A stretch of 48,913 nt of DNA, filler included, from Jimgerdemannia flammicorona (taxonomy: Eukaryota), in assembly GCA_003990765.1 (NCBI GenBank). It is 2 parts of 2 records of this genome, joined end to end, with 100 filler letters (N's around TTAATTAATTAA, not from the genome) between each part and the next. Parts side by side here need not be neighbours in the genome. Positions count along the whole stretch, not along the records: positions 24,512 to 48,913 come from RBNJ01000979.1; 1 more part is not named here. The stretch is one strand, 5' to 3'. Of this stretch, positions 1 to 48,913 are shown piece by piece; position 1 is the first letter of the stretch; each line of letters starts with the position of its first letter. Under the pieces are notes generated by a model. The model did not search any database. It saw only the letters and a program-made list of their open reading frames with translations, and had not been told where the DNA came from. The position numbers were made by a program, and so were the translations under genes.

Positions 1-254
1 TCCACTCTCCTCCTCTCTGCCTCAGACCTCCCCTCCCTCCGCCGCTGGGGCCCCGGCTAGCCATCGAGGCCCCCGGCATCCCCAAACCATCTCCCCTCCT
101 CCCCACCTGCTGCCAGCCAAAGGCGCCACCACCCCCCTGGCCAGTATGCTCACCAGATCGATCGTTGCCATCTATGTTGTTAGTCATTGGACACCAAAAA
201 CGTTGTAAAAAGTGTTGTCTGAGTCTTGTGTAACCTGAATGTTACCGGAGAAAG
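1..254 (-). mobile_element. 5' end of a LINE-like (L1/Tx1-type) element: 5' UTR plus start of ORF1, running off the left edge
   Basis: Reverse complement of 47544-~47795 at high identity. Similarity stops at ...TTTCTCC(G/A)GTAACATTCAGG. The ORF1 ATG reads ATA here. Confidence 0.75.
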
Positions 255-279
255 ATGTTCCATTATTTCCTTTGCACAA

Positions 280-1550
280 AGCTATTATAACCAAAGTACT
301 AAACACCCTCACAAGTCTGGACTGGCGCGGTGCCAACGGTGCTCTCGTCGCCGTCGCTGCGGCCGCCACGGGAATTTACGTGGCCAACTTCCTGCTCACC
401 CCCAGAGGGCAAGGAGGCCGAGAAGTTCAAGAAGCTCAACAAGCTCCCGTCTCCGCCTGGCGCCCTGCCTGTTTTCTGTAGGAAAGTCCCCCACATAGAG
501 TTTTCTGAACGGAGTAAGACCTTGGGCCCTATTTATTCTGTCAAAATGGGTCCTCCCGCTTGGGTGAGTTATCACGGCGTGTGCTTGTTTGGAAGGAGAG
601 GTCGTAGTCGTATCGCGGGCGAATCGGTCGTTTCTCTTATCATTGAAGTACACCTGAGAAATACCCTACCCCTCCAGGTTATCCACAACTCGCCTGAAGT
701 GATCCGCGAGATATTGGATCGGCAGGGTCGAGCGGGATTACTTGAGTTGCTTGTGAGGATTTGGTAACAGGGCGTCGTGTGACATCAACCTCCTCTCTTC
801 CTGGTACAGCTCAACTTGGCGAGTTCCATACTATTTAACAAGGCCTTCACAATAGACGATCCGGATTTCAAAACAATTATTCGGATAGCGGTCGAGTTCC
901 TCCGGATTGTCAGCGATATCACCCTGGAGCTCTTCCCATTCCTGGCCCCGCTCCTCCGAAGCCAAGTCCATATTGCCGGCTTGTTGCAGCTTGAAATCCA
1001 ACAGATGTTTGGGAAGTACGTCGAGAAGGTGAGGCAGGCCAGGAAGGATAGGAACGGGATCAAGTGCGCGTGCAACGAGTACATGTAAGCTCAAGAGACG
1101 GATAACGTGAACGGGCATATGGATGATATTGCTAGTAGGTTTGGGAAAGTCATAGTGCATGATCTTGGTGGGTGTCCGTGCCTAATGACGGATTTACTTT
1201 TATTCAAGTCTACAACAGCTGTGGTGGATTCATCTTTGTCGGTAAGTCTTCGCACCTTCCAGTGCGACACCCCTCACACCCTTTTCACTCCCAGGCCTCG
1301 ATGACTCGTCTGAACGGCATCAGCATTCTGGCGAACTATCCCAACGTTCAGGAACGCGCTTCTTCGAGATCAAAGGTAACATCGGTCTCGACCATTTACC
1401 CAGAGAAACGGACGAGGAACGCCTTCCCTATACACCCGCGCCATCCTCACCGAGATCCTTAGGTATAGGACGTCACTGTGGTTAGGCAACACCAAAGGTG
1501 AGGAATACGAGGGGTATCATATCCCGTAAATATAGGTGTGATGACGAAAA
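280..1550 (+). pseudogene. Cytochrome P450 pseudogene (frameshifts, stops, internal deletion, no heme-binding end)
   Basis: N-terminal anchor GALVAVAAAATGIYVANFLL; Pro hinge KLPSPPGALPVF; KTLGPIYSVKMG; GT..AG intron ~564-677, then VIHNSPEVIREILDRQG; ILANYPNVQERA; K-helix ExxR (ILTEILRYR, ~1443-1469); EEYEGYHIP (~1500-1526). No FxxGxRxC follows. Confidence 0.88.
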
Positions 1551-1591
1551 GGGAGACGGGACCTTTATGTTTTAATAGCCTGATAGTTGAC

Positions 1592-1641
1592 TTTTTTTTT
1601 TTTTTTTTTTTTTTTTTTGTTTTTTTTTTTTTTTTTTTTTT
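1592..1641 (-). repeat. Poly(T) tract, possibly the poly(A) tail of a minus-strand retroposed insertion that truncates the P450
   Basis: About 50 T with one G, at the point where P450 similarity ends and CpG-poor sequence begins. Confidence 0.55.
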
Positions 1642-2021
1642 CAATGCTGGTATTCTCACTAACTAGCTTATCAATCTCTCTAATAATCCCACCCATGCAC
1701 TCTGCCAACCTATATGCTTATCTGTGCATACATCATCTAAGGCTCCTGCCAGTACTATAATAGTAAGACTAGTATTTCCCAGTATAATAGATTCTTAGTT
1801 TCCATCAAAGCCAGTATTGCTCAGCTTCAAGAGTATGCATCTATATAACACTGTTGGTTTGATGAACTTTTCTGCTTCTATACTCTCATCCTGATACTAT
1901 AATCTCAACAATATCAGCCATTGAAGCCCCTTTTGCCTCTAGCCATACCACAACTCCCATCATTTATCAAGTCTTTATTAATCATGCTACTGCCTCCCTC
2001 TTGGTAGGTTATTGTATCTAT

Positions 2022-3590
2022 TGTAACATGCTGGTTCAATGGAGGAAAATCACAAGGTTGGGGTGCTAAGTAGTTTGGCTTGAGCCCCCAGTAACTTTGT
2101 CAAAAGCATCAAAATGTTCCATTGTTTCTGGTATCCTTGTTGGTGTTTAGCAGCATAATAGTCAAATCTGGATACAGTGGTCGATTCTGGCGGATTTCGT
2201 TATTGGGATGGTTCTTGGGTGTAGCGGCGATTCGGTAACGCGGATGATTTGTGTAGCGCGAATGGGTTTCCTCATGCGATTTCTGCGTGACGATCTCCAA
2301 AAGAATGCGATTTCTGCGTGACGATCTCCGAAAGTGTGCGATTTCTGCGTGACGATCTCCGAAAGTGTGCGATTTCTGCGTGACGATCTTGTGTAGCGCG
2401 ACGATCTTGTGTAGCGCGAGTGTATTCCTTATGTGATTTGGCGGACTGTAAAGGAAATGGGAATTTTTCCTGAATCGGCAGAATTCTTGGAAATAACTCA
2501 TAACTCGGATGACTTGGTTTGGCGGATAACTCAGATAACTCGGTTTGGCGGAGTTCTTGAGCAAAGTTGCATCAAAGACTGGCTTCGTTTGCGCGAACGA
2601 GTTCACTTCGAAGTTGCATCTAATAGACTGGCTGTGTGTCAAGGTTCTTATGACGGCTTTTCCTTAAGCGGCGGATTTCTCTTCAAATGGCAGCAAAGTT
2701 CTTCACTCGAACTTTGGCGGCAAATCTCAAGCAAATATATGACGGATTTCTTTTCTGGCTTAATCTGGCAAGCCTACCAATCTTTTGTATCGGAAAGTGG
2801 ACTGGAGTGGAAAAAGGGAACGAAGCTCACAATCTCCTAGTAGTGGCTTTAGAGTAGGTGTTTCTCTTAAGTGTTGCAATCCTTTCCTTGGATCAAGTGG
2901 CTCTTAGCAGGCATCCTCAAAGTGTAGTAGGCAGACTTATCTTTTGCAATTGCAGACTGAGGTTTATTCACTATTGTCTCTAGGGTATTTTATACAGTTG
3001 TGGTTGCCATCTGGTTGCTATGTGGCTAACTATAGTTGCTATTTATAATGAAGGGGTAGATATTTACTGTCAGGGTGATATTTAATATCAGAGTGACATT
3101 TACTGTCAGTAATGTCTCCTTTTTTAGCTATCTGGGTTATTTATACAAGTTGGTACAGTAGGGCAATCTAGGTTGCCTAGTGCACTAGATATAGTATATG
3201 GTTTAATTATAGTAACTAATTCAGATTGTGACTAGGTATGTTTTTCTGCTTGCTTATTACATCAGCCTCCACTAAAGAATAGTCTGCTCTCAGACTATTC
3301 TTTAGTCATCATTCCAATATCTATAGGTATCTTCTGTATCTATGTATGTCAGTACTATTATCTTTTTCTGTATCTGGGTCACTCTATTTTAGTTCTGAAT
3401 CTTCTTTCTGTTCTTTGGAAAATTGAATATCTACTTGTTGAAGAATGCTCTGGAAGATTATCTCATTTATCTGATGGATAATTGTCAGGTGAAAATGGGC
3501 TTATAACAAGGCTCCTTTATCCTATCTATAGTTTGGACTTCTTAAGAGAGTTATACCAGCTGGTCTTCTTATATATAGTTGCTTGAGCTT
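2022..3590 (-). mobile_element. Truncated Ty3/Gypsy: 3' LTR (2022-3261), PPT/hairpin and C-terminal half of the extra ORF
   Basis: TGTAACATG...TTACA termini; homologous to the LTRs at 25399-26916 and 31120-32469. Followed by the PPT complement and the reverse-strand ORF3 tail (IFQSILQQVDIQFSKE...YRYWNDD*). Confidence 0.88.
2276..2419. repeat. 31-bp tandem repeat (GCGATTTCTGCGTGACGATCTCCGAAAGTGT, ~3.7 copies) plus a shorter duplication, inside the LTR
   Basis: Head-to-tail copies read directly, with no spacers. Confidence 0.9.
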
Positions 3591-5500
3591 ACCATACTAG
3601 AGTAAATGGCCAGTTAGTTTTCTTGGACCAAGAGAAGGCCTATGACAGAGTCTGGTAAGTGTGATTAGATGGAGTGCTATAGTGCATTAGAGTTCTCTCT
3701 GGGGTCTAGCAGGCCTTGGTAAGTCTGCTGGAAGTGAGTCAGATAGTAATTATAGTAAATAGATACAGAGGGATTTTGTTCTCTCTGGGCAGAAGAGTGC
3801 TGCAGGGAGATCTACTGTTACTGATTCTGTATATGTTGTCCCTAGAGCCTCTTTTGGATAGGATATAGTAAAAGGTGGGAGGGTTGGACAGTCTGAGGGT
3901 TAATTGGAAGGTGGAGGCCTTTGCTAATAATATAGCAGTTGGGCTGGGGTCAGCTGAGGATATTGTAGCACTAAAAGGAGCAATTGTATAGTATTAGAGG
4001 TGCTCAGGTGCTAAGCTCAACTGATATAAGTGTGAGACCTTGGTGTTAGGAGGAGAGATAGTAGGTGGGAATGTGATTGGAACAATTGTCCCTATGGGAG
4101 AGATAGTTCACTATCTTGGAAATTACTTTTTGATATATGGCTCCTTACTACTATTTTGGTAGTGGGAGCAGTGGTTGGCAGAGTGGAATAACATTCTCTT
4201 GGAGTAGAGTGGTCATTATATATCTCTGACAGAAAGGGTAACAATATTGAATATATACTGATTGTCTAAGCTATAGTATCTGGGGTACTACTTAGACTTC
4301 TGGCATAGGTGGTCAAGTGATTGTTGAAGATGACCAGAATCTGGATATGAGCAGGGTAATAGAGTCAGATTGGTTGAGAGGTATTGACCTGGCCAGTAGA
4401 TTAGGTTGGCCTGAGTTTGGTGGATTTTTTCAAGTATCTTCACTGTTTGAGAGCATGGTGGCTGAAGTGAGTAAGCAAGTTGAGGAGTAGAGAGTAGTTC
4501 CCCTCATACAGAGAGTGTGAGAGGCCCAGTTCTCTCCCTACAGTATGACTGGGAATCTTCTATCTCTAGTGGCTTTGGAGAGAAGTCAGAGGAGGCATTA
4601 TAGAGGATTCTGGTAGAGGGTAGTTGATGGGGTATATTATATTGATCTCTAATGGAAGGGTTATGAGGGGGAGGAGGAATGGAGACCTCTGATATAGAGG
4701 TGGAAATGACTTCTGTTGGATGGAGTATCAGTAAATAACTTCTGCTTAGAGGATGATATGGAGTAACTTTGGAAATATTGTAGAGATCTGTAGCCTAAGA
4801 TATAATAGAGGGTAGAAATTAGAGAGAAGTGGGACTGGAACAGCATTTGGCAGTAGGGCAAACAGGCAGCAAGATATATCTCACCCAAGTTCTGGGTGAT
4901 ATAGTGGAGAATTCAATAGTATAATATAATATTGAACTACCAGACAGGTCACTTGGTGGAAGGGAGTACCTAGGAGTATGAGGAGTATCTGAATGTCAGG
5001 CAGGAGGGAGGAGTAATACAGACTCCTGAATATTAGCAAGGGGAGTATGAGATAATGGGTGACTTTTGAAGAGATTGAGGTATATCTGGGAGTTCACCCA
5101 CTATGATTGGTAGTGAGAGAGAGGTGGGGTGACCTCCAGAGGAGGCTGGTGGGGGGGTTGGGAGATGAGTGGTTAATATTAAGATAGGTGCTGGCAATTT
5201 GGATCAGGCTTGTAGGACATTAGTTATATGTATTTAAGAAGGATCAATAGTTACCTTTAGAGGTGAGAGTGGCTAGATGGGAGTTGCTGATGATGAATAT
5301 TGAATGGATAATGGATGGGTGGGAGTACTAGTAGAGAGTATCAGAGGTAATTAGTGAAGACAATCTATAGGAAGAGTGAGAGGAGGATTGGGGTAGCAGA
5401 GAATTCAGTAGTATTTTAGGGGAATAGTGAGTTTCTGAGAGAGATTTGGTGAGGGGTTTATTTATATTGATATATTATAGATGGTTTATTAATAAAGTAG
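3591..5500 (+). mobile_element. Degenerate L1/Tx1-like LINE ORF2 (RT and C-terminal zinc finger), 5' truncated
   Basis: VFLDQEKAYDRV (~3617); RVLQGDLL...LYMLSLEP (GVRQGDPLSP-like, ~3795); AFANNIAV (FADD with G>A changes, ~3917); Cys/His remnant near 4994-5050; AATAAA at ~5491. Confidence 0.85.
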
Positions 5501-5608
5501 AAGTCCTTATAATGATAATATATATATATATATTATTCAAATATTATCTAAATCATATTTTTATAACAGAGTTCAGATTAGAGTTGGGTTAAAGATAAAT
5601 AATAAGTT

Positions 5609-5806
5609 AGATTAAAGATGTGTAATATATATTTCCAGATCAGATTAAAGATGTATAATATATAATTCTAGATCAGGTTAAAGATAGATAATATATATTT
5701 TTAGATTAGATTAAAGATAGGTAATATATATATCTGAGTTAGGTTAAAGGTAGGTGATATATAATTTCTGGTTGGATTAAAGGTAAGTAATATCTAATTT
5801 CAGATT
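5609..5806. repeat. 33-bp minisatellite, 6 degenerate copies
   Basis: Units such as AGATTAAAGATGTATAATATATAATTCTAGATC recur every 33 bp. Confidence 0.8.
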
Positions 5807-6429
5807 GACTATTTTATAGATCAGATTTTGAATTTATTGGATCAGATTTGTAAAATACTAGTTCTGGTTTAGGTAACTATTTTTAGATAGTATCAGAATG
5901 AGAAAAGAGATGACTATCACAGATAGACAGAAGAGTAATAATAGTAGACCAGTCAGATATTAAGCTAGTGATTACTGTTTAGATTATAGCAGATATTATC
6001 TCAGTAGAGTCTTTTAATTAGCTAGTAGACAGTGGAGTAGTATAATGCTGATATCTTGACTATATCCAACTAGAACCTAGAGCTGATATAATAATACAAT
6101 TGAGGTCCACAGGCTTGAGAAGTAGAGCCTTCCTTATTTAGCAATATCCAACTAGAACTAGGAGCTAACATAGCAACATAATCAAGACCCCCAGGCTCAA
6201 AAAGTGAGATTGGAGTCTTTTTAGACCTTAGCTTATATATAAGTCCTTTTGAGATAGTTCTATATATAAGTTCTCTACTATCTTACCATGAATCTATTTG
6301 ACTTCTTATTGGTTAGTTAGAGGGTTTTTTCTTTATCACTGACTTTATTTCGAGTTAGGAGGCTTATACTGTTCAGTTCTTACATTACCAGATCCAATGT
6401 ATAAATGTACAGATATCTATCTTGAGAAG

Positions 6430-7307
6430 ATCTGACAGGTCTCAAGAATTCATCCTATAGACAGATGTAAGCTCAATTTTACTAGGAGCTATTCTTGTAT
6501 AAAAGAAGAATAAGGTTGAATATATAATTATATATCTCAGCTGAGAAACCTATAGAGTAGAAAGAGAATATAAATTCTATAAGCTGGAGTATCTCACAGT
6601 TATCTGATCTGTAGAAAATTTCCACTACTATCTTGTTGAAACATACTTCACTATTCTGACTAATCATTCAGCTCTCACCTAATTGTTAACTATAAGCCAA
6701 CTAAAAGGAATATTTTTCAAATATATTATGAAACTGCAAGCATATGATGTAATCATCATATACTGACTAGAAATAAGTAACACCAGTACAGATATACTCT
6801 CACAGATATTCTGAATAATATATAACTAGCAAAACCAAAATTAATAAAGAACTCTACTATAGAATTATCACCAATCTGAGATAGTGAAATATGTCCCAAA
6901 ACTAAGAAGAAAAAATATAAACAATTATTAACAAAATCTGAAAATAATTTGTAACTAATAAAGAAATACTAAAGAAAGTAAAACTACTAGTTATATGAGA
7001 GCATAAGAAGGAATAAGTAATAAAATCAGAATAAGTAATAAAATCAAAATTGTTGATAGATATCAATCAGGCTGATGGAAGGGGTGGAGCCCACAAGGGG
7101 GCCACTGTAGATATCTGATAGAAGGAATATACAAGAGGTGTAGTGGACAGAATGAGGTAATTAATAATCTGGTCTTTAAGAGAGAGAGAGTGAGAGAAAA
7201 GAAGTGTATTAGAGTAGAGTAGGGTAGAGTTGAGTTAGGGCTATCAGTGTCATATGAGGACCTTATGTTTGTTATAGATTAGTTAATAAAGAGATCTAGG
7301 ATCTATG

Positions 7308-7343
<36 letters not shown>

Positions 7344-9268
7344 AAAAAAAAAAAAAAAAAAAAAGCAATGAAATCTGTATATAAACTTAGTCCTCTAGGA
7401 GAAATAAATTATCTAAGATAAAGCAAGACGAATAATGTGGTGTCCTGGAATAGAGGAAGATATCAGACAATTTGTTAAGATCTATAACAAATATCAAAAA
7501 TAAAAATAAGATCTGTAAAACCAGACACCAGGATCAGGAGATATAGAATTAGTACTATTTGTCTATATTGCAATAGATACAGATTGGTCCACTACTTTGA
7601 AATTTACTGGCAAGCAACATATCATTATTATTATAGATCTCTTTATGAAATAGATTGAAGTAAAATCTCTCAAAAAAGCAATGCATCAATTGCTAATTTC
7701 TTCTACAGAGAAATTATCTGTTAATTTAAGACCTTAAAGAAAGTAATAATAGATAGAGGAATAGAATTTATAAACCAACTTTTTGAGGTTCTATATAAGA
7801 AGTACAAGATTCAGCATATTTAAACTATAGCTTATTATCTACAAAAAAAATAGATAGACTGAAAAGACTAACAAGATACTTAAGAATGTATTACTAATAT
7901 CTATAATACCTATAAAAATTGAGACCATTGTCTACTAATAGTATTATCTGCTCTCTGGAATATATAATTACCAAGCACTCATTTCACCTCTTGAGAATTG
8001 CTGTTTGGAGAAGAAAGTTCTAAAGGAATCCTATTATTTAATAGAAATATAATATGAAAATACATGAAAACTAAGATATAAAGATTGTACCAAATAAGAA
8101 AAAAGGTTGAACATTACATAAGGTATTATAATATAATAATATAGAGAAGATCAATAAGCTTCTAGAGATTATCAAGATAGGAGATAAAGTTCTGATATAT
8201 TAAAATATAGTTATTATAAAAACTAGAACTCATGTAAGAAAGATCTTATATTGTATAAAATATAAAAGAAACTACCTTTGGCTACAAAAACTCTCAGACT
8301 CAATTATCTCTACTACTCATAGCTAACTAATGAAATACCACTCTGGTACTTAAGATTACAAGTACTACTCAGTAAACTATAGATGAATAATAGTATTCTA
8401 CTGAGCTACCAACCATAGTGGAATTCTTTGATAGCATTCAAAGTATTATACAGACTCATCTATTACAAATATCATACTTTGGAGCCTACCAACATTGTAC
8501 TGAGTTTCAAAAGTACTTTAAGTTCGAAAAATTACTAAACAAGAAGAACATAACTAAAGAAGAATAAATTACAAAGTCTCAAATATCATATACCCAGATT
8601 ACTATAGCCAAACAGGTCTATAAACTATTCCAAGATTATCAGCAAGTCTAGCTCATTTTAGTAGTCCTAGGAGATTTCAAATAGAGGAGATAATATCATT
8701 AAAAGAGTATATTTGAGCAAATTATACTGAATAAAAACATATAATTAGTTAAAGTATAAGAGTTTGAATAAGTTAATTCAGTGTTTAAATTACTTATTTA
8801 GGAGAAAGTTATATTAGTTAATCTAAATTAGAAATAACAATCAGGAGATAGATATTTGATTATATTATCTAAATCTAATTTCTGATATAGTTTAGTATTA
8901 TATATAGTTTAGCAGTTACTTGATCTCTCAGTTGTATGATTTATATAATTATATAAAAAGCACAGTTATATAAATCTCTTAGATATATATACCAATCTCT
9001 CAAATATATGAAAAAACTCATACAAAAGAAGTTTTAATTTAGCTATTATATAGTTAGCAAAATTATATAAATATCATCAGTATCTATTATAAATAAACCT
9101 CTGATTGAAATAGTTCAAGTAAAGAGATAAGGAACTAGTAAGCCTCTGGGCAGATATACTTCAAATAAATCCACTTCTATATTTGAGAATTCTGAGAAGT
9201 CAAAGAAGATCAAATATTCAAAATAAAGAAATCAGCTATATATGCTAGTATATGTCTACTATATTATA
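6430..9268 (+). mobile_element. Highly decayed Ty3/Gypsy of a second family: RNase H, integrase, extra-ORF remnant, 3' LTR (~8694-9268)
   Basis: SQEFIL*TDVSSILLGAIL (~6440); HSALT and KLQAYDV remnants; integrase remnants (GKQHII..DLF.K, AYxxQ) at 7585-7890. The distal LTR part (9090-9268) resembles 42640-42826. Boundaries approximate. Confidence 0.72.
7065..7364 (+). mobile_element. Short 3' end of a non-LTR retroelement with a poly(A) tail, inserted in the Gypsy remnant
   Basis: G-rich segment, AATAAA (~7285), then an A tract at 7308-7364. Gypsy-like sequence resumes afterwards. Confidence 0.65.
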
Positions 9269-12200
9269 TTATATACTATATAATAGCTTATATACTCTAT
9301 CTGATAATATGTTGTCTTTGTCTTATATATAATAAATATTTGATCTAATAATGCCATTTGTCTTATATATTATAAATATTTTATCTGATTCTTATTGATC
9401 AATATATAGAATTAGACTATAGTGATTTGAATAGTTCTATAACTACAATAGTACAGAATTCTATAATATAAATGGCTAGCCACTACTATATAATAGAATC
9501 AGATCACAATATTCTACTTGAGATATAGTAGTATAGGATTTCATAATAGTAATTTATCTTATCTCTTATAAGAAAAGAGTTGGTCTATAAAGATACATAT
9601 AGAATATACTTTAGTATTTAGTCTTATAATCATAGTAGTATAATACTCAAGAACTATAAGCTAGTATCTCAATCTTCTATCCAAATAGAGCCCTTAATTA
9701 TAAAGATATATGTTCTGATAGTCCTTATAATTATGAGTTAAGCTCTTAAAATTCTTGTGAGCTGGGCTCTTCAAACTGATCAATGCAATATATTTGAGAT
9801 ATAATTCCCATATATATATTTGTCTAATATAAATATAAATATATACTCATCCAATCTATTATTATTTTTAATTTAATATATGTATAAATATATATATAAG
9901 TAACAGTTAATAGAGAGTAGAGGAGAAAGATGGAAATTTAAATTACTTCATATAACTACAGTTTTATATAACATCTAACTTCTGTTTATCAATCATAGAT
10001 ATATAATAGAAATAATAAAAAACAGCACTAAGGTTTGGGTATACTGAGACTGAGCACTATAGTAAATATGATAAGACTGAGATAAAATATTTATTATACA
10101 ATAGTTCTTCTATTCTCTTGCTACTCTAAAAATTATTCATTTACTATTGAAATATTGAAATACATATCTTAGTTAAGCAACTTGATATATAGTGGTGCAG
10201 CCTAACTATATCATTACTATAAATACCATCAATATGTATAAAAGCATATAAGGTTTCAATTAACAACTACAGCTCTCCTTCTCTCTACTCTTCTAAGTAT
10301 TCCACAATAAAAGGTTATGAGCCCCACTAGTGAAAGTAGATAATAAAGATAAGGATACCCCTCTATAATATATATTATACTATATAAAGATGTTATACTT
10401 ATCAGATATATCAAATATAAATCTACTAAGTAATATAAGTAGAATGTGACCAGAAATAGGTACTGGTAGTATAAGTATATCTAATATAATAATTACAACT
10501 ATAACTATTCTTATAGCAGTACTAATGATAACAATAATAAAGAGAATAATTCTTATCTTTAATAGTACTATATGATATATGAAGAATCTCTTGGAGGAAT
10601 ATAGTCTAGAGGACTACTGGAAGTCACAGATATAAATAAGGAGATATAATGTTATAGGATTACAGAGTACTAAGAGAGATTATATTCACCCTTTCAAATA
10701 TATAAATGAAACTTGCTATTAATACTATAATTGTAAATAAAGCCTGAGAGATTTTATGCAATCACTATTAATAAGCATCTACATCAAACAGATTCCACCT
10801 AAAAGCAGAACTATTTAATTTCTGAATGAAATCTAAAAAGAGCATTTAAAACTATACTAACTATATCAATAAGCTGGTAAAATAAGTAAATTCTCTTACA
10901 TATATACTAGCAGACACTATCAAGGATGAAGACAAAGTCCTGGCCCTTATATATTAGCTTCCTGAGATATATGATATAGTTGTCACTACTATGAATAAAT
11001 TTGACAAATTATCAGACTATAAGCATATTATCACAAGTCTCCTAAATGAGGAATCAAGACTAGGTGGTAATAATAATGATAATTGTGATGAGAAAACATT
11101 CTATAAAATATAAGGATGAGGCAAAAGCAAGCCAAACAAAGGATAAGGGCAAAATCAGTAGTACAATAGTCAATGAGCCAAATTTGATAGTAAATACTTC
11201 TACTATAATAAGTATGAACACTATAAGTAAGATGGCAATCATAAGAAGAAAGAAAAGGACAGCTAAGAGTAATAAGAACAATATAGACAGATGAATATTA
11301 TAGATACCAATAATAATAATGAAAGCAGTAGAGACAGCAGAGGTCTATTCTTTACAAAAGTAGCAATCTGTCTACATATAGAGAGAGACCTAGGAGAAAA
11401 TTCAGAAAATACTTTTATACTAATGAAAGATATTGACATAAGTATCAGTACTAATATAAGCTATATACTGAGTACTTACATAAGTAGCAAAGGAATCTGA
11501 CTTATAGATTCCAATATAATATAGAATATAATAGTATACTATGAGTAGTTCTTTATATATGAGAAGTTTGAGCATTCTGTACCTATTAAACTAGATGACA
11601 ATAATGTCATCTATACTTAAGATAAGAGTAATATTAATATATATCTATATAGGAAAGTTGACAAACTCTCAGATACCTTATAGATATACTATATACTGTA
11701 GATATAGATATGAACCTCTTCTTAATAGGCTGGATGATAGCTTGAGAAGATAAAGAAGTAAATATACAACTGAATAGTATAATAGTAATAAATCTAAAGA
11801 ATAATAAGAAGCTAATATATAAATTAAAAGGAGAGAACTTATATACAATCAACAGTATATCAAGTGGTACATTATCTGTATATTCTACTACAACTGGGGT
11901 ATATATGATATGAATTCTTAGAGCACATCAGTAAGATGAGCTTAGAATAGATAATGAGGAGTAGTTTGGTAAGAGGATTACTAGACTGTTTATCTCATAA
12001 TTTCTTTTATAATTAATATATAGAAAATAAGACTTCCTGGTGATCTTTTCAGGAATAGATAAAACAAGCAGCTAGTATTCTTAATAGAATATATATGAAT
12101 ATCTATAACTCTATATAAATAGCAATACATTCTGAAAAGAAGTATTTTATTACTTTTATCGATAATTATACTTGTAAAGCTTATATATACTTCCTTATAG

Positions 12201-13291
12201 TGAAGAATGAGATATTTGAAAAATTTTGAAAATTTAAAGTAACTGTGGAAAATGAGACAGAATATAAGATATAGACTCTATGCTTAGACAATAGTAAGAA
12301 ATATATTAATAAAGCCTTTAGACACTTCTTGAAAAAGTACAATATCCAACACTCTATAATGCTCTATATATCTGAACAGGATAATATAGCAGAACTCTTT
12401 AATCAAATGATAGTAGAGATAGCTCAAATGCTGATGAACATGGCCAGCTTATTGTGTTTTATAAATACAGTAACATATATCCAAAAACATTATATTTCTT
12501 AAGCTCTAAGTAAGGATTCTAGTAGATCTAGCATATCTGATAATTATCAATCTAGGAATAATTAATAATCTAAGAATGATCAATAATTCAGAAATAATCA
12601 ATAATTTAGAAATAATAGTAATCTTACTCTCATGGAATTATAGAGTAGAGCTAAGCCAGATATCTTGGACCTATGGATATTTAGAAACAAGGTTTACATT
12701 CTGGATAAAAGCAGTAATAGAGACAAATTTGAGTATAAAGTAGATAAGTATATACTCCTTAGATATAACAGAGTAGTATATAGATTATGAAATCTACAGA
12801 AGTGCTATATAGTTATCTCTTATAATATTCAGTTCAATGAGATCAAAAAGCATAAAATTTATATAGATATTCCTATCTCAACCAACTCAATAGTATAGCT
12901 AGTGATATCTATGCTAATAATAAAAGTATCTCTAATATCTATATCAGTACTAGCATAATATATGCAAATGTCAATGAGACTATCAAAGCCAAGAATTATG
13001 GAAATTTTAGATAATAATAACAATAAGAATACCTCTCTAAAAGATATGAAAAAGTGCAAATCTAGACTACAAAATAAATTCAAAGTAGATTTAGAAAGTT
13101 ATTGGGACCAGTCTAAGATATCTCATTATAGATATTATGCAAACTATATCTATGAGTATATATATATAGTAATGATAGATGAGCCAGTATACTATAATGA
13201 AGAAAATATAAAAAAGAGTGGAAAAAGACTATATATAAGGAATATGATTCACTTATTGAGAGTGATATCTGAGATCTCTCTCTTTTAGTAG

Positions 13292-14498
13292 TGTGATAAG
13301 CCAAAAACGTATCACTTGAATTATAACTTAGCCAAATGATGTGAACAATTAGTAACTTAGCCAGATGATGTAAACAATTAGTAACTTAGCCAGATGATGT
13401 GAATATATAGCAATCATTACTAGACTATCAGATAAGGTATATCTGTATGAGATCAGCATACTTGTGCAGAATCTGTACACCTGTGCAGAACCCACACACC
13501 TGTGCAGAACTTGCATACTTACTACAAATAGCAATCTATAGTTAGCAATGAAGTAACTAGTAGTAACTATAACTGTATAAAATACCCCAGAGATAAGAGC
13601 AAATAAATCTCAGTTTTGAATTATAAAGCAAAAGACAAGTCTGCCTACTATACTTTGAGAGATATACCTGCCAATAGCCACTTGATCCAGAAAGGATTGC
13701 AATACTTAGGAGAAACACCTGCTCTATAGCCACTACTAGGAGATTGTGAGCTTTGCCCCTTTCCCACTCTAGTCCACTTTCTGATATAAAGAACAAGTCT
13801 ATTTTTGGTTCACTTGCCAGATAAGTCTGAAGAAATCTGCCAAGTTCAAGGAAGAACTTCACTGCCTTTTGAGTTATCTGCCACCATTTGAAGAGAAACC
13901 CATCTTCCCAGAAGAATCCATGCTATCTGAGTTATTTCCCAGAGAGCTGCTGGTTAAGAAGAATCTGTGACATCTGAGTTACCCAAACTATCCAAATTAT
14001 CTGTGACATCCGAGTTATTAGTTTGTTCCCAGTAAGCCTGATACAGAATAATCTGCCACCAGTATTATTTCCAGTAAGCTGCCAATTCAGAAAGGATCTG
14101 TGCCATCCTCTGTTCCCAGTAAACTCATGCCCAAATTGAGTTATTCACAGAAATTGCATAAAGAGAACTGCCAAATTGCCAAGATCGTTATACCAGAAAT
14201 TGCATACTTTTAGAGATCATCGTGCTACACAGAGATCATCACACAGAGATTGCTGTCACTCAAGAAGGAAAACCACTAAATTGCCAGTCATATATAAATT
14301 ACTGCTACACCCAGAGAACCTGTCCCAATAAGAAAGATGCTCACAGATATCCAGCTTTGACTATTATACCACTAAACACCAAGGTCCTCAGGAATTCTAG
14401 AACATTTTATTGCTTTTAACAAAGTAACTGAGGGCTCAAGCCAAACTACATCAACCCCCAATCTTGTAATTTGTCTCTATTGAGTCTGGTATATTATA
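13292..14498 (+). repeat. 5' LTR of Gypsy copy 1
   Basis: Direct repeat of 21690-22881. Starts TGTGATAAG and ends ATATTATA (mutated ATGTTACA). Confidence 0.92.
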
Positions 14499-14532
14499 TT
14501 TGAGAGCTCAACTGAGAAGATTTCAAATTGAC

Positions 14533-17500
14533 ATGACTTTTCAGCTCACAAAGAACCCACAGTCAAACTGGATACATTTGATACAACACCAATCTCTGCC
14601 ACCACAGGAGAACTAGTAATCACCAACATCTGGACAGGAAGAGAAGTAATCACCTTAAGACTTACCAACTATCCAGCATCAGAAGGATCCCAACCAGAAA
14701 TTAGTACAGCCCAAAATCCCCAATCAGATCAATCAGACAATACAGATAGTCCTGCTGGAGACTTTAGAGAACTTGCTCAAGAACTAGAAGATCTCATTGA
14801 ACTAGCTGGAAATCATGCAGCCAGATACTTCACAGCAGTTCCACTAATTTCACCCATAGAATGCTCATCTACAAGACCCAACTTAGAGAACTGGCCAGAG
14901 GAATTTTCCACCAAACAGTCAATGACCCACATTCAGAATTGGTAACAGAAATACAAGCAGCAGCCTCTTACCAGCTAGAGTATGCAGCCATGGTCCACTG
15001 GCTCATCAAAAAGTATGCAGGAAATGAAACCTGCTATAAGGCTCAAGAATCCATCATAGAGATGAAGATGAATCTTGGAGAATCACCCAGAGCCTTCTTT
15101 ACAAGAATCCAGAAGAGAATGCATGCAGCTGGGTTCAATGCCACCAACCAAGACATCATAGGACCAATGACCTTCATGAATGGAATCTCACCAAACATTG
15201 CTCAGTATGTCTGCACTCTAGGCATCAGAAGGCCTGAAGAGCAAGTAGATGTAGCTCAAGGATTCTTTGATGTTAAACAAGAAACTACCTGGAGTGACCA
15301 TGACAAGAAGGATGATAAAGAAGACATCCTGGTCAAAGTCCTACAAGGACTCCTTCAGGAATAAGAAAGATCTAAAGAAAGAAGACCAGCTAAGGAAGGA
15401 AAGAAGGACAGGAGTGAAATTCAAGACCTTAGCTTCAGGTTGGACCAACTGGTGGGACAGATTGAAAAACTCACTATATGCAAAAATCAGAGTTATCAAG
15501 AAAACAGAGGATATCCACCAAGGAACCAAGATTATCCACCAAAAGATAACAGGAACTATCAGCAAGAAGAAAGAAGATATCCTGTCCAAGACAGAACTCA
15601 AGTGTAATGCTCCCACTGTGGAAAATTTGGACACTATGCTACTGAATGTGATAACAAAAGAAGTGACTGAAAGGATTCAGAACCACCAAATTGAAGGAAT
15701 GAAACCCAGTACAAGAAGACTGAGGCCCATCCTGTTGAATACTTTGAAGAAGAGAGTAATAGTGAAGACTACAGTGATCTAGACTTGTACCCAACCAAAG
15801 TCAGTGCCCAGAGGACAGTTTACCCAGCAGAGAAAAGGAAGAGATCTGTTGGAAGGCCATCCAGGAATGTCAACAGAAGGATTATCCAGGAAGAAGATGA
15901 AGAATATAAAGAAGACCAGGTAGAAACACCTCTCTGATCCCCTTTACCTTTTGTCTTTAAGACAAATAAGTTACCACCAGAGGATGAAGAAATGGAATAA
16001 GAAGAATGAGAACCTACCACCCCAAAACCCAAGAAGAAGTACACATCCAAGACCATGCTCAGAGACATTTATAATGAAGCCTGGCAAAAGATTCAAGAGG
16101 CCAAGATGGAAGTCCCTCTCCTGCAGTTTCTATAACTAATACCAGCAGGAGTTTGAAACAAATCACTGAGGACTACTAGATCCAGCACTGGCTGAGTTCT
16201 AATCCCACAACAGGAGCCAGCCTCTATTCCTATCCAAGCTGCAGAAAGACATGTCAGCACTTATCTGTATAGAGATATTAGAGGACAAAAGGCAAAAATC
16301 CTCATAGACACAGAAGCAGCTATCTGTATTATTGCCAAACAATTCCTAGATACCCTTCAATGGCCCATTGATGGACCCTCCAACCTCAGCATCATAGTAG
16401 CAGATGGAGCCTGAACTCAGCCTCTTGGAGATGTGCAAAACATCACCATCTCTCTGAGACACATTCAGTTCTCCATTCCAAAGGCTGTTGTTACCAAAGT
16501 TATTACCTATAACATGATTCTTGGTACCAACTGGATGAAGGAAATGAATACAGTTGTTGATATCAGTCAACAAGTACTCAGAGGCAGGAAGTACAGAGTT
16601 AAGGTGACCAGCTATGAGTAATCAAAGAAGAAGAAGAAAGTCACTATCCAGGAAGAGTATACCAGCAGTGAAGAATCTACCACAGAAGAAGAAGAAGAAT
16701 CCAAAGATGGAAATGACCCTAGACTCAATCCCCAAATCAACCTAGTAGATGACAGGCCAGCAGACAATGTATGGGTCCAGAATACTATTCCTATTACCAT
16801 CAGAGCCATTGCAGGAGAAATCAAAGGATGCCCTACCTGTCTCAAAATATACAAGTGCCCTGAGCACTCCTCCAAGATCATTGGACAAGGAATTCGCCTG
16901 GCACAGCCTGCCCCAAATGCAGGAGAAAGAAGAAGAATACAGATATGCCCCAGAAATACCTACAACTGAAGCTGCAGAAGTACAAGCAATTTTGAGACAA
17001 GAATCATCATCTGAAGAAGAAGCTCTTGACCAAGAAGTTCCTGAGCAAGAAGTACCCAAAGAAGAAGAGGTCCCTGAACTCATTCCCTGAGATAACCCTC
17101 ACTGGACACCACCCAAAGACAATGACCCTTGGAATATAGAAAAAGGACCCAGGATAATCCCCATTATTCATAAGAAAGAAACTCACCAAGAAAGAGCTTT
17201 TTGGCTAGGAAGATATTCACACCAAATGATCTTCCACTCTCTCCAAGACTACTGCTATCAGTGCCATCTACTAGACCAGTAAGAAAGATAGAGACCCCAA
17301 AGACCAGAACTACTAATTACAGTTTCACAGTCAACTACCTTCCAAGAAATGACCACCAAATTACAAAGTCAATCTAGAGGACAAGACTTCTTCATCCAAA
17401 CAGAAAAATATCTCCTATCTACTCTTCCCCCAATATATGATGAAGATGAATACTGATTTCCAAGACAGCAAGAGATCAACAACCAGGACCATCATTTCTG

Positions 17501-20500
17501 AGCAATGGAATATTGCAATTATGGAAGACATCCAGACTGCTATGACTGCAGACATCAGAAGATTCACCTCAGTCATAATGTTACAATCCACATCTTGAAG
17601 AGAGGAGATAATGGAAGCCAGATCCAAAAAAGCCAGACCAAGAAGCCAGAAAGAAGGACTCTCAAGATCTATGATTTAGAAGAAGACATCCTAGCTCTCA
17701 TCAGATATACAGCCTACCAAGGATGGGCAGAGGATGCCACCAATTTCACAGAAGCCCTAGACCCTACAGGAAGAAGAGGAATCAACTATCTCCAAGACCT
17801 CTCTACTGGAGCCAGGTGGATCTCAGAGCCTAGAGGCATTCTGCTAGTAGAGCCTCAGCCCTGGATCAGTCTGAGCTCAGCAAGGATATTGCCCAGTATA
17901 TCCTGCTGCATCTCAAGGCCAAACCCCTGACCAAAGCCCACCCAGAAGATGTAGGATATGATTTTTACAGTCTGGAGGATGAATATATCAAGTCTGGAAA
18001 AACATTCATTGTCAAAACTGGACTAGCCATGCAGCCACCCCAAGGAGCTTACATCCAACTGACCTCAAGGTCTGGACTTGCTAGACAAGGAATAACTGTA
18101 GAAGGAGGAACCATTGACCCAGAACATATAGGTGAAATTAAGGTCATCCTATATAACAGTAGTACAGAATGGCACCAAATCATTATAGGACAGAAGATTG
18201 CTCAAACAGTCTTCATGAAGATCAAGACCCTGCAGTTACAAGAAGTTTCTGAACTGACCAAAGGAATAAGACAAGCCAAAGGATTTGGAAGCTCAGATAA
18301 GAAGGAAGTACACCTCCTTTAAGTCAACCATCTCAAGAGAAATATCCCTCAGCAAGTATACTACCAACCAGTCAGACTGTACAAGAATCTTATCCTGGAG
18401 TCTGGAGAGCAAACCACCTTTGAAATCTTTACACCACCTTACCCCAGAAATCTCTTCTTCGAACCCGATGATGATATCCCAAATCTAGACATAAAAGAAC
18501 ACACATTTCCTGACAAGATAAACCCAGTACACTCCTGAGCAACCAACCAAAGTTCAGAAACTATCATCTTACCAGAGGAACTGTCATAGGACATCTGGTG
18601 CCCCTTCTCAACTGAACTCATAAAGAAGTTTATGAACTAAACATATCAGAAAATAGTAAAAGGTCTCAGAAGAAAGGAAAGGCCCCTCTGTAACCTAAGA
18701 AATAGTAAAGTCTTCCACCAATATTAGAGAAGAACTGACACCCCAACAATAGCAACAACTAATAGAACTCTTTAACAAATTTCAAGATATCTTCACTACT
18801 GACTATAGCAATCTGCCATACAACCCATCATATCATTATAGCATAAATACCAGAAATATAACACCCATTCAGCAGAAATCCTATAGAATACCTCATCACC
18901 TAAAGATATTTGAAAAGGAGCACATTCAAGAACTCTTGGATAATAGAGTCATCTGACCTTCAACCAGCCCCTGGGCCAGCCCTATACTTATTGTACCAAA
19001 GAAAGGAGGATAGAGACTATGTGTGGATTACAGGAAACTCAATTCAGTCACCAAAAAGGATGCCTATCCTTTGCCCAGAATCAATGATCTCTTGGATCAG
19101 TTACAAGATACCAGATACTTCAGCAGTATGGATCTTTTCACAGGATTCCACAAGATCCCCATGGATCCCAAGGACATTCAAAAGACAGTCTTTCTTGTCC
19201 TAGGAATACCTCTGAATGTCCTTTGGACTTTGCAATACACCCCCAACCTTTCAGAGGATGATGAATTCAGTCCTTGCCCCCTTGATCTACCACTGCCTGA
19301 TTATATATATAGATAATTCCAACATCTATTCAGCAAATTTTGAAGAATACCTGCACTACCTTGAGGAATTCTTCAAGCTCACCCACAAGAACCACTTGAG
19401 ACTCAATGCAAAGAAATGCTACTTTGGAAAACAGAAACTTGAATTCCTCAGATTCATAGTTTCAAAAGAAGGAACCCATGCAGACCCAAAAAAGAAAACT
19501 GAGAAGATCAACAATTGGCCAGTACCCAAGACCCCCAAGGAAACACTATCATTCCTGATACTAGTATCCTACTACAGAAGGTTCATCAAGCAATTTGCCC
19601 AAATCACTGCCCCAATCTGAATCCTTCTCAAGAAAGGAGTCCCTTACAAATAGACAGAATTACAAGAGAAAGTCTTCAAAGAACTCAAGAACTGTATGAC
19701 TACAGCACCAATTCTTGTGTGCCCCAATCTATAGAAGCCATTTATCTTATACATAGATGCTTCCAAAGATAGTCTAGGAGCAGTTCTAGCTCAAGAAGGA
19801 TCTGACCAACAGTATCATGTGATAGCTTATACAAGCTGAGCTACCAATCAGCAGCAGATGAACTATGGTAGCATCAAACTGGAATGCCTTGCAGTCATAT
19901 GGATGGTTACCCTGTTTAAGCATTATCTTATTAGAAAAAGGTTCACCCTGATCACAGACCATGTAGCTCTCAAATAGCTATTCAACCACAAGGAACCTAC
20001 TGGAATCCTAGTCCACTGGATCCTTATCCTTCAGGATTACAAAATCACCATCATCTACAAAGCAGGAAAAGCTCACAACAATGTTGATGTACTTTCCCAC
20101 CAGTCCCAATGAATAAGCTCCTCAGACCATCAAGACACAAGAAGACCTCATTTGAAAAGAACATCAGAAAGCCCACTAGGGACAAGCAAACATAGAAGAA
20201 AAGTTGTAAAGAATATACCAACATTGGTCTAATCTCAGAACACAAGTCCAGGATATACTCAAGAGATGTGATATCTACCAGAAGTACCAAAAAAGGAAGA
20301 ACTATCAAGCACTACTGCAACCAATCACACCACCAGACAACATCTTTCAGAGTTGGAGAGTAGACATAATTGGACCCCTACCAGTTATATCAAGAAGAAA
20401 CAAGTATATTCTTATATTAATAGAATATTTGACCAAGTGGCCTAAGGCTTTCTCAATGGAAATCACAGATGTCTTAACCATTGTGGGCCTTCTCCATAGA

Positions 20501-21150
20501 CTCACACTCAGATATAGACCCATGGAAGAACTCATCTCTGACTGAGACACAGAATTCATCAACAACATAATCATAAGTTATGCCTGAATTTATAAGATCC
20601 ACCTCAAATGGACCACATAATACCACCCCCAGACCAATGATATAACAGAAAGAATGAACCAGACCATCAAGAAAGGACTTGCCTGAGTCAATCCTACCAA
20701 CTGGGATCTCTGCTTACCTGAGATCCTATGGGAAATTCAGAACACCCCTGCTGCCTCCACTGAACAAAAGCCATTTGAGATGATGTTTGCCAGAAATACC
20801 CGAACTGATGACCCTGAGAACCTCAGAAACCTTTTCAAAAAGGTAGAATAGTTATATAATCACGCCCAAGTTCAGATTATCAAAGCCCAAGAAAGACAAA
20901 AGTAGTACTATGACCAGAAGCAGATGAATTAGGAGATCAAGATTGGAGACCAAGTACTAGTTTGAAGAAGTATGATTGAAACAAACTTTGCCACCAAATT
21001 GGAGCCCAAATGGAAAGGACCTTATCTTGTTCATAACATCAGAGGAACCAATATCTATTTAAGAAGCATAGATGGATGAACCCTAAGGACACCAGTACAC
21101 ATCAATTACCTCAAGAAATATCTCCCTCTATACTATAAACTGGAGAAATG
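14533..21150 (+). pseudogene. gag-pol of Gypsy copy 1 (many stops and frameshifts)
   Basis: Zn knuckle ..HCGKFGHYATEC (~15610); protease KAKILIDT(E)AA (~16290); RT PWASP, CVDYRKLN, YPLPRINDLLD, FGLCNTPPTFQ, YIDN; RNase H YTDAS; integrase WRVDIIGPLP, YHPQTN, KWKGPY. Confidence 0.92.
17906..18298 (+). CDS. dUTPase domain within pol (copy 1)
   Basis: All five dUTPase motifs: DVGYDF, TSRSGLA, GGTIDPEHIGEIKV, GQKIAQ, RQAKGFGSSD. Confidence 0.93.
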
Positions 21151-21649
21151 ACAACCATCTCCAGACCCTCATCCTCAGTTTATTGCAATCACTACCAGTT
21201 CCCATACCTCAATTCCAAGAAGTCAATGGGAATATCCTCTAGAAGATTTAGATTTATCAAGCAAATCTTACTTTGGCCAAACACCTATTATAGGTCCACC
21301 AACTTTAGACTCTTATACAATTGGAGATCAGTTGTAAGACCTTTTAGTCCCAGAGCAGACCTATATCAGAAACACCACAGGATTATTAAGAAGGGATGCT
21401 ACTGCTGCAGACAGGCTCTATACTCTTTACAAATGAAACCCTGCAGCCATGATCCAAGCACAATTCTCCTGGAATGACATATGAGAAATGAGTCTAGTCA
21501 CCTATCTGAGCATCATTAATGCTGTTGAAATCCTGTTCCCCAAAGAAGAAAAAGAGTCTCTGGAATGGAGTGACTATAGTACATATAATGAAGATGATGG
21601 TACAGGAATTGATACAAAAGATGCTTATACATTTTGAGATGATAACTAA
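21135..21649 (+). pseudogene. Extra ORF (ORF3) after integrase, copy 1
   Basis: (ATA)NWRNDNHLQTLILSLLQSLPVPIPQF...IQAQFSWND...ILFPKEEKESLEWSDYS...GIDTKDAYTF; homologous to 24847-25359. Confidence 0.75.
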
Positions 21650-21689
21650 ATGATAGTCTGAGGACAGACCATCCTTTAGTTGGGGCTGA

Positions 21690-22881
21690 TTTGATAAGTC
21701 AAAAATATATCACTTAAATTATAACTTAGCCAGATAATACAAACAATTAGTAACTTAGCCAGATGACATGAACACATAGCAACCATTGCTGCAGAAAACT
21801 GTATAAATAGCCAGACTACCAGATAATATATATCTATGCAGGACCAGCACACTTGTACAAAACCTGCATACCTGTGCAGAACCCTCACATCTGTGTGGAA
21901 CTTGTACACTTACCATATATAGCAATCTATAGTTAGCAATGAAGTAACTAGAAGCAACCACAACTGTATAAAATACCTCAAAGATAAGAGTGAATAAACC
22001 TCAGTTCCAAAACATAAAGCAAAAGACAAGTCTGCCTACTATACTTTGAGAGATATGCCTGCCAAAAGCCACTTGATCTAGGAAGGATTGTAACACTTAG
22101 GAGAAATGCCTGCTCTACAGCCACTACTAGGAGATTGTGAGCTTTGTCTCTTTCCCACTCTGGTCCTCTGATACAAAGAATAAGTACATTTTTAGTTTGC
22201 TTGCCAGATAAGCCTGAAGAAATCTGCCAGTTCAAGGAAGAACTTCACTGCCTTTTGAGTTATCTGCCACCATTTGAAGAGAAACCTGTATTCCCAGAAG
22301 AATCCATGTTATCTGAGTTATTTCCCAGAGAGCTACCTGTTAAGAATCTGTGATATTCAAGTTACCCAAGCTATCCAAATTATCTGTGATATCTGAGTTA
22401 TTAGTTTGTTCCCAGTGAGCCCAATACAGAATAATCCACCACCAGTATTATTTCCAGTAAGCCACCAATTCAGGAAGGATCTGCACCATCCTCTATTCCT
22501 AGTAAACCCACACCCAAATCGAGTTATGTGCAGAAATTACATAAGGAGAACTACCAAATCACCAAGATTGTCATGCCAGTAATTGCATACTTTTGGAGAT
22601 TGTTGTTCTATATAGAGATCATCACACAGAGATTGCCATCACTCAAGAAGAAAAACTGCTAAATGGCCAGTCATATATAAATCACCACTATACTCAGAGA
22701 ACCTGTCCCAATAAGGAAGTTGCTCACAGATATCCAGCTTTGACTATTATACTACTAAACACCAAGGACCTCAGGAATTCTAGAATATTTTGTTGCTTTT
22801 AACAAAGTAACTCGGGGCTCAAGCCAAACTACATCAACCCCTAACATTATAATTTACCTCTATTGAGCCTGGCATATTACA
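21690..22881 (+). repeat. 3' LTR of Gypsy copy 1
   Basis: Follows the PPT-like AGTTGGGGCTGA and ends ATATTACA, then GTAG. Confidence 0.92.
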
Positions 22882-24008
22882 GTAGATAGGTAAGCTATAG
22901 GATCAAAAAAGGTCTATAAGATCAAGCATAAAGCTGATGGAACAATAGAGTAATATAAGGCTTAATTTGTGGTAAAGAGATATTTATAAGAATATGATAT
23001 AGATTATAATAAGACCTTTCTCTTAGTATTTAAGCTTACTTTACTTAGAATACTTCTTATAATTAGAGCTAAATATGACTAGGAAATCTACCAAATAGAT
23101 ATTAAGCCAGTCTTCTTGAATAGTGATATAGATACAGAGCTATACATATGTCAATTACAAGGATACAAACTATATAATAACAGTAATGAGTTTATATATA
23201 AATTATATAAAGATCTCAATGGTATCAAATAACCAGCAAGGCTGTAGAACTGAAAAATTGACAAATATCTCTTAGATAATAGATTTAAGTATTGCAAGAC
23301 TAATATATATATATATACTTAACATATATCCTCAGAAACAGTATACCTTGGAATTTAGATAAATGATATCATTCTAGTTAAGATAGTAAGTGAGATTAAT
23401 TATATAAAGATAATACTATATTAGAAATTAAAGATGATAGATATGGATAATATATCCTCTCTTCTTGGAATATTAATAATACATATATGTATAACAGACA
23501 TAGGTATACTATTTATCTATTATAAGCTATATATATTCAGACTATACTCAATAATTTGGCATAAGCAAATATAAATTTATTGAAATCCCTATGGTGATAT
23601 CCATGAGGTTAAAGAAGTCCATTGATAATATATCTAAGGAATTCAATAATACTCTCTATCAGTAAGCTATTATATCTCTTATATATATATCTTATATTTA
23701 AGATAAGGTCTAATATATTATATATAGCCAACAAAGTGACACATTACTTATCCTGCTATAATAATTTACATTAGACAGCAATCAAGTACATTTTCTAATA
23801 CATTAAAGACATGGTATACTATATGCTCAGTTTAGATAATAATAAGAGGTAAAGTGAGAGTACTCTAAGGTTATCTGGTGTATATAAAATAGATTAGACT
23901 GACATCTGGATGACAGATAGTCTATGACTGAATACCTCCTTAAAATTAGTAAAAATGGAGTTATTTTATAACAAATACCAAACAAACTTTTATAGTAATA
24001 TTATCTAT

Positions 24009-24411
24009 TGTAACGTAGTGGACGCGGAATTTAGTAAGTTGGATGGATTTTGGAATTGGACTGGTTTGATCTGACTCGTTCTGACTCGTTCTGACTCGTT
24101 CTGACTGAGGTTTATTCACTCTAAAATACTGAGTTATTTATACAGATTTGTGTGCTAATTCTGCTACTAAATATGTGGCTAAGTATTAAGTCTTTTCATG
24201 TGAAATTCTCAGGTAGAATCTCATGTGAAATCCTATCTGAAATTCGTGAAAGTAACAAGAGTTTCACTGATAATGTTTTAGATACAGTGTCCGCAGTAAA
24301 AGACTATACTAAATCGGAAATTGGATTCAGGTACTATGATCAAATGTCTATTTCCTGTTTCTATTTCATACCATACGTCACATCTTCCCCCTGAATAGGT
24401 TATTTTTGACA
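24009..24411 (-). mobile_element. 3' LTR (24009-24382) and PPT of a short-LTR element related to 42369-44569, cut by the assembly spacer
   Basis: TGTAACG...CGTCACA termini. Adjacent TCTTCCCCCTGAATAGGTTATTTTTGA is the reverse complement of 44081-44107. Contains a 10-bp tandem TCTGACTCGT. Confidence 0.85.
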
Positions 24412-24511
24412 NNNNNNNNNNNNNNNNNNNNNNNNNNNNNNNNNNNNNNNNNNNNTTAATTAATTAANNNNNNNNNNNNNNNNNNNNNNNNNNNNNNNNN
24501 NNNNNNNNNNN
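24412..24511. other. Artificial contig spacer: 44 N + TTAATTAATTAA + 44 N
   Basis: Exactly 100 bp and symmetric; the 12-mer gives stops in all six frames. Confidence 0.95.
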
Positions 24512-26916
24512 CAGAACTACTGACCATGAGAATCTCGGAGACCTCCTCAAGAAGGCAGAACAGTTACAAAATCAAGCCCAAGGACAGATTATCAAAGCCC
24601 AGGAAAGACAAAAGAAGTACTATAACCAAAAACAGAAGGATCAGAAGATCAAGATTGGAGATCAAGTCCTAGTTTGGAGAAGCATGATTGAGACAAACTT
24701 TGCCACCAAACTGGAACTGAAATAGGAAGGATCTTATCTTGTATATAACATCAGAGGAACCAGTATCTATTTAAGAAATATGGATGGACGAACTCTGAGA
24801 ACAGCAGTACACATCAATTGCCTTAAGATATACTTCTTCTCACACCATGAATCAGAGAATTGACAACTGCCTCCAAACTCTTGTTCTCAGTTCCCTCCAA
24901 GCCCTACCAGTTCCCCTGCCTCAGTTCCGGGAACCCAATGGAACCTATCTTCAGAGAATCTGAGTTTATCAAGAGAACCTCACTTTGGCTGAGAGGCTAC
25001 TCCAGGTCCACTAGCTGCAGGTATATTATGCAATTGGAGAACAATTGCAGAATCTTCCTCTCCCAGACCTAGCCTATGTCCGAAACACCACTGGCCTGAA
25101 CAGAAGGAACACTACTGCTGTAGACAGACTATATACAATATATAAACAAAATCCTTCTGCCTTAATCCAGGCCCAGTTTTTCCTGAATGACCTCCAAAGG
25201 ATGACACTGCCTACCTACCTCAGCATTATTTACCAAGTGGTGACCCTATTTCCTGAGGAAGAAGAAGAGCCCCTAGAATGGAGTGACTATAGCTCAGATG
25301 ATGATGATGGAATAGGTATAGATGCAGAAGCTGCTTATACCTATTGGGATGATGACTGAAGAATAGTCTGGGACAGACTACCCTTCAGTGAGGGCTAATG
25401 TAACAGACCAAAACATACCACCTGAATTAAAACTTAGCCAGATGACATGAACAATTAGCATACTTACTCAGCATGATGTGACTTCCAGTGTATCATAGTT
25501 ACTCATGCCTGCCACACTTATAATTAGCCAAGACACCAGATCAGGATTGTTTACCTGTATCCTGAGGACACACTCATATCCTGTGGACACACTCATGTCC
25601 TGTGGACACACTCATGTCCTGTGGACACACTCATGTCCTGTGGACACACCTGTACCCAGAGGACACACCCAAACATTACTGAAGATAGCAAATCTATAGT
25701 TAGCCACATAGTAACCAGATATCAACCAACTTGTATAAATTACCCCAGAGATGAGAGTGAATAAAACCTCAGTCCAAAAAGTCTGAAATTGAAGCAACAG
25801 ACAAGTCTGCCTACTACAATTCGAGAGGAACTCTACAGCTACTGTTAGGAGATTGTGAGCTTATTTCCCCTTTCCACTCCAGTCTACTTTCCGATACAAG
25901 CTGATTTTGCCGCCTAAGTTCAAGGAGAACTTTGCCACCTTTTGAAGAGTAATCTGCCACTTAAGGAATAAGCCGCTACATTTTTTGGTTCACTTGCCAG
26001 ATAAGCCTGAAGAATCCCAGTTTGCCACCAAGTTCAAGGAAGAACTTTGCTGCCATTTTCCAGTTATCCACCATATCCCCAGAAGAGCCCACCTTTCTTG
26101 CCACAAGCCAGTTTCTGACGCAACTTCACAGTGATCCATTTGCGCAAATAAAGCCAGTCTTTGATGCAACTTTGCCAAGAGACTCTTTCCAAGCCACCAA
26201 CCCATTTTCCAGTTAGAGCCCACTGATTCAGGAAGAACCTACATTATCCACTATTTTTGAGTTATTTACCATATTCCCAGTTGAAGCCAAATCTGTGCCA
26301 TCCAAGTTAATTCTCAGTTAAGCCACCACTTTCAAGAAGCCCGCCAAATCTGCATCATCCACCACTTTCAAGTTATCCACATCCCCAGAAGAGCCACCTG
26401 AGTTGTTCATTATTCCCAGTGAGCCCAGTACTGAAGAAACCATGCTATACATATATTCCCAGTGAGCCAAATTGAATTATTTGTCAGATTATCAAAATGT
26501 CCTGCATAAGGAAACCACTGCACTATATAGAGATCGTCGCACTACACAAGATTGTCACACAGAAATCGCATAAGGAGAACTGCTAAATTACCAGGCCATC
26601 ATGCATAAGGAGATCATCATGCTACACAGAAATCACCTGTTACTCAAGAAGGAAGCCACTCACGCTATACACAAATTGTGCCATTCCCAGTAGACCCAAG
26701 AAGGAAAAGATATACAAACTGCCACTATACCCAGAGAACTGTCCCAATAAGGAAATCACTCATAGATATCCAGCTTTGACTATTATACTGCTAAACACCA
26801 AGGATCTCAGGAATCTTAGAACATTTTGTTGCTTTTTAACAAAGTAACTGGGGCTCAAGCCAAACTATATCAACCCCCAACCTTGTAATTTGCCTCCATT
26901 GAGCTGGCATGTTACA
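24512..26916 (+). mobile_element. 3' part of another Gypsy copy: integrase C-terminus, ORF3, hairpin/PPT, 3' LTR (25399-26916)
   Basis: IIKAQERQKKYYNQ...KIGDQVLVWRS; LTR TGTAACA...TGTTACA homologous to the other LTRs. Confidence 0.92.
24847..25359 (+). pseudogene. ORF3, 170-codon hypothetical protein (best-preserved copy; two internal stops, no frameshift)
   Basis: MNQRIDNCLQTLVLSSLQALPVPLPQF...DRLYTIYKQNPSALIQAQFFLNDLQRM...LFPEEEEEPLEWSD...GIDAEAAYTYWDDD*. The ATG lies just inside the pol end. Confidence 0.8.
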
Positions 26917-27039
26917 ATATTAAAATATAATAGACTTCTTAATATTATATGTATTAAAGACTATTTCATTTGTATAAACAGATTTATTATGAAGATACAT
27001 CTTATACTAGATTAGCTTTAAGTAGTAGACTTCTTCTTT

Positions 27040-27519
27040 ATATATATTAGAAAGTAGACTAGAGTAGAAAATAGCTTATAACTTCTTAATAGTAGCTCAT
27101 TAGTAGGGTTTTCCATCTAAGTATACCAGATAGTTGATTTTTTACTTTGATTTTAGACTGAGGTTTATTTACTTAAATCTTTGAGATATTTTATATAATT
27201 GTAGTTACTATCTAGTTACTTTTTTTTTTACTTTTACTATCTAGTTACTATATAGCTAATTATAGATTACTAATTCTAAAAATGTTTAGCTGTTTTTATT
27301 GAGAATTTAAGTCTCAAATTCTAATATAGTATAAATTCTAATATAGCATACTAGCTAAGAATACTTTGTGTCCTTATTTAGCTATCTAAGTTATTTATAC
27401 AAGTTGACACAGTAGGGCAATCCTGATTGTCTAGTATATCTAATATATATAATATATAGCTAAATTATATTAACTAATTTGGATAATAACTTGATATATT
27501 TCTCTGCTGACTTTTTACA
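27040..27519 (-). repeat. Degenerate LTR fragment (U3 side) related to 2800-3261
   Basis: Shares AGACTGAGGTTTATT, TTATTTATACAAGTT..ACAGTAGGGCAATC and the terminal TTACA. Confidence 0.7.
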
Positions 27520-28341
27520 ATATTGTAATAAATAATAGTATTATTATTTAAAAAATACTATAATTATACTTAGAATATATTAAGAACTTTAACTTTAAAA
27601 TACTTAAAGTCTATAACTTACTAAATTACGATTAGTTAATAAAATAATTAAAAATATAATATATAATACTTCAATGTTAAGCTTAAAATAACTAATAAGT
27701 ACTTGTAGATAATTAATATTATCAGTAATTATCAAACCCATTAATATATCTATTAATTTGATAATAATGATCAGTAAAGTTAGTAAGTAAAGTTAAAAGT
27801 TAACAAATAGATAATATTAGCAGTTAGACAAATTTGGTATATAAATTTATCAGATAAAGTTAACAGATAAAGAACAAGAGTTAGCTGCTAGAAATAAAAT
27901 ACATAACTAGAGCTCTTAATTCTCTATTAATTTTTATTTTTAATTTTTTTTATTTTATTTTATTTTTTTGAACAGATAGGTAATAAACACAATATTTTGT
28001 AGAAGCACAAATTGATGAGCAGGGTTCGTAAAGATAATGTTCTAGTTCCTATGCATTGGCGTAGCAAACAATGCTTGGAAATTACGGAATGCTGGTTTGT
28101 TGGTGAATAGGTGGTGTGAGGTAGACCAATTCCTTCGGCCGAATTTATCCGCACTCCGTGGTAAGATCGATAGCGCTAGGACGGCGAAGGAAATCGAGTA
28201 ACAACGATTTTTGTGGGACATGGGATTGTAAGCGGCGATGACAAATCCACAGATTGCATCATTTATTCGTATAAAGGAGCTCGATATCCAATGTGCTCCT
28301 TCGGTTGTTTCATCCCAAATAGCCTTCTTTACTCTCTACAC

Positions 28342-29252
28342 ATGACCGGTAAGCACAAGCTCCGCTCTTTGGAAACCAAAGAAAACACAAAGCCAATTCT
28401 CTCACATCATCCGATCCCATCCGACCCACAGGGACCGACCCCATCAAGCTTTACACGGCACGCGTTTGCCCGTACGCGCAGCGAGCCAACATCGCTCTCA
28501 AGGAGGCCGGCGTGGAATACGAGGCCATCGAAATCGATCTGCAGAACAAACCCGACTGGTACAAAAATATCAACCCCGAGACCAAAGTTCCCTCGATAAA
28601 TATCCGGGGAAAGAACATCGCCGAGTCGCTGGTGATCATCGAGCTCGTGGCGGACCTGTACCCTGGGTCCGGGTACGTGCCTCCTCACCTTGAAAACTCG
28701 AATCCTATCTTTCCGAATTCCCAAAAACTCATCTCTCATCCATCCCACCCCCCGCGCAGCCTTCTCCCCGCCGACCCGATCAAGAGGGCCGAAATCCGGT
28801 TTTTCATCGATTACTATTCCAAGATTTCGTCGCTGAGTTACAAGGTCCTGGGCGCCCTCAACGACAAGCAAGCAGTTAAGGCCATCTACGACGACATTCT
28901 CAAGGGCTTCAAGCGGGTACCTATCCGTACCTTTTTTATTCTCTTTTCTTCTCTTTCATAAGCCTCACCGTGACCTCCCTACTCCCAGATCAACGAGCTC
29001 CTCCTAGAGCAATCTACAACTGGCCCCTACTTCCTTGGCACGCAATTCTCGCTAGCCGACGTGGCGGTGTCGCCGTTCATCGGACGGTTCCAGATCATCC
29101 GTGACACCTACCTACAGGATTTTGAAATCCCGCGCGAGTACGAGCGGTTGCTGACATGGGCGGAAGCGGTGCGCGACCGGCCTAGTTTTAAAGCATCGTG
29201 GCCTGGGGAAGATTTCATACGGAACGGGTTCAAGAGACATTTGAAGAAGTGA
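28342..29252 (+). CDS. Glutathione S-transferase, cysteinyl (omega-like), 222 aa; exons 28342-28348, 28432-28672, 28760-28916, 28989-29252
   Basis: Three GT-AG introns give an open 669-nt frame: KLYTARVCPYAQRANIAL, IDLQNKPDWY, NPETKVP, IAESLVI, LLPADPIKRA, GPYFLGTQFSLADVAVSPF, RPSF. CpG-rich and unmutated. TATA-like TATAAA at ~28270. Confidence 0.93.
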
Positions 29253-31119
29253 AGTGGTCGGTGTGTTGAAGATAGCTCAATGTGTATACATATATACATA
29301 ACCCAAAATGTATGATCGCAGGTCTATAAATCTGATTCTCAACGATTAAAGAACAGGGAAATGTGTTGTATGAAGAAGAGGATACTGTAAAAGTCGGCCA
29401 AACGAACGAAATGCTTACGGATAATTCGAAAAGTTGCGGATAATTCAGCCAAGCTCATTCATTGAACAACTGGATGAAAATGATAATACTAGCAGAGAAC
29501 AGTCTTTAGACACCCTATGTATGTTATACGATACCCACCAACCACAATTCACTACAAATCCCTCTCCTCCCTTGCATGCATCCCTCCATAAAAATCGCGC
29601 CAGACTCACTGTGTGGACTATATCCCCCACAGCCATTGCTTACCAGACACACTTCCCACATCCCTAGGACAATATTTACATGTGTTTACAATATTCTCCA
29701 TTTTCCCATCTCTACCTACCATTCACCATATCACCATCCTCAACTTAGAATTTTAAACCAAATTAGATAAGCTTATAAAGAAGTTATTATTATTACTAGA
29801 GTTTTCTCAAATGAGCTCAAGGATATATGTATATACCATTGAGAACAATCTAATCTATAATTAAGACAAAGTCTATCTACTAAATAATATAGAACTTCAC
29901 TGTAAGATACATATTATAAGAACATTATGACTCTCCATTTACTAGTTACTTATAAATTGATAAATCTATTAAGAATCTCTAATAATACTACTACTAATCT
30001 AATATGATTAAGAAATAAAGAACTGATTAGTTGTGATCTCTATTAGTATAATAAGTATTGAAATTCTTATTATTATATATCTTAATAATGTAGCTTAAAT
30101 ATATAATTCTTTATAACTATATTATTTTTGAGCTATCACTTGATATGTAAAAATGTAAGCAATTAATAAACAATACTACTACTTTTCTCTTCTACTTCAT
30201 ATTTTCAACATATTTATAATAAAGATTATAAGCTCTACTTAGTCGTAAAAAAAATATCTTTCTAAGACTATATGCTACTTTATACTAAAATGTTGCAAAT
30301 GATAAATCAAGGAGCCAGTGTAAGTATACTAAATACAGGAGACACAGATACCTCTGAAATAGATATAATAATAATTACAATGTCTATTGTTAGTATAAAT
30401 ATAGCCAAGAGATGATTCTTAATCTTTAATAATAAGAACTATATAATTTGAGTAGTTTATATATATAATCTTCTAGAAGAATATAACTTAACAGAATATC
30501 TCTTAGATGGTATATAGGAATGTCTTTTTAGCAGTAATTTTTTTATTAAACTCAATTCATCTAATTATAATTTTTTTTTTTAAATAAAATTTTATTCAAA
30601 GGTAAAAAAAAGTATAAAATATCAATAGTTAAAATATTTTTAAAAAGTTATTATAATTTTCAGACTTATGAATTTTCAAAAAGATTTGCAGCCAAATTTA
30701 TTTATATTATCATCTAAGAGATATAAAACTACTGGTACAGATTTAAGATTATAATATTACAAATGATTACTGAGCATTATATAAGATTATATTTATATTA
30801 TCAAATTTATAAATAAAGTATATAATTTACATAACAACTGTTTACAAAGTAAGAAAGACTTTATATAATTATTATATATAAATATTTATATTAAATTAGT
30901 TCTATCTCAAATCTCAGCTATTTAATCTATGAATGAAGTCTAAGAAGAATATTTGTAAATGTGATAATTATATTGACAATCTGGTAAATTAAGTAAATTT
31001 TCTAAGTATGATAGTAGAGTATATAAATAATAAAGACAAGATTCTGGTTTTTATAAGAAGTCTCTCTGAGATATATAATATTATAATAATAGCTATGTAC
31101 AAAAATAGACTATATCTAC

Positions 31120-32469
31120 TATAATGTGCCAGCTCAATGGAGGCAAATTATAAGGTTGGGGGTTGATGTAGTTTGGCTTGAGCCCCCAGTTACTTTGTCA
31201 AAAAGCAATAAAATGTTCTAAGATTTCTGAGGTCCTTGGTGTTTAGTGGTATAATAGTCAAGCTAGATATCTGCAAGTGGTTTCCTTATTGGGATGGTTC
31301 TCTGGGTGTAGTGGCGATTCATGTCTTTCCTTCTTGGGTCAATCTGGGAATAGCACAATTTGTGTATAGTGTGAGTGGTTTCTTTCTTGAGTAGTGGGTG
31401 ATTTCTGTGTAGCATGACAATCTTGTGCGTGATGGTCTGACAATTTAGCAGTTCTTCTTATGCAATTTCTGTGTGATAATCTCTGTTTAGTATAGGCTTC
31501 CTTATGTGGGACATTCTGATAATTTGGTAGATAACTTGATTTGGCTCACTGGGAATAGTATAGTGTGGATTCTTCAAATCAGACTCACTGGGAACAAACT
31601 GATAACTCAGATGTCGCAGGTTTTCTGGAAATACAGATGACTTGAAAATAGTGGATAACACAGATTCTCCTGAATTGGTAGACTTCTTGAAAAAAGGATG
31701 ACTTCAACTGAGAATAACTTGGATGGCATGAGTTCTTCTGGATTGGGCTCTTCTGGGAATATGAACAACTGGCAGCATTCTTTGGGAAAGGGTCTCTTGG
31801 CAAAGTTATATCAAAGACTGGCTTCATTTGCATGGAGTTACATCAATAGACTGGCTATACTGTGAAGTTGTGTCAACAGACTGGCTTGTGGCAAGAATAG
31901 AGCTCTCTGGGAATATGGTGAACAACTTGGAAATAGTAGCAAAGTTCTTCCTTGAACTTGGATAGCAAATCAGCTTTGTATTGGAAAGTGGACTGGAGTG
32001 GAAGAGAAGAGGACCAAGCTCACAACTTCTTGATAGTGGCTCATTGGCAGGCCTATCTCCTAAGTGTTGCAATCCTTCTTGGATCAAGTGGCTTTTGGCA
32101 GGCATTTCTCCTAAGTGTACCAGACAATTGACTTTTGCTTTGGTTTATATTCAACTTTCAGACTGAGGTTTATTCACTCTTGTCTCTGGAGTAATTTATA
32201 CAAGTTGGTTGCTATCTAGTTACTATGTGGCTAACTATAGATTTGCTATCTATGGTATGTTTGGGCAGATGGTCACTGTCTGGTAGACAGCCACTGTCCA
32301 AGGAACAGCTACTGTTCACATTATTCCCTTCTTTGGCTATCTGGTTATTTATATATTTTTCCACAGCAATGATTGCTGGTTACTAAGCTATATATTCACA
32401 TCATCTTGACTAATTGTTCACATAATCTGATTGAGATATAATTCAGATGGTATGTCTTGGTTTGTCACA
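31120..32469 (-). repeat. 3' LTR of Gypsy copy 2
   Basis: Direct repeat of 40025-41373, bordered by the PPT complement TCAGCCCCTAC. Confidence 0.92.
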
Positions 32470-32508
32470 TCAGCCCCTACTGAAGAGTAGTCTGTCTCAG
32501 ACTATTCT

Positions 32509-33015
32509 TCAGTCATCATCCCAATAAGCATAAGCATTCTCTACATCTATGCCTGTTCTATCATCTTCATTGTCTGTACTGAGATTACTCCATTCTAGTT
32601 CTGGATCTTCTTCTTGTCCTTTGGAAAACAGAATGTCTACTTGTTGGAGAATACTCTGAAAAGTAGTCTCATTCATCTGATGAATATCATTGAGGTAGAA
32701 ATGAGATTGTACTAGGGCTCCAATATTTTGTTTGTACAGGGTGTAGATTTGTTTGGCAGTTCTTACTTCTCAGCAGGTTATCCCAGCTAGTCCTTCAATA
32801 TATGACTGTTCTTCAAGTAATTGTCTGATATTGTAGAAGGCTTATAGATGGTGGATCTGTAACAACCTTTGGGCAATAGCAAGGTTCTCTTGATGCTTCT
32901 GGATCAATTGTATTGGGGTTCCTTCAAGTTGGCAGAACTGGGGCAAGGGAACTGGTAGAGCTTAGAAAGAGCTAAGGATGAGAGTCTGAAGGTACTGTTC
33001 AATCCTTTGGCTCAT
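32509..33015 (-). pseudogene. ORF3 of copy 2 (168 codons; three stops explainable by C>T; no frameshift)
   Basis: MSQRIEQYLQTLILSSF*ALPVPLPQF...TAKQIYTLYKQNIGALVQSHFYLND...QQVDILFSK...ELEWS...GIDVENAYAYWDDD*. Confidence 0.8.
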
Positions 33016-36000
33016 GGTATAGAGGAATATATAGTTTGAGGCAATTGATGTGTACCAGTGTTCTCAGGGTTCATCCATCTATGCTTCTTAAATAGATGCT
33101 GGTCCCTCTGATATTGTGTACAAGATAAGGTTCTTCTTATTTTGATTCCAGTTTGGCAGCAAACTTTGTCTCAATCATGCTTCTCCAAACTAGGACTTGA
33201 TCTCTAATCTTGATCTCCTGATCCTTCTGTTTTTGGTTATAGTACTTCTTTTGTCTTTCCTGAGCTTTGATAATCTGTCCTTGGGCTTGATTATATAACT
33301 GTTCTGCCTTTTTGAAGAGGTCTCCAAGATTCTCATGATCAGCAGTTCTGGTTCTCTTAACAAACATCATTTCAAATGGCTTTTGTTTGGTGGAGGCAGC
33401 AGGGGTGTTCCAAATTTCCCATAGGATCTCAGGTAAGCAGAGGTCCCAATTAGTAAGATTGACTCAGGCAAGTCCTTTCTTGATGGTCTGGTTCATTCTT
33501 TCTATCATACCATTGGTCTGGGGGTGGTATGATGTGGTCTTTTTGAGGTGGATCTTGTAAATTTGGGCATAACTTGTGATTATGTTATTGATGAATTCTG
33601 TGCCTCAATCAGAGATGAGTTCTTCTGGAGGTCCATATCTGAGTGTGAGTCCATGGAGAAGGCCTACAATGGTTAAGGCATCTGCGATTTCCATTGGGAA
33701 AGCCTTGGGCCACTTGGTCAGATGTTCTACAAATACAAGAATGTATTTGTTTCTTCCTGGGGTAACTGGTAGAGGCCCAATTACATCTACTCTCCATCTC
33801 TGAAAGATGTGAGTGGGTGGGGGAATTGGTTGCAAGGGGGCTTGATAGTTCTTCTTTTCTTGGTACTTCTAGCAAGTGTCACATTTCTGGATAATGTCTT
33901 GGACTTGAGTTCTGAGGTGGGGCCAGTGTTGATACAGTTTTTGAATCTTGTCTTCTGTACTTGTCTGTCCTTGATAGGCTTTCTGATATTCTTATCAGAT
34001 GAGATCTTCTTATTCCTTGATGGTCTGAGGAGCTTCCTTTAGGGTGTAGTTCCTCAGGACACCCTTCTTCTAGTTCATTGGAGCTGGTGGGAAAGTACAT
34101 CAATATTGTTGTGAGCTTTCCCTGCTTTGTGGATGATAGTGATTTTGTAATCCTGAAGGATAAGGATAAGGATCTAGCGGACTAGGATTCTAGTGGGTTT
34201 CTTACAGTTGAATAACTATTTGAGGGCTGCATGGTCTGTGATCAGGGTGAACCTTTTTCTGATGAGATAATGTTTGAACAGGGTGACCACCCATATGACT
34301 GCAAGGCATTCCAGTTTGGTGCTACCATAGTTCATCTGCTGCTGATTGGTGGCTCTGCTTGCATAAGCTATTACATGGTGCTATTGATTGTATCTTTCTT
34401 AGGCTAGAACTGATCCGAGGCCATCTTTGGAAGTATCTGTATATAAGATGAATGGTTTCTGTAGATTGGGGCACACAAGGATTGGTGCTGTAGTCATGTG
34501 GTTTTTGAGTGCTTTGAAGGCTTTTCCTTATAATTCTGTCCATTTGAATGGCACTTCTTTCTTGAGAAGGATCTGGATTGGGGCAGTGATTTGAGCAAAG
34601 TTCTTGATAAACCTTCTGTAGTAGGATACTAGCATCAGAAATAATAGTATCTCTATTGGGGTTTTGGATACTGACCAATTGTTGATCTTCTCAGTTTTCT
34701 TTGGGTCTGTATAGATTCTTTCTATTGAAACTATGAATCCAAGGAATTCAAGTTTCTGTTTTCCAAAGTAGCATTTCTTTGCATTCAGTCTCAAGTGGTT
34801 CTTGCAGGTGAGTTTGAAGAATTCCTTTAGGTGGTACAGGTGTTCTTCGAAATTTGCTGAGTAGATGTTGGAATCATCCATGTATACAATCAGGCAATGG
34901 TGGATCAAGGGGGCATAGACTGAATTCATCATCCTCTGGAAGGTGGGGGGTGCATTGCAAAGTCCAAAGAGCATTCGGAGGTACTCAAACAGTTTTCCTA
35001 GAGCAAGGAAGGCTGTCTTTTGAATGTCTTTGGGGTCCATGGGGATCTTATGGAATCCTGCGAAGAGGTCCATACTGCTGAAGTATCTGGCATCTTATAA
35101 CTGATCCAAAAGGTCATCGATTCTGGACAGAGGATAGGCATTCTTTTCTGTAACTGAATTGAGTTTCCTGTAATCTATACAAAGTCTCCATCCTCCTTTC
35201 TTTGGTACAATAAGTATAGGGCTAGCCCAAGGGCTGATAGAGGGTCAGATGACTCCATTGTCTAAGAGTTCTTGGATGTGCTCTTTTTTGAATGTCTTCA
35301 AGTGATGGGGTATTCTATAGGATTTCTGCCGGATGGCTGTAGTATTTTCTGTATTTATGCTGGGGTGGTATAATGGATTGTAGGGCAGGTTGCCATAATT
35401 GGTGGTGAAGATATCTTGATATTTGTTGAGAAGTTCTGCTAGTTGTTGTTGTTGTTGAGGTATCAATTCTCCTCCAATGTTGATGGAAGGCTTGACTGTC
35501 TCTTGGGTCGCAGAGGGGCCTTTCCTTTCTTCTGGGACCTTTTGCTGTTTCCCAATAGGTTTAGTTCATAAACTTCCCTATGAGTTCGGTTGAGAAAAGG
35601 CACCATATGTCCTATGATGTCCTATGATGGTTCCTTTTGGCAAGATGATGGTTTCCCAACTTTGGTTGGTTGCTCAGGAGTGTACTGGATTCATCTTGTC
35701 AGGGAATGTATGCCTCTCTATGTCTAGGTGTGGGATATCTTCCTTGGGCTCAAAGAAAAGGTTTCTGGGGTTGGGTGGTACAAAGATTTCAAATGTGGTT
35801 TGTTCTCCAGGTTCCAGGATGAGGTTCTGGTGTAGTCTGACTGGTTGGCAGTACACTTGCTGGGGAATATTCCTCTTAAGGTGGTTGACTTGAAGGAGAT
35901 GTACCTCCTTCCTGTCTGAACTTCCAAATCCCTTAGCTTGTCTTGTTCCTTCAGTTAATTCAGAGACTTCCTGTAGCTGTGGAGTCTTGACCTTCATGAA

Positions 36001-39000
36001 GACTACTTGGGCAATCTTCTGTCCTCTAATGATTTGATGCCATTCTGCACTGCTGTTATGTAGGATGACCTTGATTTTGCCTATATATCCAGGGTCAATA
36101 GTTCCTCCTTCTACAGTTATCTCTTGTCTGGCAAGTCTGGACCTTGAGGTCAGTTGAATATAAGCTCCTTAGGGTAGCTACATGGCTAATCCGGTTCTGA
36201 TCATGAAGGTTTTTCCAGGCTTGATAGATTCATCCTCCAGGCTGTGAAGATCATATCCTACATCCTCTGGGTAGACTTTGGTCAAGGGTTTGGCCTTGGG
36301 GTGCAGCAGGACATACTGGGCAATATCTTTACTGAGTCCAGGCTTTTCTAAGGCTGAAGCTCCACTAGCAGAGAGCCTCTAAGCTCTATGGTTGAGGTGT
36401 AGCCATCTGGCTCCAGTAGAGGGGTCTTGGAGGTATTTGATTCCCCTCCTTCCTATAGGGTCAAGGGCTTCCATGAAGTTGGTGGCATCTTCTGCCCATC
36501 CTTGGCAGGTTGCATGTCTGATGAGAGCTAGGATGTCTTCTCCCAGATCATAGATCTTGAGGATTCTTTTTCCAGGCTTCTTGGTCTGGCTTTTTCGAAT
36601 CTGGCTTTTTTGGATCTGACTTCAGTTATCTCCTTTCTTCAAAGTGTGCACTACAACATCATGACTGAGGTGAATCTTCTGGTGTCTGCAGTCTCAGCAG
36701 TCAGGGTATTTCCCATGGTTGCAATATCCCATTGCCTGAAAATGATGTTCCTGGCTATTTGTCTCTTGTTGTCTTGGGAATTGGTATCTATCTTGATTAT
36801 AGGTTGGGGGAAGAGTGGACAAGGGATATATTTCTATTCAGGTGAAGAAGCCTTATCCCCTAAATCGACTTTGTAACCTTATGGTGACTTCTTGAAAGGT
36901 GATAGACTATGCAAGAGTAGTTGGGGGTTCTGGTCTCTGAGGTCTCTGTCTTTCTTATTGGTCCAACAGATGACACTGATAGCAGTAGTCTTGGGGAGAG
37001 TGGAAGACCATTTGGTGCAGACATCTTTCTAGCCAAAAAGCTTTCTCTTAGTGAGTTTCTTTCTTGGGAATAATGGCGATTATACTGGGTCCTTCTTCTG
37101 TATTCCAAGGATTATTGTCTTCAGGTGGTGTCTAGCAAGGGTCATTCCAGAGAATGAGTTCGGGGACCTCTTCTTCATCAGGTGCTTCTTGTTCAGGAAC
37201 TTCTTGGTCAGAAGTTTCCTCTTCCCCAGATGATTCTTGTCCCCAGATTGCTTACACTTCTGCAGCTTCAGTTGCAGGTGTTTCTGGAATATGTCTGCAT
37301 TTCTTCTTCTTCCTCCTGCACTCTGGGCAGGCTGTGCCAGGCGATTTCCTTGTTCCTATGATCTTGGAGGAGTGCTCAGGACACTTGTATCTCTTGAGAC
37401 ATATAGGGCATCCTTTGGCTTCTCCTGCAATAGCTCCTATGGTAATAGGGATAGTGTTCTTGGCCCACACATTATCTTCTGGTCGGTCATCCACCAGATT
37501 GATTTGGGGATTGAGTCTGGGATCATTTCCATCTTCAGATTCTTCCTCTTCTTCTGTGGTGGATTCTTCACTACTGGCATACTCTTTCTGAATAGTGACC
37601 TTCTTCTTCTTCAATTGCTCATAACTGGTCACCTTAACTCTGTACTTCTTGCCTCAGTAGTCAAACTTGAGTACTTGTTGGCTAATATTGACAACTGCAT
37701 TTATTTCCTTCATCCAGTTGGTATCAAGAATTATGTCATAGGTGACAGCTTCAGTGACAACAGCTTTGGGAATAGAGAACTGAATGTGTCCAAGAGAGAT
37801 GGTGATATTTCATACTTCTTCAAGGGGTTGAGTTCAGGCTCCATCTGCTACTATGATGCTGAGGTTGGATGGTCCATCAATGGGCCATTGAATGGTGTAC
37901 AGAAACTGTTTGGTGATGACACAGACAGCTGCCCCTGTGTCTATGAGAATCTTCGCCTTTTGTCCTCCAATATCTCCATGTAGGTAGGTGCTGACATGTC
38001 TTTCAGCTGCATGAACAGGGATGGGAACTGGTTCTTGCTGTGGGATTGGGACTTGGCCAGTGCTAGAACTGGTGGTTCTCAGTAATTTGTTTCGAACTCC
38101 AGCTGGTGTCAGTTGCAATAGCTGCAGCAGAGAGACTTCCATTTTGGCTTCTTGAATCTTCTGCCAGGCTTCATTATAAATGTCTCTAGGCATGGTCTTC
38201 AGAGTGTACTTCTTCTTAGGCTTTGGAGCAGCAGGTTCCTGTTCTTTTTGTTCCATTTCTTCATCTTCTGGTGGCAACTCATTTGTCTTAGGGACAAAAG
38301 GTGAGGGGGTTCAGAGAGGTGTTTCTACTTGTTCCTCCTCATGTTCTTCATCCTCTTCTTCGATAATTCTTCTACTGATGTTCCTGGATGGTCTTCCTAC
38401 AGGTCTCTTTCTTTTCTCTGCTGGATAGACTGTTTTCCAGGTTATAACCTTAGTGGGGTATAAGTCTAGGTCACTGTAGTCTACACTGTTGCTTGCTTCT
38501 TCGAAATCTTCAACAGGATGGGCTTCAGTCTTCTTGTACTGAGTGTCATTCCTTTGGTTTGGTGGTTCTGAGTCCCTTGGGTCACTTCTTTTATTATTAC
38601 ATTCAGTAGCATAGTGTCTGAATTATTCACAGTGGAAGCATTGAACCTGGGCTCTGTCTTGGACAGAGTACCTTCTTTCTTCATACTGGTAATTCCTGTT
38701 ATCTCTTGGTGGATAACCTTGGCTCCTCTGTGGTGGATATCCTCTATTGCCTTGGTAGCCCCGATTTTCACATGTAGTGAGTTTTTCAATCTGTCCAACC
38801 AATTGGTCCAGCTTAGAGCTAAGGTCTTGGATTTCACTTCTGTCCTTCTTTTCTTCCTTGGCTGGCCTTCTTTCCTCAGATCTTTCTTGTCCTTGAAGGA
38901 GTCCTTGCAGGGCTTTGACCAGGATATCTTCTTTATCTTCTTTTTTGTCATGATCACTTCAGGTAGTTCCTTGTCTGACATCAAAGAATCCTTGGGCTAT

Positions 39001-39990
39001 ATTTACTTGCACTGGGCAATATTTGGGGGAATCCCATTCATGAAGGTCATTGGGCCTATGATGTCCTGGTTGGTGTCATTGAACCCAGCAGAATACATTC
39101 TCTTCTGGATTCTTGTGAAGAAGGCTCTAGATGATTCTCCAAGATTCATCTTTATTCCCATAATGGATTCCTGAGCCTTGTGGCAGATTTCATTTCCTGC
39201 ATACTTTTCAATGAGCCAGTGGACCATGGCCTCATATTCCAGCTCATTAGACATTGCTGCTTATATCTGTCTTGCTAGTTCTGAATCTCAGTTGTTTGCT
39301 GTTCAATGGAAAATTCCTCTGGCTGGTTCTCTGAGCTGGGCTTTGTAGATGGTGATTTTTCTTTCATCTGAGAGATTTCTTAAGGCAGTAATTCCTTCAA
39401 TTCCATCAAGGAATTCTCTGGGATCTTCCTCTGGGTATCCTGCTAAAATTGGCAATGAGGTGGCCATCTCGTCATCACTTTCTTCTGATTCTGGTTCAAG
39501 TTCAGATTCTGATTCTGATTCACTTTCTGAACTGTCACTAGAGATAGGAGTGCTTGGGTATCTTGAGGATAGTGTTCTAGTTCTTGGACAGAGTGAAATA
39601 GGCCTAGGTATTCTTATAAGAGCTACTTCTGGTTCTGCAAGGAGTTGTGGTAGGGGTTCTATTGGTGAGATTAGTGGGACTGGTGTGCAGTGTCTGGCTG
39701 TAAAGTATTGGGTTTGTGTGATATGATTTTCTGGTTCTTGTACAAGTTCTCCAAAATCTCTAGCAGGGCTGTCTGTATTGTCTGGTTGATCTGGTTGGGG
39801 ATTTCAGGCTATACTGCCTTCTGGTACTGGTTGGGATCCTTCTGATGCTGGGTAATTGGCAAGTATTGAAGTAATTACTTCTCTTCCTATCCAGATACTG
39901 GTGATAACTGGTTCTCCTGTAGTAGCAGAGGTTGGTGTTATATCAAATATATCCAGCTTGACTGTGGGTTCTTGTGAGCTGAAAAGTCAT
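33000..39990 (-). pseudogene. gag-pol of Gypsy copy 2
   Basis: KAKILIDTGAAVCVI (protease); LFGLCNAPPTFQ and VYMDD (RT); FQRWRVDVIGPLP...EELISD (integrase). Confidence 0.92.
35913..36306 (-). pseudogene. dUTPase domain within pol (copy 2, two stops)
   Basis: DVGYDLHS, TSRSRLA, GGTIDPGYIGKIKV, GQKIAQ, RQAKGFGSSD. Confidence 0.9.
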
Positions 39991-40004
39991 GTTGATTTGA
40001 AATC

Positions 40005-40022
40005 TTTCCAGTTGAGCCCCCA
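40005..40022 (-). promoter_or_regulatory. Primer-binding site, probably tRNA-Pro
   Basis: TGGGGGCTCAACTGG directly after the 5' LTR. Undoing CpG decay gives TGGGGGCTCGACCGG, close to the tRNA-Pro PBS TGGGGGCTCGTCCGGG. Copy 1 has TGAGAGCTCAACTGAG at ~14501. Confidence 0.7.
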
Positions 40023-40024
40023 AA

Positions 40025-41373
40025 TATAATGTGCCAGCTCAATGGAGGTAAATTACAAGGTTGGGGGTTGATATAGTTTGGCTTGAGCCCCTAGTTACTT
40101 TGTCAAAAAGCAACAAAATGTTCTAAGATTCCTGAGGTCCTTGGTGTTTAGTGGTATAATAGTCAAGCTAGATGTCTGCAAGTAGTTTCCTTATTGGGAT
40201 GGTTCTCTGGGTGTAGTGGCAATTCATGTCTTTCCTTCTTGGGTCAATCTGGGAATGGCAGAATTTGTGTGTAGTATGAGCAGTTTCCTTCTTGAGTAGT
40301 AGGTGATTTCTGTATAGTATGACGATCTTATACATGACAGTCTGGTAATTTAGTGGTTCTCCTTATGCAATTTCTGTGTGATAATCTCTGTGTAGCATGG
40401 GCTTCCTTATGTAGGACATTCTGATAATTTAGCAGATAACTCGATTTGGCTCACTGGGAATAGTATAGCATGGATTCTTTGAATCAGGCTTACTGGGAAC
40501 AAATTATAACTCAGATGTCACAGGTTTTCTTGGAATACAGATGACTTGAAAATAGCAGATGATGTGGATTCTCCTAAATTGGCAGACTTCTTGAAAAAAG
40601 AACAGCTTCAACTGGGAATAACTTGGATGGCATGAGTTCTTCCAGATTGGGCTCTTCTGGGAATATGAACAACTGGCGGTGTTCTTTGGGAAAGGGTCTC
40701 TTGGCAAAGTTACATCAAAGACTGGCTTCATTTGCATGGGATTATATCAATAGACTAGCTCTACTGCAAAGTTGCATCAACAGACTGGCTTGTGGCAAGA
40801 ATAGAGCTCTCTGGGAATGTAGCAAATGACTTGGAAATGGTGGCGAAGTTCTTCCTTGAACTTGGGTGGCAAATCAGCTTTGTATCAGAAAGTGGACTGG
40901 AGTGGAAGAGAAGAGGACCAAGCTCACAACTTCTTGGTAGTGGCTCATTGGCAGGTATATCTCCTAAGTATTGTAATCCTTCCTGGATCAAGTGGCTTTT
41001 GGTAAGTGTTTCTCTTAAGTGTACTAGACAATTGACTTTTGCTTTGATTAGTATTCAACTTTTGGACTGAGGTTTATTCACTCTTGTCTCTGGGGTAATT
41101 TATACAAGTTGGTTGCTATCTGATTACTATGTGACTAACTATAGATTTGCTATCTATGGTATGTTTGGGCGGACAGTTACTGTCCGGCAGACAGCCACTG
41201 TCCAAGGAATAGCCACTGTTCACATTATTGCCTTCTTTGGCTATCTGGTTATTTATACATTTTTCCATAGTAATGATTGCTGGTTACTAAGCTATGTGTT
41301 CACATCATCTTGGCTAATTGTTCATGTCATCTGATTGAGATATAATTCAGATGGTACATCTTGATTTATCATA
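40025..41373 (-). repeat. 5' LTR of Gypsy copy 2
   Basis: Direct repeat of 31120-32469; termini mutated (TG>TA, CA>TA). Confidence 0.92.
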
Positions 41374-42368
41374 CTATATAATAATAAGTCTTATGAATGA
41401 GAAAATTTATTATGAAAATAGTGGTAATAATAATAAAAAAGTATTCTATAGATTATATTAATGAGATAAGAAGTACTAATAAGGTCAAAAATATAAATTT
41501 AAGTTTGATAGCAATTATTATTACTATAGTAAATATAAATATATATAAAATGATTACTATTGTAAAAATAAGTATAAAGATCAGTATTGGTAATATGAGA
41601 GCAGTAGAAAAAATTGAGAGAATGATAAAGAACAATATAATACAAATACTACCAAAACTGATAATAATTAAGATAGAGGTATATTTTATATATAAATACT
41701 ACATATCAAGTATCTGAAAAATTTGAGACAATAAAAAATAATAATGTCAATAGTAAAGTATATACATACTAATATAACTAATAATAATAATATATAGCTT
41801 ATAGATTCTAGTACTATATAATATATAACAGTCTATAGGAAATAATTTTCCATGTACAAGCTATTTAAGTATTTAGTACAAATTAAATTAGATAATAATA
41901 ATATTATATATACTTAAGAAAGAGAAAATATTAGCATATATCTCTATGAGAATATTGCAGAGCTTGCTAGTACTTTTTAGAATATATTATATACTCTGAA
42001 GATAGACAAGAATCTCTTCTCAATTGATAAAATAATAATCTATGATAATAAAGAAATATATATATTCATATCTAATAGATTCAGAAAAATTTTGTAAAAT
42101 TAAAATTTTTTAAATTTTTAAACTTTTTTTGACTATATTTATTATAAATTTTCAATAAAAATATTTTGTAAAAAAATTAATTTTGTAATTTTTTTTTTTT
42201 TTAATCTCATATTTATTAATAAAAGTATATAATAAAAAATAAAATAAAAAATTATAAAATTTAAATTTTTTTTTAACTTTATATTTATAAGTAAATTTTC
42301 TTTTTACATATATAAAAATTATATATTATTTTTCAAACTATATACAGTTGCTTTCATTGGATATATAG

Positions 42369-44569
42369 TGTGATGTATGGTATGAAATTGAAATAGAAAA
42401 CAGACACTTGATCACATCCAGTCCCAAAGTAGTATAGCTACATAGTTAGCAGTTCTTGATTTCACCACTTGCTAAATATTTCACAAAGTGTGAGATCAAG
42501 CTTCTCAATATAGTATAGCATTTTGCAACTGGTGAAATATTTTGCAAAGTGTTAAATGACTCATAATTTAGCCATGTAACCCAGTAACCATCTCATAGCT
42601 AGCAAACTTATATAAATAACCCAGTATCTTCAAGTGAATAAACCTTAGATCAAAATAGTTCAAAGCAAAGAGATAGTAAAGGAACTAGTAAGCCTGTGAG
42701 CAGATACACTTCAAACTCACCCACTCTCCCCTACAACTCAAAGGACTCTGAGGAGTCAGAGAAGATCAAGTTTTCAAGATACAGAAATCTGACATACTTT
42801 CAAGAGTAAGCATCTGCTACATTACAACTTAGTGTCCATTGGCTGGTGATTCAAGATGAATCCTCACTTTTAAGCTGAAAAATGAACAACTGCCAGACTG
42901 CCAGACCACCAGACTGCCATACAGACCATCATGTTACATATGGTATTTGTCTGTACCATCTGCTGTTAATTGGTTGTTCTGGTTGTCAGCCTCATTTCTG
43001 TGAACCATCATTGGTATTGAACAATAGACGCTCTGCAAAGGACTGCATCATTGAGTTAATAGCCAGGTTGCTCTTTAGTTCGAGGGACAACATTATAAGA
43101 ATTAATCACCAAAACGCTGAATAAACTGCCATATGAATGGACCACTATGGAGAATTAAAAGACATTGTATATGAACCACCTGACATAAGAATGCTGCCTG
43201 ACTTTGGATGACATACAAATGGAATGGACTGCCCCAAAGAATTAAAAAGACATCATATACAAACTACCTGAGTGAAGAATACCACCCAAGTGAAAAATCC
43301 CACCCAACTTTTGAAGATACGAATGCCACCTGTCATGCATTGTATTCATCTCTACACCATCTGCTGTTAATTGGTTGTTTCGGTTGTCAGCCTCATTTCT
43401 GTGAACTGTCATCAGTATTGAACAATAGATGCTCTGCAAAGAACTGCATCATTGAGTTAATAGCTGGGTCACTCCTTAGTTTGAGAGACAATGTTACAAG
43501 AATTAATCACCAAAATGCTGAACAAACTGTCATGCGAAGGACTGCCATGGAGAATTAAAAGACATCATATACAAACTGCCCAAGATGATATACGAATAGA
43601 CTGCCCCAAAGAATGGAGAAGTCATTATATATGAACTGTCTAAGTGAAGAATACTGCCCAAATAGACTGTCATGAAGAATTAAAAGACATCATATATAAA
43701 CCGCCCAAGTGAAGAATGCTGCCTGACTTTTGAAAAATGCCGTCATCTGACTTTTGATGACATATGAATGCCTGAACTGACCTGGAGAATTAAAAGACAT
43801 CATATAAACCACCCAAGAGAAGATGCCGTCCGACTTTTGATGACATATGAATGCCTTCTGACATATGAACACCACCCAATTTTTGAAGACACCATCACCC
43901 GACTTTTGAATATGTTGTCGGACTTTTGATGACATTCTGAATTAATTATTTGAAGACTTTTTTTTGAGACCTTGAAAAACATTCTGACAACCACTTGGAT
44001 ATAATATTATAAACAAGTCTATGTAGGGGGAACAAATGTATAAACATTGCAATATAAGAATTTGAATAGGTATTTTTGTATCAAAAATAACCTATTCAGG
44101 GGGAAGATGTGATATATGGTACATATGAAATTGAAATAGGGAACAGACACTTGATCGCATCCAGTCCCAAAGTAGTATAGCCACATAGTTAGCAGTTCTC
44201 AATTTCACCACTTACTAAATATTTTGCAAAGTGCAAGATCGAGCTTCTCAATATAGTATAGTATTTTGCAACTGGCGAAATATTTCACAAAATGTTAAAT
44301 GACTCATAACTTAGCCACATAACCCAGTAACCATCTCATAGCTAGCAAACTTGTATAAATAACTCAGTATCTTCAAGTGAATAAACCTCAGATCAAAATA
44401 GTTCAAAGCTAAGAGATTGCAAAGGAACTAGTAAGCCTGCAGGCAGATACACTTTGAACTCACCCACTCTCCCCTGCAACTCAAAGGACTCTGAAGAGTT
44501 AGAGAAGATCAAGTTTTCAAGATACAGAAATCTGATGCACTTTCAAGAGTAAGCATCTACTATGTTACA
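42369..44569 (+). mobile_element. Non-autonomous LTR element (large TRIM/LARD-like, 2.2 kb)
   Basis: LTRs 42369-42826 and 44108-44569 (TG..CA); TSD ATAG; PPT AGGGGGAAGA; repetitive internal region without gag/pol motifs. Confidence 0.9.
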
Positions 44570-45559
44570 ATAGATATATAGTATATTTTTTAAGTATTGA
44601 GCAAGAAATCTAACAATAATAATAAATATTTTAGAGATAATAATCTAACTTCTGAGAAATTATAGACTAAAGCTAAATCTGATATATCATATCTATATAT
44701 ATATTCAGATATAATATATATATTCTCAATAAGAGTAATACTAATTAATATAAGTTTAAGCTAAAAGTTAACAAGTATATATTTTTTAGATATTTTAATA
44801 AGAAATATTAACTCTGAAATCTATACAAGTATTATATAGTTATATTATATAATATATAGTTTAATAAAAATAAAAATAAGAAGAAGATTTATATAAATAT
44901 ATTGATTAGAACTTCTATATTAATCTTTATCAAATTTAGAAACTAGTACTAATCTCTTTAATAAAGTAAAATTATTTTTAACTACTATATATATCTAAGC
45001 TAAGAATAATAGAGATTAAGAATAATAAGACCTCTGATAATAATAAAGAGTTTATCAAAGATAAGAAAAAGCCAAAGTATAAGTCTAAAAACAAAACTCA
45101 TTCCAATTTAGAGAGTAATTGAAATATATCAAAGATCTCTTGATATAAAGACTATATGAACTATATATATTAAAATATATAAATTGATATTTATTAAAGT
45201 TCTTAAGTTACATATTTTATATATTACTAATAAATAATGTAAATCTGATAAAATAGCATAATTAAGTATTATATATCAAGTTACTATCTTAACACTCTCA
45301 CTCAATAAGATATATATCTAAAGGTAGAAAAAAAAAAAAGAGTAAAAAGCAATATAATGTATACAAAAACTAGAACTATATAATTCAGAATGATAACTAA
45401 TATAAAATCCTATATTTAAGAAATTTTCATAGGTTGAAAAGTATTCCAAAATATCTGAAATATCTACAAAATATAATATATATAATCTGCTCATAAATTA
45501 GGAATATCAAAGTATATATTATATAGTAAGAGAGGCCTTTGTAGTCTGAAAAATATCTC

Positions 45560-47100
45560 TAATGATATCTCCAAATCATCTAAATGTAAGCATATTGCTC
45601 AATGACTCATTCCTTGAATGTATAGCTTGAACTTTAGCTTTGAAAGAACTTTTATAAGTGAATTGACAATCATGTACTCTGTGGAGATATATTTCAAGTA
45701 TATAGTACTATTTTCTATACATTCTCATACAAAATGATATTATATATTGATATGTTTTATTCTACTATGATATACTGGATTCTTGATAAATACTATTGTT
45801 GACTGATTATTCTACTTAATCAGCATAGAGTTCTTCTTAGTGAAGCTGAGCTCTTTTAATAGTTTATAAAGCTAAATAACTTCCTTTATTGTCAATAACA
45901 ATGCCTGATACTCTACTTGTATTAATAATATTACTATGGATAATTTATTACACATTAGCCATAAGATGACTCCTTTGTTATTTTCATTAATGTAAAAGAA
46001 GTATCTGATAATAGATCAGTAGTCATTCAGATCACCTGTCTAATCTATATCACAAGTATCAGATAGCTGAATAGTAATGTTATTGTTCTTACTCAATCTT
46101 CTGAGAGTGAGTGTATAGTATACCATATCCTTAAAATGTCTGAAAATCCTTTTAACAGTTCTCCAATATACAGAAAGAATACTGTTCCATCTTATTTATG
46201 GTATATGATATATTGGGCCTCATTCTAAGAATGAGATATATAAGAGAACTGACTGCTTGCTGATAGAGAATATTTTTAGTAGATATATTGTTATTGTTAT
46301 CCTTAGGCATAGTATTTAGCTTTCTTAACTTTGTAGAAGTATCTATAGAAGTACTAATAAGCTTTTATTTATTTATATTAAAATGTTTGAAAATTATTTA
46401 ATCATATGTCACTTGCAAGAGATATATAACATATATGTTTCTGTTATATATAATAGATATATATCTCCAAAAGGAAGGATGTGTCATATATATCTATCAT
46501 CCTAAATTCTCAGCATAGAGATAATTACTGATAGTAGTATATGAAGGTAGAATACATTGTCAATAATAGCTATACTGTTTCTAATACTATTATAGTAGTA
46601 GTTATTATAATAAAGTAGGTCTGCTTGCTTAGATACTCAGTGAAGATAATAATTACATCTCTTTCTTTTTAGGTTTTAGCAATTAGAAAATGAAGTCTAT
46701 TTCAATATAGTCTTAATTTTAAGTGAGAATTGATAGTAATTATAGGTATCTGATTACTGAGCTTATAACTTTAGTAGATATTATAAAATATAATATAATT
46801 CTTGATGTCAGGTATCATTTTGAGCTAGTAAAAGTCTCAGGAAATATATTGATATGTCTTGTTGAAATACATATATCTAGCTATAGGTATATTGAGTAGT
46901 TTATCAATTCTTAGAAGTATATATTAGTTCTTAATTAAGATCTTATTAAGTACTCAGTAATTAATGTATATATAGAGACTTCTATCATTCTTACAGATAA
47001 AGAGGATTAATATACTATATAGTAATTTTGATAGACAGATGAGACCTTTGCTTATTAATTCTGCTAGTTATTCCTTGAGGATCTCTAGCTCAATTTAGGC
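45560..47100 (-). mobile_element. Ty1/Copia element C remnant (RT-RNase H); may extend further on both sides
   Basis: Reverse strand: (D)NQSTI...KNPVYHSRIKHINI*YHFV; KYISTEYMIVNSLIKVLSK; WRTVKRIFRHFK. Confidence 0.75.
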
Positions 47101-47543
47101 TAGTTAATAGATTCTATAGTAGGAAGAGTCTGAAGTAGAAATATTTTCAATACTCTGTTCTATTGCTTAGACTGGTAGTAGTTCTTAGTATTCTTGGAAA
47201 ACATCTTCATATTCTTTGAGTAGTTCTTGGAGATTGTCTTTTTTGTTATCTTTATCTTTTAGTAGTTTGAAGAGTTCTTCATCTTCTTCTTCTGAGATCT
47301 CTTTAACTATATATATATAGATATACTAGTCTAGATTTCAAATCTACTTCTTCATCTAGATGACAGAGATAACGTCATATCTGGGCTTTGGTTTCTTCTT
47401 AGTATACTCAGATTGTAACTTAATATCTCTTAGAGAGATTATATTAATTTATTAATCAATGTAGGAGTTCTTTTAAGTGAGATAGAATAATTCAAAGATG
47501 AGATTGTATTTAGAAAGATATGTAATATAGAAGGTTTGTCACT

Positions 47544-48913
47544 TTTCTCCAGTAACATTCAGGTTACACAAGACTCAGACAACACTTTCTACAACGTTTT
47601 TGGTGTCCAACGACTAATAACATGGATGGCAACGATCGATCTGGTGAGCGCACTGGCCAGGGGGGTGGCGGCACCTTTGGCTGGCAGCAGGTGGGGAGGA
47701 AGGGAGATGGTTTGGGGATGCCAGGGGCCTCGATGGCTAGCCGGGGCCCCAGCGGCGGAGGGAGGGGAGGTCTGAGGCAGAGAGGAGGGGAGCGGACGAC
47801 CTTTGCTGACAAGGTCAGGATGGGGAAGATGGCTTCTGGGCTGGATAGTTGGCTGGGCCTGGGGAAGGCGTCGATGGCTACTGCCAGGGGTCAGGGAGGT
47901 GCACCCCAGGGTGCCTCTGGTGGTAGGGAAGAGGCCGGAGTAGGGGCTGGAGATGTGATGGTTGATGGAGCTGTGACTGGGGATCTGGCAAAAAATCCAG
48001 ATGTGATAGCAGTTGGCAATTCGGGACATGGAGTGGGCATGAGGCCCGGGGACCTGGCGGATGGGGTGATGGGCATGGTGTCGGCCCTGTTACATACTCA
48101 AGAAGTCGAGGTCCGAATTCGCGGTCATGATGTGCTTCCGGGGCTTGGCAGTGACAGCGAGGATGATTTTGGGGCTGGTGGCGCAGGAGGCTAAGGGAGC
48201 AGCGTCAGTGAAGTTTTTGAGGGGAAAGGAAGGGGTTGAAGTGGGGTTTGAGGAGGAAGATGCCTTGTTGGCAGCCATGGAGAAGGGGGTGATGGTTGGC
48301 GGGGTTGTGGTCCCTATGGCTCAGTGTATGCGCTGGGACCCCCGGGTGGTGCAGTTGATGGTGTTGGACCTCCCTACGGTGTCGAAGGAAAGGACCAGGG
48401 AGTTGGTTGTAGAGGCAATAAAGGAGTATGGTGAGATTGTAGACGTGGGGTTCAAGGTCTGAGAGGGCACGGAGCTTCGAACTGGAGACGTCGATGTCAG
48501 GGTGAGACTGGCTGGAAAGGAGAACACGGGGAAGTCGAGGGACTGGCCAGCAGCACTGAGGTGGGGTCCGGTGGAGTGTAAGGTCACTAGGGTGAAGGGG
48601 ACTCAGGAGGAGGAGGAGGACCTGCTGGAAGCTCTGGAGGACCTGGAAGGGGCTGTTGCAAGGAGGAGATTAGTCTGGAAGGAGTTCGAGGCCAGGATGG
48701 TGGTGGGAGAGGTGGATGGAAAGAGGGTTTGGATGGAGAAAGGGGCCTGGGAGAAGATGCAGGGGAGGAGGATTCAGAAGGAGTTATTGGCAAAGTTGGA
48801 CGGGGGTAGGGCTGGTGGAAGCTCCAGGGAGGGGGCTGCAGGGTTGCAGGAGAGTGCCTGGGTGGAAGGAGGAGAGATGGCCCAGGGTGGGGCTCCGACT
48901 GGAGGTAGGGAGG
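47544..48913 (+). mobile_element. 5' part of a LINE-like element: short 5' UTR and disrupted ORF1 from 47622
   Basis: Same family as 1-254. Gly-rich N-terminus, TFADKVR, then an RRM-like region (VEVGFEEEDALLAAMEKGV...LDLP...EAIKEYGEIVDVGF) typical of L1/Tx1 ORF1. G-rich sense strand like the LINE at 3591-5500. No RT inside the window for this copy. Confidence 0.7.

Follow-up and report, generated by a model that had tools for sequence, protein, structure and literature searches.

Do separate LTR-element insertions in Jimgerdemannia flammicorona share one short, oriented target site, and what would read it? As a rule, the integrases of LTR elements and retroviruses read their target sequence weakly and symmetrically, and the few strongly selective LTR-element integrases that we know of belong to insect elements. 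The window is the whole 48,913-nt stretch analysed here, made of parts of RBNJ01000978.1 and RBNJ01000979.1, and we examined seven 3' LTR junctions within it (Table 1). In element orientation, RTAGATA stood directly 3' of the LTR end at five of the seven (A, B, C, E, and D). A script re-read the junction strings and the exceptions of a preliminary description of this locus and found each of them where it had been placed.

Table 1. Elements, target duplications and 3' flanks along the window
Feature	Position	Strand	Details
A, decayed autonomous Ty3/gypsy with dUTPase domain	13292..22881	+	LTRs and domain matches: 5' LTR 13292-14498, 3' LTR 21690-22881, 85% identical; dUTPase 17834-18322 (PF00692, E 2.4e-27), RVT_1 19014-19620, integrase H2C2 20210-20545
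B, A lineage	31120..41373	-	LTRs; RVT_1, RNase H, H2C2 and rve on minus strand; 3' LTR 31120-32469, 5' LTR 40025-41373, 90% identical
C, non-coding, repeat-built internal part	42369..44569	+	LTR pair 42369-42826 and 44108-44569, 90% identical
D, 3' LTR, C-like group	24009..24382	-	PPT CAGGGGGAAGA before LTR
E, A/B-type 3' LTR (2022-3261) and about 250 nt internal sequence	2022..3515	-	truncated at ~3515
F, 5'-truncated A/B-type end	24512..26916	+	internal 24514-25398, 3' LTR 25399-26916
G, heavily decayed 3' LTR, C/D-like group	8810..9268	+	PPT-like stretch before LTR
K, decayed Ty1/copia element, A inserted within	9272..13291	+	Retrotran_gag_2, rve, SH3_retrovirus
A 5' duplication copy GTAG	13288..13291	+	
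A 3' duplication copy GTAG, then ATA	22882..22888	+	copy 22882-22885; 3' of LTR GTAGATAG (from 22882)
B 5' duplication copy ATAG	41374..41377	-	minus-strand reading
B 3' duplication copy GTAG, then ATA	31113..31119	-	minus-strand reading; copy 31116-31119; 3' of LTR GTAGATAT (31119 leftward)
C 5' duplication copy ATAG	42365..42368	+	
C 3' duplication copy ATAG, then ATA	44570..44576	+	copy 44570-44573; 3' of LTR ATAGATAT (from 44570)
D 3' flank ATAGATA	24002..24008	-	minus-strand reading; 3' of LTR ATAGATAA (24008 leftward)
E 3' flank ATAGATA	2015..2021	-	minus-strand reading; DNA not AT-decayed; 3' of LTR ATAGATAC (2021 leftward)
F 3' flank ATATTAA, motif exception	26917..26923	element +	3' of LTR ATATTAAA (from 26917)
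G 3' flank TTATATA, motif exception	9269..9275	element +	3' of LTR TTATATAC (from 9269)

The elements and their duplications

By structure and domain order, the elements are classed as decayed fungal Ty3/gypsy types, in agreement with the preliminary description. They have direct LTRs, a PBS after the 5' LTR, a purine-rich tract before the 3' LTR, and a short target duplication of fixed length. The LTR tips read TGTGAY...TTACA, some of them decayed to TA (the A, B, and C pairs were read directly). In A and B, 2 nt separate the 5' LTR from the PBS TGGGGGCTCAACTGG (inward of 40024 in B). Two PPT sequences occur, namely GGGGCTGA in the elements A, B, E, and F, and GGGGGAAGA in C and D. On the minus strand of B, with stops read as X, RVT_1 (E 5e-24), RT_RNaseH (2e-28), and H2C2 with rve (1e-7) follow one another, and RVT_1 precedes H2C2 in A, which agrees with the RT, RNase H, integrase order of Ty3/gypsy. 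The pol of A also contains a dUTPase upstream of RT, the layout of the dUTPase-carrying fungal gypsy elements. As to the chromovirus branch, whose integrase ends in a chromodomain, three decayed frames of B downstream of the integrase gave no chromodomain match at E<=0.1; about 500 nt separate the SH3-like end of this integrase from the PPT.

One lineage, with the dUTPase domain, comprises A, B, E, and F (A and B are 80.7% identical over 6948 nt of their internal parts), and the LTRs of C, D, and G form a second group. No reading frame of at least 120 aa was listed for C, and the body of D enters runs of N at 24412-24455 and 24468-24511. Before the LTR of G lies a decayed gypsy pol belonging to G itself (RNase H 6416-6763, integrase 7725-8006); a scan in purine/pyrimidine space found no 5' LTR for G. 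The copia element that hosts A continues beyond it with an RT (RVT_2, E 2e-30) at 22882-23488, up to D at 24008. One host gene shares 82% identity with a Jimgerdemannia protein, and the host resembles Endogonales.

Direct reading of both copies confirmed 4-bp duplications in all three complete elements: GTAG/GTAG in A, ATAG/GTAG in B, and ATAG/ATAG in C. The two B copies, read as reverse complements, differ by one G/A transition in a TpG context. A 5-bp duplication is possible in A alone, where taking C as the last LTR base would give AGTAG on either side, and fails in B and C. The copia frame across A, with the upstream frame ending at 13291 and the RT frame starting at 22882, is one base off for a 4-bp duplication, in a decayed host with 440 nt between the last domain match and the junction. 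The internal junctions ...CTGA/TG and ...ACA/TTTGGGGG ruled out RTAG as a part of the LTR. Among Ty3/gypsy elements at large, 4 bp is not an exceptional length; it is the one described for the Drosophila Gypsy group (PMC3276498, excerpt).

The LTR fragment H (about 27053-27519, minus strand) was left out of the junction count because it may represent a 3' LTR and not mark a host junction. ATAT forms the 4 nt before its start, and its upstream sequence is partly like the internal end of these elements.

The target word against its background

The empty sites had been reconstructed as TTA/GTAG/ATA and TAT/RTAG/ATA, and we read the first at A and the second at B and C. TA occupies duplication positions 2-3 at all seven junctions, and ATA follows at +5 to +7 in six, including G, whose LTR end is ambiguous within TA-rich sequence. 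Base 8 is G, T, T, C, and A at the five motif sites, so conservation ends at base 7. The DNA surrounding the elements is heavily altered by transitions, and therefore the single-copy ATA 3' of the duplication may have been ACA or GTG when the element inserted. The flank of E is GC-normal, and the motif is present there nonetheless.

RTAGATA occurs 66 times over the 97,826 strand positions of the window, with the junctions accounting for five of these occurrences. In the non-element background the frequency is 1.1e-3, and 1.5e-3 where that background is AT-rich. From the latter, arithmetic gives a probability of ~1.6e-13 for five of seven, for a motif defined post hoc, once the data had been seen, on seven junctions of a single 49-kb window. 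A motif-free statistic, the commonest-base counts summed over seven columns of the seven junctions, reached 42 of 49, compared with 25.4 +/- 2.4 (maximum 37) for sites drawn at random from the AT-rich background. In 200,000 such draws of seven sites the observed agreement was never attained, and the recurrence of the site, as first described, is thus far above AT-rich background.

An AT/TA-rich background and a window full of nested repeats would favor coincidence, or junctions that count one event twice, either through copies duplicated with their flanks or through one repeated target. Besides the random draws, the flanks themselves argue against this. Comparing ten flanks of 300 nt (45 pairs, E<=0.01) returned just ten matches of 14-58 nt, all AT-rich, low-complexity, and out of register. 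Moreover, A and B are 81% identical, C and D belong to a different LTR group, and the agreement stops after the seventh base. Since the flanks have no shared homology, we take the insertions to be independent on sequence grounds, and we consider chance or non-independence highly improbable.

The agreement could also arise from a generic symmetric preference, in which a flexible TA center and A/T flanks are required, as by every complex with a 4-bp stagger, and which acts on decayed, TA-rich DNA; both the position-4 G and the common orientation would then be accidents of a small sample. The invariant central TA and the nearly invariant ATA fit this explanation, as does the T at position 4 in both exceptions, the commonest base there in background NTANATA words (68%). 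The PFV-type consensus is symmetric (PMC4422553, excerpt), and the Drosophila target motifs are described as palindromic (PMC3276498, excerpt). However, G occupies position 4 in 14% of the background NTANATA words and in five of the six junctions of that form, which by arithmetic has a probability of about 3e-4, or near 0.01 after allowing for ~30 position-by-base looks. Its mirror base, C at position 1, was absent from all ten duplication copies (seven 3' and three 5'). We therefore regard a purely generic preference as unlikely.

Integrase complex or host factor

We favor, with moderate confidence, independent Ty3/gypsy insertions by an integrase complex with a 4-bp stagger and a strong preference for TAT/RTAG/ATA. 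The LTR ends, PBS, PPT, 4-bp duplications, recurrence of the site across two LTR groups, rarity in the background, and independence of the flanks were read directly; from these we infer that the integrase complex itself would read the target. The preferred site would combine a flexible TA step at the center of the duplication, A/T triplets on both sides, and G at position 4. A 4-bp stagger needs a sharp bend, which the central TA and A/T flanks may serve here as they do for foamy virus. With G at position 4 and no mirror C, the complex would treat its U3 and U5 sides differently, giving oriented insertion. The likeliest mode of site selection is a sequence-selective capture of the target, probably oriented, by the integrase complex. 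The orientation itself stands at five cases against none (two-sided sign test, 0.0625).

A host DNA-binding protein could instead position the integrase. The motif contains AGATA, which we take to be the core of the GATA-type zinc-finger site, and a tether to such a factor would give fixed distance and orientation, as for Ty3 next to TFIIIB. All five motif sites have AGATA in the same orientation, and a host factor would easily explain a site common to two pol lineages that are 28-34% identical. The positional precision of Ty3 is likewise attributed to its tether (bioRxiv 10.1101/2021.07.27.453949, excerpt). On the other hand, this explanation names no candidate factor, and the base after GATA, variable as given above, displays no purine preference. 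The conserved T-A before AGATA, like the symmetric flanks TAT/ATA, resembles a bending need at the level of the integrase. Furthermore, the integrase of B is made up of H2C2, rve, and an SH3-like part, as is usual, and Pfam found no added DNA-binding or tethering domain in it. Altogether, we consider positioning by a host factor improbable.

Returning to the integrase complex, the preliminary description had proposed one sequence-selective integrase for the autonomous and non-autonomous families. The recurrence of the site held, but a single shared integrase is not established, because G, whose LTR is related to those of C and D, carries its own very different pol (34% identity to that of B in RNase H and 28% in integrase). 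The sharing of the site could be explained equally well by a pair of related integrases or by a host factor. The tips TGTGAY...AYRTTACA are common to both LTR groups and, as far as sequence tells, would allow trans-mobilisation, but C/D differ from A/B in PBS region and PPT. The integrase acting on C and D may be of A/B type, supplied in trans, or of G type with an equal preference. An integrase search that read through stops gave only hits at <=33% identity and thus no family placement, and the integrase frames are broken, so the specificity residues are not readable.

Known target preferences and significance

Foamy virus offers a close parallel, with a 4-bp duplication and a central YR (PMC4422553, excerpt). 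Scored on the complete elements against the PFV consensus (-3)KWK\VYRBMWM(+6), B (TAT/RTAG/ATA) and C (TAT/ATAG/ATA) matched at 10/10 positions and A (TTA/GTAG/ATA) at 9/10. PFV shares the 4-bp stagger and the flexible central pyrimidine-purine step, but it is a vertebrate retrovirus, a distant relative, and its consensus is weak and symmetric (PMC4422553, excerpt), whereas the present site is near-fixed in five of seven junctions, is much richer in information, and is seemingly oriented, its position-4 G breaking the symmetry.

ZAM is a precedent for direct sequence reading by an LTR-element integrase: it is a Ty3/gypsy type with a short defined target (CGCGCg) and one asymmetric last base (PMC2527525, excerpt). 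Its integrase binds target DNA directly. ZAM is an insect element, said to be like vertebrate retroviruses, with a GC palindrome as its core and a need for another binding site at a distance of 40-56 bp (PMC2527525, excerpt); the present site is AT-rich and lies in a fungal host. RTAG is not self-complementary, in contrast to the palindromic targets or duplications of the ZAM and 297 type. The Drosophila Gypsy group (297, 412) has 4-bp duplications clade-wide and AT-rich motifs reaching ~3 bp beyond the duplication, like those described here. However, all of its reported motifs are palindromes (PMC3276498, excerpt), whereas our elements have a position-4 G that lacks a partner at position 1, a dUTPase in pol, and a fungal host. 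Ty3 is a fungal Ty3/gypsy element with base-pair-precise positioning, but its placement, at Pol III genes, depends on a transcription factor of the host rather than on a DNA word (bioRxiv 10.1101/2021.07.27.453949, excerpt), and our window contains no tRNA gene.

The literature searched, whose coverage was limited, describes no fungal gypsy element with sequence-specific insertion. When metagenomes were scanned for an invariant LTR word of 16 nt, 121 loci were returned and no relative, the best blastn matches being 20-31 nt long. Viral contigs held neither a relative of the RT piece nor an LTR-tip match, and prokaryote genome contigs held no LTR-tip match. The matching sequencing runs were soil metagenomes (word shares of 0.12 and 0.08), in which contigs with A-type LTRs were numerous and others were near-identical to the D LTR. 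Metagenome contigs also show the tip in undecayed form, GGCACGTTACA, with the PBS after it. These soil runs yielded no new target sites, and none of the loose ends listed lay at 3' junctions.

A stronger interpretation, which we advance tentatively and hold to be doubtful, is that of a near site-specific, truly oriented integrase complex of an Endogonales-type Ty3/gypsy. It would recognize an asymmetric 10-bp TAT-RTAG-ATA, with the U5 end always beside TAG-ATA, and two pol lineages of ~30% identity would have this specificity in common. Such a site would be atypical because all the Drosophila LTR target motifs reported are palindromic (PMC3276498, excerpt), and the oriented reading, if true, would break this rule. 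If the site proves genome-wide to be just a TA-centered AT-rich palindrome, it would be an ordinary case of the known preference that goes with a 4-bp stagger. If true, a near-fixed asymmetric 7-10-bp site in a fungal element would provide a natural system for intasome end discrimination and base reading. By marking the true ends of the elements, such a site would also aid in annotating nested decayed repeats in the large genomes of Mucoromycota.

A recurrent target word at the LTR junctions

We compared the seven LTR junctions of the window, taken as the bases after the 3' LTR end in element orientation (Table). A, B, E and F belong to one Ty3/gypsy lineage with a dUTPase domain, and C, D and G to a second LTR group. 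All the evidence comes from these seven junctions in a single window; searches of metagenome, viral and prokaryote contigs yielded no others among the matches listed. The preliminary description proposed the site RTAGATA as shared by independent LTR insertions, and this was confirmed at five of the seven (A, B, C, D and E), F and G being the exceptions. Duplication positions 2-3 read TA at every junction, ATA followed the duplication at six of the seven, and base 8 past the 3' LTR presented no conservation.

The 4-bp duplications it described were also found in all three complete elements (A, B and C). A 5-bp reading was possible for A alone among these. The single G/A difference between the copies of B, in TpG context, is in keeping with the mutations seen elsewhere in this region. 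The reconstructed empty sites of the complete elements are CTTTTA-GTAG-ATAGGT, TATTAT-RTAG-ATATAG and GGATAT-ATAG-ATATAT. For RTAG, the second copy of the duplication provides confirmation; ATA is present once and, with so much transition damage, may have read ACA or GTG when the element inserted.

Elements, junctions and other features of the window
Feature	Position	Strand	Description	Bases after 3' LTR	Target duplication
A	13292-22881	+	LTRs 13292-14498 and 21690-22881, 85% identical	GTAGATAG	GTAG / GTAG
dUTPase of A	17834-18322	+	PF00692, E 2e-27		
B	31120-41373	-	LTRs 31120-32469 and 40025-41373, 90% identical	GTAGATAT	ATAG / GTAG
C	42369-44569	+	LTRs 42369-42826 and 44108-44569 (~460 nt), 90% identical; interior repetitive, non-coding	ATAGATAT	ATAG / ATAG
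D	24009-24382	-	3' LTR, LTR group as C	ATAGATAA	
E	2022-3515	-	3' LTR 2022-3261 plus ~250 nt of internal sequence; truncated	ATAGATAC	
F	24512-26916	+	3' LTR 25399-26916; 5'-truncated at the two N runs	ATATTAAA	
G	~8810-9268	+	3' LTR of C/D group, strongly decayed	TTATATAC	
RNase H of G	6416-6763		34% identical to that of B		
Integrase of G	7725-8006		28% identical to that of B		
Ty1/copia element	9272-13291, 22882-24008	+	Decayed; holds A		
LTR fragment	27053-27519	-	A/B/E-type, inverted, directly after F		
Glutathione S-transferase gene	28353-29252	+	~50% GC, intact; decayed repeats on both sides; intact-looking frame 28398-28961		
Inverted repeat	1-253 vs 47544-47796		GC-rich, 95% identical; at both window ends		
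Tandem array	5574-5837		Unit length 33 nt; six reference copies of 99 nt listed, overlapping one another		
N runs	24412-24455, 24468-24511		44 nt each; separate D from F, whose 5' parts are missing there		
Read-through translation	~3560-4000	+	Contains LVFLDQEKAYDRVW and LQGD...; starts where E is truncated		
Soil-metagenome match, D LTR	24098-24367		Near-exact: 270 nt with 3 differences; 176 nt with 1		
Soil-metagenome pile-up, A-type LTR end	22727-22857		Summed word depth 738, run X1		

Chance and independence of the insertions

RTAGATA occurs 66 times in the 97,826 strand positions of the window, and five of these are the junctions. Its frequency in AT-rich non-element background is 1.5e-3, at which five of seven would arise by chance with a probability of ~1.6e-13 (own arithmetic). 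A motif-free statistic, the commonest-base counts summed over seven columns, reached 42/49, compared to 25.4 +/- 2.4 in background draws (maximum 37 in 200,000 draws). The caution that an AT-rich background inflates matches holds for NTANATA (frequency 1.65e-2), but not for the G at position 4: background NTANATA words carry T there in 68% and G in 14%, whereas five of the six NTANATA junctions carry G (~3e-4 against the 14% background). Moreover, the flank of E is normal-GC DNA, and the motif is still present.

When the flanks were compared (45 pairs, E<=0.01), just 10 matches were retrieved, short, out-of-register and AT-rich, and the flanks are unrelated to each other. A splits the decayed copia element, with gag, integrase core and SH3-like domains before it and RT (RVT_2) resuming directly after; D adjoins this same element, F lies beside the inverted LTR fragment, into which it may have inserted, and the surroundings of B and C are anonymous AT-rich DNA. 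Thus, the targets are different sequences. The recurrence of RTAGATA is real and far beyond chance.

Element anatomy, decay and setting

Three methods delimited the elements: repeat finding, blastn, and a scan in purine/pyrimidine space, which is insensitive to transitions. The LTR ends are fixed by the internal junctions on the PBS and PPT sides (motifs inward of the 5' and 3' LTR): on the first, ...GTTACA gives way to TT and then the PBS TGGGGGCTCAACTGG, and on the second the tract ...GGGGCTGA stands directly before TGTGAC. In soil-metagenome contigs, the undecayed LTR tip GGCACGTTACA leads into this PBS. The internal parts of A and B are 80.7% identical over 6948 nt. In A, the dUTPase lies within pol upstream of RT, followed by integrase; B, with stops read as X, displays, in this order, RT, RNase H, an H2C2 zinc finger and an integrase core, and no chromodomain or other added domain was found in this reading. 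Near-exact contigs for the D LTR, together with the pile-up on the A-type LTR end, indicate that this fungus, or a sister species, lives in those soils and has numerous copies.

Differences within LTR pairs were 139 transitions and 31 transversions in A, 125 and 8 in B, and 39 and 2 in C, the transitions mostly in CpA/TpG and CpG contexts. Older repeats fall to 20-25% GC, and along the window stretches of ~40-54% GC alternate with others of 20-30%. This pattern is a RIP-like or deamination-type decay in an apparent Mucoromycota genome. To our knowledge, classical RIP is not established in Mucoromycota. The excerpts of a kingdom-wide RIP paper mention this group for genome size alone (PMC12543289).

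The single-copy glutathione S-transferase gene is spared by decay; its frame is 82% identical to a Jimgerdemannia flammicorona protein and 60% to an Endogone protein, which marks the host as an Endogonales-like fungus (Mucoromycota). The translated motifs beside E presumably resemble those of non-LTR (LINE-type) reverse transcriptases, with no Pfam match at E<=0.01 for this translation. No Rfam family or tRNA gene was found in the window.

Possible integrase sharing and probable integration preference

The preliminary description attributed the site to a sequence-selective integrase shared by autonomous and non-autonomous families. Selective integration stands as the best reading; one integrase for A/B and C/D remains unproven. 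C and D may borrow an A/B-type integrase via matching tips, as TGTGAY...AYRTTACA is common to both LTR groups. However, the related LTR of G, 73-77% identical to those of C/D over ~190 nt, comes with a pol: upstream of it lie a PPT-like stretch and remnants of a gypsy pol belonging to G. Two related integrases with common tip and target preferences may be acting instead. Simple deletion of A/B was rejected as the origin of the C/D LTRs, because these are related to that of G and because C/D differ from A/B both in PPT (GGGGGAAGA in C/D) and in the sequence that follows the 5' LTR.

What is unusual here is the information content, with a site that is nearly one fixed word rather than a weak consensus, and the asymmetry of RTAG: G occupies position 4 at five of seven junctions, and a mirror-image C at position 1 was found in none of the ten duplication copies examined. 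A symmetric complex ought to insert into such an asymmetric word as often one way as the other; the 5 vs 0 seen here (p = 0.0625) suggests oriented insertion. Alternatively, a host factor may set the insertion site. All five motif sites contain AGATA, which we take to be a GATA-factor site, and a GATA-factor-type tether would also account for the fixed orientation. Overall, we favor sequence-selective, probably oriented, integration with moderate confidence.

Known systems, as described in excerpts of the cited papers, offer parallels. The full site TAT-RTAG-ATA satisfies every position of the foamy virus consensus (-3)KWK\VYRBMWM(+6) (PMC4422553). The 4-bp duplication is common to the elements here, to foamy virus, where a flexible central pyrimidine-purine step is needed for the sharp target bend (PMC4422553), and to Drosophila Gypsy-group elements, whose AT-rich motifs reach ~3 bp past the duplication (PMC3276498). 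Therefore, a 4-bp-stagger integrase complex would be expected to favor a TA center flanked by TAT and ATA. ZAM provides a precedent for an LTR-element integrase that reads its target word directly (PMC2527525). In the limited library searched, no fungal gypsy element was described as sequence-specific. This probable site preference deserves a genome-wide junction census.

Follow-up and report, generated by a model that had tools for sequence, protein, structure and literature searches.

A selected third open reading frame between pol and the 3' LTR of a Ty3/Gypsy lineage in Jimgerdemannia flammicorona

Extra genes located downstream of pol are a source of new retrotransposon abilities: the gain of an Env gave rise to viruses, and that of regulators or counter-defence factors to the 'complex' retroviruses. 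Beyond animals and plants, to our knowledge, almost no such post-pol gene has a known job. A stretch of 48,913 nucleotides from the fungus Jimgerdemannia flammicorona (the window; parts of two records of assembly GCA_003990765.1, with positions 24,512 to 48,913 coming from RBNJ01000979.1) poses this problem in the form of a frame of about 170 codons, ORF3, which follows pol in degraded Ty3/Gypsy elements. Is it a gene, and what might its product do? ORF3 offers a clean case for such a question, being short, soluble, under selection, represented by intact natural alleles and furnished with a sharply defined C-terminal motif.

ORF3 copies and their carrier elements

A tblastn search with the two best copies as queries recovered exactly four ORF3 matches in the window, which match one another with E values of 7e-16 to 2e-48. 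Copy C (24847..25359, plus strand; match 24847-25356) has 170 codons and a stop, with its frame interrupted by stops at codons 39 and 56, and is part of a partial element that resumes after an N gap at 24414-24502. Copy B (32509..33015, minus strand; match 33015-32512) has 168 codons and a stop, three in-frame stops and a 5-codon deletion; it represents a second sequence type and lies within the full-length element B. Its protein is 47% identical to that of copy C (E 2e-53). Copy A (21135..21649, plus strand; matches 21135-21305 and 21314-21646) is the dead ORF3 of element A and of the same type as copy C, with ATA as its start codon, a frameshift near 21305-21314 and many stops. The fourth is a degraded fragment at 3345..3608 on the minus strand (match 3608-3345), covering residues ~56-156. 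The first-pass annotation had placed four copies between the integrase (IN) and the polypurine tract, beginning just inside the end of pol and stopping at a hairpin before that tract, and had listed several shared motifs; the tblastn survey and the window coordinates bear out this arrangement, and all the motifs are visible in translations of the copies. Its statement that the stops are all of the C>T type is only partly borne out: it stands for three of the five in copies C and B (CAA or CAG to TAA or TAG), and the rest, two TGA codons, would need either a CGA ancestor or two changes.

The carriers are degraded Ty3/Gypsy elements with the order gag-PR-dUTPase-RT-RH, then IN, then ORF3. Element A (13395..22880, ends approximate, plus strand) is bounded by LTRs at ~13395-14497 and ~21690-22880 that are 87% alike, and encodes a gag with a CCHC knuckle, PR, a dUTPase (17924-18295), RT and RH, with IN in another frame and ORF3 last. 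Element B (31105..41330, ends approximate, minus strand; LTRs ~31105-32469 and ~40012-41330, 90% alike) has the same gene order and a dUTPase at 35917-36285. Pfam matches in A, B and the related copy L003 follow the pol order of the Ty3/Gypsy group (gag-asp_proteas, RVT_1, RT_RNaseH, Integrase_H2C2, rve), and the CCHC knuckle of gag is readable in translations of the carriers. The direct LTRs, about 1.1-1.5 kb long in the window elements, have the ends TGTAAC...GTTACA, with a G-rich tract before the 3' LTR, as in the Ty3/Gypsy group. IN ends ~40 residues past the GPY motif. There was no Chromo match in Pfam searches of elements A and B in three frames (E<=0.001) or of the intact IN of L003 (E<=0.01). 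We therefore do not assign the carriers to the chromoviruses, as the GPY/F module is not followed by a chromodomain.

Copy C displays the junctions of ORF3 most fully. The C-terminus of its integrase (24503..24863, plus strand), a GPY/F-type module without a chromodomain, ends at the pol stop TGA (24861-24863), and the ORF3 ATG at 24847 overlaps this end by 17 nt. The ORF3 stop (25357-25359) lies within the 5' arm of a stem-loop (25355..25389, plus strand) conserved in copies A, B and C, with folding energies of -18.9 kcal/mol in C (z -3.1), -22.2 in B and -16.5 in A, and z-scores from -3.1 to -4.5 across the three. On the same strand there follow a short G-rich stretch (25390..25398), which its position relative to the LTR start marks as the probable polypurine tract, and the 3' LTR (25399..26916, TGTAAC...GTTACA).

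Nearly all differences within the LTR pairs of A and B are transitions (ts/tv 7.3 and 10.5), and the observed/expected CpG ratio is 0.00-0.10 across most of the repeat DNA versus 1.04 in the neighbouring gene. About the host, this mutation spectrum tells no more than that cytosines in its repeats are deaminated.

Intact natural versions of ORF3, 169-172 aa long, are present in public metagenome assemblies. A profile search returned 19 database clusters, among them intact ORFs of 171, 172 and 169 aa, and two further intact ORFs, of 171 and 170 aa, come from the members of two of these clusters; among 1.84 billion representative proteins there were five true matches. A further match of the profile search, P0016, proved to be a spurious leucine-rich-repeat protein. 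Four soil-metagenome DNA runs also match, in small shares, and no RNA run was listed among the matches. In two of these, at a likeness of at least 85%, gag-pol is covered by pieces from many contigs; the ORF3 core (32654-32907) is uncovered in run X1 and covered very little in X2, and one X2 contig bridges 32597 to 32984 with unknown letters between. Missing cover of this kind, in either run, proves nothing.

Selection on the ORF3 frame and its silent-site divergence

The claim that ORF3 is a selected frame could be confronted directly with the value near 1 that dN/dS would take were it false. In frame, pN/pS was 0.28-0.44 in 10 of 10 pairs, whereas reading the same alignment in its two shifted frames gave 0.61-2.76; Jukes-Cantor dN/dS was 0.10-0.23, and 1 was not reached in any of 1000 bootstraps. 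When transversions alone were counted, pN/pS was still 0.26-0.65, so the signal was not created by deamination. Each of six segments of ORF3 gave values of 0.19-0.52, and the constraint is similar to that on the IN C-terminus (0.25-0.39). We conclude that ORF3 is a genuine accessory gene, maintained by purifying selection.

ORF3 had also been described as fast-evolving and as more diverged than the neighbouring integrase. The latter is true: the identity between elements A and B is 0.57-0.65 in ORF3 versus 0.74-0.91 in gag-pol; 147 of 243 four-fold sites differ in ORF3 versus 76 of 275 in the neighbouring integrase; and the four-fold differences are 0.53-0.67 in ORF3 versus 0.05-0.40 in the IN C-terminus, with ORF3 exceeding IN in 10 of 10 pairs. 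The former is right for amino acids (dN 0.18-0.38 versus 0.02-0.17 in the IN C-terminus) and wrong if taken as positive selection, pN/pS exceeding 1 in no segment, although the silent sites are saturated. As the silent sites are even more diverged and all segments have pN/pS below 1, the pattern argues for old recombining lineages rather than for positive selection. A uniformly higher mutation rate of ORF3 does not suffice as the sole cause, since the ratio of ORF3 to IN silent divergence is 1.6-3 fold in nine of the ten pairs and 12-fold between L001 and L002. These last two have four-fold differences of 0.05 in IN and 0.60 in ORF3, and their ORF3 identity declines along the gene from 0.83 through 0.77 to 0.60. 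Sequence comparison thus shows that the versions of ORF3 found in different elements are deeply diverged and have changed places through recombination, and the frame behaves as an old, recombining module.

The LTRs give no sign of having evolved in step with this module: divergence among those of A, B and C is about the same for each pair (0.65-0.73) and takes no account of ORF3 type, the LTR of C being slightly closer to that of B although its ORF3 is of the type of A. Coevolution of ORF3 and LTR was hence rejected.

The start of ORF3 and its protein product

Conservation of ORF3 at the protein level starts exactly at the ATG, and the stretch upstream is conserved in the IN frame. This ATG is at the same place in four of six DNA copies, and eleven database proteins start with M[NT]QR[IV]D. 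The IN stop and the ORF3 start overlap as ATGA in two of the six (L001 and L002), and L003 is deleted at this point; in the three window copies the position of the ATG is 14 nt before the pol stop. Relative to IN, ORF3 is in the -1 frame in L001-L003, whereas a 1-nt indel ahead of the ATG puts it in the +1 frame in the three window copies; a single fixed mode of slippage could not serve the two arrangements. No fused ORF3 proteins of 301-2000 aa were found, which is weak evidence by itself. Upstream of the junction, folding with nested base pairs revealed no conserved RNA structure: the consensus fold has only -3.6 kcal/mol and 0 covarying pairs, and the per-copy z-scores range from +0.67 to -2.31. 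The RH/IN junction has an ATGA overlap in four of five copies and a stable hairpin ~11 nt upstream; inspection of L003 2700-2794 by eye revealed no slippery heptamer there. The shared ATG, the common protein start, the two frame relations and the overlap of stop and start suggest that ORF3 probably starts at its own AUG, overlapping the pol stop.

The predicted product consists of a helical domain of ~135 aa with near-neutral charge (net +3 to -3), followed by a tail of ~35 aa with a net charge of -12 to -18, two tryptophans and one to three tyrosines. The tryptophans lie in two motifs, [LIVA]-x-W-[SC]-x and, at the very C-terminus, A-[YN]-x-[YH]-W-[DN]-[DN]-[DN]; both are invariant, and every member that reaches the end finishes with YW[DN][DN][DN]-COOH. 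AF2 runs led by the first and second sequence types (pLDDT 80.8 and 63.9, pTM 0.69 and 0.53, respectively) agree in the pattern of helices and in leaving the tail disordered, with one of five models confident in each run and a tertiary model that is not robust. The near-neutral helical domain argues against direct binding of nucleic acids.

The ORF3 protein is soluble and lacks a membrane segment: in four intact members the 19-residue Kyte-Doolittle means peak at 0.94-1.46, with neither a hydrophobic fusion segment nor a membrane anchor of the Env type. It is hence not an Env. No known envelope family was matched in Pfam, and no significant row emerged in fold searches of BFVD or PDB with a model of moderate quality. 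Pfam searches with eight members found no SGNH/GDSL or DEDD exonuclease family at E<=10, and the protein is all-helical in the AF2 models. The first-pass annotation had anticipated an acidic tail, no long hydrophobic segment and a protein other than a classical Env, all of which the computed charges and hydropathy confirm.

Three tail-borne signatures were compared with the protein. The GW/WG signature of Argonaute hooks was rejected, as one of the tail tryptophans has E/V and S/C for neighbours and the other Y/H and D/N, never G. An acidic C-terminus with a near-terminal tryptophan is the signature of WASP-type VCA activators of Arp2/3, in which a WH2 (V) motif and a connector helix precede the acidic part; ORF3 ends in this way, and it gave no Pfam match to WH2 or related families. 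Finally, the tail is acidic, aromatic-rich and disordered, as are acidic activation domains.

The first impression, that no named family is recognisable in ORF3, withstood the search for a contrary domain match by sequence and by fold. No relatives outside this lineage were found in Pfam, in PDB sequences, in three fold libraries or among the 1.84 billion proteins. Pfam returned sub-threshold noise only for two window copies and eight members, and the best E value of the profile search against PDB sequences was 0.22. The best structural match in the ESM Atlas had a TM of 0.37, and the feature matches were to unnamed clusters only. With the moderately reliable model, Foldseek reached a best E of 0.5 against PDB, a search of BFVD a best E of 0.17, and a wide VIA-align search a best Z of 3.8, with Z>=5 in none of 48,161 chains. 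Since the model is of only moderate reliability these fold searches exclude no family, and 'no known fold' is a weak conclusion because the tertiary model is not robust. The open-access literature on third ORFs of fungal Gypsy elements yielded general mentions of extra ORFs and no publication describing this protein.

Proposed role, alternatives and known systems

The first-pass annotation had floated anti-silencing, targeting or chaperone roles for ORF3, which are conjectural. We posit that ORF3 most likely works as an adaptor. The best explanation in full, to which we give about an even chance, is that of a selected soluble accessory protein, made from its own AUG, that would dock with its acidic-aromatic tail on a host surface. 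Translation would start at this AUG, which in one sub-lineage forms part of AUGA and in the window copies precedes the stop by 14 nt, and expression would proceed by stop-restart or from a subgenomic RNA rather than by frameshift fusion to Pol. The helical domain may hold a component of the element, and the tail may attach to a basic surface of the host, for instance chromatin or histones, or the transcription or transport machinery. Such docking could serve a nuclear step, for example integration-site choice or activation, which chromodomain-bearing relatives would handle differently. Counting against this explanation, a third cistron reached by reinitiation would yield very small amounts of protein, and no conserved RNA structure was found ahead of the ORF3 junction to match the one that stop-restart needs in victoriviruses. 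We consider it unlikely, though conceivable, that the element is organised as three coupled cistrons (gag-PR-dUTPase-RT-RH; AUGA and IN; AUGA and ORF3), the third encoding a new class of host-interface accessory protein for chromatin tethering or counter-defence, with host pressure explaining ancient allelic lineages shuffled by recombination. Stop-restart is known to us from fungal RNA viruses and not from LTR retrotransposons.

Other roles can be proposed from the same tail. Were ORF3 a transactivator of its own LTR, the helical domain would read the promoter and the tail would activate. A C-terminus with W, Y, L and I amid D/E and a net charge of -12 to -18 has the look of an acidic activation domain, and the weak fold rows at Z 2.6-2.8 include several helix-turn-helix DNA binders (Mu transposase I-beta, Mor, SopB, a sigma-4 complex). 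However, for helical models such Z values fall far within the noise of the search tool. The domain, moreover, has a near-neutral charge and in the second sequence type is acidic (pI 5.9-6.6), and the roughly even divergence of the LTRs (0.65-0.73), unrelated to ORF3 type, gives no sign of coevolution between protein and promoter; we regard this role as quite unlikely. Slightly less probable to us is a counter-defence factor, such as an Argonaute-hook silencing suppressor, kept as old alleles by frequency-dependent selection. The repeats are clearly attacked by the host (CpG ratios of 0.00-0.10 against 1.04; ts/tv 7.3 and 10.5), the disordered acidic tail carries two invariant tryptophans, and silent divergence raised over ORF3 only, with homogenised flanks and module exchange, fits long-lived host-parasite alleles. 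Yet there are only these two tryptophans and neither adjoins a glycine, so that ORF3 lacks the GW/WG signature; pN/pS stays below 1 in every segment, and homogenisation of gag-pol by recombination combined with a drifting, less constrained ORF3 could give the same pattern with no arms race at all.

Two alternatives would dispense with a separate functional protein, and both appear highly improbable. ORF3 might be read as a C-terminal extension of the integrase by programmed frameshifting, given that its frame is open for ~20-40 codons upstream into IN in L003, P0006, P0018 and P0019, and that the canonical ATG is missing in L003 and P0019. Against this stand the opposite frame relations of L001-L003 (-1) and the window copies (+1), the onset of protein conservation at the ATG, with the upstream stretch conserved in the IN frame, and the lack of fused proteins of 301-2000 aa. 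Equally far-fetched is a functionless relic, or an ORF open by chance or by overlap with constrained cis-acting signals in RNA or DNA: none of the four window copies is intact and the 3' end overlaps the conserved hairpin beside the polypurine tract, but the constraint is frame-specific (shifted frames 0.61-2.76) and spans the whole length, there are several independent intact ORFs of 169-172 codons, and the hairpin covers the last few codons only.

The presence of old recombining lineages inside homogenised elements is a testable sign of a host interface, and the ATGA junctions suggest possible stop-restart translation by an LTR element. If either the host-interface or the stop-restart reading is true, ORF3 represents a new accessory function or expression strategy for the Metaviridae; if neither is, it is one more lineage-specific ORF.

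Among known systems, the Env of errantiviruses shares with ORF3 the position between pol and the 3' LTR, but ORF3 is short (only ~170 aa), has neither a hydrophobic anchor nor a fusion peptide, and matches no env family. The complex retroviruses have small non-structural 3' ORFs that are lineage-specific, diverge further than pol and recombine readily. ORF3 resembles these accessory genes in lying near the 3' LTR, in being lineage-specific and diverged beyond pol, and in recombining; it differs in that neither its sequence nor its fold resembles viral proteins (best E in BFVD 0.17).

Stop-restart at AUGA is established in the victoriviruses of filamentous fungi, according to the sections of PMC6631646 used here. 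The ATGA at the IN/ORF3 junction of L001 and L002, and at the RH/IN junction in four of five copies, is shared with victoriviruses and hypoviruses. Those, however, are RNA viruses with two cistrons, and victorivirus stop-restart needs an upstream RNA structure (PMC6631646), whereas the ORF3 junction is without such a structure. Some fungal Gypsy families have a dUTPase between PR and RT, and some fungal elements are drawn with an extra ORF of unknown function (PMC2864245). These bear a chromodomain, in contrast to the present lineage, and the main text of PMC2864245 gives neither sequence nor description of the extra ORFs. Tmt1 of Tuber, known to us through citing papers, is grouped with these dUTPase/extra-ORF elements.

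As described in the parts of PMC5408684 drawn on here, Juno, Vesta and TelKA of bdelloid rotifers are Ty3/Gypsy-like, with a dUTPase between PR and RT, a GPY/F IN without a chromodomain, and an extra post-pol ORF that is family-specific and modularly exchanged. Their ORF3s encode paramyxovirus-type fusion proteins, small transmembrane proteins, GDSL esterases or DEDDy exonucleases (PMC5408684), whereas ours, compared by description only, has no membrane segment or Pfam match; their LTRs measure 159-551 bp (PMC5408684) versus about 1.1-1.5 kb here.

ORF3, a constrained gene of a retrotransposon lineage

Three lines of evidence, namely intact relatives, frame-specific selection and whole-length constraint, identify the ~170-codon ORF3, situated between the integrase (IN) and the polypurine tract of the Ty3/Gypsy elements in the window, as a gene. 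Tblastn searches with the two best copies recovered exactly the four copies listed for the window by the first-pass annotation. In-frame stops number two in copy C (24847-25359, + strand) and three in copy B (33015-32509, - strand); copy A no longer has an ATG and a frameshift interrupts it, and the fourth copy is a fragment. The boundaries previously ascribed to the ORF were borne out: in copy C the pol frame overlaps the start of ORF3 by 17 nt, counted from the ATG, and ORF3 ends inside a conserved stem-loop (-16.5 to -22.2 kcal/mol; z -3.1 to -4.5), its stop codon being part of the 5' arm; the G-rich polypurine tract and the LTR follow directly. Copies C and B are identical at 47% of residues, and the motifs quoted for them are real. 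The claim that their stops are all of the C>T type is plausible but only partly shown: three of the five are plain CAA/CAG to TAA/TAG changes, but to explain the two TGA codons, either a CGA intermediate or a double change is required.

A word-indexed search detected 5 clusters of relatives, and a profile search over the same sequences 19; the latter all stem from short contigs of ENA or JGI assemblies, and the only related public material found is in soil metagenome assemblies. These include complete proteins (P0003, 171 residues; P0004, 172; P0017, 169), further intact members (P0009, 171; P0011, 170) and P0018, which is extended upstream to 183 residues. Such natural intact homologues were used in place of a consensus or repaired version of the window copies. 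Selection was measured by the Nei-Gojobori method over the 10 pairs formed by the DNA of two window copies and of the three metagenome loci L001-L003. In-frame pN/pS was 0.28-0.44 in every pair, as against 0.61-2.76 in the two other frames of the same alignment, which was built on the ORF3-frame protein and is thus slightly biased to that frame, with few gaps. Jukes-Cantor dN/dS was 0.10-0.23, with no bootstrap replicate reaching 1. Deamination does not create this signal, as pN/pS computed from transversions only, with the deamination noise removed, was still 0.26-0.65. Every segment, including the tail, is constrained (pN/pS 0.19-0.52), about as strongly as the integrase C-terminus (0.25-0.39).

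ORF3 is nonetheless more diverged than the integrase, as had been noted earlier. Between elements A and B identity is 0.74-0.91 in gag-pol and 0.57-0.65 in ORF3, and differences at four-fold sites, pooled over 10 pairs, amount to 147/243 in ORF3 versus 76/275 in the IN C-terminus, with ORF3 exceeding IN in all ten. The integrase ends of L001 and L002 are almost identical (0.05 at four-fold sites; pS 0.05), whereas their ORF3s differ at 0.60 of such sites, with identity declining along the gene from 0.83 to 0.60. Uniformly faster mutation of ORF3 cannot be the sole cause, because it would not yield both the 1.6-3 fold ORF3/IN ratios of most pairs and the 12-fold ratio of one; recombination that swaps old ORF3 modules can account for them. 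Hence, the description of ORF3 as fast-evolving stands for its amino acids (dN 0.18-0.38 versus 0.02-0.17 in the IN C-terminus) as a consequence of old lineages, and not of positive selection, which was not detected. We also considered co-evolution of the protein with its own promoter, an idea dropped because A, B and C have LTRs that are about equally far apart (0.65-0.73) and do not track the two ORF3 types, one found in A and C and the other in B.

Carrier elements in a hostile genome

The 48.9 kb window is AT-rich DNA with an array of degraded LTR retrotransposons, in which direct-repeat searches and alignments delimited three relevant pieces: element A (+ strand; LTRs ~13395-14497 and ~21690-22880), element B (- strand; LTRs ~31105-32469 and ~40012-41330) and the partial element C, which resumes after the N gap at 24414-24502 and ends in an LTR at 25399-26916. 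Likely primer-binding sites directly follow the 5' LTRs of A (14498-14520, +; TTTGAGAGCTCAACTGAG) and B (~40011-39990, -; TTTGGGGGCTCAACTGG), and the U3 part of the C LTR holds, by eye, about four to five tandem copies of a ~20-nt unit (25555-25650). Broken frames were translated with X at stops, and a Pfam search of A and B then recovered a CCHC gag, aspartic protease, dUTPase, RT, RNase H and integrase (H2C2 and rve). The dUTPase (PF00692; 17924-18295, +; 35917-36285, -; E ~2e-25) lies between protease and RT, and the stretch from protease to dUTPase spans ~450 polyprotein residues without an assigned domain. No chromodomain was found by Pfam in A and B with their broken frames read through, and an intact integrase ORF on a related metagenome contig gave the same picture. 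From this domain content, the carrier lineage is a chromodomain-less Ty3/Gypsy with a dUTPase.

Most of the repeat DNA has a CpG observed/expected ratio of 0.00-0.10, compared with 1.04 at 28001-30000. LTR-pair differences are almost all transitions (124 against 17 transversions in A, with the second LTR taken as 21693-22880; 126 against 12 in B, with one LTR taken as ~31105-32472), concentrated at CpA (rate 0.34-0.42) and the few remaining CpG (0.67) and rare at CpT (0.05). Evidently, cytosines in the repeats were deaminated by the host through methylation or a RIP-like process. The CpG-normal interval contains a glutathione S-transferase gene between the elements (28353-29249, +; N-terminal domain E 2e-18, C-terminal E 1e-9), apparently an intact host gene, whose two domains occupy separate open frames with probably a short intron between them. 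In a soil-metagenome run (X1), 2472 contig pieces are at least 85% like the gag-pol of element B (window 32400-40000), 295 of them at least 99%, so that the family is abundant in that sample, as perhaps is the host or a close relative. The differences relative to the window are mostly A>G and T>C, indicating that the window copy is the more deaminated. Both window ends (1-1500 and 47490-48913) bear a GC-rich (~48%) repeat whose long reading frames, enriched in G, R and P, have near-identical stretches in common; it had no Pfam match in the three frames tested and may represent another, younger repeat family.

The ORF3 protein and its possible roles

Two AlphaFold runs, each headed by an intact member of one ORF3 type, agree on the secondary structure: a helix at ~2-18, a proline-rich loop (LPxPLPxF), a long helix at ~34-68 and four to five shorter helices to ~135, followed by disorder. 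The runs reach moderate confidence, with pLDDT 80.8 and pTM 0.69 for the first and 63.9 and 0.53 for the second, and the three-dimensional packing is uncertain because only one of five models was good in each. The tail is acidic, as reported earlier (net charge -12 to -18, against +3 to -3 for the domain), and all members reaching the end share two invariant tryptophans and the motif G-x-G-[IVM]-D-A-x-x-A-[YN]-x-[YH]-W-[DN]-[DN]-[DN]. The most hydrophobic 19-residue window scores 0.94-1.46, confirming the lack of a long hydrophobic segment and implying that ORF3 has no membrane anchor and is not a classical Env.

Pfam and other searches gave no match outside the lineage. The profile matched no PDB sequence, and an exhaustive HMMER search of 1.84 billion representatives returned five true hits, all from the family itself, and one spurious repeat protein. 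Comparisons of the model, which is not robust, produced nothing credible in PDB with Foldseek (best E 0.5), among 48,161 chains with VIA-align (best Z 3.8) or in BFVD (best E 0.17), and the ESM Atlas likewise had no credible match. As the model is not robust, we claim only that no known fold is recognisable, and not a new one. Thus, the core of the first-pass interpretation, a selected, non-Env protein of no named family, is supported; the evidence further supports a non-structural accessory protein, not membrane-bound and without a recognisable enzyme motif, that combines a folded domain with a conserved acidic-aromatic C-terminal linear motif.

We propose that ORF3 might act as an adaptor, whose domain would bind a component of the element while its tail would attach to a basic surface of the host, such as histones or chromatin, or the transcription or transport machinery; a chromatin target would fit the missing chromodomain. 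A transactivator role is weakened by the neutral to acidic domain and the absence of LTR co-variation, an Argonaute hook by the absence of GW/WG, and an Arp2/3-type function by that of WH2. Counter-defence is an attractive reading, given the old, shuffled ORF3 lineages and a genome whose hostility is visible in CpG depletion and transition-biased LTR differences. The explanation as a whole, in which gene and architecture are observed and the adaptor role is predicted, has in our estimate an even chance of being right.

Probable translation and parallels in known systems

Gag through RNase H (RH) forms a single frame, and the integrase has, in each copy examined, an ORF of its own at -1 to RT-RNase H; the purifying selection on it (pN/pS 0.25-0.39) implies that it is somehow translated. 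The RH/IN junction is CAATGA, with the start overlapping the stop, in four of five copies (ATGA at ~20109-20112, +, in A; ~34078-34075, -, in B; 2791-2794 in L003; ~726-729 in L002) and ATAA in L001, and a 9-10 bp hairpin ends ~11 nt upstream (-17 to -20 kcal/mol; z -3.7 to -4.3 in L001-L003). Among viruses of filamentous fungi, the victoriviruses are established users of AUGA stop-restart with a structure upstream (PMC6631646). The RH/IN junction looks like this type, whereas the ORF3 junction has no upstream structure. The latter is also ATGA in L001 and L002; in three window copies a 1-nt deletion places the ORF3 ATG 14 nt before the pol stop. As this deletion switches the frame relation to IN from -1 to +1, a fixed frameshift fusion of ORF3 to IN is unlikely. 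Initiation at its own conserved AUG would be the simplest reading, since A occupies -3 in all four copies retaining the ATG and eleven database proteins begin there; given the lack of upstream structure at the junction, a subgenomic RNA is as open a route as stop-restart. A search for sequencing runs containing the element yielded no RNA run. If true, stop-restart at RH/IN would be unusual for an LTR retrotransposon, and either such translation or a host-interface role would raise the interest of ORF3.

Many Ty3/Gypsy lineages are known to carry additional ORFs downstream of pol. Our search of open-access literature found no description of the ORF3 protein; dUTPase and unnamed "additional ORFs" are mentioned for fungal Gypsy elements in one study (PMC2864245). 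ORF3 can be classed as an accessory gene particular to its retroelement lineage, encoding a protein family that is new to the databases searched, with a putative function as an adaptor. The closest architectural parallel found is with Juno, Vesta and TelKA of bdelloid rotifers, which, as described (PMC5408684), likewise have a dUTPase between protease and RT, lack a chromodomain and carry family-specific, exchangeable ORF3s; those, however, are fusion proteins, transmembrane proteins, esterases or exonucleases, unlike the ORF3 described here.

Follow-up and report, generated by a model that had tools for sequence, protein, structure and literature searches.

Loss of CpG, with CpA and CpC hit and CpT spared, in decaying retrotransposons of Jimgerdemannia flammicorona fits DNA methylation better than classic RIP

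Repeat domains in a 49-kb window (the whole stretch of DNA analysed) from the fungus Jimgerdemannia flammicorona have lost nearly all of their CpG dinucleotides, and the dead retrotransposons that they contain carry a second layer of C-to-T change, which strikes CpA and CpC and mostly spares CpT. This pattern of decay fits DNA methylation better than classic RIP. The best reading, to which a probability of roughly 0.55 can be attached, is that DIM-2-like enzymes placed 5mC over the repeat domains and that deamination followed; methylation would then be the cause, and the candidate enzymes are suggested by analogy with ascomycetes. A first-pass annotation had proposed CpA-directed hypermutation, through either a RIP-like process or heavy non-CpG methylation, and the second option proved to be the better half of that inference. 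Its title overstated the part played by CpA: the CpA-to-TpA change is real, but change at CpG has reached saturation, CpC comes close to CpA, and CpT alone is spared. The basis of the analysis is this one window and one main repeat family.

The host is J. flammicorona or a near-identical relative. Exons of a GST gene, with coding pieces within 28353-29252, match a J. flammicorona protein at 134 of 134 residues, the next-best homologue being that of an Endogone sp. at 60%, and this identity places the host in the Mucoromycota (Endogonales) and outside the Dikarya, as the first-pass annotation had supposed from the sequence. The island around the gene (Table 1) supplied the taxonomy and served as the unmutated comparison zone. 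Three sequencing runs contain part of the GST sequence, with no RNA run listed among them. A protein query with a P450 piece yielded no further help for the taxonomy.

The two full elements of the window belong to one Ty3/gypsy family. The LTRs of element B (31120-32467 and 40025-41371) are 90% alike, and its internal part, which is riddled with in-frame stops, holds protease (37837-38310), dUTPase (35677-36168) and RT (34531-35094) domains followed by RNaseH/integrase; homologues bear RVT_1, RNaseH and integrase domains. In element A the LTRs (13294-14498 and 21692-22881) are 85% alike, and the internal part has 83% identity to that of B. The CpG-free domain contains, in addition to element A and an old Copia-like relic, a Ty3 RT relic at 6395-6811, and an RVT_2 piece at 23083-23229, beyond element A, matches the Copia-like integrase remnant. 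The decayed Copias described at the outset are to be found as weak remnants in the 24%-GC zones, but the two full elements are not among them. When 101 translated pieces free of stops, taken from AT-rich zones, were searched against Pfam, only four weak transposon-type matches emerged. Thirty-two metagenome loci that share a 17-base LTR motif were discarded as chance matches, none of the 32 being similar to the window by BLASTN.

Table 1. Repeat elements, domains and gene island in the window
Feature	Position	Strand	Evidence or remarks
Element B, full-length dead Ty3/gypsy LTR retrotransposon	31120..41371	-	Self-BLAST, Pfam, homologues, tblastn map
Element A, second dead copy, same Ty3/gypsy family as B	13294..22881	+	Nested inside old Copia-like relic
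LTR F, same family as A and B	2022..3350	+	
Fragment G, partial copy of the A/B family (some internal sequence and an LTR piece)	24512..26919	-	Outgroup
CpG-free repeat domain	2822..24013	.	17 CpGs in ~21 kb; CpG positions, 1-kb profile
Second CpG-poor repeat domain	29599..47372	.	Element B and relics of 23-28% GC
Old Copia-like integrase remnant, 26% GC	12275..12787	+	Pieces of rve and SH3_retrovirus that score under the Pfam thresholds
GST gene island, CpG-normal	28027..29598	+	Pfam GST_N/GST_C, homologues; CpG O/E 0.9-1.1

The strongest signal in the window is complete loss of CpG, not the change at CpA. The CpG O/E ratio is 0.03-0.07 in elements A and B and in the relics, whereas the gene zones stand at 0.72 and a protected part of LTR F at 1.15, so that CpG is nearly absent, as had been claimed, from the repeat zones but not from the gene zones. 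The 375 CpGs of the whole window are clustered in gene zones and in a few smaller CpG-retaining patches, and a patch at 43029-43919 inside the second domain has kept part of its CpG. Depletion in repeats and not in genes is what decay of silenced repeats by 5mCpG deamination would leave. Neither LTR pair has kept a CpG in both copies, and the ~42 ancestral CpGs per LTR have all decayed; reciprocal sites, with TG in one copy and CA in the other, number 21 in each LTR pair and 56 between the internal parts of A and B. Together, the reciprocal sites and the absence of shared CpGs indicate that decay took place after insertion and independently in each copy. Across six copies, inferred ancestral CpG sites now read TG 117 times, CA 114 times, TA 34 times and CG 32 times, and the symmetry of TG and CA is the expectation from CpG deamination on two strands. 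At seven arginine-codon sites, both copies read TGA.

Transitions make up most of the differences between repeat copies. The LTRs of element B (31120 versus 40025), aligned over 1347 columns, differ by 124 transitions and 8 transversions (132 in all), and with CpG-derived sites removed the ratio is still 73 to 8. The pair of element A (13294-14498 versus 21692-22881) differs at 168 of 1188 columns, by 138 transitions and 30 transversions, although 14 of these transversions fall within columns 1-150, where the alignment is gapped, runs across a short tandem repeat and may be wrong. In two other repeat pairs, transitions account for 38 of 40 and 26 of 26 differences. The predominance of C-to-T and G-to-A changes among repeat copies is a property shared with canonical RIP. 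Both LTRs of each pair are equally mutated (42:40 and 51:45).

On top of the CpG loss lies the non-CpG layer, in which CpA and CpC are hit and CpT is mostly spared. When C/T differences are tabulated by context, as the first-pass annotation had recommended, the two LTR pairs pooled have changed at 13 of 13 CpG, 101 of 376 CpA (27%), 33 of 189 CpC (17%) and 12 of 341 CpT sites (3.5%), the 101 being the single CA/TA differences of both pairs together; the odds ratio of CpA to CpT is 10 (p = 1.6e-19). The rates are alike on both strands. The first 110 bp of the LTRs at 31120 and 40025, on which the earlier claim had been built, contain exactly the six transitions reported and no other difference, five of them CA/TA and one CC/TC. 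Since 19 of the 46 C/G positions there stand in CpA/TpG context, the probability of five or more out of six is 0.047, and this short stretch alone is weak evidence; the whole LTR pairs are decisive. The LTR at 2022 does retain CpGs and does read CA at disputed sites, though at three of the six and not at two. The terminal TG has become TA in three of the six LTR copies.

The direction of change can be read from the stop codons that are private to one copy, 22 of 26 of which were born by transition, with 12-14 of these derived from CAA or CAG to give TAA or TAG; the direction is therefore from C to T. These stops, and the CA in the CpG-retaining copy at 2022, also bear out the earlier argument that CpA-to-TpA change does not stem from ancestral CpG alone. 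Polarised by majority, the rates per copy are 9.5% for CA>TA, 5.7% for CC>TC and 1.3% for CT>TT, with T>C at 0.1-1.0% outside TpA. Taking unanimous outgroups as the ancestor gives 20.6% at CA, 11.3% at CC and 6.9% at CT, and the strictest pair analysis gives 3.3%, 4.4% and 0.8%, respectively; when the diverged copy F serves as reference, ~17% of cells at CA/TG have turned to TA, versus ~9% at CT/AG. Because the alternative analyses shrink the CpA excess, the sparing of CpT is robust and the ranking of CpA above CpC is not. Overall, C>T exceeds T>C per site by a factor of ~4 (93/1696 versus 33/2480). Simple majority-outgroup polarisation was rejected as misleading, for it returned spurious counts of T>C changes giving CpA (34 and 28), which arise because the same CpGs had decayed in parallel in the outgroups.

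Dinucleotide composition provides evidence that does not depend on alignment, in a series that runs from the protected LTR part to elements A and B and on to the old relics. Along this series the O/E ratio rises from 0.90 to 1.3 to 1.49 for CT/AG and from 0.54 to 0.7 to 1.18 for TA, and that of CA/TG first goes up to 1.25 and then down to 0.85; the value of 1.49 means that CpT/ApG is retained in relics whose GC content is 24%. The process is domain-wise, with CpG-normal islands at genes and a boundary at 2821/2822 inside LTR F. The outer part of this LTR, to 2821, has kept its CpGs and a TA O/E of 0.54, and from 2822 onward there is no CpG at all and the TA O/E is 1.21, a switch that puts a mutation boundary within a single LTR. 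That the TA shift and the CpG loss change at one point ties both to one domain-bound process.

According to the methylation reading, intergenic repeat-rich stretches are, or were, covered by cytosine methylation that would favour CG first and then CA and CC, and almost ignore CT. The methylation would most likely be laid by DIM-2-like methyltransferases targeted to heterochromatin, and methylated cytosine would become thymine by deamination, whether spontaneous or enzyme-assisted. Retrotransposons would arrive with a normal CpG content, both LTRs would lose all CpGs independently as each site turns into TG or CA, and CpA/TpG and CpC/GpG, new and pre-existing, would follow at a slower pace, becoming TpA and TpC/GpA. 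The predicted end state is TpA-rich sequence of ~24% GC with its surviving C mostly in CpT/ApG, and genes and the few hundred bases around them would escape the process.

It is possible, if on the whole doubtful, that methylation of silenced repeats was confined to CpG and that the remainder is neutral, AT-biased decay with an intrinsic neighbour effect favouring CpA and CpC over CpT. No other effect comes near the loss of CpG in size, and a C>T/T>C ratio of ~4 leads to an equilibrium of ~20% GC, near the value of the relics, with no burst needed. The CpA excess is just 2-3-fold in the more conservative analyses, but the post-insertion gap amounts to 7- to 10-fold for CpA/CpT and 5-fold for CpC/CpT, which is more than neighbour effects usually produce. 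A gene-like duplicate (1-253 and 47544-47796) that has kept most of its CpGs nonetheless differs by transitions only (13 of 13, 7 of them at CpG), and no clustering of strand runs was seen, as decay of this kind would have it. Neutral decay sits poorly, however, with the surplus of transitions in element B outside CpG-derived sites and with a TA shift that ends where CpG loss ends in LTR F.

Canonical RIP is unlikely. The customary index thresholds are ~0.89 for TpA/ApT and ~1.03 for (CpA+TpG)/(ApC+GpT). Over 31001-41000 the two indices are 0.59-0.89 and 1.39-1.73, and over elements A and B they are 0.59-0.97 and 1.25-1.75, with a composite of -0.3 to -1.1, which does not indicate RIP; for the old relics the composite, at -0.28 to +0.30, is borderline, and a single 1-kb window, 27001-28000, reaches +0.81. 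CpA is not the preferred target that canonical RIP calls for, since CpG comes first per site and CpA leads the non-CpG contexts only. No same-strand runs were found in the TG/CA states of CpG-derived sites (runs tests, P = 0.98, 0.61 and 0.75), and single transitions are clustered in B only (P = 0.006), where local base composition may be the explanation. Repeated rounds of mutation would also wipe out strand runs. With negative indices, no strand runs, and RID placed only in the Pezizomycotina by the relevant passage of PMC9963178, the RIP-like process is not supported in the form in which it was first put forward.

A looser version, a true RIP-like defence in which DIM-2-like enzymes sense homology without RID and actively convert C to T at CG, CA and CC in duplicated DNA at some stage of the life cycle, is likewise improbable. 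The heterochromatin route of Neurospora is a DIM-2-dependent form of repeat mutation. Such mutation is known in ascomycetes from Zymoseptoria (PMC8016269). Kingdom-wide screens report repeat-directed signatures only in Ascomycota, according to a passage in PMC12543289, and none in Mucoromycotina, according to one in PMC8647823 that cites Venice 2020. The very high share of transitions in every repeat pair and the equal load on both LTRs would suit a defence of this kind; the indices of A and B and the lack of runs along each copy do not, and the untouched half of LTR F, parts of which align at low identity with decayed copies, may also speak against it. The copies are 83-90% identical, near the limit of repeat recognition by Neurospora RIP, which stops in about that range. 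Transversions per site in B are a quarter of those in A (8/1347 versus 30/1188) and CpA change is 0.7 times as high, a hint of front-loaded mutation that is weakened by the position of nearly half of A's transversions in its gapped first 150 columns. CpG, finally, is the best target here and a poor RIP target in Neurospora.

APOBEC3 enzymes edit retroviruses during reverse transcription, and dUTPase is linked to uracil avoidance, but an APOBEC3-like cytidine deaminase acting on retrotransposon cDNA, for all that the targets are retroelements with a dUTPase and with C/G-to-T/A changes, is close to refuted, because one-strand editing predicts G>A on one strand and both strands are alike here. 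Also against it, the two LTRs of integrated copies differ from each other, relics are affected too, and the load is distributed by chromosomal domain, with one edge falling within LTR F.

The decay signature of the transposons in this Endogonales fungus (CpG gone, CpA and CpC hit, CpT spared) contrasts with the surveys just cited. Standard RIP indices would miss it because CpG decay inflates TpG/CpA, and CpG-adjusted Kimura ages would misdate elements A and B. As a species listed with DIM-2-class methyltransferases only, the host offers a natural test of DIM-2-type action without RID and DNMT1, and bears on the question of whether methylation-linked repeat mutation is older than the Dikarya. 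More speculatively, Endogonales may possess a RID-independent, DIM-2-driven mutator with active C-to-T change at CG, CA and CC in heterochromatic or repeated DNA. Were this so, a genome defence resembling RIP would exist beyond the Dikarya, mutagenesis of repeats by enzymes of the DNMT1 superfamily would be older than the divergence of Mucoromycota from Dikarya, and the defence would still have failed to prevent a genome of 240 Mb and >77% repeats.

What has been reported of the enzymes is compatible with the methylation reading. A passage in PMC9963178 describes RID as 'exclusively conserved in the Pezizomycotina' and reports DIM-2-like homologues in Endogonales, and the J. flammicorona entries in its Dataset S1 comprise three DIM2-class proteins (1187, 1038 and 1085 aa; BAH and C5-methylase) and KMT1/Clr4 (H3K9 methyltransferase), with nothing under DNMT1 and no RID. 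AM fungi have been credited with RID, lost in sister clades of Mucoromycota (PMC8298701), and the naming of DNMT1 and DIM-2 in early fungi is disputed (PMC7862722). A literature search, judged by titles, found no methylome study of Jimgerdemannia. Against the proposed enzyme link, a table in the review PMC13297926 assigns DIM-2 'all CpN contexts, CpT preference'.

Among known systems, RIP of Neurospora and other Pezizomycotina resembles the present case in its C:G to T:A transitions in repeats, death by stop codon, and AT- and TpA-rich relics, and CpA-to-TpA is a large class here by raw count. Unlike RIP, the process takes CpG as its first target per site and CpC almost equally with CpA, raises (CA+TG)/(AC+GT) in the younger elements, the opposite of Neurospora-type RIP, leaves no strand-run pattern, and affects an area that appears to track domains and not repeat limits; the host, moreover, lies outside the group from which the passage in PMC9963178 reports RID. 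Transposons of Basidiomycota show CpG-directed hypermutation and high transition/transversion ratios credited to 5mC deamination, and in Tuber melanosporum, with its large, repeat-rich mycorrhizal genome, a CpG signature marks 40% of TE copies and a CpA signature 25%, as described in passages of PMC4352252 and PMC3318451. By these passages, the high transition/transversion ratio in transposon copies and the CpG signature are shared; the basidiomycete cases differ in that they involve CpG (or TCG) alone, with a link to enzymes of the DNMT1/Masc2 class, Tuber differs in being an ascomycete with both RID and Dim-2 classes, and a CpC component with CpT sparing does not figure in them. Closer in kinship, the arbuscular mycorrhizal fungus Rhizophagus irregularis is a Mucoromycota-related plant symbiont with CG methylation of transposons, bimodal and repeat-centred 5mC, and DIM-2/DNMT-class genes (PMC8647823, PMC8298701), but its papers map methylation and not mutation spectra. 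The statement in PMC8647823 that no RIP signatures were detected covers Gigaspora as well as Mucoromycotina. In Zymoseptoria tritici, 5mC dependent on Dim2 favours CG sites, then CA and CC, and yet >98% of Dim2-linked C>T changes fall at CA, with CG not mutated (PMC8016269). The present case departs from that evolution experiment in that no context is mutated as completely as CG, and from the species in that the host belongs to the Mucoromycota, where the part of the enzyme is proposed by analogy. It agrees with Zymoseptoria Dim2 in the order CG, CA, CC with almost no CT (the non-CG part of which is that of DIM-2-type methylation and mutation), in confinement to transposon regions, in needing no RID, and in a host for which a DIM-2-class enzyme is listed.

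The window holds two full-length LTR retrotransposons of a single family, elements A and B, along with a further LTR copy, F, and a partial fragment, G. Aspartyl protease, dUTPase and RVT_1 reverse transcriptase are encoded in the internal parts of A and B, and their closest database matches have RVT_1, RNaseH and integrase domains, so both elements belong to Ty3/gypsy and a Copia identity is ruled out. Both are dead, with stops by the dozen in all frames. Weak Copia-type pieces lie on either side of element A, which is thus nested in an older relic. The dUTPase domain sits between protease and reverse transcriptase; fungal gypsy elements with a dUTPase have already been described. Three separate insertions share an identical seven bases outside the LTR end, with differing flanks further out, reflecting either a target preference of the element or an LTR end placed seven bases short, and inspection of the flanks revealed no clear target-site duplication at these insertions. 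Outside the window, the metagenome protein P0061, a 1773-aa Ty3-type polyprotein with a C-terminal C5 DNA-methylase domain, is an example of a methyltransferase carried by a retrotransposon.

Features of the window, with positions along the whole stretch
Feature	Position	Details
Element A	13294-22881	LTRs 13294-14498 and 21692-22881, 85% alike; self-comparison
Element B	31120-41371	LTRs 31120-32467 and 40025-41371, 90% alike; self-comparison
Copy F	2022-3480	LTR and some internal sequence; self-comparison
Fragment G	24512-26919	self-comparison
Weak Copia-type integrase piece	12275-12787	flanks element A, in 23-28%-GC sequence
Weak Copia-type RVT_2 piece	23083-23229	flanks element A, in 23-28%-GC sequence
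dUTPase domain	35677-36168 (-)	PF00692, E 4.6e-16; also in matching part of element A
Shared seven bases	2015-2021, 31113-31119, 22882-22888	TATCTAC/T on + strand, reverse complement for element A
CpG clusters (gene zones)	1-2821, 28027-29598, 47373 to end	
Smaller patches with CpGs kept	24014-24376, 43029-43919	first is beside scaffold gaps
N runs (scaffold joins)	24412-24455, 24468-24511	adjoin patch 24014-24376
GST gene	28353-29252	
P450-like gene pieces	239-1526 (+)	N terminus to K-helix region only
Inverted copies	1-253, 47544-47796	95% identical; both in GC-rich, CpG-normal zones
Tandem array	5574-5837	33-bp units, many G/A and C/T variants among units
GC skew +0.48	4001-6000	on this strand G far outnumbers C
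Sole 1-kb window past strict RIP index thresholds	27001-28000	TA/AT 1.38, (CA+TG)/(AC+GT) 0.57, GC 20%; directly upstream of GST gene island

The GST gene has its best match in Jimgerdemannia flammicorona, followed by Endogone sp. (60%) and then by Umbelopsis and Mucorales. All 134 aligned exon residues are the same as in the Jimgerdemannia protein, the one 29-residue gap being an intron read through, which assigns the window to J. flammicorona or a near-identical relative (Endogonales, Mucoromycota). The first-pass annotation had claimed RIP-like (repeat-induced point mutation) CpA/TpG to TpA hypermutation of repeats in an apparently non-Dikarya fungus, and with a host outside Dikarya rather than an ascomycete that finding survives. 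Jimgerdemannia genomes are reported at about 240 Mb, with >77% repeats in J. flammicorona (PMC10386755).

The count behind the claim, six differences in the first 110 bp of the two LTRs of element B, is exact: every one is a transition, and CA<->TA changes account for five, an excess that on its own only just reaches significance (P = 0.047). What this stretch leaves unsettled is settled by the transition-heavy spectra of the whole LTR pairs. The LTRs of element B (pair B) differ at 132 of 1347 columns, by 124 transitions and 8 transversions, and those of element A (pair A) at 168 of 1188, by 138 transitions plus 30 transversions. Of these transversions, 14 sit within columns 1-150, where the alignment has gaps and overlaps a short tandem repeat. 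Pair B comprises 48 single CA<->TA differences, 21 double TG<->CA sites (42 differences), 9 CG<->TG/CA, 15 CC<->TC and 5 CT<->TT, with 5 at a differing neighbour; the same five classes are similar in pair A (53, 21 sites, 4, 18 and 7).

A TG opposite a CA in sister LTRs has one possible source, a CpG that the element carried when it inserted and that was later deaminated on opposite strands in the two LTRs. Since concordant sites should be roughly as numerous, the 21 sites per pair imply some 40-50 CpGs per LTR at insertion, a near-normal content. Neither pair retains a single site with CG in both LTRs, and in individual copies no more than a few CpGs persist. At the CpG sites inferred across the six LTR copies, the present states are TG (117), CA (114), TA (34) and CG (32), most of the CG appearing to be held by copy F, and A and B share TGA at seven arginine-codon positions of their coding region. 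CpG observed/expected (O/E) is 0.03-0.07 in A and B and 0.03 in the old relics, 0.72 in gene zones and 1.15 in the spared part of LTR F. By raising TpG and CpA, this decay brings (CA+TG)/(AC+GT) to 1.4-1.75 in A and B and gives them a negative composite RIP index, contrary to what Neurospora-type RIP produces. Of the decayed CpG sites, 13% now read TA, about equal to the per-copy CpA rate, which fits two independent steps.

A CG cannot become TA without a CpA or TpG step, and thus the CA<->TA class needs non-CpG change whatever the ancestor. Counting only C/T differences with the same 3' neighbour in both LTRs, and pooling both pairs and both strands, CpA sites differ at 101/376 (27%), CpC at 33/189 (17%) and CpT at 12/341 (3.5%), with odds ratios of 10 for CpA versus CpT (p = 1.6e-19), 5.8 for CpC versus CpT (p = 1e-7) and 1.7 for CpA versus CpC (p = 0.016). 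Rates are similar on both strands and higher with a purine 5' of the C (ACA 40%, GCA 39%, CCA 23%, TCA 12%), and two further repeat pairs of the AT-rich zone repeat the pattern. Unanimous outgroups as ancestor give a smaller contrast (CA 20.6%, CC 11.3%, CT 6.9%, T>C 6-10%), the strictest pair analysis gives 3.3%, 4.4% and 0.8%, with 312 differences unpolarised, and against the diverged copy F, TA stands in ~17% of CA/TG cells versus ~9% of CT/AG cells. The sparing of CpT is therefore robust across analyses; the ranking of CpA above CpC is not.

Stop codons are by definition the derived state. Of 26 private to one copy, 22 are separated from the sense codon in the other copy by nothing but transitions, including 7 CAA>TAA, 5 CAG>TAG and 3 TGG>TAG, and several align with glutamine or tryptophan in related proteins. 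Majority polarisation, with other copies as outgroups, yields per-copy rates of 9.5% for CA>TA, 5.7% for CC>TC and 1.3% for CT>TT. T>C stays at 0.1-1.0% except at TpA, where the 3.6% scored as TA>CA probably stems from parallel change that was polarised wrongly. Per site, C>T exceeds T>C by a factor of ~4, from which an equilibrium near 20% GC is predicted. Dinucleotide O/E provides a check independent of the substitution counts: from the spared part of F through A and B to the old relics (24% GC), CT/AG runs 0.90, 1.28-1.32 and 1.49, TA 0.54, 0.69-0.77 and 1.18, CA/TG 1.08, ~1.25 and 0.85, and CC/GG 0.86, 1.16-1.18 and 0.90, the trajectory expected from rapid decay of CG, slow decay of CA and CC and next to none of CT.

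The claim of CpA hypermutation thus stands as an observation, but CpA is part of the picture only, as CpG was lost first and CpC also changed. In one window and essentially one repeat family, the evidence points, with a probability of roughly 0.55, to methylation-linked decay in the order CG >> CA >= CC >> CT over repeat domains, most plausibly by DIM-2-like enzymes. CpG methylation alone, with an intrinsic neighbour bias supplying the remaining changes, is an appreciably weaker candidate; it accommodates the early loss of CpG, and the non-CpG layer would fall to the bias. The left domain boundary lies inside LTR F, where CpGs are kept up to 2821 and absent beyond, and where F beyond 2821 reads TA against TG (49 cells) or CA (47 cells) in other copies, with at most 5 each in the spared part. 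Because CpG loss and TA gain end at one point, beside the P450-like gene, the boundary resembles the margin of a domain of chromatin or methylation. It may instead be a homology effect, since F differs most from the other copies in its spared part. A true homology-triggered, RID-free mutator is improbable, and editing of cDNA deserves very little credence. Decayed CpGs form no same-strand tracts (runs tests, P = 0.98, 0.61, 0.75), and mutation load is equal in both LTRs of a pair.

Around these domains, the P450-like gene shows no haem-binding exon before a poly-T run (~1587-1650) and LTR F, and may have been truncated by the retrotransposon. The two inverted copies, whose 13 differences are all transitions (7 at CpG), may be a segmental duplication that encloses the entire repeat block. 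The CpG-retaining patch beside the N runs lies inside an otherwise CpG-free domain, and the join there may put together non-neighbouring pieces.

Ascomycete RIP, as described in PMC4352252, requires RID and prefers CpA, or CpT or CpG in some species. A kingdom-wide k-mer screen reports repeat-directed signatures in Ascomycota only (PMC12543289), and RIP signatures are given as undetected in Gigaspora and Mucoromycotina by PMC8647823, citing Venice 2020. For J. flammicorona, Dataset S1 of PMC9963178 has three entries of the DIM2 class, proteins bearing BAH and C5-methylase domains, as well as the H3K9 methyltransferase KMT1, with no entry in its DNMT1 block and no DNMT5 seen. One review table assigns DIM-2 a CpT preference (PMC13297926), at odds with the CpT sparing here. 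The nearest compositional analogue is Tuber melanosporum, with CpG and CpA signatures (PMC4352252). In functional terms Zymoseptoria tritici comes closest: its Dim2 is reported to raise CA>TA mutation of repeats in mitosis and to give 5mC at 'CG sites ... followed by CA, and CC' and 'almost completely absent from CTs' (PMC8016269), the same order as the decay described here, with the difference that CG is not mutated in Z. tritici but is lost from these repeats.
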